A DNA stretch of 64,000 nt from Lytechinus pictus (lineage: Eukaryota): positions 19,656,001-19,720,000 of the forward strand of contig NC_087245.1 of assembly GCF_037042905.1 (NCBI RefSeq). The letters run 5' to 3'. This document shows positions 1 through 64,000 of this stretch, in pieces. The position numbers and the translations under genes are program-made. Within the stretch, counting starts at the first letter, position 1. Every line of letters begins with the position of its first letter. Below the pieces are notes generated by a model that was not told the DNA's origin, did no database searches, and was given only the letters and a program-made list of their open reading frames with translations.

Positions 1-294
1 AAAAGCTTCAAAATGCAAAAAAATGCCTCTCGCAATCATTTTTTTTCTTAATCATCTAGAATGGACCCTTTGTACATAAACAGGTTTTTTCTGTGACTAG
101 AATTATTTTGAAAATGGTAAAAACTATCAGAGGTTTATACTAAAATAAAAACAACTTTGCAATCAAAATGTAGCGTCCCTTGCCAATTTCCAAAGGGAAT
201 TAGAAAAAAATATTAGTTAGAATATGGATTTAATCAACTATAGTCTTATTAAAATTAAAATAACAAGCACATGATTCTGATAATGAGTACTGAC

Positions 295-471
295 CGACTG
301 CCTAATCTTTGCAATGACTTCATCTCCCTTCTTGGCAGCTGTGGTGTAGAGTTCTGTGATGTAGCGTTTCTCTTCCTCATGCTGCTGTAGTTTGATCTGA
401 GCTTCTGAAGTATGTGAGGGTGCTGGTTGAATTTGGTATGAGGCAATCGCTTCATCCATGGTCTTGTTGAC
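295..471 (-). CDS. CCDC141: Exon VNKTMDEAI...AKIRQS, 177 nt (last exon visible; the gene continues beyond the window)
   Basis: Acceptor tttcag. The donor TCG|gtcagt is the best candidate but cannot be checked against a next exon. Confidence 0.82.
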
Positions 472-3400
472 CTGAAATACAACAAGAAACAATTCACAAA
501 AATTTAATGAAAATAATGTAATGATTGAGCCATGGGAATTGAATCTTTATATCGTGTTATTTCTCATTTGCTTTTTTTTTCTTCAAATAAATATATTCAG
601 GAGTTCTCTTTCATATATTGAAATTCTAAATCAATATGACAATGAAATCACTTCATTAAAGTGTAAATCTGTAAAACAGTCATTTGAAAGCTGTTGACAA
701 CTTTTTATACCTCATCAAAATTCTTGAGGCAACATTACAACAATCAAAATCACCTCAAGTGGCTGTAGGTAAATTGTTAAATGCTATAGCCATTGGCAAT
801 TTTATTTCCCTATTGACTTAGAAGTATGAGTCTATGCTCTACAAAGTCAAGACTGCCTGGTAGACACACTCTCCAACTCTGCAAGTTGATTTATTACAGT
901 ACTGCAGGAGAATCTTCATCAAGATGCCATTACTAGGAGTTGTTGGCCCTGCATTGGGAAGTATTTGAAAAGAATGTTGCGATTTCATTACCTTATTGAC
1001 TTTTTTGTAGAAGTCAATGCTCAATGTCAGGACTATCTGGTATTCCCCAACCCTGTTCATGAAGCGATGATGAGCTGATGTTAGCCTCTCAACGACCTGT
1101 TCCTTCTCTCCTCCTGTATCTCCCTTAGCTCCAAGCATCTCAGCAGTCTTCAATCTCATCTGGATCTCGGTTGTTACTCTCTGTCAAATACAAAGATCAC
1201 AAACATTAAATTAAAATTTTATTATACATTCATATGTAGAGGCTTTTAATAATTCTGTATCATAATTATTATCATATTCAGGGTTGATATACATAAGACA
1301 GTTCTAATACAACTGCCAATCACATGTAGCTTTGTGCAGCATCAATTTTCATCTTGAAAACTTACTATGAATCATTGAAACTTCAGATTTTAGATTCATA
1401 AGTTTTCAACTTATTACACTGTGATATTGGCATCATAAAGATTTATGAATATGGGCCTAGGTATATACATAAATAAACATTATAGAAAGTTTCCATAACA
1501 TTTCATCAAAATATCTATGACTGCATAGTGCAATTTAATAAACAATCATTGGATATGCTTTAGCACCATACTGTATTTTACAGGGTAAAAGTACAGCTCT
1601 TCTGATAATATTTTTCACTCATTTGAAAACATGTGATGGTATTTTTGGAAATCCCTTTTCAGCTCTTAATTTAACTTTTATTGATAGCATTCAGGATTAT
1701 GCCCTCTGTGTATACCTAGAATCAACTTTCCATGTTTTATTATGACTACTGGGGGTACCTCTAAAACATAATGACTAAAATACTAGTGCTGCCGTGGCAC
1801 TCACCGTTACAGTCTCCTGGAATGAATCTATCTTCTTCTGTTTGACATCAGCCAAGGATTGAGCATCAGAAGTCAATCGTGGGAACACATTACCTTCCAT
1901 GTTGATTACAAACTCAATTGTCTGAAAAGTAATACACAGAGGTGGTATTTCATAAAACATTACATGTGACTAAAAATTGTACCTAAGTGTATACAACGCA
2001 TCACTACATTGGTCGTATTATCATTTGGTCATACTCATCATTAAGATAACAAGTTCATATTGGTGCCTAAACATAAATTCAAGACATACTGCAATCAGAT
2101 ATAAAACATGACCAAAATAGGAATAGAATGAGATGCACGTCTTTATTTATATGAAGATTACAAAAACAACAATATATGTGTATGTAAAAATCATTTAGAG
2201 AAATCACCAATAGAGCAACAAATATTACCAATAATTATAGTTCACTAGTGTGTGGTAAACTGTTACCAAATAAAATTATCTCCACTATTAAATAAATAGG
2301 GTATGATACAGATACACAAACTCTAAAACTGTTAGTAGTGGAATCAAAATGTCAGTGAGGAATAGGCTTATGTCAAATTATTCCATTTACCTTTCTTGCA
2401 TCCCTGACAAAGTGTTCCCACTGAGATTTGAATGTCTCCTCTGCAGAGTACTTCTGATGGAGAGAATCGTAGAGGTCATCCAGGTAGATCTTCCTCTCTC
2501 CAAAGGACTTGATGGTCAACTCCACATAATGGACAGAAGTCTTGGTAACCAGCTCTGTATCATTGACAAGCTGGCGGGCAGAAAAAGGGGTGATGGAGAA
2601 AGATATTGAAATATTTTGGTGTGCAAATTGAGTACTTTCTATTGATTACTGAATCCCTGTAGAAATGGAGTAACTTTTAACGGTGTAACACGTTAATATA
2701 CGCGTTTTCACTAACAGTTTAAAAAAAAGTTATTAAACAAAACTTACAATGGGAATAATATAAAGCAGAATCAGTTCCATTGTTTTTTTTTGTTGCTCTT
2801 TCAAGCCGTGAAAATTTGAGATCATTACAATCTTTCACATGACATTTAAAAAAATGACAAATCATTGAGATGCGGCTCCGACTGTCAACAAGGTGTCTAA
2901 GTGGGCTTTAATAGATTACTTTATGAAGTTCATTCTTGAAGGTATGACCAGTGTTGTCTAGTTGGATGTTGATCTCCACCATCTGATTCCATTTCTCATG
3001 GATGTGTTGCATTGTAGTCTTATTCATCCGCTTCACATCCCTCATCTCTTCAGACTTTAACATCGTCTCCATGTTCTCCATAGCATTGCCAAGCTAGTGA
3101 GCAATACAGATAAAATGGGTTATCAATAACACAACATAATTCTGCACTATTTATTTTTAAATATGATCCTTTCCATGTCAGGATTTGGGGGTAATAACAT
3201 TAAACCACAATCCAGTATGTATTTTTTTTTAAATGTACATCTCAAAAGTATTTTAATTTTTCCTTAAATGTACATTTCCAAGCTGCATAAAGTCAAAAGA
3301 AAGAAAATTAAGTAAACATAATATAAAATAACACACATAAACAATGAACTAACATGTTACCTTAAAGTATAAAAGTAGATACATACCTGTTTGGTTACTT

Positions 3401-6400
3401 TGTGAAATTTGATGAAGATGTGAGCAGCTCTGATTCTGTTCTCCACCGTGACGGTTACCCTTGTCCAGTGTTGCTTTAGCTTGTTAGTTTGCTCTGGAGT
3501 AAACCTGTTCTTGGAACCAAGTTTGGTGGCAATGGCCATCACATTGTCCACTTGAGTTGATTTCTCCTGTAATATAGTCAGGAAAATCTTGTTAAATTTA
3601 TAAAAGTAAAAAAGATAACCATAAATCTAAACAGACCTTAAAAAAAATACTTTTGTTTATTTCATACATATTCCAACATTTGCAATTCAGTCCTCATTTT
3701 TTTTAATTTGCTCTCATAGGTTCAAATCTCCAACTGAAAAATCAATTTTTGACTCAGTCCCACATACCCTAACTTCTGTGAGTAGTTTCTCATGTCCATC
3801 AAGGAAGTCCATGGTGGTTTGCATCTGGTCTCCCATGTCATTGTTAGCCATCAGGAAGGCGTCTCCAACATTCACAAGCCACTTGATCAAGACTGTGTAC
3901 TTCTCTTCAAAGGTAGCCTGCATCTCCGCTTGCTCTCTCAGCTCAGGTCGGGCCTGATTTTGCAGGTCAACACACTTTGCCTAGGGGGTGATAAGCAACA
4001 AATATGTGCACTTTTAAAGACAATCTTGTTGCAAGTTCAGCCTACATGAAGAGGTATAGATCAATTAACCGTATTTCCCTTAAAAAGAGAATATACTAAG
4101 AAATAAGGCAGACCCTCCCCAATCATGCACAGTCATGTAGATGTAGAAAATGAACAATATAGACATAGAAAGTTAGTAGCTTAGAAGTTACAAAACATTT
4201 TCAAATAGTATCCCGTTGAATGACAAAGAAAATAATAGTAGCTTTCCTTTTTTCAAATATGTGATGTGAATTTATCATTTAATAATTACCTGAATTTCAG
4301 CCATATTTTCCTTGACTGTTTCAGCTCCCGGTGTGCTCAGACCGACCTGATTGAGAAGGGCACGGCCTTCACCAAGGACTGGAGTCGAGATCTCTGAGAT
4401 GGCATTGTTGAGTTTGTCTAGTCGGTTGGTCCTGGACCATTCGTCCTTGGGGAGTCTTTCCTGGGATAGCTGGACTCCAAGTCTACTCAGATAGGTCTTG
4501 GCCTTCAAGAGTAAGAAAGAAAACAAATAATAATAATTAGGGTTTAACTGAAATGGCTGAAACCTTTCTTACATACATTCATCAGTGATACCCTTCAATA
4601 TCTGAAAATGATTTATTGAATTAATTGAAAGGTGAGAAACCACTTTTTTTTTCAAATACATAATGCACTTAAAAAATAATCTCATTGTTGTTATCAAAAC
4701 CTTTCGTGGATATTAGAATAAACAAATAATGAATGCACTCTTTTTCACTCATTTAAAAAAAAGCGAATGTCAAATTGGATATCATGGAAAAGGAGTTTAG
4801 AGTCATTTTACCATGTACAGTGTGCAAAAACAAAATTTAAAAAAATATGATAAAATTAGGTGATATCTTTTACACCATCCAGCAGCATCCTAAACTATTT
4901 CAATGAAATAGTGATAACATGGTTGAAAAATACAGAAAATCCTGACCAAAAATAAAACTTACCAGCTCTGCATTGCGATAGAAGTCATGGGCACGTTGCA
5001 GTGTGTTGCGTCTTTCACCCAACCGATGCATAAAATCATCACATAACGTGTCTATGGCTCTGGTCTGGCTACGTAGTCTCTCTGTGCTCTCAGGGTCCGA
5101 ATGTCTCACCTGCTCCGACGTAGCAAGGAGGTTTGCTACGCTGTTTTGAACATCCTAAGCACAAATATGAATATGAATAATAAATATGAATAATAAATAT
5201 AATATAATAAATATAATATAATAAATATATAATAAATACAAATGAATGAATAAAGTTGTATAAAGTATGGTGTCTTAGGATACAGCCAGGATCTAGATAT
5301 ATTACTGGCAAGTGGTTATTAATTTGACCCAACTATCGATGAGATCAATCTAACTGAATGGTATTTGATACGTATGATCTCAAGAATTTGACTTGTAGCC
5401 TTGAGAAAAGCATTTCATCATTTGGTCTAGTACATTAAATATATTAAAATAATAGGAAATGTTACCAATGTTTTGAAATCTATCAATGAAATGCTTCTCT
5501 TCCTTACTCTACAAGTATAATTTGCTTGTGAGCATTAAAGAACAAACCAATCACTTTAGAAATGTACTAATTCATAAGCCCCAAAAATATTCTTATTTTC
5601 GCTTGTATTCTCTTATGTCATCCCATACGAGTAGAGATGAGATAATACGTGATTGTATGTAATCAATCAAAATGAATATCTGACAGAGCTGAGTATATGA
5701 CAAAAAAAATACATGAAGATATTTTCCACTCGTTCAGTGCAAGATATGTCAAACACATGCTATCTTACCCCAGCAGCCACTTCAAATGCATGGTGATGCT
5801 TGAGGAGATCAGAGCATTCATTCTCACTCCGGCCTATATTTCTCTTCTGTAGGTACATTTCACCCTGGGTCCTAAACCAGTTAGATATCTAAGAGAGAAG
5901 CAAAGAGAGGTGAATATAAAGATATCTTGCTGATTGTGGCTCTGATCTACAGGACAAATTTGAAAAACGTAGATTACCACTTCAAGTATAACATTTGGAC
6001 TGTTGATGTATAGAAATTAATTTCACACACAATACCCTATCCAAAATTAAACTGATGGTTGGAAACATTGCAAACTTCTTATTTATATAGGGGAAATAAT
6101 GAATGAAACCATGATTCCAACTTTAATAAAAATATTTAGTAGAAAATACATACATTTATATTTCAAGGATTACCAAATAGCAATAGTCAATGCATTACGT
6201 TGTGTTAAGACTTAGTAATCTCATATCACACCTTAGCACAATAACCATGTGTATTACCGAGTTTTACAAAAACTCATACTTAAGCAGGCATACCAAAATA
6301 GGTGAGATAAAACTTGCTAACTGCATTCTATAGCTCATAAGCATGTATAAGTTTCTCAATACTTTTAAAATTTTCAAACTATCACAATAACCACTACTTG

Positions 6401-9400
6401 TCTCACCTTGGTGACCTCAGTGTCAATGTCACGGAGATGCTGGTACTGATCCAGTTTTCTTGACCTCTCCAGCCAAAGGTCATCAAGGAGACGTCTCTTG
6501 TCCTGGATATCTTCCATAGCTTTCTCCACACCTTGGCAAGAGACCATGGTGGCATGGCGCGAGTCATCACCGGCTTTACTTCCAAGGTCATGGAGGCGGT
6601 CTAAAAGGTCACGACCTTTCGTCATGACCTGCATAGAGCCTTCTAACATGTCTGCATATAGAAGAAATTGAGGAACATACATGTATAAGCATTAGAGATC
6701 AATAATATCTATATAATGTTAATGGTTTATTGTTAATCCTTCATTTCTATTGAGAATCTGGTTTATTAGTGAAAATAAAAAATAAATAAAATTTTAAAAA
6801 GAAAATGGCTTTTTCAATGAATGAAGCATAAAAAAAGTTGATGTTCAAGATCTGATGGAGCCTATGCTGGAATAAAAACTTAAAATTAGAAACTATGAGA
6901 CTTTTTACTCCTTTAAAAATACTCCTTTAGAAATAGTCTGTTTACTTCTGACATGGATTTAAAGCATCGTCATCTACTACGAACCCTGTATAATTCAACC
7001 AAATCAATTCATATGAACCTTCAGAAGTGTTTCCACAGATATTCTTGTACTCCCAACTTATTTGTAGATCTATTATTAGCATACCTTTCTTGATCTGTCT
7101 TGTTCTCTGTTGCTGTCTCTCTACATCTCTGGGATCTGATGGTAGTGACATGGTCCGGCATTCTCTGATCCCATCAGCAAGATTATCATTGTACTGGGAA
7201 TAAGAATAAGATATAAATAAGACATGGAAGTGATGAAAAACTATGTATCGAAAATAGTAGCTTTAAAGTTTGCACTCATCATGGTGTCACAATACCTATA
7301 TGATGAATGCCTCAAACCAAATATTTTAATGAATGGATGGCATGTTTCTTAATATAATTAATTCATTTATTCATTAATTACATAATTTTTCTATTCATTA
7401 CTTTATTCATACATTTATTTTTGGTTTTGAATATTCAGTGATTAAATATAGCTTCATTTGCAAATTAATTCATGCATCAATTCAATTATTCAAATATTTA
7501 TTTACTCATGTTTAAAATTATTAATCAATTTAAAAATAACAATTTATGTGTTCACACAGTAATCTACATATATTTATCCACCTATTAAATTACTCTTAAT
7601 ATTTTCTGCAATATTCCCTCACAACCTGCAAAAGCTATATTTATCAATTACCATCTGCAGAAGTGTGTACTTTACCACTGCAATATATGAAATCTTTATT
7701 ACTCAAATAGAATATGTTTATTTAATCATGTCTTCCAATCCTTCAAAACATAACAAGAACTTGTTTAAAGCCTGGCTCATACCTTTGTGTTTTGGGCTGC
7801 GTATTGCCGCGTTAACCGAAACAAGTAGAATGCCTCTGGCGTTCTCACCTGCATCAAGCGATTCAATATAGCAGCAGTGCTGACTTTGAAAACTACTATA
7901 ACTTGCACAAGATGTTCAGTGATACTTGGTTACTCTTATGTACACGTTTTATGAACTAGACCAATACACTTACAGAGATATGATGGTAATTCAACAAATA
8001 CCCCCAACATGGCCAAGGTTCATTGACCTTACATGACCTTTGACCTTGAACATGTGACCTAAAACTCGCACAGGATGTTCAGTGATACTTGATTACTCTT
8101 ATGTCCAAGTTTCATGAGTCAGATCCATAAACTTTCAAAGTTATGATGGTAATTCAACAGATACCCCCATTATGGCCAAAGTTCATTGACCTTTGACCTT
8201 GGTCATGTGACCTGAAATGTGCACAGGATTTTCAGTAATACTTGCTTACTATCATGTCCAAGTTTCATGAATCAGATCCATAAACTTTCAAAGTTATGAT
8301 GGTAATTCAACATATACCCCCAATTCGGCTAAAGTTCATTGACCCGAAATGACCTTTGACCTTGGTCATGTGACGTGAAACTCGTGCAGGATGTTTAGTG
8401 ATACTTGATTAACCTTATGTCCAAGTTTCATGAACTAGGTCCATATATTTTCTAAGTAATGATGACATTTCAAAAACTTAACCTTAGGTTAAGATTTTGA
8501 TGTTGATTCCCCCAACATGGTCCAAGTTCATTGACCCTAAATGACCTTTGACCTTGGTCATGTGACATGAAACTCAGGCAGGATGTTCAGTAATACTTGA
8601 TTAACCTTATGGCCAAGTTTCATGAACTAGGTCCATATACTTTTTAAGTTATGTTGTCAATTCAAAAACTTAACCTTCGGTTAAGATTTGGTGTTGATGC
8701 CGCTGCCGCCGTCGGAAAAGCGGCGCCTATAGTCTCACTCTGCTATGCAGGTGAGACAAAAATGAATACACAGCCCAATGCAGCATGCTATGCAGCAAAA
8801 TATTCAGATGCAATCACACTTTTGCCCAACAGCTCGTTGGAGCTCGCACAGAGTTACACGCAGTAAAGTGAGGTGATGCAAGCTACAGCAAGGTATTTTT
8901 AGGTATATGGAGCACTAACACTGCATTAATGCATGCGTATGCTGCTCGCTGTTGCTCGTTCTTGCCCATCCTTACTTGCTTTTGTTTGTTTGTTGCCACT
9001 CGTCTTCGCTCGTATGAATTTTCATTGCATTCCGTTGCGGATGTCAGAAAAAAATTCAAATTGCTGAGCTAGAACGCAAGGCCTCTGCGTTAGTCTACAT
9101 AATGATCTCGTATTAGCTTGTTCATTTCGTTGTGTTGCATTTGACTGCATTTGTCTGCATTGAGGCATTCTGCAGCTGAACGCAAGCCCAAAACACAGAG
9201 ACGTACATGTAAGTCAGGCTTGAGGGAGAAATTTTGACCAACCTGTTTGGCACCCCGGTAGAAATCTACAGCCTGATCTAGCAGCTTCTGTCTTGTTTCC
9301 ATCTGTCTGGTAAGGTCCTTCCAGGCTTGTCCAAGGCTCTTGGCCATAGCTGCATAAACATCTCCATAGAACTGTTGTGTGGAGACTTGGTTGTCAGCCT

Positions 9401-12400
9401 GGGTTAGGAGACTACCAATCTGGTCTTGTTTGGCCTGCAATAAGTAGAATACACATTCAATGTATAGGATATGTATTAAAGTTATTGTTGTAATCAATGT
9501 ATGTATTCAAGCCCAAAACGGGCTGCCATGAAAATATAATCAAGAAAAGAAACATAAATCTTATTTGTATCTCTCTGGTGCCACACAAAAATACTGATAT
9601 TGCAGCTCTTGAATAAAATATCCTAACATCTATTTTCCTGGCAAATCAATTTTAACTTTAATAAAATTCAATTATACATATAGTACTACTCTACAGAAAT
9701 ATCTTTTATAAATGGTGGCAGCGGTGGGATTTTCAATACAAGAAACCTCAATTTTGCATGATACTTCTAAGTCCTGCATTTTGTTTTCCATCAATAAAGT
9801 CCAGTCTAAAAAGTAAAGTGTCCACTTTGCTATTAAACGCGTGACATAGGCCTGAGCTCAACTTTGAATAAATGGGTACTTAGAAGAATGGAGATCAACT
9901 TGTGTATGAAATTTACCATTATGTGCAACATCTGACAAGGCATATTCCAGGGAATGAAAGCTTTCCAAAGTCAAATGAGGGGTGAAATTGTATTCAATGA
10001 CTGGGATAATGAGTTGGAACTCATCAACCTCAAGGATATGTGCACTACATAATTGATTATTATGCCATGCAATCATTAAAACTTTAAGAACAAAAGAAAA
10101 TTACCCCCCCCAAAAAAAAATTAAATTAAACATATACAATGAAGACAAATAATTATACATGACTGTGATCACCTAATTATTTTTATTTTATTTTCCTTTT
10201 TACATTTATTCATCACACTTTAATACTGCTACCTAAGCTAATTAGGGATAAGATATTGTCTGCTCGTGTATGCTTTGCTATGATGAGCAACAGTTATATT
10301 TTTCCATCCTCCCACACATAAATATCCTAGTTTTCTGGCTTGTTAGCTGTCTGTGATGGATCAGAATCCTAGGCTAATATTCTCCCTGACACATTCCAGA
10401 AAGTTTTGGTCTGAAACCCTGGAACATGGAATGTCCCATTACTGATGAGGTCACTTCTCAATTTAGACTCCCAATCCAGGCTTTTGGATGCTCATCAAAA
10501 TGTCATCTTCTTGAACTCTAAAGGGATTTTCAGTAATCGCCTTTTCAAATCATTACAGTTTTCACATTCAATTACTATTTATCCTCTAAGAGTATAGAGA
10601 TGAGACATGAGCCTGTTTCATGTTCTAGTATCATAATATAATTACGACCTGGGGCCAGTTTCATAAAGGACTTGCAACTGTTGTAACTTTGCCATTATGG
10701 CAACTACCATGGTAACCTTGATTCTGATTGGCTGCTGAGCCCTGTTACCACGGTAGTTGCCATTATGTCAAAGTTACAACGGTTGCAAGTCTTTTATGAA
10801 ACGGGGCCCCAGAAATCACATCAAATTATTTCTTTTAAAAAATACCGACATTTTGAAAAGTAAAAATGTGGTCCCCTAGGATAAATTCTAATAATAGCTA
10901 GTAACAGATATACATGACAGAACCTGGTGCCAATTTTTTGTTTATTTATCCACTTATCTCTTCATTATTCTATTCATATTTTGAAAAGCTATCCTGATAT
11001 AAAAATAGGAGTTTTAATTTAGGCATTTGCAGAAGAACAATCAGTTGAGGAAGTGAAATGTTGTTTCATCTGAATTCATAAAACCAGACATCATTAATAT
11101 TAAGTATATAATCTACCAATATATGCATATGAAATGTCATATATTTTCATTGTGGGCATGATATAAAAATATTCATCTAACTCTCAATTTTTTTTCATAT
11201 CATTTTCCTAAACAATACATGTAAGACTAAACCTAACTATCACTTTGTTTTACAATAAAGATTTTTTTTCTTTTTCAAAGCAAATTCATTTAACACACAA
11301 GACATCATAATTGAACTATGCTAGAAACTTTGAATTTGACCTACATTTAGCCCTAATTTCTCCAAATAACATTTTCCAAATAATTTTCTTTCAATCAATT
11401 CAATGATTATATAATCTATTTTTGAAACAACATAAATTTTCAAATTTCATCAAACAGATTTTTTTAATAGCAAATACATCTTTTCTTAACCTCAATGCCA
11501 TGTCAACACCGTACTGCCTCCAAAAATACCATGCACACACATTGCATAGATTCCTGGCCCATCACTTAATGTATGACATGGGCCAGTTGTTATCTTTGGA
11601 GCACTCGTTTAAAGGAGATAGTCTAAGTCTACATCCATGGAAGTTGTTGTGTTCAATACTGAATTGCACAGTCTAATACAATGTTTGTCAAATATTTCAG
11701 GGTTTTTTTTTTTATTATCTGGGAATTCATATTTTGTTTAAAGGAATGCCTTAACATGCTCCATGCAAAAAAAGGGCATGGAAAGATTTAGGCCTTTTTT
11801 TTCATACAGAATTACTTATTTTTCGTATCACTAAAAATCATTTTTATTTAAATGATAATTCATTATTTGTAGGTAAAACATTAAATAATTTATTGTACTT
11901 AATAGAAACACATATTTTTCATTCAATATATTTAACATCGTTCACAAATATATAAAGAAATGCAAGAATGGGAATGTTCTTAAAACTTTTTATAAAATAA
12001 CTCATTGCTTATCTTGGTTAATATTCTAGAATTACATTTATCTCTGATTATTTTCTTAAAGTCAATCCTGATCCTGAATGAATTTTAAAATTGTAGGATC
12101 ACTGCACAGACCATTCTGCAATATGTGATCTAAGCATATTTTATTCTAATAAGTATATTCAATTAAAGAAAATGACTAAGCATGCCACATATTGCCAAAA
12201 TTTGGGCTTCATACACAAAAGCCTACCATATAAAATGTACATCTTTCCAAAAAATGTGCAGTTATTTCTTCTTGTTTAATGACAAGCAGACCTGTCACTG
12301 AACAGCTTACAGAGAACTCTCTATTTGTATTCATTTTGACAAGTGTCCTTTTCCCTGTTCATATTTCAAAGAAAATATAAACTACCCTAGTTGTCACCTA

Positions 12401-15400
12401 AGATGCATGACATCTGACCTCTAAATCTAGATAGATTTACAAGAGAAAACTGTTTTTGCTTGAACTTTGACTATCAAGGGCTGTATAGATAATGCACCAT
12501 TTGAGGTCTAATGCAATTTGATTAGATGCTGTCCTATATATTCCCAAGCATAAATACCAGTTGTGGTAATGATCTCAAAATGAGTTCAATCAGAATCCAA
12601 TGAAATTACCACCAAAGTGTTTGTATGTATAAAAAAAAAAAAATATGTGCCAAATGGCTCTGAAAGAAAATGCGTAATTGCTGAGAAATGAACAAAATAA
12701 GCACGAATTCCATCAAATGTCGGGTATTTTTTTAAACGATATTAATACACTGTCCAACATATGGTTTTCTGTGTTGGCGATCATCAGAATTATCCATTTT
12801 GAGCTGAGATTTCATGATTTTACAAAGATAAGTTTACATTAATGTACCAGATCTAGGTGTATGATAGTATTTTGACAATTAATCTTGATTTAAAAGATTT
12901 TGTCATGAAATATTTGCTTGCTGCAACCACTGTCTTTTACCTTGAACATCAAGAATATCGTTAGATATCAAACATTTTCTTATGAATCACCTTGAGGTAG
13001 TTTTAATGCAATTAATGCACCAAATCTCTATAATTCACTTTTACCACTGCAGTTGAAATTTTAATGCAACATTTGACATAGATATGACAGCTTTTTAACT
13101 AGGTTTCAATTATTCATTGACTATAAAGAGGGCAGGAAGATATTCAAATTAAGACCTTTTTGGACTCACTGGTTTGATCTTCATCTTTAAAGTTCAACAG
13201 GCTCAATTTACTCTAAATAGGCTGACAAAACTCAATGAACTTAGCAGACTGTGATGGCAGATGTAGGAATCAACTTTGGCCTAATGTTAAACTGTTCTCC
13301 AGTATTCAATTAGAATTGGGACTGTTTAGGATAACACATTTACCATGTGACCAAATCATTTCAAGGTCCCCACACTGAGGTAAATATTTATCTTTAGAAT
13401 AGGTGCTCAGCATTCAGAACCACAAGATAATAAAATATACTTGATAGTTGCTTGACTAGCAATCAGTCTATCAGACTTGAAATTTGAAATCTGAGAATTG
13501 AATTTCAAATTCATCTTAATATAAACCTATTTTAGTACTAGTATTAGATACTGTGACATGCTATGATACAACTTACAATAGTAATGAGGTAGCAAAAGAA
13601 AGTAAAAATGTATAAACAATTATAAAAGTACAAATATCACAATATATATCCATGCTAACTATATCAGTTTGCCTTGCATTGCAGCTATAGCCTAACAACA
13701 GGAGGTAAAAAACAGATTTTCTTTCTTTTAAGCTCTAACATTTTAAAGTTGGATTTGGATTTTCACAAACCTTTCACTAATATGTTGTTATTTCCTATGT
13801 TTCATAACAACTGTACACCTGGGAGATCTTTCCCTTTAATAATCATGGTATAAAGAATTTATACATAATACTGTAGATGAACTTAGCAAATGTGTATAAT
13901 ATTTGCCTTTTATCTTTGAAAAGGGTAGACATGATCAAATGTTTATTGCATTTTTTTAATATGAAAACGAAATATTCATTTCAGTGCTCATCCTTAGCCC
14001 TGTTTTTGTCTTAACTTTAGTAAATTTTGTTTTATGTGATTGTTGGTCACAGTAATTCAACCTACTAATATAAATATACATTTGTAAAATGAAATCACAG
14101 TTACTTCGGCTTCTTATCAAAACTGACAATGTAAGAAGATATGCTGAAGCCCAAGGCAGATTTTTGAGTGGGATACAAATCACTACATAATAGAAGGATG
14201 TTGGTGTTTGACTTGTACACTAAATATTTCAACAAGACTTGATATGTGTTATCTTTGATTTAAAGAAAATGTCAAGTTTTGGTGGCAAAATTGATATATT
14301 AGGATTAAACTTAATAACTTCTTATTGACCAACTTGTATTCATAAAAACCTGCACAGAAATTATGGATCTCCCCTTTTCTCTTAGTGTAAATGTGAATAT
14401 TTTATATTTAAACTTCATTTCTTGTACATGCACACTATCAGTATCCATTTCAGTGAAATTATCCTGATCATGAAATACTGTGCTCAAAATAATACCATCA
14501 TGAGTACAATATCTTTATCTCATTAGTGATACAATCATCACCAACATATTTTGAAAATAAATGTTGGACAAATTCTAGGTAATGGTTGAGTTTTTATGCA
14601 AAAAAATAATGTTAAAAACAAAAACAAAATGTTAATTCAGGCACTACATCATGCCAAAAAATGAGATAGCTCACATAATAGTTTGTGAAGTGTTAAAGAT
14701 TTGTAAAGAAGAGATGTTAACAAACTTACCACAAGATTTTTAATGACTTCGTCATGTTGTGTTTTGAGATTCTGGGCTTCCTCCAAGTTTGTCCCAATCT
14801 CTGTCATTCTTGGTATCATGTCTTCTACTCTTACTTGGATCCATTCCGCCGACTAAGTGAGGAGAAAAACAAAATGTGAAGGTTAATCACTCTTCTATTT
14901 GCAGTAATTTTGGTACATTTTAATTCAATTTTTATTGTTATATCAAAAGTGACTTGGCACCCACAATTTAACATCTCTATTTTCATTGTTTTGGAGGGGT
15001 GATCCAGCATTTAATTTCAATTTCATGAAATGGCAAAAAATGATCAGTGGATTGAAAAAAGGATAAAATCATTAGCAAACAATTTCATTGAAAATTGTGA
15101 CTTATGTTTTATTATATTGAACATATATTTTAACACAATTAATAAGCCAATCTTTATCATATGAAGCATCATCATTTCATACACAATTTCATAACCAAAA
15201 TCATGTTTTTCATCATCATTATCACCATCCTCCATACATTACCTCAACCATTCATAATCATATGAAATAATGTTTCATTTCAGCACATAATCATATTTTT
15301 TAAAGATAATATTAAATTCACATCAGACCAAAAACCAAAACAATATGCAAGTAAATTGTTGTTGTTTCCCGACACCCCTGTAAAAATCATTTATAATGAA

Positions 15401-18400
15401 GTCAAACACAGCTCACATTCTTATATTTCAATTAAAAAGAAAGAAATATATCAGTTAATATCATTTTCATGTAATATCTCATACATAAGGACTTGTCAAT
15501 GGGTTTCTTGAAAGTATAACCAAAGTTGCTTGTGATTTGTTTGAAAACATATGACTCATTCAAACTCTCACATGTCATCAAACCATTCTGTATCCCCAAG
15601 GGATAAATAACTCTAGGAAAAAAGTGTCCACAGTTCAACAAATCTTTTCTGTATACTCATATAAGATTTTACCTCAATGTTGACAATTTGTGACACATAA
15701 CTTTCAACTCTAGATAATCTGTTGGTCTATATTTAGCTCAGGAAGAATTCTTTAGAATTTTAAGAACAGCCACACAAATCATTTCTTGACATGCTTACCA
15801 TGATTTTACTCTGATCCATACAGATTTCATGTAGGGCACTTTCTGTTTCTCTATCTCGTGCCAGGTTTTCTACATCATATCAAACATCAAGGTGTCAAAT
15901 GTGCATGCTCTACAGCCTTCATTCAAATCATTTTCTTTTTCACTCAATCCCCATCCCCCTAAAGTTTCAAAATAATGGTACCAACCCACATATTTTTTTC
16001 ATCATTGTTTCTCATGATTATGCATATACCATTCATTATTCTAACCTCAAACTCATAATCGATTTTGAATTCAAGCTCAGTTTTATAGGTGTATCAAACA
16101 GTTACTTAGTATCTATTTCTCTACTTGTTTAGCATGACTTTTTACATCATTGGTGTTAACAGCAAAATTATATCCCTTCAAATTTCCTTGGTTATCATGT
16201 TCAGTCTCTTCTCTGCTCTCTCCTCCACCCCTCTCCCACCCGCCTTCTACCCTCTGAATTCCCCTTCTCTTTCCCTTTCTTATCTCCATTTCTTTCTCTC
16301 TTTCCCTGAATGCCTTTTGACACTCATTCATTTCTTCTTTCCCTCACATCCTATTCCACCATGGTATGTTCATTGACCCTAAGAATTACTATGATATCAT
16401 CATCCATTCTTATACCACAGACTAGTCTTCTAAACACAGACCCGTTACATATTTCACTCAATCTTCATAAGATATGAAGAAAGTATTTGCAAAACAGAAC
16501 TTACAAAATTTTACGAAATAATGAACCTTACATAAGAAAAGGGAGGTCCATCCTTATATTGCACTGATCATGATTATAATGATTGAATGACGGTGAAATG
16601 ACATTTGCTCCTGCGACAATTGCTCCAGTCTTAATATTATAATGCAGAAGGCATAAGATTAGAGTTTAAGGATTGTAATAGAGTTTTTGGTTCAGAATAA
16701 TGTAAAGATTAGGATTAGGGTTTATTCATGTGCAGATTTTCTATTGGAGCAATTGTCGCTAGAGCAAATTTCATGGAACCTAATTTTATTCAAATTAAAT
16801 TGATATTCAAATGGAACATCAATCAATGGGGACTAAAATGGATGATGCATGGAGACTACATAAACACTAATGCAGTTAAAGGAGGATCTTGACTGTCTGC
16901 AGTAGTAATTAGTAACACTAAGTCCTCTGACATTTTCATCTTCCTACATCACAGCAGGCAATAGCCATCTTATAATTGACTGATATGAAAGAAGCAATGG
17001 CCATCAGTACTTGAATCATTCAGTATTGATTTCATACTAACATTGCATATGAATGAATAAAAAACATGACTGTCCGGAATTCCCAGAGTCCAATTGTTGT
17101 ATTTCTTACCTTCCCAGAAAGAAATTATAATTCAAGCAATTAAGGGGAAGAATATTTCCCCCACATAGGGGTACACAAGTGCAGAAAATGTCCATATGAA
17201 GAAATGAAGTGGTAAAAAAGTAGAAGCAGGTCACTTTAAACATGTAGTTGTATATATATTATATTTTCAAAGTCTGTACAAGGAACTTATACACACTTAT
17301 ATTTCATTTAAATTAATATAAAAATAGTTTTTTAGGGTATTTGAGTCAATTGGTGTTTCATGTTTGCTTTATATTAGTCTCTAATTTGCATTAGAAACTT
17401 ATTTTAAAACATTTTCACTTTTCATTTCCTTCATTCTTGCTAAATTTTCAATCATGTACTATCAACTTTCAATCTGGTAACATTCTAGGTTATATCCCTT
17501 AATGTTACTTTGAGACCCCCTAATAGTTACATTCCAATTCTTTTTCATACCCATACTTCTGATTTTCATCTCCCTCCATTTTTATTTTTTTGTTTGAGAG
17601 GGCTTTTAAAAGTATTCCTTCCATACCATTTCTTGAGAGTTTGTGAGCTTTCACCGGTCATCCTACAAACTGATTTATAACCTGGTAAACTAGATCATTA
17701 TCAAGTAGACATGTGCTTTATCTCATCAAAATTATCACGTACATGTATGAAAGAAAGATAGCCACCAGTTAATAAGGAACAGATTGATGACACCAAGTAG
17801 AAGAAGAGTTGAGAGCATAAATCGTATTTTAAGTGAGAAGGATGTCATCTGCCAGACCATCTGACCTATCTTGTTCATTAACCAGCCTGAACAGACTGCT
17901 TGATTATCCAAAACTATTATATATATTTGATTCCAGGTAATTCATTAAAATACAAAGTGTCAGGAATCTTGAGTATTCTACATAATAATTAATTCAATTT
18001 TGATACATACAGAAGAAATCTCATAAAACAATTTAGGTATATTCCTATACCCAAATTAATTCTTGACCACAACACATGAATATTAACAAATAGGATTGGT
18101 GTCTTAAATTACAAATTTGTCTAGTCATACATACTTCCCCTGATCTAGGAAATACATTAAATAAAAAAGTACATTTTTGAAGAGTCCATTAAGATACTTT
18201 GATGAAAGAAATGTTTTGTTTTCAACTTAAAGATACAATAGTTCTGTATTTTCAATGATACATACATTGTGAGAGCAATTTCTGAAATTTGATTAATTGA
18301 AAGAAGTTAAAATGTAAAGGCCTTTAAATTTGATGCTCATGTCCTATAAATAAACTTGTAGTAGTACCAAAGCACTGGATCTATGACAGTTCTACACTGG

Positions 18401-21400
18401 GCTCATCTTTGACAAATTCAACATGTCCTTGTACGTAGCGCCGTGCATGTCCCTACCGGCCACAGAGACAGCATCACTGATTTCATTAACAGACTCAGCT
18501 GTTGAATTCCTATCTCGTTAGTAACCAGATCAACTGTGGTCAGCATGCCTTCTCATTGGTTTCAAGTGGAACTGGATTAATCTACGGACTATTCCATGAA
18601 CCATGCCTGCCTGCCTTCCTCCTTACGATGTACACATACTCATTATGTGTCAGTCACCTTTTATGTTCCCTCTGTTAGAAGCCAATTATACATGACCTTG
18701 ACAAATAATGATGCATCTTGTCAATGGTATGCAATGTTGTTGCTGATTTTAAGTGTTGATGTTTCTAATATTTATGTTTTGGAGGTTTATATCCCTAATC
18801 TAAAAAAAATTAATAAGAAGAAATCAACCTTAGACAACAGCACTTTCAACTTACAATAATTGTATCGTTTCCACTTTCCTGACGATACTTTCTTTTTCAT
18901 ATCATTCAATTCAACTTTGGGCCCGGGGGGGCTACTTACATTGACGAGTGGATACCATGCGCGACCAAAAAAAACATGTAAAAAGGATGTCCTTTTCAAG
19001 ATAGGGTATGTTACGTACGTAACGTAATAAGGGTGTCAAAAACACTAAAATTATGAAAAAAGGGTATCTATTTTCGGTAGGAAAGCTATGTTTTTAGGGT
19101 CAAATTTGCGAGGGTATAAAAAATTAAGACTAAAATGTTTTATAAAGGATGTACTTTTTGCCCCAAGAGTCAACACTACGTGTTTAGAGTACCATTTTGC
19201 GCGAGTTGTGGGATGTGGGGCTTATAAACTAAACCACTAGGTAAAGGTAAAACTGACGACCGACGTCCGTGACATTAATTGAAATATCGCTGTACATGTT
19301 TAGGGGTTCGAATCAGGGAATACTTGCCAATAGTATCGTTTTGTTTCCAATACTTGTTAAGGGTAGGGTTTCACACGCCAATACTTGTTAAGGGGTGCAT
19401 TTTCAGAATATGGAAATACGTGTTTAGGGTGCTTTTCGAGACCCCTTGGTCGCGCATGGTATCCACTCATCAATGGAAGTGGCCCATGCGGGACTTTGGG
19501 TCATTCAGGCATTATACATCAAACACAGTCATGATTTTTTTTTCCTTCCCATGGATGCCATTGCAGTATCCATCCTCCAAATAAATAAAAAAATCAGGCA
19601 AATCAATGTAATTTTGAAGAATCTACTGACACCACTGTGAGCTACATAATGTGATTCATTCAATCCTTTATATCAAAAGTAGATGTGAACTTTTTCTGAT
19701 GGAATTTTTACTTTCTGCTTTCAAGCTCAAAAGTACAACCCAAACTTTGTCAAACTATTCACTTTCAATCTAACATGAATAGCTACACTATCTTGTTTCA
19801 TGTCAAATGACATATTTCAACAGGAATGTCCATGATAATTGGATTTCATATTCTTTCAGCCGGTCTAAATAATAATGTTCTTCAAAAATAGGACTTCACT
19901 TTAACTTTGACAATGTTCCCTCCCACTGTTCAACTTAATTTTCACATGCAAGTATCTATCTTCTTTGACATGTATTTTGGGGTCTTTGATTGTGATTTAC
20001 TCCAAGAAACAAGATCTTATACATGTATAGTTGCAATCTTGCAGAAGATCTATGTGTACATTTTAAAATGAAAAATTAGGCCAGCTGTTACGTTAAATAT
20101 TCCAACCAGATATAAAAAAACACCTCTCTCTTTCTTGTGTGACCTCAAAGCCTGGAACACTCTTGTTTCAAAGGTCACACAAGAAATTGATAACTGTCCT
20201 CACAGCATCTTCATGGAAAAAATGATAATCATTCCAAAAATGCCAATTCTATCCTTGAGCAACAATTTTCACTTTTTAGTTTTATAGAGATAATCAAGTT
20301 CATGTGTGTAGTTCATGGGTCATAATTGCCGTTTCTTTGATTGGAGGGATAAAACTGAGAATGGCATCCAATTTGTACATATTATAAAGAGAAGTTTGTC
20401 CTGTATGCTGTATAATAAACTGTATTAACCCTATTATTAACCTATTAAAAATTAAGATAAACAAACTGATACAGCTCCCCCATTATTTCATTTACAAACC
20501 CAATATAAAATCGCATTGAATTCTTGTGATGACCTTTATTTCATTACATTATGGGGAATACAGGAAAATGTATGCCAAATAGATTTCTGGGAGAAAATTC
20601 AATATCTGGTTTCCTGGGGAAAATATCATTTGGTAATTATTATCATTCATTCAATGCTTTGGTTTTCTGGTGCAATGATGATGATAATTACGCCTTAGTT
20701 GACAGTACTTTATTGATTTATTGATAAACAACATCAGTGTAATTATAATAATAAATTAAATAGCAACAACAGCAAAACCAACAATAATAACAATACTATT
20801 ATTATGCCAATAGTAAATAGAACATTCCGTAATATCAGACATCATCCAAAAGACACATTAAATACCCTAATTGTTCAGAAGAAAAAGAAGGAAAGGAATA
20901 ATAACAGAGATAAAGGACATATATGCACAGGTGCATGTGTATGCACCTGTACACTTCAAATCTCCCGTCATGCTGATTTCAATTATCGTATACCAGATAA
21001 AAACAATATACTACACAAATATTTCATGCGAATGTAAACATATTGTCATACTCCTCCTCTTCAGTCCTGCGGCCAAATAACTGTCATTCTTGCTCTACGG
21101 AAGCCGGACTGGGAATTCGGACAGCTTATTTTACAAAAGGACGGCAGGGGATCTCGTCATCCCAGGTAAAAGATAACACGGCTTGAGATCCTATCCCTGA
21201 CCAGACAAGCAGAGTATAGGGGTCAAGTGATCAGATATTTCATATTCTGTATCTCATGGATGATTCCAAGCCTCTCATTGGCCTAAATCAGCCAAGGGTC
21301 AAGGGGGGTACATGGGGCATATGCCGTTTCCCCTCCCCCTTCTACCAATCCCCCTTTTACCAATTTTGGGCAAAAATTTACACACCATTACTAGGCATAA

Positions 21401-24400
21401 AGTGAGAAGAACTCCTCTTTTGGAAATGAGAATTTAAAATGAGCAAATCAAATCAAAATTTAGGTATTTTTTCATGGTTAAATGATGGACAAGATTAGCA
21501 AAATCATTTTCGGAACAATACATAACGACAATAGGAAATGATAAAAACAGACAATATCAAAAGATCATTTTTGCATGAAATTTAGAATGGAAATTCAATG
21601 GAGGAAGAGAAGACAAAGAGTGTCAAAGCAATAAAGTGCAATCCATCTTCCCTGAGAATTAGGTGGACTTTATTGACAATTAGGCTAGTTGTGTTTACAC
21701 TGATGCCCATAAATCTTGTTTGCAGAGCTAAGGAATAACATGCAGGAGTAAAGGAGGTTAAAAATTCTTCCGAGGAGATACAATATAAATTGTACATGTA
21801 AGTTTTTGTAACAGTTACGTGTGATGTATTGGTCATACTACATACAATTCAATCATTCAAAAGCCATTTTCAATAATACTCATGTTTTGCAAGACACACA
21901 TTTTCCCCTGTATTTCTTTTCTTCTCTTTTTTTTTTTTAATCTTTGAAATAAAAGTTTGTTGTAGTTTTAATGCAGTTATACATGTAGGTCGATTCATTT
22001 ATTTTCTTCATAATTAAAAAGTCCAAATCACTTATTCAAGAAAATTCACAATACTACCATGAAAATTAGTGTTGTCAAGCAGCAGAATCAGAAATAAGTT
22101 AGTGAAAAAGGGCTCCATACATGTGTAGTTCAATGTATTATCTTACAGTCAAAATGAGACAGAATCAAGTTACAGAAATCAGCTAATGTTACATGAACTC
22201 CTAACAGGTACATCACATCCAATCTAAATCACTCCTGGGACCTAATCCCTCTGAATCTAAATCTTTACTGTCAACAACGCTCTTCAGAGTAACATTTCCT
22301 TCTTTACCTAAAGAGATTACAAGTTTATTTCTGTATAGACTCTTTGGATTATGGCAGACACTCCTCACAAATGTTTCTAAGTTCTCAAAATATCATGGCA
22401 AATAAATGTATCAAATTTGGCAAAAGGTTATGAGGCTACAGCTTCATACACATCCAAAGGGCCAACAGTTACCCCAAATTCATTTCTTTTCTGTACAATG
22501 CTGTAATACAAATTTTATTTTAATCTAACCCCCATCCCCCCCAAAAAAAAAAATGTATATAAAGGTACATGTACATTCATTGAACTAAATCCTCCAATTC
22601 ATGAATTTCTGAATGAAAGTTCAGTGAAGCATATATTCTTTTCCATTTTTATTTGTCCTACATGAATACTGAAAAATTAATAAAAAAGGAGCCATTAAAC
22701 CAGCTCATGTCTTCTATGAAGAAAATTAGGCAAATAACATTTTTAGATGTACAGTAGGAGCTGGTTATAACGATGTTAATATCAATGATAACATTCAAAC
22801 ATTAATGCATTGATAATCATGCTAAATGCCCCTAATATACAGATAGACTTGGTAATTCATTGAACTAATTTGTTAACAAATTGGTTTAGCCTCTACATTT
22901 ATACAAAATAATTACTTTAAATATGACATATTCAAGCACATTGTCTCATGAACCAACTATACATCTATCATCACCATTTGGGTTCTAAACCACATTCAGT
23001 GTAACAGTGCTTACACCCCCTCCATTCCTATAATGACAAAAGAAAGGGGAAAACAGACTCTGGTATTTTGTTTTCACTGCCAGATCCATATCTCAATTTC
23101 AAGTTGATTAGACATCAAAGTTTTGAGCTAATCTTCAGGGCAGGATAGCGACATTTGTTCCATCCCATTACATTCCAAAGAGCTTCTGTTTTTAGCCCTC
23201 CAGTCTCGCATCATCTACCATACCCCACATACCAGTCATGGAGTGGAGGATGGTTAGTTACTCCTCCGCCCCCCATTACTCCACTCTACCCATTCCATTG
23301 TACATCCTATTACCCCTCCCTCCTCCTTTGTTCTTTCTGAATCCATGCACAATTCAAGATAAAACCTGGTAATGGTAACTATACAAAACAAATGAATTCT
23401 AACAGTATCAAATACATTTATTATCAAGTATTTGTGTACATGTATGTGTACATAAGAAAATTCAAAAGTAAAAATATTTGATGTCCTATTTCAAATATTA
23501 TAATCAAGCAGAGTTGAATCAATGAATCAAAAATAGCCATCCAGCAAGCATTGAGAGTCAAACCTTGCCTCTTCTGTTGTTGAGTTGGTTGTCAATAAAA
23601 GCAGAAAATTAGAAAAATGTGTTTCTCTCATTTTCTGCTTTCATTCCAGCCATCTTGATGTGATGGTGAATTTTAACATTATCCAGCCAGTTACAGGGTA
23701 ATTAAACCTTTTTCATTCTTATGATATTATCAATCCACTAAGCTTTTCTAAAAAGTGGAACAAGGACAACAATTTTGAACTTCTAAAGTGCGTATATTGT
23801 ACATATTGTATTAAGATGTGAGTTTGGTTGATATGGATCCATCCAGTTCGTAATCATTTGTGAGTTATTGTTCTTTTTATGATAAATTGCAACATTGATT
23901 CCATTACCAAAATTACCCTTTTCACAATAAAGCAAATCCAAACAAATTGTTTATTAACATAATTGTTTATGTTACTACGCATGTAACCATTCTCCCATCT
24001 ACTGTACATCTATCGTAAGGCGTTCTTTTTCACGTTTATCCCTCTTCAGTCATCAGCTTTGGGGTATTTTTCAATAACAAAAGAAATCAATTAGACCAGA
24101 TGGACCTTAGAATGCCTTCCAATGTCCCCAACCCCATCCCATTCCCAATCTCTTCCCTCATAGAATAAAACGGTCACAGGTAATTTGTTAAATTGCTTTA
24201 GTGCAATGGTATCTTAATGAAGTATGACAAAAGTACAAATGCTATCTGACATCATACAAACAAACAATCCCTATGACAGTTCATGTCTTATGCTGCAATA
24301 ACAAATCTTGAGTCCTAACAAGGTATCTGAATTACACTTTTTGTTCAATATATTTTCTTTCTATATTGTCATTTTAAATCATACGGTTTTTTTTCATTGT

Positions 24401-26440
24401 GTTGGACGTAATTTTTTGATCAACATTCCCATAACTTTTTATTTGATGGGATATGTGTGTTTTATCAAAGTTTGATTGTGGTATAGTGGCCAAATTATGT
24501 GCATATACATGTACAAGTAAATGCCTATGAATTCTGGTAGGCAAGACATGCACAGACCACAAACTTTCCATCTTCAAATCTGAGAAAGAAATAATGGAAA
24601 ATAATTGCAAGTCCAAATAGTGTAAGATTGATAATTTCAGACACTTTATACACAAACATTAGATGCAGCCTTCCTTATCAAAACCCCCAGAGTGTGTTTA
24701 AATTAAATAGGGCACAGACAATATGCCCATTCCGACTTTTCAATCTTAAAATAACTTGCCTGCCATTTTTCCTGAATATGTTCTTGATGTAGGCCTAAAT
24801 ATTTCTGTAATATTTTGTTCACAGTTAATTTTCAGAATGTAAGAAATGATATCCTATCCTTGTTTTATCTGAAATCGTTTTGTAAAAGCATGCATGTAGG
24901 ACTCCCATCAAGGAGTTCAAGCATCATTGCTTGCTATCCCATCAAGGATGCTATCTTTCTTTATATGCAAAGAAGAAAGCATGATATCTGGATGTGCACA
25001 CTAACATGGATGGACAGAGTTTGAACATGTGAACCTTGGCGAAGAAACAACATTCTCCCGGAGTCAAAACAACATTCATCCTATCCCCTAATACCACAAT
25101 GATCCCGATCGCCACCATCTTCATGTGATGTAAACACTGTATGAATTTCTACTGTCTGCAAAGCTTCTATGTGGTCCACTGGCATGAAGTAGGGCCTAGA
25201 TGTTGTTCAAAACTTTATATAACATTTGCAGTGTGAGAAACCCATCACTTTCAGACATGTTGTGTTAAGATATCAAGCTGACCTCCAAGATGTGAAAATG
25301 ATACAATAACATCAACCATAACTTGTTGAACATAATCATATTTCACCATTATATACATGTACACTTCCAATATGCATGTACCCTAACACAAGTGATCAGG
25401 CATCAGGTCTAATGATTTAACAATGACAGAAGATAGGGAAATAAAGATTTGAAAGCCAGAATTGGGAATGGTAATTAAATTGCCTAATTCAGTTGCAAAT
25501 TTCCTATTCAAACTCCAAACCGCTGAAGATTCAAGTAGGCCAACACTAAGTTTTCTTTATCTCTAAATTGTACTACAAGTAGGTCTGCAACAACTAGTGA
25601 CTCGCTACAACTAGGTAATTCATGACAGCAAAAAAGATCAACATCAAGTGGTCAAGCAGAAACAAGAGTAAACAAAGCAAAACTCTCCTTCATATTCATA
25701 ATTCAAGGAGTTCATAAAGAATAAACAGAACCTCAGGTTTTTAAACAAGGGTGAGAAGGGAGCAGTCTCAATACTGGAGGCTACCTGGGGTTATTAGAGG
25801 TCAATGACCAGGAATGACCCGCATACCTCGTCTGAAGAAAGGTAACTTATTAACCACTCTGCACTACATTCAGTGAAATCCATTCAACCAGTCAATTTCA
25901 TAGATAATATATTGAAGCTATCATTTTAATCTTCTACCACACCTGTATGTAAATGTTGCCAATTTGATAAGGATATTTACAAACTGTATCAACAGGTGAC
26001 AAGATCAATGTTCACATGAACAGGGAAGAAGCATTGGAATGTTTACAAATGAAATATTTGTCTGAATAGTGATGGATAGGAGATAGAGCAAGATAAGTTG
26101 TACATTTCAAATATGATATCTTTTCTGAATTCCAATGTTTTTTGCAATGAGAGATTCCTGCCAATGTAGAAAAACACAAATATATGCCTCCCTTGCTTGG
26201 GTCACCAGCATGGAATCAAATCTCAAAAAGGTTATCAATATGTATCACATATGAAAAATGAGGAGCAGACACTGATGTCATGACATACTGTTTTGTAGCT
26301 CTCCTAATTCCTGAAACAAAGGAGGTAAATAGAATACTTACTTGTAACACAGCTAAAACAATCCTTGCTTTTCCACTCTGCACTGCAACAGTGCTGATTG
26401 TGGTAGTCGCTGTTGGTTTCTTTCCTTGTTGCACTGACAT
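295..26440 (-). CDS. CCDC141: CCDC141-like spectrin-repeat region: own ATG exon plus 14 exons, 841 codons, continuing past the left edge of the window
   Basis: The spliced N-terminus TTTISTVAVQSGKARIVLAVLQSAEWIQVRVEDMIPRMTEIG...VYAAMAKSLGQAW resembles recalled human CCDC141 ([31 protein letters not shown]...VYDAMAETLGEAW). All junctions are GT-AG and in phase. Confidence 0.85.
992..1180 (-). CDS. CCDC141: Exon RVTTEIQMRL...DFYKKVNK, 189 nt
   Basis: Acceptor tgacag, donor AAG|gtaatg. Confidence 0.88.
1805..1921 (-). CDS. CCDC141: Exon TIEFVINMEG...SFQETVT, 117 nt
   Basis: Acceptor tttcag, donor ACG|gtgagt. Confidence 0.85.
2391..2570 (-). CDS. CCDC141: Exon LVNDTELVTK...WEHFVRDARK, 180 nt
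   Basis: Acceptor cgccag, donor AAG|gtaaat, open frame. Confidence 0.86.
2920..3093 (-). CDS. CCDC141: Exon LGNAMENME...FKNELHK, 174 nt
   Basis: Acceptor cactag, donor AAA|gtaatc, open frame. Confidence 0.85.
3387..3566 (-). CDS. CCDC141: Exon EKSTQVDNVM...FHKVTKQ, 180 nt
   Basis: Acceptor ttacag, donor CAG|gtatgt. Confidence 0.88.
3768..3980 (-). CDS. CCDC141: Exon AKCVDLQNQ...KWLVNVG...HEKLLTEVR, 213 nt
   Basis: Acceptor ccctag, donor AGG|gtatgt. Confidence 0.88.
4290..4502 (-). CDS. CCDC141: Exon AKTYLSRLG...NMAEIQ, 213 nt
   Basis: Polypyrimidine tract with a gaag acceptor, donor CAG|gtaatt. Confidence 0.87.
4963..5154 (-). CDS. CCDC141: Spectrin repeat exon (DVQNSVANLL...FYRNAEL), 192 nt
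   Basis: Acceptor gcttag, donor CTG|gtaagt. Confidence 0.9.
5769..5888 (-). CDS. CCDC141: Spectrin repeat exon (ISNWFRTQGE...HHHAFEVAAG), 120 nt
   Basis: Acceptor ctcttag, donor GGG|gtaaga. Confidence 0.88.
6407..6651 (-). CDS. CCDC141: Exon DMLEGSMQVM...IQDKRRLLD...TEVTK, 245 nt
   Basis: Acceptor atgcag, donor AAG|gtgaga, phase 1 to 0. Confidence 0.9.
7085..7193 (-). CDS. CCDC141: Exon YNDNLADGIRECR...RQIKK, 109 nt
   Basis: Acceptor tcccag, donor AAG|gtatgc, phase 0 to 1. Confidence 0.85.
7768..9221. mobile_element. MITE-like non-autonomous DNA transposon, interrupted by a nested insertion
   Basis: Imperfect TIRs aagcctg...tgtgttttgggc / gcccaaaacaca...caggctt. Confidence 0.6.
7819..8762. 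mobile_element. Helentron/HINE-like non-autonomous element carrying an internal tandem array (about 5 units of 150-190 bp)
   Basis: Subterminal inverted repeat tctcacctgcat (7843) / atgcaggtgaga (8745), terminal hairpin gtctcac...gtgagac next to an A run, and units containing tgacctttgaccttggtcatgtgac. The family assignment is inferred from structure. Confidence 0.7.
9243..9434 (-). CDS. CCDC141: Spectrin repeat exon (AKQDQIGSLL...FYRGAKQ), 192 nt
   Basis: Acceptor ttgcag, donor CAG|gttggt. Confidence 0.9.
10649..10812. mobile_element. Palindromic MITE of about 165 bp, copy 1
   Basis: Long inverted arms ggggccagtttcataaag... / ...ttttatgaaacggggcccc. A near-identical copy lies at 38499-38663. 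Confidence 0.85.
12547..12945. mobile_element. Degraded non-autonomous DNA transposon
   Basis: Weak inverted termini (taaataccagttgtgg / caaccactgtcttttacctt). Confidence 0.4.
14730..14852 (-). CDS. CCDC141: Spectrin repeat exon (SAEWIQVRVEDMIPRMTEIGTNLEEAQNLKTQHDEVIKNLV), 123 nt
   Basis: Acceptor ctcacttag, donor GTG|gtaagt, phase 0 to 0. Not in the ORF track. Confidence 0.9.
16591..16780. mobile_element. MITE of about 190 bp
   Basis: TIRs atgacatttgctcctgcgacaattgctcca / tggagcaattgtcgctagagcaaatttcat. Confidence 0.8.
18922..19492. mobile_element. MITE of about 570 bp
   Basis: TIRs cattgacgagtggataccatgcgcgaccaa / ttggtcgcgcatggtatccactcatcaatg, with CCCGGG-like ends. Confidence 0.85.
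26342..26440 (-). CDS. CCDC141: CCDC141-type first coding exon (MSVQQGKKPTATTTISTVAVQSGKARIVLAVLQ), 99 nt coding
   Basis: ATG in AAA-ATG context, with an in-frame TAA 30 nt upstream and no polypyrimidine acceptor in between. Donor CAA|gtaagt, phase 0. Confidence 0.88.
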
Positions 26441-27030
26441 TTTCGGTTTCTTTTTTTCGCTTCGTTTCGTTTAAAAAATATTTCTACAAACTATTTTCTA
26501 CGAACTTTTGTCTCTTTTTTTGAGGAACCGGTAGAACTAATTGTAACTTGTGTTTGGTCCCTTCGTTGATCTCTCGACACAAAAATAAAACAAATAAACA
26601 AACATTGAAATAAGTTGCTTCAGATTTTTTTCCTTCAAACCTTCATGGGAAGGTTTACCGCGACGCCATAGGAGTTTCTATGGTGTTTGATTGGAGTCGC
26701 GAGCGCACAACGGGGCTGGTAATGACGTGCACGCTTTTAGTGCCCCGCGCCAGCCAAACGCACCGACTGACTTGAGATCTCGACTCCCTACTGAGAGGCA
26801 GAGAGGAGAGACTCAGAGTACCAGCACGATGGTCTTTCCTTCCCTCAATCCTCTCTTCTTTCTATCCTCTCCTCTGTCTATCTCTTTCCTTTGATCCCCT
26901 GTGGGAGTGCACGGGGTACTGGGAGAGCGAGAACATCTATATTAGGAGAGGCACTGCTTTCCTGCTAGCCCATTGGTAGAGCACTGAAGTGTTCGGTTAT
27001 CCTCCACTTGTATTAGTCTCAATGCGCAGA
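26441..27030 (-). promoter_or_regulatory. Candidate 5' UTR and internal promoter for the CCDC141-type first exon
   Basis: Locally GC- and CpG-rich tract (about 26660-26830) directly upstream of an ATG exon that lacks a splice acceptor. No repeat termini seen. Confidence 0.55.
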
Positions 27031-28809
27031 CCCTACATAACGGCACCCACAACACAATGCAACAGAAGTCTGCTCATTAATAATTTGTAAAGAGATATGT
27101 ATTTCCAAGCAGAAGGCTCTTGTGTTGAGTATGGTTGTGATTGATTGTAACCTGGTTCATAAATTTTAACTGGGGTTGTATCACAAACTTGGAAGGTGTT
27201 GATTGAGTCATTGGTCAGGGTTGAGTGTGTGAACAAGTTTTTGTTTGCCTTCCTTTCAATGTTTGTATGCAGAATGTAGGACTGGCTAGGGATTATAATG
27301 TATCACAGACCCACTATAAAACCTGGTATCAAATCCAACTATAGATGGCTCAGTCTAATTACCATGTTTTGGGGTATACGATTGTTATACAAATATATAC
27401 AATTCTTAGATACATTTAATAAGAAAATTGTCAGTAGGCTATATTGACTTCCCAGTCGTTGAACTTTATGCCTGCGAGTTCACTTTATAACCAAAATGAA
27501 TTCTTTTGGGGTATCACTACTTTGCATTACAGTTAACAAAATATTGTAATATCTAATGGCATTTTAAGATATTCTAAACTCCAGCAACTTTGAGATTTTT
27601 GCATGGAAATCAGGAAATTACAAAGCATCCAACATTTTCTTTGTACTGAAATAACTGTTACAGAGCAAAAAGATGAAAATAATACAGAGAAAAATAAAGA
27701 TGCACTATGTTATTATTATCTAGAATCAATGGTTATTCCATACGTTTGCAAATATTGTTTGGGCAGTTCCTCTGAACCCCCAATACTGCTAATGGGAACA
27801 AATTCACACAATTGAGCCTTTGGAGCCTTTGGTTATTTTCATGGGCCAAAGAAGGTCAAGATGTCAACAACACATAAAAATAATTCGCACTTGGTGGGAA
27901 AGTTTATTGAAGATTGGAGAAAGGGGTTTCGTATATTTCACACAGTGGATGAAAAATGGAGAAATAAGCGCAAAGTCCATTTTGACTTATATTTCTACAT
28001 GTCCCTACACAATGTGCTTTGAGGAAGAAACAGGACTTCCAATGGTAGTAATGCTGGATGTGGCTCAAACTCTTCATTTCTGGCATTTTTTGTTCATATT
28101 AATTATGCCCTTTCAGAATTTTTTTTTTTTTTTTACAAAATACAAGATCTGAAGTGAAAAGAAAGTTTTCAGTTTTTTTGCTTAACTTTTGTTTTATAAG
28201 TTGTAATAACTAAACCTATGTTGTTTTAAAATTGGCTGTTTTGGTGACAGCAATGTAATGAAGGGTAAGGACAAATCCTCTATTTGCTCCAATGCACAAT
28301 ATGGCTATAATATTTTCATTTTCAAGATGTTGAGAATCATATATATATATATACTGTATATATATATATATTTGTTTTAATACGGTCATGTAACAATATA
28401 CTGGGTCTACTACTTATGTGTTTAATTTTTATCACAGCTCCAAGGGGAAAGGTGCTAAGGAGAAAACCAAAATGAGAGAGTTTATCCCTACCGCTTGTCA
28501 CAATCCTCTCATTAAATTGGCCAAAGAGATTTACAGAATCTAAGTGATCTTTTCAAACAGCTATAGCTTTCTTAATCCTTTCTCAAAATTTATGTCAAAG
28601 TGTCATCATTCTACCTTATTTTTTAAATTTTTTTTCTTACATACAGATTATTTTATTATCACGGTTAGACTTCCCTTTGAGATTATGTGATTATAGCCTG
28701 TTTCTTATAGTTCATTTAATAACGTAGTTAATAACCACATCTTAAATTGGGTCTGACTGTACATTATTCTCTGTTGCTCAATTCCTATACATTGAAATGT
28801 AGGGTGTGT

Positions 28810-31069
28810 CAACCAAAAAATTACACGGGGGCGGTGGGCGAATTCGCCCCGGAAAGTCCAAAAAGAGCCCCGGAAAAGGGCTAAAAACATTCACACGAGG
28901 GCGACTGCAAAACTCATAATCGCCCCCGTCAACTAGGCTTGGGAGCCAGCGCCGGGTAATCGCGTCTACCCGATTCTCAATGCCAGAGTCGGGGAGTCGA
29001 CCCTGATCTCTGGAGACTCGAGTACCAAGCGGCGGCGGTTCTGAGCTGAGATAAAGGGACTCGAGTCTTTGCCATGCTCTCTCATTCATGGACGAAAATC
29101 GGCCCCAGCGCCGACTCCAAGCACTGAGATAAAATAAATGTAGAATTTGGAGCCGAGGAGTCATATACTTCGAGCAGAACGTTTCTCTGCTTGTGTGCTT
29201 TAGGCTCAGTGTGACTGGCATGTGGTATGGGGATGCATCGTGTGCATTGTGTGTAGTGTGTAGTGTGTATTTCTGTGTGTGTGACTGTAAAATGCCAGTA
29301 GAGACCACGTGCGCATGTGTTGAGCGACACTTGTGATTGTATCATGAACTGGGATTTGTGTGTGGATTGTGTGAGAAGTTTGGTGAAGGTGTAAGATTTT
29401 GGGCGACTTGATAGATGATTGCTCCCCCCCCCTCCCATTTATGTACACTCTCTAGCCCCATGTCGAGCTGCAGCCACCCATCTTGATCCTTCCCCCCAAA
29501 GCTTGTCTCTCCTCATTCCTTCTTTTCTTCCAAACTTTATTTCCCTATTATTCTTGTTAATTTCTCCTTTTAGTCAAGTGTTTATCACCTCTTGTTTGTT
29601 TTTAAATATTTTTATATCTCTGTTCAAAACAAGAGTCTCGTCTATCCCTTAAAAAAAATCACGCTTTGATTTTTTTTTCTTTCATTCCAAAATCCCATTG
29701 ATAACGTTTGCTTGCTAGTCTTAAATGGGAGTCTTGCCTTATTGGAATATTGGCAAGAAGTTAATAAAAAAATGATGTTATTGTTCTGTCAGTAATAAAA
29801 GTAGAGATTCAACTATGGATATTTTTCAGTCATATTTCATTTAATCTTCGTTATTTTAATCCAAACATTCATTTTTTTTCAATGATGTATTTCACCTTTG
29901 GCCAGTTCGCCATTTTCTTAAGTGACTGAAAACGTAGACTAGCCCCTTAATTCAGGGACATCAACCCTCGGCAATTTGTTTACATAACTTTCTTTGTCTC
30001 CGTCATGTATTGCACAATCTTGAGAAGCACAAATGTTTGGAAATCTGATATTCTTGTGGTGGTGGTGGGGGGGGGGGGGTACGAGATTGCCGCCCTTTTC
30101 ATTCTGTTTTGGTTTGGCTGCCACATGGCCTCTCTCACTGTGTGGAGAAATTAGGTCAGGTAAAATTTGCAAAGACGTGGATAAGTTCATTTCAATTAGA
30201 GGCCGTGCAAGGCTAGGCATTCATGATGGATGATGGAAATTGCCAGTTTTGGTTCTGGTAGGCCTTTTTGTCATGAATCTGTGTAACTGATACGAACGCT
30301 TAAAGGACAAGTCCACCCCAACAAAAACTTGATTTGAATAAAAAGAGAAAAATTCAACAAGCAAAACACTGAAAATTTCATCAAAATCGGATGTAAAATA
30401 AGAAAGTTATGACATTTTAAAGTTTCGCTTCATTTCACAAAACAGTTATATGCACATCTCGGTCAGTATGCAAATGAGGGAACTGATGACATCACTCACT
30501 CACTATTTCTTTTGTATTTTATTATACGAAATATGAAATATTTTGATTTTCTCATCATTGCCATGTGAAATGAAGTTTCATTCCTCCCTGAACACGTGGA
30601 ATTCCATTATTTTAACATTTTGTGCTTCAGGCAAGGAGGTCCTAATCATCAAATTCGTAAAAATTGAAATATTGTATAATTCAAACAATAAAAAACAAAA
30701 GAAATAGTGAGTGAGTGACATCATCGACTCTCTCATTTGGATGTAACTGGCTCGTTCATATAACTATTTTGTTAAAAATAAGCGAAACTTTGAAATGTCA
30801 TAACTTTCTTATTTTACATCCGATTTTGATGAAATTTTCAGCATTGTGCTTGTTGAATTTTTCTCTTTTTATTCAAATCAACATTTTTCTGAGGTGGACT
30901 TGACCTTTAACAATTCAACACACAAACGCAAAAAAGCCGCGAAATAGCTCCAGAAATTGTAGCCCTGGAAAGTGGAAAAAGAGCCCTGGAAAATGAAAAA
31001 GTAGCCCTGGAAAATTTTTAAGTTTCTCCAAAAAGAGCCCTGGAAAGAAAAAAAGTAATTTTTTGGTTG
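28810..31069. mobile_element. Non-autonomous cut-and-paste transposon with an 8-bp TSD (P- or hAT-type), 2.26 kb
   Basis: Perfect 15-bp TIR CAACCAAAAAATTAC / GTAATTTTTTGGTTG, TSD GGGTGTGT on both sides, and subterminal agccc(c/t)ggaaa repeats at both ends. Confidence 0.88.
30300..30910. mobile_element. TTAA-flanked long-TIR non-autonomous transposon (Kolobok-like), nested in the 2.26-kb element
   Basis: TTAA|AGGACAAGTCCACC...GGTGGACTTGACCT|TTAA, with inverted arms longer than 100 bp. Confidence 0.85.
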
Positions 31070-31099
31070 GGGTGTGTTAACGTAGGGGGGTGGGGGCTA

Positions 31100-31340
31100 G
31101 ATGTTATGACCGATTAGTTTTATTTCTTATTGTTTTGGTATGTTATTTTTATATTGTGTATAATTTATATTTGAGTAATTTTCTTTTATGCTATATGAGG
31201 ACCCCTCGGTAGACCAGCAGCACCATGATTGATGCTGCTGAGTAGGGCCATCCTCCCGTTTTCCAATTATCAATTCACATGTATCATTTTATATGTATTG
31301 TTATTTGTTTTTAACGGAAATAAATTCAATTCAATTCAAT
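31100..31340 (+). mobile_element. Probable 3' end of a LINE (stem-loop plus microsatellite tail)
   Basis: Hairpin cagcagcacca...tgatgctgctg, then aaataaa and a (TTCAA)3 tail. Confidence 0.5.
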
Positions 31341-31789
31341 ACCCAAGTATGTAACATTTTTTACTAACACTAATATAAAACACTACTGAGCAGACAAAAA
31401 TATTTTGGATCCCTTATAATATAATTTCCTTGTATTTTCATCAATCTATCGAGCTTGTTAAATTATACTACTTGTTTGATTTGTTTCAGGGTGTGGGGTT
31501 CAAAGAAGAGCGGGTAATCATTTCTAACAAGGATCGCACCCTTTCTTTTCTTTGCAGAAACTTCTAAATAAATAAAACCTCTAAATAAAAATTCCAACAA
31601 TTTAACTTTTAAAGGTAAAAAATATTCCCCGAAACTAGCTCTCTTTGCCTTTTAGAAAAGAAAACAACCATAGCAAACAGCATTTCTTAAAATGTGCAGC
31701 AAAGAAAAGTGCCTGTTGCTCCAAACATCTCATTTGTCACAAATGCACAATATACACCCAAAAAGGATAAGACTTAAAAAATCGCTCTC

Positions 31790-32290
31790 AATCTGCCATC
31801 ACAATCAACATCAACTACACTACTGACATCAAATGATGGCAATACTAAAAATATCCAAACCCTGCCATCAACGATGCAATCATAAACATCATCATAGTGA
31901 ACACATACGACAATGTTGCCATCAATCACATTGACAAATGGCACCATTACTGCTATTGAATTCATCAAATGCTGTTATTTTGAATGGCATCAATAATCCC
32001 ACCATCAGTATCTAAACTGAATACATCCCACTGCTGCCACCAACTACACTAACACTAACACAAACACTGATGTCACCAAAGCCATCATCAGTATCAGAAT
32101 TGAATAAATCCAAATACTGCCATCAACTACACCAACACTGACATTAACTACATTGGCAGCAATAGTGATACCATCAAAGCAATCATCAACATCACCATTG
32201 AACATATCTGTCTACTGCCATCAATCACACCAACACTGAAAATGATTAAAATCATCCACCAATAACATAAACTCATAAAATAACATCATA
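31790..32290. repeat. Degenerate CAT/CAA-rich low-complexity tandem region
   Basis: Recurrent tgccatcaa and caacactga motifs. Confidence 0.65.
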
Positions 32291-32787
32291 ATCATGCAAA
32301 GAAAATTGCAAGATGGTCATATAAGTCAAATAAAAATCAATAATTCTTGATTGGAAATCATTCAAACCCCTTCTTCATTATGAATGGTAAGATCTCCAAA
32401 CAGCATGCCATTTCAAGACAAATTCCATCTATATTGTCATATTGCATTCTTTTCAAATTTGCTGAGAAAGGTTCTCATCCAAAATGACTTCTAGGCATAT
32501 GAAAAGAAATAATGTAAATAGTGCACTGTTTGAACAATGCATACTTTTATTATTAAGACATTAGGGGGTACATTACTCCAGAAATGAGGGAAGTATGTAC
32601 TCTCATCACAGAATGACCACCAAATTATCAGAATTGCCTCCGATTTACTTCTTACTTGTCATTTTTACTTTTTTTCAAAGGGGTTAAAAGTATTCAATCC
32701 TTTCCTTTCTTCTTTTTTAATGAAAAATAATAAGTGTATAATATAGTATGGAAGTATTTCTCTCACTGACAGATTTCTGAAACTTAC

Positions 32788-32979
32788 CTCCTTTACTTTG
32801 TCCTCAAAATCCTTCATTCGCCTCAATGCCTCATCTTCTGGTCTGATGCCATAGCGATTAGGTGATGGAGGAGGCATCCTATTGAGACTTGAACGGCTTC
32901 CATTCAAGCTGCCGTGACTTCCAGTCAATCTTCCATTCATCCTACCATTGAGACTTGGTGGAGGAGCTGACATCACAGA
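32788..32979 (-). CDS. Linker/bridge exon (SVMSAPPPSLNGRMNG...EDEALRRMKDFEDKVKE), 192 nt
   Basis: Acceptor cttccag, consensus donor GAG|gtaagt, open frame, phase 0 to 0. Confidence 0.8.
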
Positions 32980-35900
32980 CTGGAAGGATTACAGAAAACA
33001 ATTATTAAAGTAAAATTATCTCTTTAAATAATAAACAGAATTCTAAATCATTAACTATATAGTTTTTTACAAGAAATAAAGTTCAAGCAACAGATCATTA
33101 TTATACCTCTATCTCATAGACTAATTGGATGGGCTCATGAAAACTAAAATATTCAACTTTCAAATTTTGGTGGCTGAATGATGCTTTGTCTAAATGATTT
33201 CTTGGATTTGATATCAGCTCATGTCTATCTTGGGAGAAAGATTGGTAAAAAGTCAGCTTATGGATACTGGAAATTGCTGAACGTCTCCCTTTTAGTGTGA
33301 AATTGTATTTGTTAATATTCTGTATTGCAGTTACAACGTTAAAATTACTCAGATATACACAAATTATAGTTAATACATAAACAAAAAAAGAGATTGCAAG
33401 ATTCCAACTATTATGACAAAGGCAGAATGTTATCACTCATCTGCCATAAAGAACCTTTAACAACCCAGTCTATTATAAATATTGGACGATGAATATTCAA
33501 AAGTCGGAAGAAAATCAAAGGAGCTGAGGTATTTCTTTCATCGTGAATGTACCATGAAACAGTAATGGAACAGTGGTAGAGTCACTACCAGGAAAGCAGT
33601 ATATGACAGATTCACACCCCTCTGGTTCTAAGATCTTCTTTTGCTTATGTTTCCAGATCAAACATAATCTAATTTACTGGATGCAAGCAACAAATTTGTT
33701 TACATCAAGAATTTATAGGAAGAAAATTAAGTCAATGCTAGACCATGACACCAACCTGTTGTTTTGTTGCTACAATGGGTACAACCTCTTCGACGGGCAC
33801 ATCCTTCTTGGCCACCACATCCCAGTCCATCTCTGGAAGCGGTTCCCCATGAACAGCACCAGGAGCCAGGGAGGAGGTGGAGGAGGTAGGGGTGAACATA
33901 GAGCCACCATCGGTGTCACCGAACAGGAGCTCCATCTCCCGTCTCTTGTTCTCCAGCTCGGCCATCTTCTGTGCCAGGTGGTCCGCAGCCGGCTGGAGCT
34001 GCTCTGGGATGACTCTCATGTTAGATCTGGAAGCCCTGTAAATAATCAATGGAAAATAGAGAATATGGGGATGAATTGTGTCATAGACACATTATTAAAG
34101 TTGCAACCAATAAATTGGTCTTCCTTTTCTTTTCAAAATTTTAAAATTGTTCCTTTCCAGAGCAAATTTCACACAAATTAAAGATATAGTATAACATCAA
34201 CATTGAATACAACCACACTTCTGGAAAGAAAAAATAAAAGTATAATGAATTAGGAAATATTTGATGCCTGAAGCATAGTCCCAACATTGCTGTGCTTATG
34301 TTGTATAAAAATAAGGAATTTAAGTCCTCTGAATCCAAATACAAGGCTAGGACAACATAATTGTGGTCCTCAAGGCCAGCCTAGAGGACCAAAAACTAGT
34401 TAGAGGTTAGATCTCATCGTTCATATGCTAAATACATATAAATGGTCCAAATTATTATTTTCATTATTCTTCTGATTACCTGTCAGGTGAAACCACTGGT
34501 AGAGCAAGCCTGTCTAGGAGAGCCTGACCCATGGCTGCAGCCTCTCTGTACTGTCGAAGTAGAGCACGTCGTCTCGGTTCATAGGAAAGTAGGTGCCTGC
34601 TTCCTACATCACCACCGTACCCTGCAACTCTTGGAGCCACCTCCTGGCACAGTTTGTCCATCTGGGATATTAGCTGGGTAATGATAAATATTCCAATTGA
34701 ACAGTTATAGACATAATCTTCACCCAAATTAGCAAGACCCTGTATACCAAATTTGATCAATACTATAAATACTATCACTGGTTATCAACCATTAACAGAC
34801 ATTTGATACAGAAGGAGATCTGATAAAGTTTATAACAAAATTGATGGTAAGTATATTCAATTAAAGAACCTTGTGAACAAATACATTATAAGGACTATAT
34901 TTTATGTAAGATTTACATTCTGATTGTAACTATATACCCTCAAATGGAAAGCAAGATGAATTTGTGATTTAGTAAATTAGTAAGTACTTCTTTGATTTTG
35001 TGTGTGATTCGGATTTACAAATATGTTTTGGAATATTCTGCTGTGTAATAAAACAAATAAGTAAATAAGACTGTACTACCTTCTCAGCATTTCTTTGGAA
35101 CATGAGAGACACTGAGAGCCTTGATGACCTCTCCCCCAAGGCCTGTGAGAACTGGTACCAGGCAGCCTCAAGACGTTGTGACTTGTCTTGACTTGGTTCA
35201 AGGTTCATATGAAGGGATCGTCTAAGCATCAGGGAAGTCCGTAAAAGGTTTAGACCGTAGTCATAAGTTTCCTGAAGGAATAGATGAAAGATGTTAATAG
35301 ATCTAGATACCGAAGCAAATAGGTAGAAATAACATTTAACAAGATCAAATTTAATTGGTGTTTTGGTTCTCCAGCATATTACAATTATTTTTGTTCCATA
35401 ACCATTTATTGAAACAATAAAGAAATAAAAATCTAATCAGCTCATTTATTTATCATATTAGACAAATCTCTGAAGTCCCAGGAAACACATCCATTACTTC
35501 TTGAGATATGCTCACAAGTTTGATGGAAAACACATGAGGAATAGACTTGCACATACAGAGGTTGTGATTTCTTTATACCTTGTGTTGCACCACTTAAAAG
35601 CATTTAAAAATGATTGTACATAAATGGAAGAACTAAACATTAGCCAAAACAGAAGACCTGGTTATGCACTGTTGACATGATAAAACATTCAACCTTTTGG
35701 AGAGTCAAGCAGGTGCTACTTTCAATTGATAGATTGGACCCCCCCCCCCCCAAGACAATGTATCCCTTCAAAATAACTGAACAATCCCTATTGTTTAATA
35801 TGAAAGTTTCCCTGTTCTCAGGTACCCATTGTCACAAAACCAAACTATTTTGTCATCAAATAAATGATCTTTAGATTTGGAATGCAAGTGTCATGATACA

Positions 35901-38900
35901 CTTGTTTAGCAAGCACAGAACAGCAACTCCATCTTGCATAAGCCAATAACATTAATCTTTCCAGAATACCCATGTCACAGAACCTGTGTCACAAATCAAA
36001 TCTATGTTTTATTCAAGCAATGGAAATTGAAAGAAGAGTACAAATGTCTATTCTTACCCTTGCGGTAGTTTCAAATTTACTGTGTTCATCCTTGAGAGAA
36101 GCAGCCTCATCTGCTGATCTTCCAACCTCAATATGCTGTAGGAGCATGTTATCTAGCAGCTCAAGAAGCCAAGCAATAGCCTGATGAAAAGGTGGGAAAG
36201 AGAAAAATAAGAGAAGAATAACAGGAGAAATTTGCATATTTCAACAATATGGCTTACCATAAACTATTACTCATTATGTTATACTTTGTGGGTAATCTTC
36301 ACTGGTGAGATGAATGTTCAGTTTATAACAAAAAAATTATAGAACATACTCAATCGCTTGGTCTTGCAACCAGTGAAGTACATAGCTCCAAAAAATAGGA
36401 GTGTATTGGCACATTTTATTCACTTCCACAAATCTAAATGGTTTATTTCAATGGATTTATTGCAAAAATAACAACTACAAAATGAAAAATACATGTACAA
36501 ACTCTCAAACTTTTAAGGGACCAATAAAAAAAACATAAGGTTTGGAACAAGTATACAACCTCAGCAGAATAAAATAATCAATCTTTATCTTGCCATAACA
36601 AAACATGTATACAAAGCATCAAGTGTGTAGATAAAATGTAATTTGTAAAGGTATATTAATGTAAAGTATTTGTAATATGTATCATCCTGAGTAAGATTCC
36701 ACCCATGGTCCAACTAAAAAGCACAAAGAGGTCATCAACGTTTTACCTGCCAGACCTTGTTTGGTGCAAGATTTTTTTTCAGAAGTGTAATTTATATCTC
36801 TAATATCTAATAATCTATGATGAAGGTTTATTTTTTAAGTCAATTCTTTCAAAGTAGGTATTCAGACTCTTTCATTCCATTCCAAAGTCATGTTTTGTAG
36901 GTAACACTGTACCTTTCAATCAGGAGTAAGCTGACAACGAACTTAACTTCTATTGAAATTCACCTTGGGTGTTTCTGGATAGACTTCCCTTCTATTCATA
37001 GCACCTTGGGAACTTCTGAATAGACTTCCTGTCTATTCATACTTTCATGCCCTTATTGTTATATTCATCACTCTTATCACGTATCAATCTTTAATTATAT
37101 GCAAAGCTGCACAAGCTATTAAAATTGAAAGGAATGAATAGAAGAACTTAATTATTTTCTCCAATAATCAGTCAAGTCATGAACATAATGTATGCTCGTA
37201 ATGAATAGTAATAATTTGTAGAAAACTAGTGTAAAATCAGGATAAAATGAATACTTCTTTTCCATACCTGTTCAGCATCTCTCTCGCAGCTCTTGAGCTG
37301 CAACAACTGCTGAAGCTTGAGCTTCCTGACCTCAGCCAGGTCACGACACCGTGCCCTTCGTCCCTCAAGCTCTGCCAAGATGCGCTCGACATGGGCGATG
37401 TGCTTCTCATAGTTTGGTGTGATGTCTTTACCAAAGGCATTCTTGATAGGTAGGCTCATCATCTCCAAAATACTCTTCCCCTCACGAATGGCTCGATCTG
37501 TGGTGTACACTGTTAAGATAATCAGAAAAGGGTGATTACATATCGAGTCTTTAAGAAGAGGTGTTATATTTAGGTTCACATTACCATTAAAATGTTATGC
37601 AATCTTTTCTTTAAAAGATGTTCATGTAAATGATAATGTTTATATAATCTTTAAATCTTATGTCACACATACTTAATGCACCAGCTGATGTGGGGGATGT
37701 GGGAGGCCTCTCAACAGAGTTCACAATTCTTTTAAGCAATTTCCATTTGTTGGCTACGGCAAAATCTCATTTTGTCCATGTTTGTGTATGTTTTCTACCT
37801 TTATATTTTTAAATAATTTTCCTGGAAATAAGGTACCTAAATATAACAAAATTTTCAACAGAGAGGGGATGCTTACTTGAGTTGTCAAAGTTGTCCAGGA
37901 GAAGTCTAAGAGCTTCCTCAGTGCTCTCTACAGAATCTACTTCAACTTCTCCTGTGCATAGTTCTAGTAGGTCTGCTAGTTTGGAAAATGCCTGTATGGA
38001 AAGAGATACAATAAATAATAGACTTGTTTATGATAAGTGAATAGGATAAAGATATATCTCAACAAAATAGTTTTCTTTACAAGAAGGGATTTGATTTTAT
38101 GCAAAAATTTATCTAAAACTTTCCACCCAATAACTGACATGTGGATAAAAAACACCACAATTCCACATTTGAAATCAGGTTACTTTGAACAATTCAATCA
38201 TAAAAAGAATATATATAAGAAGTACATTAAATAATTACATGGGGAACTAAAAATAACAAATATTAAATAAAATCAAAATAAAATCTGAATAATACTATGT
38301 TTGGAATACTTTCCCCTGAATCTTTGCCAAAGATTTGGCAACATTACATTTAATTTGTGAGAAATAGGAAAAGATATAAATATATACATCAAATTTGCAT
38401 AACGTAATATTATTAACAAAAATCGATTTTGTTGGCAAAAAATATAGTGACATGCTTTGCATGTGATCGTGTCAGTGCAAAATTTTGCATTAATCAGACC
38501 AGGGGCCCGTTTCATAAAGAACTTGCAACTGTTGTAACTTTTCCATTATGGCAACTACCAAGGTAACCTTGATTTTGATTGGCTGCTGAGCCCTGTTGCC
38601 ATGGTAGTTGCCATTGTGGCAAAGTTACAACAGTTGTTAGTCCTGTATGAAACGGGCCCCTGGAGAGATATGAAGGGGATCAAATTCACCCCTCCTTTAA
38701 AAACTAGGGTCTCATAACATGAATCATAACGATTGATCAAAGGGCTGATTTTCATGATTGATTTTTGAGAAATCAATCATACAGATTAACTGTACAATCA
38801 ATCACTAAGCAGTTTTACCGGTGCCCTGGTTTGAAAAGCCCTACTAAAATAGGATTAAAACATTTAAAAGTAACTTACTTCTTGTGATAATCGGTGGAAT

Positions 38901-41626
38901 CTGACGGAACCAATAACGAGGTTCCGCCGCCTCTCCAGACGAGAAGCAAAGCTACGGCATACTGTATCTAGGTAGTCCTTCTGAGCACCGATGTCACCCG
39001 CATGGGGATGACCACTCTTAATGATGGAGTCCGCTACATGACGAAGCTCGGCATAATTGCCATAAATATCCTGGTACATGGAATAGAGATAATATTATAA
39101 AAAAATATCTCTTCATACTGCATTCATAAGCACTTGTAATATGAAGTTAAAACCCCTAGTAGCTGGAATGAATCCATGTTCCACACATAAAGAGCACAAT
39201 ATCCACTTTCTTGTGATCATTCCAGCCAGACACTATTTTACAAATACGAGGAGCAAATTTTATTTAGTCACAAATGTGAAGTAGAGTTTTGCCAAAGGAC
39301 ATTATTGCCAAGTGATATTTGAATCCCCAACTTTTAAAATTAACAGTCAAGTAACTAAACCTCCACACCATACACCCATGGTATGTCCCCATCGATTTTT
39401 TTAAAGCAGAAGTTTTTTTTTTTCAATTACTGATAGATTCTTCCAGGCAGATCTAGGTGGCATGAGTCATCACATGATGATAATGAAGTGACATAATTGT
39501 GGGGGCATAGTGGTCTAGTGGTTATGACTCTCGTCTATCAATCTGAGGGACGTGGGTTCGATTCCAAGCCATGTCATGTTTTCCTTCAGCAATGAATTTA
39601 CCCACATTGTGCTGCACTCAACCCAAGTGAGGTGAATGGGTACCCGGTAAGAAAAATTTCATTAAAATCCCTGAAAGCCAAGGCAGTCCAGCTGAAGCCG
39701 GGGTAATAATACTAGCAGGGCCCGCTGGGAGAACAATTTACGAAACTGAAGTGGCTACCCTGGTAAATGTGCCATTTTTACGAGTAATATTACAATTTTT
39801 CTGGCTGCAACTGTGCAACTATTTGTACAATAGCTTCTTTAATAAATAATCATATTGATTGACATTCTAGTGTGTAGTCTGGAGTGATAGCATGGCATGT
39901 CAGATCAAAGAAGAAACATTTTACTTTCCATTCGAACCAGTTTCTGCTGCACAAATTTTAGGATAGGGAACTTTTAAATCACATGAAATGGAATAAAATC
40001 AATCATTCATTGAATAAAAACACATGTTCATATCTCACAATAGGTGAGGGTGTTCATTGATTTATGCTTTGAAGTATATTCACAAATCAAGGTGAAAAGT
40101 AAAAAAGATACAGGTTTTGACTGTTTGATGGAGTGACTTTTTTTAAGGGGGTGTGGTTTAATGGCTTAATACAGGGGTGGTATTCACATGAACCCACCCT
40201 ATATATTGTGTAACTGCTCTCTGAAAATAAATCACAAAACTGAACCCTAACTTACGGTGCACTTGAGTTCTAGTTTCTCATGTTCCCTCCTGAGTTTCTC
40301 AGCAGTCTTGTAGTCATTGCCAATGTCTATGTGTGACGATAAGAGCTTCTCTCCTGGTCCAACTATCCAGTCAATTACCTGAAAATTTCAACAACAACAA
40401 AACAATAAAAGTGGAGTCAAGACACCAAAAATGAAAAGAAAATAGGAGATGGAGAAGGGGAAAAAAGAAAAAGAAATTGTAGGAGGCAAATGAGATGAGG
40501 TGAAGGAGAAGAAGGGAGAAAGGGGAAAAAAATGAGGAAGACAAGGACAACGAAGATAAAGAAAAAGACAGCGAAGAAGACGACAAACAAGACAAAGTGT
40601 ATGATGAAAAATAAGAAGAATAATAAGAAAAGGAGAGACTAGACAAGGGAGCAGAAAAAATAAGGGAGGAAAGGATATGAGAACAGTTAAGAGGAGGCGA
40701 TGTAGAGTAGAAAGAATTTTTTTCTTAATTTATTTATTTATTTACCACTCATACATGTAGTACAAGTCATTTCAAATCATTTTAATTCCAAATAGGAAAC
40801 AGAACAATTGAAGACATATTTGGAAAATTTCATGAAGGAATCACTATGCAGATTATTGATTTTTGTCAATCGCAGTATATATTCTTCCTTTTTTTACCTT
40901 TTTGATACCACTCTCCATATCACCTAGCTGCATGTGGACACCTAGCTCTCGATCTCTCTCTGCTAGGTACATCCTGAGTTGATTCTGTTTTTGTTGCAGA
41001 GCATCGAGTCTTTGATCCACCTCTCGGTGCATCAGCAGTTGGTCCTCTGTAGCGAAGCCCTGGTCTCCGCCTTGCCTCTGGAAACCCGAGTCGGTCTCCA
41101 CACGTCGTGAAAGGGAATGGCCTGTGGAATAAAATTGGAAGAGTATTCTTCTCGTTATCTTGTTTAGTTCACTAGATACCAAAATGATCACTCATATATC
41201 ATACACTGACCATTGATCATAACCTATTTTACCAATGAATATCAAACTTCATCCTTGCCATACTACCTTTGGGCAACATGTCCATATTATAACCATCATC
41301 ATTGTCATTGTTGTCATTACCGCCAGCATTTTCATCATCATTCACATTAATATCATATTCATTTCTAACATCTTCCTCCTCATCATCATTGGCTCATCGC
41401 CATTATCTTTTTCATCATTTCCATCACCAACACTTACATTTAATCATCACCGTCCCAAATTATCACCACTACCACCATCATTACCATAATTCTCATCATC
41501 GTCATCACCACCACCACCACCACCACAATCACCACCACCATCATCATCATCATCATCTTCTTCTTCATCATCATTATCATCATCATCATCATCATCATCA
41601 CCACCACCACCACCACCACCACCACC

Positions 41627-41660
<34 letters not shown>

Positions 41661-44600
41661 CCACCACCACCACCACCACCACCACCACCACCATCATCAT
41701 TACCCACAACTCACCAAGTTGTAGCACACTGCTCGGTTGGTCAATGACAACCTCCCTCAATCGTTTCTGACGACGTAGCTGGTCTTCTGGAGTCAGCCTC
41801 TCGTCTTGTCTTGACAACAGCTCCTCATGAGCTTGCTCGAGACGTTTCTCCGTCAGACTGGAATCTTTCAAGAACTTCTCAAAGTCCTATAAGGACAAGT
41901 TATGACATAGAAAAAATGTAAGACATCATATTGGTCAACGTCCTTAAGATATGGCTAACGCCAAAATTGACTTTGAACAGCGAGGTGGTATGAATCAGCC
42001 GGACAACTTTGGCCACTACAAAACAAATGCTGCAGATTTATATTTTACATTTCCGGGACCGTGGTTTACACCAATGATGCAGTGTGCATAATACATAATC
42101 CTCTAGGTGTGGGGAGGTGTGTTTTTCTGAAATCAGAAAGACCAACTGAAATTTTAGAAGCATTTGTAATAAAGCCATTATTTTGGCATCAGATATTAAT
42201 GCCAACATATATAACAAATTCATTTTTAATATACAATGTATATCATGAATTTTCCCATTCAAATACAGACAAATCAATTTCATTTCACTTTACACAATAG
42301 TTAATTACTGAGCTTTGGAGCATAAAAATGCTCCCTAGGGCTACTGGAGAACTAAGTCATAAAGTAGCCAACAGAGTGACCTGATATATGAAAATACCTA
42401 CTCAAAATACCTGATACTTTATCAACTGTTCGGCACCCTTTTTCAATTTTTAGTTTATAACTTTTTTAATGTTTGCATGTGAAGTGGTGAATAATTATTC
42501 CAGACATTTAAGAAGCTTTGTGATATGAATGAGACTTGTTTGATTGTCAGGTCACTGTTATTAACCTAACACAATCAAACAAAGAAAGATTAAAAATTAG
42601 TCTATATTTGTTGATTAATGATAGAACCATAAAAGTGTAAACACTGATTATTTTGATGTTTTTTTCACAGAGGAATGAATGTATGTGTATCCCATTACCA
42701 TTCAAAATTATTTCTAAACAATCAATATTACTCCAAAATAATTTAAAACTTAATTTGGTGTATGAATTTACACCCTTACCTGAAATATAAACATTACCTT
42801 TGATTTCAATCTTGCTTAATTACTTTTCTTGTTTGTTATATGATCTCACTTCAGCACAAACATGCTTCCACATAAATGTCTACACCACATTTTTTTTTAT
42901 TATTTCTATTGGCAGGCACACAAAGAAAACTGGATGATGTAAACATGACCTCAGATATATTTAACACCGCAGACTTACTAGTCTCTTCTACAGCCAATTC
43001 ATATAATGGTATATTCAATACTTCAGACTTACCAGTCTATTCTGCAGCCATTCTTGATGATGGTAGTCAAGTGCGCCCCCAAAATCTTCTGTCAGCTGAC
43101 TTGTGTCGAGGTACTTTGTAAGCTTGGAAGGTGATGATAGGAATATTGTCTGTGAAGAGGGAGTGAATGGGAAAGTGTTAAAAACAAGTAAATTATAAAA
43201 CAAACAGAATATATAGTTCATCCAAATCAATTTAATTGGTTCCTAATTCCTGCATGTAAGCATTTTAATCAAGAACGCGTAAAGTCAATTCAGATATTTT
43301 GCATCAGATACTGTGCATGATTCCGGTAACATTTTCATTTCCAAAATGTAAATAATATTTCTTCCAACCGTACAAATGTCACTCTATAGAGGGTTGGGGT
43401 TATGGATGTAAGTAACAAAACCCTTATGCACTTGGCCTTCAATATTTTTTTAGAAGTGACTAATGGAAGAATAGACTCTAATCGGTTGCATCACATGGTT
43501 TAGTGGTTTTACTCTTAATCAAAGAGTCTGTGGTTCAAAACCTTGTCCAGGTATCTTCAGCAAGGAATTTATCCATATTGTGCTGCACTCAACACAGGTG
43601 AGGTGGCAGGAATTTATTCCATGAAATGTAGGACTCTGCTATAGCTATGGTAATTATACTACATTATTGTATAGCACTTAAAGACTTATAACGGAAGTGA
43701 TAGAAAAACAAACTGTATAAACATCAGTATTATGAGTATCTGTACTAGGAGTAATACTGGATGGTTTGAAGTTTGGGAGATGCTATTCAAGTGTAACAGT
43801 CATCTCGCTTTGAGCAAAACTGATATTTACCTCAAACGATTGTGACTTGTCTTTCTTGAGACCAAGGCTGGATCCCTGACGAGCCCTCGAGGCATCATTC
43901 TTGAGAATGTAGATAACACTGATGCTTCCTGCTAGTGTCTCCTGTATCGAGAGAGGCAAAAAAAATTAAAAAATATTGTCACAGAAAATACAATGTAACA
44001 TACAGTTCCATAAAAATCTTGGGTTTTAATCATTATTAATGTCACAAGATTGTGACATTTCATTATTTCACTATTTGATAGATCTGGTAAATCTTTCATC
44101 GATAGCTTTCTGTAATATTTGGGAGTTTTATAAGACCCAACTGAATGTCAAGGTACATGTATACACCCACTGAGCTGCAAGCAAATTGTAATGAGTAAAT
44201 GCATCAAGTACAAATACATGATATAAAGTATATATCATCAAAATGTGGAGAAAAAAAATTCAGACAATGGAATTAACCTAACTCAAGTGCAATCCATCTT
44301 TTAAAAAAAAGATAAATCTTCCAAAAACAAATTGAAAATATAAATGTCAATCTGGCTGAAAAGAGACTAAAATGACCTGTACCATTTGTTGTTTTATGAC
44401 AGCTCATGGTTTAGGTTTATGATAGTGTGTCATCCCTGCAGACCTTATCATCACATCATTACATTGTTCTTGTATCCCCCTTAGAGCCCTTCTCAATTGT
44501 CTTAATACAAACTTTCAGCTTTTCCCACATCTTAAAGGATGATCTTGAAACTGATATCTTTTGTGTTCAATCACTTCTCAAACAGGTGTGACTGCCTCAC

Positions 44601-47600
44601 AAATTTAAACTTTATTCTAAGGTTCAAAACATAGGGTTATTGTGGGCCAAAGACTCTAATGATTTCTCAAACTTAGGAATCAATAGCAGCTATAAACAAA
44701 GATTGTAAGAAGCTTGAAGGGGGTGTAATATTATTTTTATTCTTGCCTTCAAACAATCATTGCTTTCCTGAAAGAAGTAGGGCTACATGTACATGAATTT
44801 ATATTGACAATCAAGAACCATATCATACTTAGGTTGAGTATATGAATAAATATAGTTAATTAATTGTATTTAAAAAATCATCTCATATATCTTTCAAGTG
44901 ACACTTATTTCTAATATCCCCAAAAATACAACAAAAAAATTTAAATAACTTAAATTTAACTTGAAGTTAAACTTGAATAAGAAGTTAAACATATTTGAAT
45001 GAACAGCATTTCTTAATTTTCAAGTCCTTGTGACTAGTTAAAACATTAAATCAAAACTATGTAGTTGCAAATAACCACCAAGTTTGCTGACATCTAGATC
45101 CATGTACCTCATAGTACTGTATGAGTTCCATTACAAGAATACACATGCCTGTATACAACCAAGGCTAGTCGTAACTCAATGTCAACATACACTTTGACAC
45201 TTCCTAACAATAAATCACGGTCGTAACTGAGCAGCCAAGATCATTGCTTTTCAGGTGGAATGTTAACAATCACATGTAATATGAGGAAAGAGAAATCAAA
45301 AGATTGCCTTCCACTTTTAACTTCCACAATCACTCTACAGCATGCAATACTTCTCAAATTACCCCCCTCTCAAAAATGGTTCTCTTATTCATATTTCACT
45401 TAATCTCTGTAACTTGTTCTGCACATAATTTTTATCATGAAATTCTTTTTGGAATAAGATCAACCTATAAAGATAACTTATATGTTATCTATAAAGCAAT
45501 GGGGCATATTTTACTCCTTTCAATAAAATTTGAAGCATATTAAGGGTACATGTACATGTATCACTCCGAATGAAACACTTTTTCTCAAATAATAGGCTTC
45601 ATATAATCTCAATGTATCTGTCTTTTTTATTCTTTCAAAATTAATTTGTTCTTTTCTTAAAATTGAAAGATATGAAACATCCTCTTCTTGAAACAATAAA
45701 CTAAGATGATGATGATTTCATCATTTGTCATCATTTTGAATACATCTGCAAGACAATTTGGACAATAATTTTTTTTAAAGAGAAAAATATTTGTAAACAC
45801 AAGATCTGTTTTGGATTCCAGAAACTAGTTTATATAGGCCTACATGTAAGTTCCATTTTATTTCTTTCATACAATCCCTCTATAATTCATCCCAAAAAAT
45901 TTGTTGAAACACGTACATTGTTCAATGCCAGCAATTTGCTGAATTACTTGTCTGATATGCTGTAAATGTATAGGCCCTGTACAACATGTATAATTAATTT
46001 ACTTGGTAAATGCATTCTATCCCAGACATACCCTTTAATTCTTTGTAGTATCAGCACCTTGAGATACATTTAATTACCTAATTGCTAAATTAAGAATGAT
46101 CTTATTATGTTCTCCCTTGGGGGTCAGACAATGTACTCATCATCACAAAGGAATTTGGTTTCTGCCCCCTTTGGTGTCGGAAGGCTCTGACAGTGTAATG
46201 TAATGGATATTGAGTCAAATAAAAATATAAGAAGGTCGTCATGTGCATGGGTGTGATGATAAACTGGATCTGTCGCATGTTTACATGCTCAGCCCAATGT
46301 AACACCCACACAGTCCGGGTAGGTACAGTAAACTTGAAAATATAAACCTTCCAATTATTATATTCCTCTTCATCCTGTAACCTGGCCTGGATTCACTTGC
46401 AGTGACTTTCCTAGACTGATCCACTGAACTGGTCCAGGCGATATGCTTTCATTTCCAATATATAACCCACTGTGGCACTAACATAATTTGGAATAGCATT
46501 TTTCTACATTTGCCACACTTGACTCGGGTGAAGTAATTGGGTACCTGACAAGAACTTAACCCTCGTAATACAAAATCACCTTGTTGACAACTCCACCAAA
46601 GCTGAGGTAACAATCGTAGAAAGCCAAGAGTGTCATATCTGACAAAAAAGTGGTGCTATACTGTAGAAGAACCCACTTGTTATACAATTAAAAATAGAAT
46701 TCTAAATAGACATCATTTGGAGTAAGACAAGGGTCTCACTAACAAACATAAGATGGAACAAGAATTCATGCACATTACTCACCTGAAGAACTTTCATAAC
46801 CAATTTAATTGGTTGCCATGCCGACCCTCTCATATCAACCAGTAGACTGAAGCCATGTGCCTTGCTCTCAGTACTAAAGATCAAACAAACAAAGTTTTGT
46901 TATTAATATTTTTTAATTAAACTCACTTTCCAAAAAAGGAGGAATTCATGTAGGTAACGAAAGGATATACGTCAGATTCTCTCCATGGAACTTAAGAAGT
47001 AAAAATTGATATACACAGGGTGCACCAATATCAACTATCCATATTGTCATGTACATGTGCAATTTTTGTTAGCCAAGAGGGCACTTTGCGTAATAAAAGG
47101 AGATCCAAGGTAATCATATGATTTATTGTCTCTATTTCTGTGTTTTCTTTTATGTTGTTGATGGAGCGATTGTGATACAGTCATATCAGGAAGGGCATTT
47201 TCTTAAGCTTCCCCCCCCCCCCCTGATATGACATAATATGGGGGCTTGTCTGAAATATAACTTTACAAGCCATGTTAACTTACTGTAGTTTGAAAAAAAG
47301 ATTAATACAAGAATAACTGTACATAATCTGCAATGGCTTTGAAAAAAAAATACCTAGCTGCATGTTTGCTAGCTTAACCATTTTTAAAGGAGAATGAAAC
47401 CCTTGAAACCAGCTGAATCCATATCAAAGAGAAAAATCAAAGAAACATATTGTTGAAAGTTTGAGGAAGATTGAATGAATAATAAGAAAGTTATGAGCAT
47501 TCGAATATTGAGATCACTAGTGCCATGTAGATCCTCCCAACGGCAATGCGACCAAGATCTGTGATATCACACACGTACAACTCCCTCATTACTTTAGTAC

Positions 47601-50600
47601 TTATTTCACTTATATTCTCACTTTTATAGAGTCTATCACAAGGTGAGGTGTTCTCTTTATGAGATGACAAGTACAGAGGTTTCACAACATTATATCATTG
47701 ATGAATCGTTTGTCATATGATTAGAATGAGCAAAAAGAGATGTTTTGGGGTATATTTTCAGTGTCCAAATGGGAGAGTTGTACGTGTGTGACATCACAGA
47801 TCTTGGTCGCATTGCCAATGGGAGGATCTCCATAGCATTAGTGATCTCGGCATTCAAATGCTCATAACTCTTTTATTGCTAGTCCTATTTTTCTCAAAGT
47901 TTTGTTGATCTTATTCTTTGATTTTTCTGCTTTCACAAAAGCTAACTTGCTCCAAGAGTTTCATTCTCCTTTAAGAACATGTATCTATTAATGTTGTTTT
48001 GTAATTCATGTAGCACAAGCTTTTTTAATATATAGGAAGTTTAAGCTATCTAGAGTAAAATAAAGTATCAAAAAATAGTTTTCATATTAGGCTTTGATAT
48101 ATAGGCCTACACCGGGATCATGGTATTAGAGCATAATGTTCAAAACATCAAAGATTACATGTAGTATTCATAGTGCAGTACAGTGTGCATTAAATCATTG
48201 TGGTAAGCTGGTAAGGGTGACTTACAGTAACAGTGTGCATTAAAACATTGTGGTAAGCTGGTAGGGGTGACTTGAAAATTTAGAGAGATATCAAATTAAT
48301 AAAAAATCAACATTACTGTATTTGTGCATGATTCATTCATGATGTCATTACATCAATATTATCACACAGACATGAAAGCAAAAATCTGTAACTAATGTAC
48401 AGTACACACATTAGCTTCACCAACCACAGTGAATAAAGTTTGACAATATATTGGGGTTTTTTTAGTTTGCGTTTATTCATATTTCCTTGATAAAGTATTA
48501 CTGTCACTGTATGACTGATAATGGTTGTTATGAAGTGTATGATCAAACTATAAAGGTTGATAAATCGACTCAATGATGATCCACAATGAAGCTGTGTGGG
48601 AGTTTTTACAAAACTGAATTGTGTGCCATATTATATACCTGTAATCTACCCAGTTTTGCACTCTAAATTTTGTGGTATCTAAACACAGTAAACATTTTGT
48701 ATTGTCAATTGTAATACAGTGTAATCAAACAAAAGAGACAAGTTTATTTTTTTAAAGCCTGGACTCATAGTAGTTTTCAAACAGCTTGTGAAAACATGTA
48801 CATTGTATGGTGATTTCTCATGTGGGTATTAATTGGTTTAATTTATTGCAATCCAAGCATTCCAACAAATATTGATTTGATTCCAAAGGGACGATATCAC
48901 ATAATTAGAAGGTACACTATACACTTCCTATGCCCAGATTCAGAAATATTGATGGTACATACAGGTCTTAAAATATCTATCTTTATTACAATTAAGTTCC
49001 ATACATGAGCTTGTGCAAACATCACAAGCATAAGTATGGAATATCATACACAAACTTCGTTGCAAAAATAGGATTCCAATCCCACCTTTGTAAAATACTA
49101 TATTTTTGTACAATTCTTAAAAGACAGATAATAAACTACCACATAAGCCAGTGGGCGGGCCGAAAACCACCCACACCAATTCAATTGAAAGCATTAAAGC
49201 TCCAGTTATGAATGAAATTCATGAAGATTGATTCCATCACTTCAAATCAGATTTCTTTCATTATTAATCTCATCAGATGCAATCCAAGAATTAAAATTTA
49301 GTGTTAGCTCAAAGATCAATCCTCTGATCTATTTCTATTTAAATCTTTAATAGATTTTTAATTTTGATTTAATTTCCTTTTTTTTCAATAATTGTTATCC
49401 CTTTAAACGATTTGTTTTGATGCTTCAGGATAAGACCACTATAAAATGGGTGGGGCATCCCACCAGCTGATGCCCCCAGGGAGACAGGCATCTGGGTCAA
49501 TTACAGTCTCTGTCAGGTCGGGTCACCCAGGTCAAATTCAAGGCACTTGATTGGTCAATGGTTACACTACACGCTCATGGGAAAAATAAAAGGAAAGGAT
49601 ACCACTAGGGTAAGTTCACACACCAACATTGGCGATGATTTAGAGTACTCTTGAAACATTGAAGAATTCTGTAATTGGTGATGCAATCACTGCAATGACT
49701 GATGCTTCAGGAATGCAGTTCGGGCAAAATGATGAATTGGCTTGTAGATTGTGATGATGATTTGTTCTTACAGAAATTTCATAAATATATAAACTCCATG
49801 ATTGTTAACTCAACTGATGTAGAGAAAATTCATAAGTGGTTCAAAGGACAATAAAGAACAAAAAACTTTAGGCCTACTTTGCTGATCATATGAACTATGA
49901 AGGGAATCACATTAAGAGAGCAATGATGCCTCTCCTAGCCACAATACTGTTTTTATTCTTTCTAAGAAAAAAACATAAAAAATAAGTTAAAAATCCAGTC
50001 TAAGAACCAACAAGTAATAACAATGTGAAAAAGAGGAGAAAACAGTCAACAAACAAGGAAACCTTTAGGCTTAACCACCACATCTCTCTTTTTCCTTCCC
50101 AACATATATTACAAGTTGACAATGACATAACAAATTAAAATAAATATCACACTACCATGATGCAGATATAATACACAAATTTTTGATACATTTTAGGGAA
50201 AATGGTCTACATTTAAGTCAGATTTTGCAATAGAATTATACATGTATTGCTTCCCTGTCTATCATTGTGATAAAGTATTGTTTTCTCTGTTTCAACACAA
50301 CCCTACCCAGAAATCATTTTTTATTATGATAATTAAAACATTCAAATCAAACAACAACTATTGAGTGGTCTGACTAAAGTTCAAAATGCTTGAAATAACG
50401 TCGAAGGTTAAATTCCAATCTTGAAAATTGTGCAAACATTAAATCCATAAAAAAAATATAGCCTTGTTTCTTGAGAGATCTGCATCGTTTATAATATAGT
50501 TCAAATATACCCTTTTGAATATACATGTAGCATTCCATAACATGAACTGTACATGAACAAAGTAATAGGCCTATATAGCATCCCAAGTCCCAGTAAGCCT

Positions 50601-53600
50601 TTATAAATACAAAATATTCAAAACTGGCAAATTTAGTACTTACTACTGTACATAAGTACATCAACTGGAACGATACTTATTGAAAAAAATAACGTAAAAC
50701 AAAAATCCAGTTTCATGCAGGACTAATGTAGTCCAAATTTTCTACAATGTCCGAGTTTAATGAAATATTAATTTTGAATTCCTAACTTCACAGAAAAACG
50801 AAAAGCGCAGATTGGCTCTCACATCATACATGTATACCTTTATTGAAGGCTTCCATGTCAGAAGTCCAACCTTGACTCTGTTTCCTACAAATAAAATCCC
50901 AGTGGCTAAACGAAGCGATTCAATAAATTCATAGGAACAACTGCTTAACAAATATAGGACAATACAGATCATATTTACAAAAGTAACCACACATCAAATC
51001 CTTCAAAATGGCCTGTCTGTTCCTTTTGGTAAATTTCAATACTTAACAGGCTAATAATAAATGGATAGAAATATATTTTTTTTATATATGCCCATCACTT
51101 GCATGTAAGTGGTTATGGTGGAAAAAACACCAAAGGTTAGAGCTTAAAAGAACTTATACCCCTTTCATAAACCCAATAAAACCTATCCTCCAATTAGCTG
51201 CCTAAGAGTAATGTGGATAATTCAATAAAAATTGCATTCACAAACTCCAAAAATTATCCACATTATTTTAACGAGCGCCCGTCCTGAAAAAGGCGGATAA
51301 TCATCATGACAACTGGACACGCCCCCTCCGATGCAGTTGTGTTGGAAAAGGGTGACCTTGTGACCGCACCATGGCAATTATCCGCATTATTTGGAAATAC
51401 GTTCATAAAGTCAAAATCTTGTCCCGATGCCGCTATTATGCGGATAATAGCAGCATCAGAATAATGCGGATAACTCTTGTCCTCCTCTGATTTTACGACC
51501 AAATTATGCTGCTATTAGCCGCATAATTGGGTTTTATTGGGTTTATGAAAGGGGTATAAATGCACATCATTCTGTATGTAATAAAAAAAATGTTGGAACG
51601 ATTTCTGATCAAAAACTTTGATCTGAGAAAATTTCTTTCTTTTACCTTTGCTTGCAGTTCATGAATTATGGTACAATAAACTGATCAGATTATGAATTAT
51701 ACAGAAGTGCACATTGATCCATCAGATAAAATTCATCTATATGAAATAAAGTTCATTCCAAAACTGTGTTATCATTTTAAGATATAGAGTTCCTCTTGTT
51801 TACAGTAAAATCATATTTCATATCTCAATCAGCAATTCAGAAGCTGACATACAATTTTACAAACTTGCCACTCCACCGGTAAAGGGTTTTTGTTTTCTAT
51901 CTTATTTTGTGACCTACATTAAAGAATGATACAATCCTGAAAGGTCACAGGATTTTTTTCAGGTCAAGTTTTTGTGTTGAATGACCTCACTGTCTGGGCA
52001 GAAAGTAGCAATTCTAAATCCAACCATAATGGGCATGAAAGCTTTTCATCTTCTGGATTTACGGGCTGGTTTAACTTCTTTTGAGGAGAAAAATGGGGGT
52101 CGATCTTTTTATTCAGCTTTTGTATAAAACAAGACATAGCCTTTAATAGGCAGTGGTGAACTTCAACCTCTATGCTTTAGTTTTTAAAACATATTAGTTT
52201 TAGGAGATTTAGTAGGTGCTGCAGTTTATTCATCAGAGTGCATACACAATATTTTTTTAGTTTGAGGAGGAACATTCAAACATTACTTCAGTTATTACCA
52301 ATAATCGAAAATGAGAAATTCATCAATGAAAATTCAAACTTTATACATAAAGTGAATTAATGATAATGAACGAAAGAATAAACCAGAGACAAATAATTCA
52401 ATCAATCAATGCATGGATGAAAGGAAGGAGCAATAGTTGAATGAATGAAAGAATCAAGACAGAAAGAAAGATGAATAAGAAATCAATAATCTGCATAAAA
52501 TTAAAGCCATTTTGTGTAATTAACTGATCTCTTATTATCTTTGGCTTTAAAAAATGAATAAATAAATACTCCACACAAAATTGAAACAATCTTCAATTTT
52601 CATTTTCTCCTGACAGTAGACGATAAGTGAATCAGTTACCTTGGTAACGAAGCAAGATAGGTGATGGTGGTAGCGATGTCTTCAATGGAAACTTCAGAGG
52701 GTTGTGAAGGGAATGAGATGATTGGTCCACCACGCCTGTCCTTTCCACCTGAAAATACATAAACACAAAAGATAAAATATGACATTAATCTAAAAGTGGT
52801 AATTCTTTGATTGAAAATCCCACAATGGAGAGAAGTTACACATTCATGTCTGCGTAAAATGAAAGTAGCAATCAATCACTTGCAATTGCTAAATCAAGAT
52901 CATTGTTGCACATGAATGATGTTAACATCACTCACACATAACCAATCAGAATTGTTGAGAAACTTTGAATTTCTAATTGATCATAAATATTGTTAGAAAG
53001 CCCAGACGTTCATAGTGTTGTGTTTTTAAGAAGAAAAGGATTACTGATAACAATTTGTACAAAACTAAAAATAAAGCACATATTTTTATCTATTAATCAG
53101 AATTTATTCAATCTCATCTGTCTGCTTCTATGAAAATATATCAGAAAAACCTGGAACAACCTTTTCATTTAATCAGGGGGTGCTACAACCATGTAAAGAT
53201 TTCAGATTCAAGTAAATAACCAGTTACCAAGGCAATTGATGCAACAATTATATAGCGCTTATTACAATATTTCTAAGCATTGCTTACTATTACCCTGGCT
53301 TTAGCAGGGGTAACCTGATCAGACGCTTGAGCATTCAATGAATTTCCTTCTACTGGGTACCCATTTACTACACCTGGGTGGAGAGTGGCAAATGTCAATA
53401 AACGCCCTGCTAAAGGATGCAAGTGCTGTGGTGGGGCTCGAACCCTGGACTTTGTGGTTCAAGATCCGGAGACTTATCCACTGAGCCAAAAAACTCTAAA
53501 CAATGTACCTGTAATCAGAAAGTGGAGTGGGATAGTCCTGGAGATGTACATATAGTCCTACATCCGACTGATGAAATTTCCACACACAAAAATTTATGTA

Positions 53601-56600
53601 TATGATTGTTTTATTTTTCTCTTCTTATTTAAAACAACTTGTTGCAGAGGACTTGACATGATTTCAGATTGAGAAGATTTCACAATCAAATGTTCTTCTT
53701 GAAATATTCTTATATCTAATCTTCAAAGCTTGTTAAAATAAACATCAGACACACATCAAGGTCCACTGACACTTGCTTCAATAACATTGTAATGTTTGAT
53801 CTGTAGTGTAAACGGCCTTCAGTTAATAAATGAATTTAAATGCGTCTCAAGATCAATGAATTCCAGGCATTCTCTCGTTTTTTTTTAGTTTTTGACGCTT
53901 TGAGCATTCTGATTTCCAATCAATACCAATAGCCTTTAGACATAAGTATTTTAATCAGATTTGTGAATGGGGAAGAAGAGAAGGCTAATGGAGCAGGAAG
54001 CAATATCATTACTATTGCGATTCCTGTTTCCTGAAGCGCTACCATTTCAGATGAAACTTTTATGCGTAGGCCTATTCACACGTATACGGTTTCATCGCCT
54101 TGGCTCATTCAATTGAAAATGAATGTGTGGTCCAATTAAAAACATTCATGTGGTTAAATGTAACATATCCTTGTTGGTGATGCCAATCAGCAAATATCCA
54201 AAATAAAGATGACATTTTCTATCATCTTCTTCGCTTTATGCCAATTTTACCTTTTTGAGGGAGGGGGTATGTTTCTATATTTCAGAAAGAACACTTTAAA
54301 ATTTGCTCGCAAATAGCACACCATCCTGATCATAGTCTCGTTGGTTTACCATCTCGTTGCGGTCCCCTTGATTCTCTAGAAACAACCATGCCTCACGTGT
54401 CTATCTACCTAGTCATAATTATTACCCCAATAATGAATATAATTTTCATGACAGTCCCAAATAAAGAAATAGGTACAAGCCAGTTACAATGTAATCGTTG
54501 TATTTGGTCCACAGACACTCATGTAGGCCTACATGTATAGTATATGAATGGGTCATATCTTAACTACCAGGTACTCATATTTTTCTAATCTGTTTCAGTT
54601 TCGCTTCACAATACACCAATTTTAGTTCATCGGTCACCTGTACACAATTTGTTCTATGATGGAGAACATCATCAACACAGTTTGACTGTAATCTAAAGTA
54701 CCAAGGGACCATTTTTCATCCTAGAAATGCAGCTTTCACAAAGTCATTTGTTTAACACTTAGTGGTTGTGTTCAAGGAATTACTTGTTAGGATAAAAGAT
54801 AAGTGTCGTTCCATTTAAAAGCAAAAAGAAATGCTGAAAAGGTATTATTTGTAATCATAGTCGTTTGTGATTTGTGATTCATAGTTGTTATTCTTTTTTT
54901 TTTTAATAGCTTGAGCTCACCCCTTAACGCACTGATGACTTCCCATCATAATTCTTTCATAATCTAATAATCAGCAGACAGGTGAGATGGGTGTCAAGCT
55001 AAATTCCAGATTGAATTCCATAATGAACCACATAACCCACAAGATGCATTCCACAATTTGTTTTTCTTTCATCTTTACAGGGAGACCAAAGTTGAACATT
55101 TTCTTTTCTGTTTGATGCAATACAAAATGAACTCTAGTGAGATTACTATTAACCAATTACTGTTGAAGTAAATGAAAAAAAAAAAATCTAATGATGCCAA
55201 TGTGAAGGCTGGGAGATCATGTAAAGAAGCTCTAGGGGTCCATCTCTAAGATGGAAAGTCCAGTAGAAAGAAAATTCAATTTACAAACAAAAACAGAAAT
55301 ACACACAAAAAAGGAGCAACAAACAATTACACATGTAGTTTGTACATGTACATTTATGATATACACCACCTAACAAAATGAAATGTACTTTTATTAAAGA
55401 CATCATGATGATAATATTTACATAATCATGAAAAGCCATCTGAAGAATTTGGGCATGAATGCCAGTCCAAACAAGCCACTTTTCTAAATACTTGTTTATC
55501 GCAGTGACAACTCTATCCCAAATCAAAAGAAAGCCTAACAGGTGGTAGTATTCCATATGCCCTTTACTCTTTGAACTTGAAAGATGAAAACATCACAATA
55601 GAGCAACTCTAGCATCTATATCTTGTCTACACTTTACATTAGAGCTGTTGCTAGGTCCATGCAAAGCTCTGATAAGATGGTAATTCTCTAAAAGTTCACA
55701 AGTTCAATCACTTCTCGCATCTTGCCATCCCCAAAACAGAAGTGTCATTCACAACAAAAGTATTAAAATATTGCTGCAGATTTCAATTATTAGATATTTT
55801 CCCTTCGCCGTATTATTGTCATTATAATGTGCAGTTTAGGCTTTGTGATTTTGTTTTCCTTCAGAGCTCCCTCAGGAAGTTCATTCAAATATAACCTTTT
55901 AAACTTCTCAACTGGTTGACTTCTATTGTACATGGCACACAAAACAGAGGGTGAAGAGTTTAAAATCCTTTTCTTTCAAATGAGTTCTAAATTCACAAGA
56001 AAAAAGGCTTGAAAACATTGCAATAGATCACAAATAAAAATAGCAAATGTGGTGATTACCTAGCCAAAGAGGCAGGGCTAAATACATGTAAAGAAGTCTT
56101 ATTACCCTTTTTACACAGGATTTTCTTAACCCCGGACTATCGCTAACCCCGGACTATCCTTAACCCCGTACTATCTTTTTTTCCTTTTCACACATGCCAA
56201 ATCGTTATTGCTATCCCCGGATAAGGAATGCTTGCTTTTCACACACGAAACTCGCTAACCCCGGACTAGTGGTAGCTCACGAATATTCACGAGCGCACTG
56301 AGGGTTCATTCCTTTTTACACAGGGCTAAATTGCCATTTAGCCCCACCTATAGTACGGGGTTAAGCTTAGCCCACTTTCGTTTTACACTAGCGATCTTAA
56401 CCCCGTACTATCGCTCTTAGCACCGCAATTGCTGGGATAACCCTGCTTTTTTGCAGGGCCAAATAATCCCGTACTATAGGTGGGGTTAGCCCACTTTGCA
56501 AAAATGCTGTGTAAAAAGAAAGTGGGCTAAGCTTAACCCCGTACTATAGGTGGGGCTAAATGGCAATTTAGCCCCACCTATAGTACGGGGTTAAGGAAAT

Positions 56601-59600
56601 TTTAGCGTGTGTAAAAAGGGTATTAGACTACTTCAGAAACATACAACCAGTATTCAAGATTAAATAAAAATGGCAACATAACTAATTCTTTTGTACATTG
56701 TTTGCATGTTTTTTTTTTGGGGGGGGGACTCATTTTTGTCTTCAGTGCACAGATCCAACTTATCCAACACAGTGCAATTTACTGTATTTTTTTCTTCATT
56801 TTTCAACTTTGTATCTAGGGCGATTTCTGGTTTAAAGCTTTCTCACACAGAAGCCTGCAAATTATAAATTGGAACAGAATTACTGTATAGGGCGTATCCA
56901 AAATTTGATACTATTAACCGATAGGGATTATGAATTATAATCTAATTCTTAATTTTCAATATAAAATTAGAGCTTATTTGAGCATCTAAATTCAGTAAAA
57001 TGATAGTAAAGAAAATATTTGTAACACAAGAAAATGAAAGCCATCATCGTTACTAATTTTCTTCTTTAAAAGACTTTCCTTTCCATCTACATGTAGTTGA
57101 AACACATTATACATTTCATAGTACATGTGTGAATATATGATATGTCTATTGCATTTAGAATACTGTTTTCTTTTTAAGGTGTGCATTATTAGGCCTACAT
57201 GTACATGTATATATGCACATCTTCAGATATTTTAAAGTTATATGTTGATATTATAAAGAGCATTTTACAGCCCTGACAAGGACTTTTGTTGCAACCAGTC
57301 TATTTGAAATATGGAATTGAAAGAGACTAAAATGTGACCTCCAGACACTTTGTCAAAAAGAATGTTTATTATCTTCCTATTCAATAGACTGGCATACCTT
57401 TATCAACTATGGCAGATACATGTATAAACAGGTTTTAGAAATTGGAGCATTAAGCAGAAATTTTTGGGAAGTATATTTTATACATTATACTGCTAAAATT
57501 TCAAAGTTACCGTATGAAAGAAATACCAGCCCATACAGTGATCATTCAATAATAGTAAAAAAAAAAACTGTTTCATCACTTGCCGTTGTTGTAGTTAATG
57601 GTAGTACATGTACACCATGAGAGTACAGATATCTTTTGGGGTGTTTTTTAGAGAATGTATTAAACAGGGAATACCTACAGTATACTATATAGAGATGCCT
57701 ACATATTAATATATGGATCAAATGTATTGTGAAGAGGTAGGCCTATAACTTTATTCAATGTACAATAGATTTTCTATCAATTATCAAACATTTTCAAGAA
57801 GGTTTTTTGAAGGTCATTGTACATCCTGTAATTTTTTTTCTGTACAACTGAATGTGTTTCCTTCTTTTTTTTTTTCAGATATCAACATTTGAAAAGAAAA
57901 CGTCCCCCCCCCCCCCCCCCAGAATACATTATTTATGTTATCATCCTTGTCAGTGGACTGCTCTGTTTATAAGGTGCATTACCAAAAGTCAGTGCCACAT
58001 CTTTCATGAAAGGCATCCTGTAAGTGTCTTTTCATCACCGATCTTCACATTGACAGAACAATCAGGAATGAGGTAATGCCACTCTGAAAGATGCAGTCCT
58101 TCAGAGGTGCTATCATTGCTATGCATTTTTGACAAGGGCTATTGTGCACTCCCCATTGTTTTGTCTCAGATGAAGAGACTCATGCAGGATTCCTAATTGA
58201 AAGACTCTTATGGTGTCTTAATTGTTTGTCAGATTCCCTTTTTGCTGTCATTGAGCTTTGATCAGTGCTCCTGTAAAATCACTCAACTCTTTAAATCAAT
58301 CAATTAAGTTATTATATAATCAGAATCTCCCACAATATAGCCAACTGCATGTAGGCATAGGCCTATGTGTCAAGAAGGATAACCAAGGCCAAGGGAGGAA
58401 ATGCAACCTTACATCATTGCCTTCATTTTTCTATACATTTGTATCCTAATACATTTGCATCTACATTGGGTACAGACACCTGTATACAAAAAAATACAAA
58501 ATGCTTATTTGGTCCTTACTAACTTTCATTCTGAGCTCATAATGCCTTATATTTACACCTGAAAGTGAGAGAACTTTCTTTCGAAACTCCTTGAGGTCAA
58601 AGCTCTTTCTTTTGTGATTCAGCCTCAAAGAGAGAGGGTATCCCCACCCCCAACCTTCCTTCTTGCTCTTTATTTCCTGTGCTGTGATTGTTCCCTTGCT
58701 TTTTATATGCCAAGATTACAAAGGATTAAGGCTATTTAAGTAAGGTCCATGCCCCTGACAAAAGAGTATTCAGGTCCCATGTACACTCTTGCTGTGCTTT
58801 TGTATACCAAACCCCTTTTTTGACAGATTTTGATGGCTTTTGTTGGCAAAGCTCCTAGAAAGAGTAGAAGTGGGACAGTTAAATGTACATGATTGGAATA
58901 GGGCCTTAACCATGGGATGTCTTCAACTGAACTACATGTAAATGCTGACTGACTTGGGTCCTCACTTCTTTCAAAGTGGAACAGAATAAGTCTCTGCCCA
59001 CATTTGCACTCTTGCCATGAACCCAAGCCTAAATCTCAAGCCAGGCCTACATTCCTAAAGACATTCTCTGTTAGGTTACTCATAAAACACCCACTCAAAT
59101 ACAGACTACACAACAACCTGTTTCTAAATATTTCTGGTAATCATAAATGTGATTCCTTACAACTGAATAGCGCTTCAATAACATACAATAAATGTGTCTG
59201 AGTAGGAGGGGTTTCTTTTCTTTTTTATTGTGATATTACTCTACTCCAAACCTAAAGAAGAGGGGTATTTCTTTCACAAATTTCACTAGCATAGCCACAG
59301 GCATACTATGAAGTTATTTTGTTTGATGACAGGCAAATTAAACTTGATGGCTGTATTGTTTTTCATTCACTTTGGATATATGTATACATGTCATGATGTC
59401 AATATCTTTATAGCTATTTATTCTCAAAATCAGAAAATAGAGCCACAGTGAAATATTCAGCTTTTACATTCTTTGACTACTCTATGAAGGCCTTGGAGGG
59501 GATCAGGGGAAAAAATACATGGGGGCTCAAGAGCCCCCCAAAATCCCCATTCACTGCCATGTCAAGCTTATTTAATGTAGCAAATTTAGATATTATAATA

Positions 59601-61096
59601 TGAAAAGCAGCCCCCGAATATTTAAAAAAAAAAAAAATCATTTCCTGTAGGGGATGCCTTTTTGATGGGCCCCAGTGCATTTCTCATTGGACTTGGAGAT
59701 TTATTGTGCTTTTTTATTTTTTGTTTTCATTGGAGCTTTAATACAAATGTGGGCCCCATGGAAAATAGACTTGTCCTAAAAATATCAGAACTTTTATTTA
59801 GCGTACATGTACCATCCCTGTATTTCTTGGATGGGAAACCATTATTCATGTATGTAATATTAAACACCATTCTCACTACCTTCCTAAAACTAGTTTACGG
59901 GAAACTAGTTTAACGTGTAATGAGAATGGTTGAAGCGATCTTCCTAACCAGTTCACAAAACCACCTCGCGATGAAGTTTCTAAGTTCGCTTTGCCTCGTC
60001 AAACTGGTTTTAACGTAAGTGAGGACACAATCGTTCTTCGGAAAGCAATCTTCGCACATTTTGAGCGTGCTACTCCACACGACAGGTGTAGAATGCCTAT
60101 GCTGCGGTTTTGAATTTCGCATGAAACGTGTCACCCAACTGAGAGCGTTTCCATAGCAACAAGATCGCTTTATGTAAAGTGATTTTGAAAACCACTTTCG
60201 TGTGATCAAATGGGAACGCTAGCAAAGCGATCTTCCAAACTGGTTTCCTGGACCGGTTTCCAGTAAACCAGTTTTAGAAAGCGTAATGAGAATGGTGTCC
60301 TTAATTCACAGCAAAATTGGACCATGAATGAAATTGAGCAAAAATAATTACCATATCAATTCCCTTTTGTCAAGTGCAACAACTTTCAGCTTTCAACTTA
60401 AGACAAGTATGTAGGGAAACACCTTATGAAGTACACACATACACTTGAACATTAGACCTGTTTTGATCTGAGCAATGTCACACCTGAGTAAATATACAAA
60501 TGATGTATGATCTCTTGGAGCAATCATAGCAGTGATGGCAGAAGATGATGATGAGAATGCCATTGGTGAGCATTCTAATTAAACTTCTCTCTACAAACCC
60601 AGAAACCCTACACTAATTATAAACATTTACATTTTCATCCATTATTTTCAATTGATTTTTTTTTCAAAAATACTTTAAATGCATCTTAATCAATAATACA
60701 TTTAGAATTGATTTTGACAACCTACATCTATGGTCATGTTAATGCACTAAGGTATAATTTTAGAGGTTTTGGTAATAAATACAAAAAAAAGTATACAGCA
60801 AGCCTAAGATGTTCTGAAACAATTGACTACATTTCGGAAATGTTGAAAGAGTGAACTTTTGAAATTACTATGGTTCATGTACAGTGTATATGTGGCACCC
60901 AAAACAAACACGTTACAAAGTCGACTGCACCATACACTTTTTTTATTGTTTGTGACAAACATCTACCCACATACTGTATCTGCCTGTCTGATGCACTTTT
61001 CCTAACAATCCTTTTTTGAGTCACGAGCAAGTCTTACTTACCTGACAAATATGCTAGCCTTGACTTCAGCAAGTCTTTGATCTCTGCTGCTTGCAT
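32788..61096 (-). CDS. SESTD1: SESTD1-like region (SEC14/CRAL-TRIO domain plus spectrin repeats): 16 coding exons, 840 codons, no stop codon in the spliced chain
   Basis: Hand-spliced GT-AG exons in consistent phase. Motifs LAYLSGGKDRRGG, QLTEDFGGALDYHHQEWL, DWIVGPGEKLL, AFGKDIT, VRKLKLQQLLQLKSCERDAEQAIAWL, TYDYG and LLDRLALPVVSPD match my recollection of human SESTD1 along its whole length. Confidence 0.9.
33756..34035 (-). CDS. SESTD1: Exon with the SESTD1-like C-terminal helix (AADHLAQKMAELENKRRE) followed by a Ser/Pro/Val-rich linker, 280 nt
   Basis: Acceptor ttacag, phase 2. The donor CAG|gttggt (phase 0) is weaker and was chosen for phase compatibility. Confidence 0.8.
34480..34673 (-). 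CDS. SESTD1: Exon LISQMDKLC...LLDRLALPVVSPD-R, 194 nt
   Basis: Acceptor acccag, donor CAG|gtaatc, phase 0 to 2. Confidence 0.9.
35080..35271 (-). CDS. SESTD1: Spectrin repeat exon (ETYDYGLNLL...FQRNAEK), 192 nt
   Basis: Acceptor cttcag, donor AAG|gtagta. Confidence 0.92.
36058..36180 (-). CDS. SESTD1: Spectrin repeat exon (AIAWLLELLD...EHSKFETTAR), 123 nt
   Basis: Acceptor catcag, donor AGG|gtaaga. Confidence 0.92.
36961..37041. repeat. Two-copy tandem duplication, period about 41 bp
   Basis: caccttggg...atagacttcc...tctattcata occurs twice. Confidence 0.75.
37268..37497 (-). CDS. SESTD1: Exon NRAIREGKSIL...SCERDAEQ, 230 nt
   Basis: Acceptor ccacag, donor CAG|gtatgg, phase 1 to 0. Strong SESTD1-like motifs. 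Confidence 0.92.
37877..37991 (-). CDS. SESTD1: Exon AFSKLADLLELCTGEVE...DNFDNS, 115 nt
   Basis: Acceptor atacag, donor gtaagc, open frame, phase 0 to 1. Confidence 0.85.
38499..38663. mobile_element. Palindromic MITE of about 165 bp, copy 2
   Basis: ccaggggcccgtttcata... / ...tatgaaacgggcccctgg; same family as 10649-10812. Confidence 0.85.
38879..39070 (-). CDS. SESTD1: Spectrin repeat exon (DIYGNYAEL...RFHRLSQE), 192 nt
   Basis: Acceptor accag, donor GAA|gtaagt, phase 0 to 0. Confidence 0.92.
39501..39790 (+). mobile_element. tRNA-derived SINE
   Basis: Pol III box A (tggtctagtgg) and box B (ggttcgattcc), followed by a core ccacattgtgctgcactcaacccaagtgaggt shared with other copies. Confidence 0.8.
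40256..40378 (-). CDS. SESTD1: Spectrin repeat exon (VIDWIVGPGEKLL...EHEKLELKCT), 123 nt
   Basis: Acceptor tttcag, donor gtaagt. Contains the spectrin helix A Trp and the IG...H motif. Confidence 0.92.
40430..40710. repeat. Purine-rich (GAA/GAC/GGA) low-complexity tract
   Basis: Strong purine bias on the + strand. Confidence 0.7.
40898..41121 (-). CDS. SESTD1: Exon GHSLSRRVE...GDMESGIKK, 224 nt
   Basis: Acceptor ccacag, donor AAG|gtaaaa, phase 1 to 0. Helical coding composition. Confidence 0.88.
41290..41700. repeat. Compound (CAT)n/(CAC)n microsatellite
   Basis: Pure triplet blocks at 41500-41700, degenerate further left. Confidence 0.95.
41715..41886 (-). CDS. SESTD1: Exon DFEKFLKDSS...PSSVLQL-G, 172 nt
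   Basis: Acceptor ttatag, donor TTG|gtgagt, phase 0 to 1. Confidence 0.88.
43033..43149 (-). CDS. SESTD1: End of SEC14 domain (TIFLSSPSKLTKYLDTSQLTEDFGGALDYHHQEWLQNRL), 117 nt
   Basis: Acceptor cacag, donor CTG|gtaagt. QLTEDFGG motif. Confidence 0.93.
43490..43700 (+). mobile_element. Degraded tRNA-derived SINE, same family as 39501
   Basis: tggtttagtgg, ggttcaaaacc and the shared core attgtgctgcactcaacacaggtgaggt. Confidence 0.65.
43831..43941 (-). CDS. SESTD1: SEC14 domain exon (ETLAGSISVIYILK...KDKSQSFE), 111 nt
   Basis: Acceptor atacag, donor GAG|gtaaat, open frame, phase 0 to 0. Fills the expected gap in the domain. Confidence 0.85.
46783..46873 (-). CDS. SESTD1: SEC14 domain exon (TESKAHGFSLLVDMRGSAWQPIKLVMKVLQ), 91 nt
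   Basis: Acceptor tttag, donor CAG|gtgagt, phase 2 to 0. GFxxxVDxR motif. Confidence 0.92.
47384..47974. mobile_element. TTAA-flanked long-TIR non-autonomous transposon (Kolobok-like)
   Basis: TTAA|AGGAGAATGAAAC...GTTTCATTCTCCT|TTAA, with inverted arms of about 200 bp. Confidence 0.85.
48180..48273. repeat. Two-copy tandem duplication, period 50 bp
   Basis: acagtgtgcattaaa-cattgtggtaagctggta-gggtgactt occurs twice. Confidence 0.9.
51155..51558. mobile_element. MITE of about 400 bp with TA flanks (Tc1/mariner-type)
   Basis: Perfect TIR tacccctttcataaacccaataaaacc / ggttttattgggtttatgaaaggggta, with TA on both sides. Confidence 0.88.
52640..52748 (-). CDS. SESTD1: SEC14 domain exon (GGKDRRGGPIISFP...TYLASLP), 109 nt
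   Basis: Acceptor tttcag, donor AG|gtaact, phase 1 to 2. Carries the GGKDRRG motif typical of SEC14 domains in the SESTD1/Trio group. Confidence 0.92.
53250..53488 (-). mobile_element. tRNA-derived SINE, reverse orientation
   Basis: On the minus strand: tggctcagtgg (box A), ggttcgagccc (box B) and an aatgggtaccc core. Confidence 0.75.
56103..56622. mobile_element. MITE of about 520 bp with internal short repeats
   Basis: TIR taccctttttacaca / tgtgtaaaaagggta, and many taaccccg(g/t)actat units in both orientations. Confidence 0.85.
59861..60304. mobile_element. MITE of about 440 bp
   Basis: TIR acaccattctca...ttcctaaaactagtttac / gtaaaccagttttagaaag...tgagaatggtgt. Confidence 0.8.
61042..61096 (-). 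CDS. SESTD1: SESTD1-like first coding exon (MQAAEIKDLLKSRLAYLS-G), 55 nt coding
   Basis: ATG at 61096, acceptor tttcag 8 nt upstream, donor CAG|gtaagt, phase 1. Not in the ORF track because it is too short. Confidence 0.85.
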
Positions 61097-62327
61097 CACT
61101 GGAGCTGAAAATTGAGAGAGGAAATATCAAATCAATTCATGCAAATCAGAATGACATCTTCAGAGATACAACTCACATCTGTGTACATGTTCATATTTCT
61201 AACTCTGTTGCTACACCATAATTTTAATATCGCAGGTCAGAAAAATAAGAACGAGCAAAGTAAAAATGATATGTAGGCCTACATCATTCAAGATGACTTA
61301 TCCTATTTTTATTCATATACAGGTACCTATAACTGGACTGGGGGGTTTCAAGTGATGGAAAATAAAATATTTCATGTATGCCCACATCACTTCTGTTCAT
61401 GCAAAATCAAATTATATCATTATGATCCCAGTGGTAAATTACAGAGGCTCTTGTGCAAACTATAAGGGATTTTTCTCGCATTCTTTGCACTTTGGTCGCA
61501 GAACGGTATTTTCTCATATATGTTTTTTTTAAGTAAAAGGATCCATAATAAATTGCTATTTTAATTTGCAATGAACATTAAAGAATTTATCCCCTTTAGG
61601 GTAGTCTGCAATACTTTGGTGACAGGCTCAATTGGCATCAATTTAGTAGTGTTACAAATAATATGATCTAGACTACTGACATTTCAAAATGAATAGTATT
61701 TTGAGAGATGGAAATACTTTTTCTGAAACATTCTGATAGTGAGAACTTGAAATTGCCATAATATACATGTATGTTTGGTCCATCATACTCTTTAGATCCA
61801 TAGACAACCAAATGACAATTAAAAAGCTATCACAGCAATTCGGCCTCAAAACATTACTACTAAACATTCATCATCAATATAAATTATAGTCCTAACCAAT
61901 TGGACATGTCTGCGAACTACTGCAAAGCAAAGAGAATGACATGATCGGCTCGTTTAAAAATCTGTTTCTGAAATGTCAAGAAGATGAACGAGGATTGAAG
62001 AATTCTATATCTAGACATCCAGTGCATCCCAGGCCTGATCCAAGTTTAGCTTGAGGTATATACACCGTACTCATCAGTGTTAGCATTCCATCCAGTAGGC
62101 AGACGTAGTTGGTATGCTAATTGAGTTGGGGTGTTATACAGAATATCAAGTAGCCAACAAAATCTTGGTCTATGGCTGTATATCATGGAATGTAATAAAA
62201 ACTATCAAATCAAAATTGTACTATACATTGATATCAATAGGCAAAATGAAATAAATCAGCAAAATTCAACAATAAGTAAAGGTCAGCTTCAATAACTTTC
62301 ATGCTGTCAATCAAATATTTAAAGCAA

Positions 62328-62966
62328 TTAAAGGGGAATGAAACTTTTGGAACAGATGGGCTTGTGTGGAAACAGAAAAATCAAAGAAAGTTTGAGAAAA
62401 ATCAGACAAATTAGACAAACTTTTGTTGATCTGTTTCTTTGATTTTTCTGTTTTTGCTCAAGCTATCTTGATTATCATTATGAAATTATGAAATTGTTAT
62501 GAGCATTTGAATATTGCAATCATTAATGCTATGCCTATTGGCAATGCGATAAAGATGTGTGATGTCACATATGAACAACTTTCCCTTTGATGGACTATGA
62601 AATACCCCAAAAATGTTTCTTTTTGCGCTTTCTTAAATGGTAATACAAATTCATAATGTATTCTTTGAAAATCTGTTTTACATACCCTTCTATAGAAAGA
62701 ATACATGATCTACTGATAGATGTGATAAAAGAGGAATTTTAAGTGAAACATATATATAAAAGTAATAGGAAAGTTGTTCACATGTAATATTACACATCTT
62801 TGATGCATTGCCAATGGGAGGATCTACTTTACAAAAATGATCTAAATTTCAAATGCTCATAACTTTACTATTTATTCAAATTTCTCAAACTTTTGTTGAT
62901 CTGTTTCTTTGATTTTTCTGTTTTTTGCTCAAGCTATCTTGTTTCAAAGTTTTCATTTTCCTTTAG
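62328..62966. mobile_element. TTAA-type long-TIR non-autonomous transposon, related to 47384-47974
   Basis: TTAA|AGGGGAATGAAAC...TTTTCATTTTCCT|TTAG; shares the gttatgagcatt and cattgccaatgggaggatct motifs with the 47-kb copy. Confidence 0.8.
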
Positions 62967-64000
62967 GTAAATAACATTTAAGGCTTTCTGCTTTATTACC
63001 TTCACAGACAATCAAAACTTCTCATTTACTAGTTCAAATATGAGTTTCATACAGTGAAATAATATAATGTTCCTCATTTCAATATTTCTTTTGTTTCTTT
63101 TTACTTGATGCAACCTGGGACAATTCAACTCCACTAATTCTCATAGATCATTATAGAACCCTTATGCTATAACAGTACCAGTTTAAAAACATGTCTTTTG
63201 TTTCAAGTTCTATTTTGATAAACATCCTCTGAAGAGGTATTTGTGTCAAATTAAAGTCAAAGGTTCATCAGTTAAACTGAACGGTGAGAATTGAATGTGA
63301 AGCTACTTATTTCTAAAACATTACTACAGAAATTAAAACAAGATTCGTGTTTATAAAATACAAAGTGTTTAACTTTTAATCCAGATAAAATTATACCCGT
63401 AAAAGGCTGTGATCAGCAGGTAACTCCTCAAAGGAGTTTTTCATTGGCTGAATGAACAGATTGTAAATGTATTGTAGTTTTGTAGGGATCAAAGCCGTCC
63501 CCCTTTTTTCTAAAAAAATATAATAAAAATACAATGGATTACATCTTGCCTACAGTTGAAATTACAACACACATTTTGATGTGAGCAGGTACAAGACATG
63601 GAATTGAAAATACTGCAATCATGCATTTAATTAGGAATGCAAGATTTCATTAATCACATTTATTTCTTATGATTATAATACCTGGTAGCTTCATTCCAAG
63701 ACATTGTGATGTAGATCTGGACCAGCCGAACATGGCCATTTCTCCTGTCCTATTCCCCTCAGGGAGGGATGCTGATAGCTGATAGATTTCTTAATTACTC
63801 CAATTCAGTTTAACGTTGTATTCATGGATTACATTGGATTACATTGACGGCAAATTGAGGTTTCTCCTATGCTTTCCCATCCTCAATGAAACGTTATTAA
63901 TTGATAGACGGAATATGGATCTGTGGTTTCAAAATATTTTATATCCACCTGAAGTTCCTATAGATCAAAGTTGCCATCTTTAATAGATTAATTGTGAAAA

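Follow-up and report, generated by a model that had tools for sequence, protein, structure and literature searches.

The window analysed, a 64,000-nt stretch of Lytechinus pictus genomic DNA, carries on its minus strand 30 exons (61096 to 295) that join into 4956 nt encoding 1652 aa with no stop, all introns of the chain being of the GT-AG type (Table 1). The first 16 exons (61096-61042 to 32979-32788) are SESTD1-like and stop-free when spliced, those that follow are CCDC141-like, and the two halves are separated by a phase-0 intron that is the longest of the 29. The phase-0 donor GAG/GTAAGT at 32788, with which exon 16 ends, was the highest-scoring of the five GTAAGT sites that the intron scan listed, and exon 17 (14852-14730) starts in phase 0 behind an AG acceptor. 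The exon positions, this donor and a product of at least 1648 aa within the window had been put forward in a sequence-only reading of this DNA, and all were recovered. The same reading held that the chain never reaches a stop, which is true of the spliced chain but not of read-through of the donors at 32788 and 33756, the latter meeting a stop after 5 aa. Local alignment with the Diadema antillarum model P0019 (aa 55-1757) gave 1286 identical residues out of 1652 (78%), colinear across the junction between the halves, and the 30-exon chain is therefore not a product of chance. At its 5′ end an acceptor lies at 61104, the frame stays open upstream of the ATG at 61096, and both Diadema models have 54 N-terminal residues more than the window chain; for these reasons this ATG may not be the true start. 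A tblastn search of the window with the first 56 aa of P0019 and P0190 returned nothing better than E 0.46, and a coding exon further upstream is likely to lie beyond the window. No Ig exon was found in the window, and Rfam gave no match in positions 22100-64000.

Table 1. Features of the SESTD1-like/CCDC141-like locus, in order of transcription (window coordinates)
Feature	Position	Strand	Content or evidence
Exon 1	61042..61104	-	acceptor 61104, ATG 61096; SEC14/CRAL-TRIO domain begins
Exon 2	52640..52748	-	SEC14 domain; 89% identity to P0019
Exon 3	46783..46873	-	SEC14 domain
Exon 4	43831..43941	-	SEC14 domain
Exon 5	43033..43149	-	SEC14 domain end; PF13716 E 0.009, alone below the curated cut-off
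Exon 6	41715..41886	-	helical region, SESTD1-like
Exon 7	40898..41121	-	alignment to P0019
Exon 8	40256..40378	-	spectrin repeat
Exon 9	38879..39070	-	spectrin repeat; 95% identity to P0019
Exon 10	37877..37991	-	alignment to P0019
Exon 11	37268..37509	-	spectrin repeat, SESTD1-like; PF24915 E 1e-15
Exon 12	36058..36180	-	alignment to P0019
Exon 13	35080..35271	-	alignment to P0019
Exon 14	34480..34673	-	alignment to P0019
Exon 15	33756..34035	-	SESTD1-like helices end, Ser/Pro-rich linker begins
Exon 16	32788..32979	-	Ser/Pro/Gly-rich linker and first turns of next spectrin repeat; phase-0 donor GAG/GTAAGT
Possible read-through ending	32551..32787	-	40 codons, stop ending 32665, AATAAA 32551; putative SESTD1-only isoform
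Phase-0 intron between halves	14853..32787	-	17,935 nt
CpG-rich promoter-like stretch	26441..27000	-	likely internal promoter
Likely alternative first exon	26342..26440	-	ATG 26440, 33 codons, phase-0 donor CAA/GTAAGT
Exon 17	14730..14852	-	first shared exon, CCDC141-like half; 82% identity to P0019
Exon 18	9243..9434	-	spectrin repeat
Exon 19	7085..7193	-	alignment to P0019
Exon 20	6407..6651	-	DUF7799, PF25075 E 1e-8
Exon 21	5769..5888	-	alignment to P0019
Exon 22	4963..5154	-	alignment to P0019
Exon 23	4290..4502	-	alignment to P0019
Exon 24	3768..3980	-	alignment to P0019
Exon 25	3387..3566	-	alignment to P0019
Exon 26	2920..3093	-	alignment to P0019
Exon 27	2391..2570	-	weak PF25101 match
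Exon 28	1805..1921	-	alignment to P0019
Exon 29	992..1180	-	alignment to P0019
Exon 30	295..471	-	phase-0 donor; gene runs on beyond the left end of the window

A fused ancestral SESTD1-CCDC141-TTN gene received the name 'connectitin' from Hanashima et al. (2025, PMC12198301), who find it as a single gene in cnidarians and placozoans and conclude that it diversified to three genes in bilaterians; its features include a C-terminal kinase and, in cnidarians, RhoGEF/PH/SH3. The gene in the window shares with connectitin a SEC14 domain, a long run of spectrin repeats and then, in Diadema, many Ig domains, and its SEC14 domain is near-identical to Sp-SESTD1 of PMC12198301 (about 72 of 76 residues, by eye, in supplementary file 2); it differs in that the first join is here in frame in a bilaterian. 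The closest known proteins, Diadema antillarum XP_071495752.1 (3961 aa) and Diadema setosum XP_072180970.1 ('titin-like', 6593 aa), are orthologues with 78-81% identity that are colinear over all 30 exons and have the same junction, albeit with a longer linker and the N-terminal extension noted above, and XP_071495752.1 runs on into Ig domains beyond the counterpart of the window chain. In P0019, Pfam placed PF13716 on aa 79-208 and found 14 I-set (Ig) stretches, with no kinase or RhoGEF match. TRIO and kalirin also combine SEC14 and spectrin repeats in one chain, and some fused homologues have been automatically named 'kalirin-like' or 'triple functional domain protein-like', such that the gene could be taken for a paralogue of these, in which SEC14 and nine spectrin repeats are fused anyway and nothing is unusual. 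This explanation has virtually no likelihood: in a FastTree of 30 chosen rows, comprising one vertebrate SESTD1 and no cnidarian row, the window grouped with SESTD1-like rows of echinoderms and hemichordates (local support 99%) and fell outside the group formed by the TRIO/kalirin rows (100% support), its first half is 81% identical to P0019 as compared to about 27-30% to TRIO, TRIO/kalirin has RhoGEF-PH-SH3 after its repeats where P0019 has Ig domains, and Anneissia possesses a separate kalirin-like gene. As for kalirin itself, its three promoters are said in PMC12198301 to correspond to the three human genes.

The junction between the two halves reads KVKE/SAEW in the window and RVKE/SAEW in XP_071495752.1, and the same junction is present in P0019 and P0190. 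Both halves were found in one protein, in the same order, in 15 of 21 long homologues of 1632-4660 aa (14 species, six phyla), all fused homologues being predicted gene models, and further fused models are those of Anneissia, Diadema setosum and two more amphioxus records. RefSeq models from two Diadema species, two crinoids and amphioxus contain the same join, and the junction column was aligned in each of the 13 homologues shown, the donor position, phase and junction residue being kept across the six phyla in RefSeq and submitter annotations alike. The Pfam spectrin repeats of P0023, P0039 and P0021 begin 6-10 residues ahead of the junction, so that exon 16 contributes to a spectrin repeat, in line with the earlier proposal that the join falls within such a repeat. 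For the second half, a CCDC141 cluster was among the top three protein-atlas matches of the counterpart in P0039 (0.95), and this cluster carries the same families, DUF7799 and Spectrin_7, that matched exon 20 and, weakly, exon 27. The proposal of a single in-frame SEC14-spectrin gene, SESTD1-like and then CCDC141-like, is thus upheld at the level of DNA and homology, and the fused models of other echinoderms and amphioxus, together with the aligned junction, support the unsplit ancestral layout that it implied. On these comparisons, splicing across the 18-kb intron likely joins the SESTD1-like exons to the CCDC141-like ones.

The order found here is also that of Drosophila CG15822-zormin-sls and of the ant and wasp 'titin' isoform sets, and in ant, wasp, midge and mosquito models the halves meet at the junction column of the window, although identity is about 20-34%, the linker is much longer and one mosquito isoform (P0032) lacks the greater part of the CCDC141-like half. 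CG15822 is given as a separate fly gene in PMC12198301. Human SESTD1 and CCDC141, which have the same domain content as the two halves (the SEC14 row of the supplement being the sole human sequence compared), are described as separate genes in PMC12198301 and PMC12657953; they adjoin TTN, and a transcript spanning CCDC141 and TTN is cited (PMC12657953). The division of the locus in vertebrates is taken here from the account of the human and fly loci in PMC12198301 and from one fish SESTD1 model (P0044).

Reading on past the 32788 donor would add a short tail that ends in a stop followed by AATAAA (Table 1), and several SESTD1-only models terminate by read-through of the same donor; P0194, P0248, P0238, P0045 and P0059 continue with 'VS' exactly at the junction residue. 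The read-through is also the end point of four Logan proteins that look intronless (P0040, P0195-P0197), and a different tail is shared by some insect-like rows, so that short forms may be dominant in some animals. The second half was absent from all 17 proteins of 141-2000 aa examined, nine of which (885-1429 aa, from hemichordates and molluscs) are SESTD1-only models. Such endings, combined with an ATG exon that lies in the same intron behind a CpG-rich stretch and with the three bilaterian genes concluded in PMC12198301, would fit a pair of separate neighbouring genes like those of human, the SESTD1-like one ending at the 32788 read-through, the CCDC141-like one starting at 26440, and the fused models representing joins made by predictors or rare read-through. 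We regard this arrangement as improbable, as the conservation of donor position, phase and junction residue over six phyla and both types of annotation argues against it, as does the fact that a spectrin repeat begun in exon 16 is completed in exon 17; moreover, the tails added by read-through are short and show no resemblance to one another, and Branchiostoma lanceolatum has both types of model at the same residue (P0021 and P0194). A scan for a stop-containing terminal exon gave ten acceptor-like sites scoring at least 4.5 between 32.7 and 26.5 kb, the three best of which (31039, 30985 and 30964) sit in a 21-nt repeat shared with 28846-28877 and adjoining a long inverted repeat; none of these sites matched a homologue, and none is favoured.

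The intron between the two halves contains an ATG exon at 26440-26342. When the first 107 aa of the Cotesia model P0247 were compared with the window, the best match was 26419-26333 (E 4e-8), and the Clunio model P0252 matched at the same place (E 4e-4), neither score being reached in 10,000 shuffles. In both insect models the matching segment precedes the same spectrin exon, and in the wasp 17 of 25 residues are identical and the donor position at which the segment ends is also shared. Upstream of the ATG exon there are two AG sites, which score -10 and -14 as compared to a minimum of -0.6 for real acceptors, and positions 26401-26800 contain 23 CpG against a window mean of 4.1 per 400 nt, with CCAAT at 26694, CACGTC at 26729 and GGCGCG at 26751; further CpG peaks are located near 60 kb and in a repeat-like stretch at 28.6-29.4 kb, and the ATG at 26440 is preceded by three others. 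On this evidence the exon is likely an internal start of CCDC141/zormin type, and the CpG-rich stretch is likely its promoter. In neither insect model is it a clean first exon, P0247 having extra residues on both sides and P0252 having it internally. It might instead be a silent relic or a chance ORF within a gene that is only ever fused, a reading to which we attach very little weight: both Diadema models skip such an exon, its 33 aa matched no Pfam family and nothing in the protein atlas, and no database protein was found to begin with it, the search for shorter CCDC141-only proteins (8000 candidates scored) yielding five matches, four single-exon fragments and one spectrin, none of which starts with it. 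The wasp conservation, including the shared spectrin exon and donor position, would be unexpected of a relic.

The explanation that we favour, and hold with considerable confidence, is that the window contains the 5′ part of the sea urchin connectitin gene, with the halves likely spliced across the 18-kb intron in one transcription unit with three outputs. An upstream promoter together with the 32788 to 14852 splice would give the long fused form, a SEC14-spectrin rod continuing into titin-type Ig domains beyond the window; a promoter near 26.7 kb, with the first exon 26440-26342 spliced to 14852, would give a CCDC141/zormin-type form without SEC14; and a SESTD1-only form may arise where transcripts read through 32788 to the stop and poly(A) signal. 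The long fused protein would be expected to tether membranes, through lipid binding by SEC14, to myofibrils or other parts of the cytoskeleton, through its Ig domains, with the spectrin repeats as a spacer in between. Of the one giant product originally proposed, the in-frame fused chain stands, and the locus is probably not simply that, owing to the likely internal start exon and the read-through to a stop.

The idea of the fusion is not new, having been published as 'connectitin' (PMC12198301), and the join is already contained in RefSeq models; for specialists in muscle evolution the result is thus more useful than surprising. Judged by titles and the beginnings of abstracts, with subscription papers outside this scope, no papers besides PMC12198301 and PMC12657953 treat the fusion, and the text of the former contains no description of the bilaterian junction or of an internal first exon. 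What is added here is the conserved ATG exon in the intron at the join, likely the start of a separate CCDC141-type isoform. The fused-gene models argue against three genes throughout bilaterians, and we lean towards the view that the SESTD1-CCDC141 boundary is marked by a pre-split intron which bilaterians have retained. Its one phase-0 donor would either splice on (giant form) or be read through to a stop (SESTD1-type form), and behind it would come an internal promoter with a short first exon, conserved between sea urchins and insects, for the CCDC141/zormin-type form. On this view the three human genes would descend from isoforms of a single unit, their fission needing only the loss of one splice, and the published bilaterian split would be late and lineage-specific. 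This would refine the 2025 model of the origin of titin and offer a testable route of gene fission, through an intron already equipped with a possible terminator and an internal start. Confirmation of the join in RNA would mean that many invertebrate 'SESTD1' and 'CCDC141-like' annotations are pieces or isoforms of one gene and that the three-gene state of vertebrates is derived. A membrane-binding SEC14 end is also predicted on an invertebrate titin-type protein.

Rebuilding the minus-strand gene established a chain of 30 exons from an ATG at 61096 to position 295, which comprises 4956 nt, specifies 1652 amino acids without a stop codon and has GT-AG boundaries at all 29 introns. The sequence-only reading had placed a SESTD1-like half (here exons 1 to 16) and a CCDC141-like half (exons 17 to 30) in one spliced product of at least 1648 amino acids; the rebuilt exons and intact frame show its coordinates to be correct, and the product is four residues longer. 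The 17,935-nt intron that follows the 16 upstream exons is the longest in the window. Exon 1 carries an acceptor and its frame is open upstream of the ATG, while Diadema models have 54 extra N-terminal residues as compared to the chain, so that the true start of the gene likely lies beyond 64000.

Features of the locus and neighbouring repeats
Feature	Position	Strand	Remarks
Exon 1	61042-61104	minus
CpG-rich intronic patches	59801-60400, 56201-56600, 51201-51600, 19001-19400, 8801-9200		possibly regulatory or repeat-derived
54-nt two-copy repeat	42956-43065		overlaps exon 5 at its 3' end and donor; degenerate copy remains in intron
(CAC)n-type trinucleotide array	41506-41693		~63 copies; begins immediately after exon 6 donor
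Exon 15 donor read-through	33738-33755	minus	weak donor (CAG/GTTGGT); 5 aa, then stop
Exon 16 donor	32788	minus	GAG/GTAAGT, phase 0
Diverged repeat	31848-32247		just inside large intron; 3-4 copies of an 83-98-nt unit
CpG-rich stretch and short tandem array	28600-29400 and 30959-31047		common 21-32-nt repeat unit; likely transposon-derived; strong false acceptor sites
Long inverted repeat	30300-30910		MITE-like; 143-nt arms 90% complementary, plus 83-nt inner arms
Candidate promoter	26441-27000	minus
Internal exon	26440-26342	minus	33 codons from an ATG (A at -3), phase-0 donor CAA/GTAAGT
Exon 17 start	14852	minus	phase 0

The feature itself is confirmed and the two halves are probably fused as read, use of the exon 16 to exon 17 splice in Lytechinus pictus being predicted from the genome and from related proteins. 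In the top homologue, Diadema antillarum XP_071495752.1 (3961 aa), 1286 of the 1652 chain residues are identical in the alignment, and Ig domains follow beyond the matching part. When a Glandiceps protein was used as query among proteins of 1632-4660 aa, 15 of the 21 matches (14 species) contained both halves in order, the other six being a mosquito isoform without most of the second half, two TRIO proteins and three spectrins. Both halves also occur in a Diadema setosum 'titin-like' protein (6593 aa), in Anneissia and in two further amphioxus records, the fused models ranging over echinoderms, cephalochordates, annelids, nemerteans, molluscs and arthropods. All 13 fused proteins displayed have the junction in one and the same alignment column, most commonly with the pattern E/S-x-W. 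The Pfam spectrin repeat starts ahead of it in P0023 (repeat from 915, junction after 924), P0039 (871, 880) and P0021 (990, 995), which indicates that exon 16 would supply the first turns of a repeat continued by exon 17, and fits the uninterrupted helix envisaged earlier. As to identity, the SEC14 domain matches the Strongylocentrotus row in the PMC12198301 supplement at ~72 of 76 residues by eye, which marks the source as a sea urchin. In a FastTree analysis of 30 rows picked out of 64 qualifying, the window fell among the SESTD1-like proteins of echinoderms and hemichordates and not within TRIO/kalirin.

An exon 11 query among proteins of 141-2000 aa gave 17 SESTD1-like matches, and the nine full-length hemichordate and mollusc models among them are SESTD1-only, which counts against fusion. 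Short endings at the junction may be annotation breaks or genuine short isoforms. Judged from the protein sequences, Val-Ser follows the splice residue of fused relatives in Branchiostoma lanceolatum P0194, Cotesia P0248 and P0238, Toxorhynchites P0045 and Ampulex P0059, which is what translation into a GT(A/G)AGT donor would be predicted to give. Seven short/fused pairs were compared, of which four had this 'VS' and two ended differently at that residue, the seventh being a match made by eye. Models of Glandiceps, Saccoglossus and Biomphalaria have a similar kind of ending. In the window, reading through the exon 16 donor adds 40 amino acids to a stop ending at 32665, with AATAAA at 32551. 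Four Logan proteins (876-888 aa, contigs of 2.8-3.2 kb) look intronless and have the same read-through-type ending, which hints at read-through RNA in some animal. For read-through of the exon 15 donor, no poly(A) hexamer was present within 800 nt. Five SESTD1-only proteins (P0047, P0049, P0051, P0057 and P0065) have a common short C-terminal tail, like LTKQALTGVF or ITKQTIKGFL, and this points to a genuine terminal exon in some arthropods; nothing equivalent was noticed in the window. A Topomyia titin isoform X6 (P0032) resumes after the linker, at ~aa 942, some 590 residues into the CCDC141-like half, and in mosquitoes the junction donor may join a later acceptor.

The large intron contains an ATG exon that was absent from the sequence-only reading. 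A stop in the frame of its ATG is found 30 nt before it, and the two AG sites between them score -10 and -14, as against a minimum of -0.6 for real acceptors, which rules out an ordinary internal exon. The 107 residues preceding the spectrin exon in Cotesia P0247 match at this exon (E 4e-8; core 17/25 identical), and a segment from Clunio matches there too (E 4e-4); none of 10,000 shuffles reached either score. Human CCDC141 presumably starts with a similar Thr/Ser-rich hydrophobic motif. Upstream of the ATG is a CpG-rich stretch with CCAAT, CACGTC and GC-rich motifs, one of two among 318 windows with at least 23 CpG per 400 nt; as a promoter signal it is suggestive only, since the other window lies in a repeat-like stretch. 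Exon and upstream stretch together, conserved with insects, likely provide a CCDC141/zormin-type isoform with its own first exon and promoter.

The locus probably operates as a single unit with an upstream promoter, a junction donor either spliced on or read through, and an internal promoter. Its products would be a long SEC14-spectrin-Ig protein, a short one of SESTD1 type and a third of CCDC141/zormin type. SEC14 domains are lipid-binding. This property, and the partners and location of CCDC141, suggest that the long form may connect membrane to myofibril: in the accessible text of PMC12657953, mouse CCDC141 is located at costameres, its N-terminal spectrin repeats binding nesprin-1 and its C-terminus titin, and zormin is cited at Z- and M-lines.

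The caution that similar ideas might already be published was justified, as public models exist and the accessible text of PMC12198301 names a connected gene of cnidarians and placozoans 'connectitin', concluding that it diversified in bilaterians into SESTD1, CCDC141 and TTN. The amphioxus 'SESTD1' in that text (XP_035660906.1, P0193, Bf-SESTD1) runs ~250 aa into the CCDC141-like half. The accessible part of bioRxiv 10.1101/041806 holds nothing on the fusion, and among the open-access papers searched none besides PMC12198301 was found to deal with the join in bilaterians or with the internal exon. The locus is a further case of the connectitin kind, already in public gene models; what is added here is the case for the fusion persisting across many bilaterians, together with a conserved exon that is probably an internal start.

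What the first reader, a model, noticed from the sequence alone, without database searches (positions are those of the whole stretch)
26342..27030. Internal alternative first exon carrying the vertebrate CCDC141 N-terminal motif
Seen in the sequence: an ATG exon with an upstream in-frame TAA, no acceptor, a CpG-rich upstream tract and a phase-0 donor. It lies inside the ~18-kb intron of the putative long isoform. Its peptide (TTTISTVAVQSGKARIVLAVLQ) is beta-strand-like and closely resembles the recalled human CCDC141 start. Inference: the exon is mutually exclusive with the whole SESTD1 module. Vertebrate CCDC141 may therefore derive from a pre-existing internal promoter, with gene fission needing only loss of the bridging splice.
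Basis: partly seen in the sequence, partly recalled or inferred. Interest (0 to 1): 0.75.

Follow-up and report, generated by a model that had tools for sequence, protein, structure and literature searches.

The report
Ancient internal start exon of CCDC141
A short exon inside a long intron of a spectrin-repeat scaffold gene, likely of a sea urchin, encodes the same N-terminal motif that begins CCDC141-type proteins from alligator to insects and worms, and it likely acts as an ancient second start of a fused SESTD1-CCDC141 gene, one that vertebrates probably kept when the gene split in two.

Summary
The exon is real. ATG 26440, phase-0 donor after 26342, in-frame TAA 26473 and the CpG tract check out. 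Its peptide matches alligator CCDC141 residues 12-34 (14/23 identical), and a profile of relatives hits only this spot in the window. The motif is not vertebrate-specific: it sits near the N-terminus in hemichordate, amphioxus, flatworm, nematode and arthropod relatives. Two crinoid models fuse SESTD1 to CCDC141 at the same junction without the motif, and two crustaceans show motif and non-motif N-termini on that junction. Exclusivity is therefore supported across species; no RNA was laid here. The junction splits a spectrin repeat: AlphaFold predicts that the start of the shared exon is a helix after a long-form exon and a third beta-strand after the motif exon. Corrections: two acceptor-like sites lie 350-460 nt upstream; fission also needed a SESTD1 stop and poly(A) site; the promoter appears bilaterian, not only deuterostome. 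The ancestral fused 'connectitin' locus, and a match of its gene starts to KALRN promoters, are in print (PMC12198301). The exon-level mechanism and the predicted fold switch were not found in six searches. Verdict: solid, moderately interesting variant of a known kind.

The parts
26342..26440 (-). Coding part of the internal start exon (33 aa; conserved motif in 26410-26342), phase-0 donor CAA|GTAAGT
   Evidence: Sequence; BLASTP to alligator CCDC141; motif profile; tblastn of P0005, P0012, P0016, P0123
26471..26473 (-). In-frame TAA 11 codons upstream of the ATG
26441..26668 (-). Presumed 5' UTR (inferred); upstream ATGs at 26646 (3 codons) and 26605 (22 codons), plus 26669 (4 codons) at its edge
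   Evidence: extent not shown by RNA
26669..26751 (-). Promoter-like cluster in the CpG-rich tract: GC-box-like 26751, CRE-like 26728, CCAAT 26694, YY1-like 26669
   Evidence: Only place in 64 kb with 3 or more of these four kinds within 150 nt; patterns were chosen after reading the sequence, so suggestive only
26790..26898 (-). Two acceptor-like sites (exon would begin at 26898 or 26790); if used, the ATG exon would be a second exon with a long UTR
   Evidence: Crude acceptor scores 6.3 and 8.6
14730..14852 (-). Shared exon 2 (phase 0/0); its first residues are predicted helix or strand depending on the upstream exon
9243..9434 (-). Exon 3, rest of the first CCDC141-type spectrin repeat
298..7193 (-). 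Further CCDC141/zormin-type spectrin-repeat exons, collinear with relatives; the gene runs off the window
32788..32979 (-). Bridging exon of the long form; its last 17 codons would supply the first half of spectrin helix A; donor GAG|GTAAGT, phase 0
   Evidence: 8/17 identical to crinoid P0002 864-880, ending at the junction, E 0.004; donor score 7.9, the highest of the 13 scored
33756..35271 (-). Last SESTD1-side exons (35271-35080, 34661-34480, 34035-33756), phases compatible with the bridging exon
36058..61104 (-). SESTD1 module exons (SEC14/CRAL-TRIO and SESTD1-type spectrin repeats)
   Evidence: Pfam Spectrin_SESTD1 E 2e-15 on 37271-37498; tblastn of crinoid P0002 down from 52764; exon 61104-61042 shares 10 consecutive residues with the Strongylocentrotus SESTD1 row of the PMC12198301 supplement

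Best explanation
This exon encodes the conserved N-terminal motif of CCDC141/zormin-type proteins and is likely the first coding exon of a short isoform, driven by a predicted internal promoter inside a SESTD1-CCDC141(-titin) 'connectitin' locus, likely of a sea urchin. Shown: the exon, its homology, its phase-0 fit to the acceptor at 14852, and the equal fit of the SESTD1-side exon ending at 32788. Inferred: a promoter near 26.7 kb makes a transcript spliced 26342 to 14852, while the upstream SESTD1 promoter makes a long transcript spliced 32788 to 14852 that skips this exon. The junction lies inside a spectrin repeat. Predicted: the long form completes helix A of a normal three-helix repeat; in the short form the motif forms a beta-hairpin that takes the start of exon 2 as a third strand and caps the rod. 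The arrangement likely predates the protostome-deuterostome split, and vertebrates likely fixed the short start as CCDC141 once SESTD1 terminated on its own.
For: Alligator CCDC141 12-34 matches 26410-26342 and then the exons at 14852, 9434 and 6651 in order. 46 of 175 stored proteins carry the motif at 15 bits or more, 43 of the 46 within the first 70 residues (17 built the profile, near-duplicate cluster members included). Named carriers: Saccoglossus, Branchiostoma, Macrostomum, Plectus, Trichuris, Trichinella, Heterorhabditis, ticks, a mite, insects, Parasacculina. Crinoid P0002 (Anneissia) and P0145 (Antedon) carry CRAL_TRIO_2 + Spectrin_SESTD1 + CCDC141-type repeats in one model, join at the exon-2 start and lack the motif. 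Same-junction pairs: Parasacculina P0019 (motif) and P0148 (none), one 90% cluster; P0018 (motif, unnamed) and Hyalella P0027 (none), identical over the 68 residues shown downstream. Pfam Spectrin starts at profile position 2-6 in P0002, P0145, P0148, P0027 (8 in P0014) and at 8-29 in motif forms. AlphaFold: motif form P0058 has strands 9-18, 22-30, 35-43 with exon 2 from residue 31; non-motif P0014 has helix 363-382 with exon 2 from 371. Unnamed P0014 has a likely SESTD1 tail upstream (16.8 bits; best of 500 shuffles 4.3).
Against: No RNA evidence in this species for the start site or either junction. The crinoid fusions are RefSeq-type models whose read support I did not see. Saccoglossus is annotated as two consecutive separate models (SESTD1 XP_006823022.1, motif-start XP_006823021.1). 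Only 2 of the 7 long non-motif proteins have a Pfam-confirmed SESTD1 module; P0027, P0148, P0007 and P0144 have other N-termini. No single species was shown with both a SESTD1-fused and a motif form. Two Macrostomum models (P0078, P0143) hold the motif about 2000-2400 residues inside, though their upstream part shows no BLASTP match to the SESTD1 module. The two folds are of different species, neither is the window's protein, and the helix has pLDDT of only 62-71. P0014's tail score is modest: an unrelated spectrin stretch scored 9.7.
Confidence: 0.78

Rival explanations
1. SESTD1 and CCDC141 are already separate genes here: SESTD1 ends at or after the exon at 32.8 kb and this exon is simply exon 1 of the downstream gene, so the 18-kb 'intron' is intergenic.
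For: Separate consecutive models in Saccoglossus; human and Drosophila are annotated as separate genes (PMC12198301); read-through of the 32788 donor reaches a stop 40 codons later, with poly(A)-like hexamers at +66 and +236 nt (common in AT-rich DNA).
Against: The bridging exon has the best-scoring donor, the right phase, and keeps a half-helix that matches the crinoid fused protein up to the junction; two crinoid genera are modelled as fused.
Confidence: 0.12
2. The ATG exon is the second exon of the short transcript: a non-coding first exon further upstream (for example the CpG tract at 28.7-29.3 kb) splices to 26790 or 26898. The protein-level conclusion is unchanged, but the promoter lies elsewhere.
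For: Acceptor-like scores 8.6 and 6.3; the most CpG-rich 300-nt window of the 64 kb is 28801-29100.
Against: The promoter-like cluster lies downstream of both sites; the best minus-strand donor in 28600-29350 scores only 1.2; the 26790 site is a CT-rich run that may be simple sequence.
Confidence: 0.08
3. It is an internal coding cassette of the long isoform, or a chance look-alike.
For: Stop-free AGs exist just upstream of and inside the exon; two Macrostomum models carry the motif internally.
Against: Those AGs have weak pyrimidine tracts and none scores above 2; in-frame TAA at 26473; profile E 1e-11 at this one site; neither SESTD1-fused crinoid model carries the motif.
Confidence: 0.02

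Closest known systems
Vertebrate CCDC141 (CAMDI); tested with Alligator sinensis isoform X8, XP_025072315.1
   Same: N-terminal motif ending at the same residue boundary, followed by homologues of exons 2 and 3 and further spectrin repeats.
   Different: Here the start lies inside a locus whose SESTD1 exons can splice in frame to exon 2; vertebrate CCDC141 is a separate 24-exon gene (PMC12657953, passages). The Ig-domain C-terminus is outside the window.
'Connectitin' SESTD1-CCDC141-TTN / CG15822-zormin-sls (Hanashima et al. 2025, PMC12198301)
   Same: Same gene order and domains; the paper proposes one ancestral gene and shows fused cnidarian and placozoan proteins.
   Different: The paper works at domain and synteny level. 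In the parts read and the term searches it describes no alternative first exon, no SESTD1-CCDC141 fused isoform in a living bilaterian, no N-terminal motif and no split spectrin repeat.
Delta-Kalirin internal promoter of KALRN (PMC3048553)
   Same: A promoter in an intron (between exons 10 and 11) yields isoforms lacking Sec14p and the first four spectrin repeats: the same logic in the paralogous gene.
   Different: Whether that promoter is homologous in position, or encodes a similar cap, was not tested; no protein named TRIO or KALRN with the motif was seen among the hits whose names were looked up.
Canonical spectrin repeat (PF00435)
   Same: The rod of the short form matches spectrin and plectin repeats (Foldseek 3edv E 7e-05; VIA Z 18.2, rmsd 5.2, 304 aligned to 5j1i).
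   Different: The first repeat of the short form is predicted to have a three-stranded sheet in place of helix A; the fold searches barely tested residues 1-45.

Membership tests
CCDC141/zormin orthologue | N-terminal motif as in vertebrate CCDC141 | tested here: met
   14/23 identical to alligator CCDC141, E 1e-07
CCDC141/zormin orthologue | Collinear N-terminal spectrin repeats | tested here: met
   tblastn of P0123, P0005, P0012, P0016 in exon order
CCDC141/zormin orthologue | C-terminal Ig domain(s) and position upstream of titin | not testable with these tools
   Gene runs off the window; no genome is held
CCDC141/zormin orthologue | Position directly downstream of SESTD1 on the same strand | tested here: met
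Alternative first exon (internal promoter) | Start codon with upstream in-frame stop and a phase-compatible donor | tested here: met
Alternative first exon (internal promoter) | Transcription start directly upstream and junction reads to the shared exon | not tested
   No reads were laid; promoter-like motifs only
Alternative first exon (internal promoter) | A longer isoform of the same gene skips it in the same species | tested here: inconclusive
   Frame, donor and conserved half-helix fit; fused models in crinoids only
Connectitin (fused SESTD1-CCDC141-titin) | SEC14 + spectrin repeats + Ig/kinase region in one transcription unit | tested here: inconclusive
   SEC14-to-CCDC141 exons are collinear with a fused crinoid model, and frame was checked from 35271 to 14730; the titin part is outside the window
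Delta-Kalirin-type promoter (homologous position in TRIO/KALRN) | Start at the same point of the homologous spectrin repeat | not tested
   Only described in papers

The most novel reading that the evidence does not exclude
A promoter choice kept since the last common bilaterian ancestor decides the fold of one shared peptide: the start of exon 2 is spectrin helix A in the long SESTD1-linked protein and the third strand of a beta-sheet cap in the short protein. Vertebrate CCDC141 and insect zormin would be the beta-capped isoform fixed by gene fission, and the cap would be an unrecognised CCDC141-specific binding surface in the N-terminal region reported to bind nesprin-1.
Probability: 0.4. 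Interest if true: 0.7.

Novelty: new variant of a known kind. Interest (0 to 1): 0.48.

Why it matters
It gives an exon-level route by which the proposed ancestral SESTD1-CCDC141-titin gene could split: the CCDC141 start was likely already present as an internal promoter in living invertebrates, with both forms testable in an echinoderm. It also points to a small conserved, predicted beta-sheet cap at the CCDC141 N-terminus, a protein tied to cardiac mechanical adaptation and nesprin-1 binding (PMC12657953), and to a possible isoform-dependent helix/strand switch in a spectrin repeat. The broad idea is already in print, which limits the surprise.

Tried and rejected
RNA: the run search gave 21 rows and no RNA holder listed; its word shares are not used as evidence. 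No reads were laid, so start site and junctions stay open. No genome is held, so the titin part and a second locus could not be checked. Word-indexed search with exon 3 found 0 of 24 candidates (113-2000 aa only). The crinoid junction region found only 2 crinoid proteins and a spectrin among 764 candidates. The SESTD1 region found 2 partial invertebrate proteins among 7999 scored candidates and no vertebrate SESTD1, so where vertebrate SESTD1 ends relative to these exons is untested. Pfam has no family for the 33-aa exon or for exon 2 alone. PDB sequence search gave only spectrins (7 sequences); fold searches were dominated by the helical rod and say nothing on the cap. ESM Atlas: top cluster 'Coiled-coil domain-containing protein 141' for the alligator piece, possibly its own cluster. 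Earlier scan findings: three look-ups, nothing. Rejected: vertebrate-specific motif; chance look-alike; internal coding cassette. The CpG tract at 28.7-29.3 kb showed no match to stored proteins.
Full report
1. Observation. On the minus strand an ATG at 26440 opens 33 codons ending at CAA|GTAAGT after 26342, phase 0, with an in-frame TAA at 26473-26471. The upstream tract is CpG-rich: 18 CpG in 26501-26800, reached by 5 of 637 windows, median 2. The exon lies between a phase-0 donor at 32788 and a phase-0 acceptor at 14852, 17,935 nt apart. The shape alone is weak: a crude filter lists 8 ATG-plus-donor candidates in this gap, 4 without an internal stop. 'No acceptor' is overstated, since acceptor-like sites lie at 26790 (8.6) and 26898 (6.3); either would give only a longer UTR, because of the in-frame stop. 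GC-box-, CRE-, CCAAT- and YY1-like words cluster at 26751-26669, the only such cluster in 64 kb, but I chose the patterns after reading the sequence.

2. The locus. Exons upstream of 32.8 kb encode a SESTD1-type module: Pfam Spectrin_SESTD1 E 2e-15 and collinear tblastn hits of a crinoid protein from 52.8 kb down. Exon 61104-61042 shares 10 consecutive residues with the Strongylocentrotus SESTD1 row in the supplement of PMC12198301, so the source is likely a sea urchin. Exons from 14852 down encode CCDC141/zormin-type spectrin repeats. Phases of the exons 35271-35080, 34661-34480, 34035-33756, 32979-32788 and 14852-14730 allow one open frame.

3. Homology of the exon. A full HMMER search with exon 3 gave 139 proteins; I looked up names for 30 of them. 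Alligator sinensis CCDC141 X8 matches the exon at residues 12-34 (14/23 identical, 22/23 similar, E 1e-07), then the exons at 14852, 9434 and 6651. A motif profile from 17 relatives hits the window once, at 26410-26342, ending on the donor (33.2 bits, next -13). Of 175 stored proteins 46 carry the motif, 43 within the first 70 residues; 17 built the profile and near-duplicates are included. The exceptions are P0018 (position 133, after a low-complexity leader) and two Macrostomum models with about 2000-2400 upstream residues that show no BLASTP match to the SESTD1 module. Named carriers span a hemichordate, amphioxus, a flatworm, nematodes, chelicerates, a crustacean and insects. The motif is bilaterian, not vertebrate. 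No cnidarian carrier was identified.

4. Exclusivity. Crinoid models P0002 (Anneissia, XP_033111497.1) and P0145 (Antedon) carry CRAL_TRIO_2, Spectrin_SESTD1 and the CCDC141-type repeats in one chain. They reach the exon-2 residues directly from a helix-like stretch and lack the motif. The last 17 codons of the window's bridging exon match that stretch (8/17, E 0.004) up to the junction, and its donor is the best of the 13 scored. Parasacculina P0019/P0148 and P0018/Hyalella P0027 show motif and non-motif N-termini on the same junction; Trichinella models also differ there. The non-motif N-termini of P0027, P0148, P0007 and P0144 are not SESTD1, so this acceptor seems to take several upstream exons in arthropods. 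Unnamed P0014, closest to arthropod sequences, has a likely SESTD1 tail before its linker (16.8 bits; best of 500 shuffles 4.3; an unrelated spectrin stretch 9.7). Against: Saccoglossus has SESTD1 and the motif-start protein as separate consecutive models; the crinoid fusions are predicted models; no single species was shown with both a SESTD1-fused and a motif form; and no reads were laid for this species.

5. Mechanism. Shown: the exon, its homology and the phase fit of both upstream exons. Inferred: an internal promoter near 26.7 kb gives the short protein and the SESTD1 promoter gives the long one. The junction lies inside a spectrin repeat: the Pfam match begins at profile position 2-6 in P0002, P0145, P0148 and P0027 (8 in P0014), but at 8-29 in motif forms, including 2 versus 16 for the Parasacculina pair and 6 versus 29 for P0027/P0018. 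AlphaFold on the motif form P0058 (17-sequence alignment, mean pLDDT 84.6) gives strands 9-18 and 22-30 from the motif and 35-43 from exon 2, then spectrin helices. On non-motif P0014 (13 sequences, mean pLDDT 52, long disordered linker) the same exon-2 start lies in helix 363-382 at pLDDT 62-71. This predicts an exon-dependent helix/strand switch, with the caveats that the proteins are of different species, neither is the window's own, and the helix is of modest confidence. Fold searches returned spectrin and plectin rods and barely tested the cap.

6. Fission. The data fit a CCDC141 start that existed as an internal promoter before vertebrates, and likely before the protostome-deuterostome split. 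'Only loss of the bridging splice' is too little: SESTD1 must also stop and be polyadenylated. In the window, read-through of the 32788 donor reaches a stop 40 codons later with poly(A)-like hexamers nearby, so such an end may pre-exist, but these hexamers are common in AT-rich DNA. No vertebrate SESTD1 was retrieved.

7. What is known. [quoted passage not shown] PMC3048553 (passages) describes the Delta-Kalirin promoter between exons 10 and 11, which removes Sec14p and four repeats. PMC12657953 (passages) reports that the CCDC141 N-terminal spectrin repeats bind nesprin-1. Six full-text searches found no description of this exon, its motif, the shared junction or the predicted switch; subscription papers such as Burkart 2007 on sallimus/zormin (seen only in a reference list) are outside the library and could cover the Drosophila start.

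8. Verdict. It works like the Delta-Kalirin internal promoter; it belongs to the CCDC141/zormin orthologues on the features testable here. New variant of a known kind, interest 0.48; confidence in the two-isoform mechanism 0.78.

Noticed in passing
window 28750-29300: The most CpG-rich tract of the window lies in the same long intron. It holds an ATG at 29089 on the minus strand with a weak phase-0 donor (CGG|GTAGAC, score 1.2) at 28969, no match to stored proteins and no long repeat copy in the window; it may be an enhancer or a further start. My notebook gives this ATG as 29087; 29089 is right.
   Followed up: partly
window 34480 and 33756 (minus strand donors): Both late SESTD1-side donors are weak (3.9 and 3.4), and read-through meets a stop at once (34480) or after five codons (33756), which would give SESTD1-only proteins; no AATAAA/ATTAAA in the next 600 nt.
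   Followed up: partly
P0007, P0144, P0027, P0148, P0033: Arthropod and Trichinella models put still other, non-SESTD1 N-termini on the same exon-2 junction, several ending in a helix-like stretch; the acceptor may be a hub for several promoters.
   Followed up: partly
window 41506-41693: A 63-copy trinucleotide (CAC-type) microsatellite just after the SESTD1 exon at 41886-41713 gives long low-complexity ORFs on both strands; probably intronic.
   Followed up: no
window 7896-8698: Tandem 163-192-nt units, probably a dispersed repeat array, in the intron after exon 3.
   Followed up: no
window 59800-60300 and 56100-56500: Further CpG-rich tracts inside the SESTD1 region, possibly other promoters or repeats.
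   Followed up: no
P0002, P0145: The fused crinoid proteins are named 'triple functional domain protein-like', and motif-start proteins 'titin-like', 'unc-89' or 'MYLK', which hides this family in annotations.
   Followed up: yes
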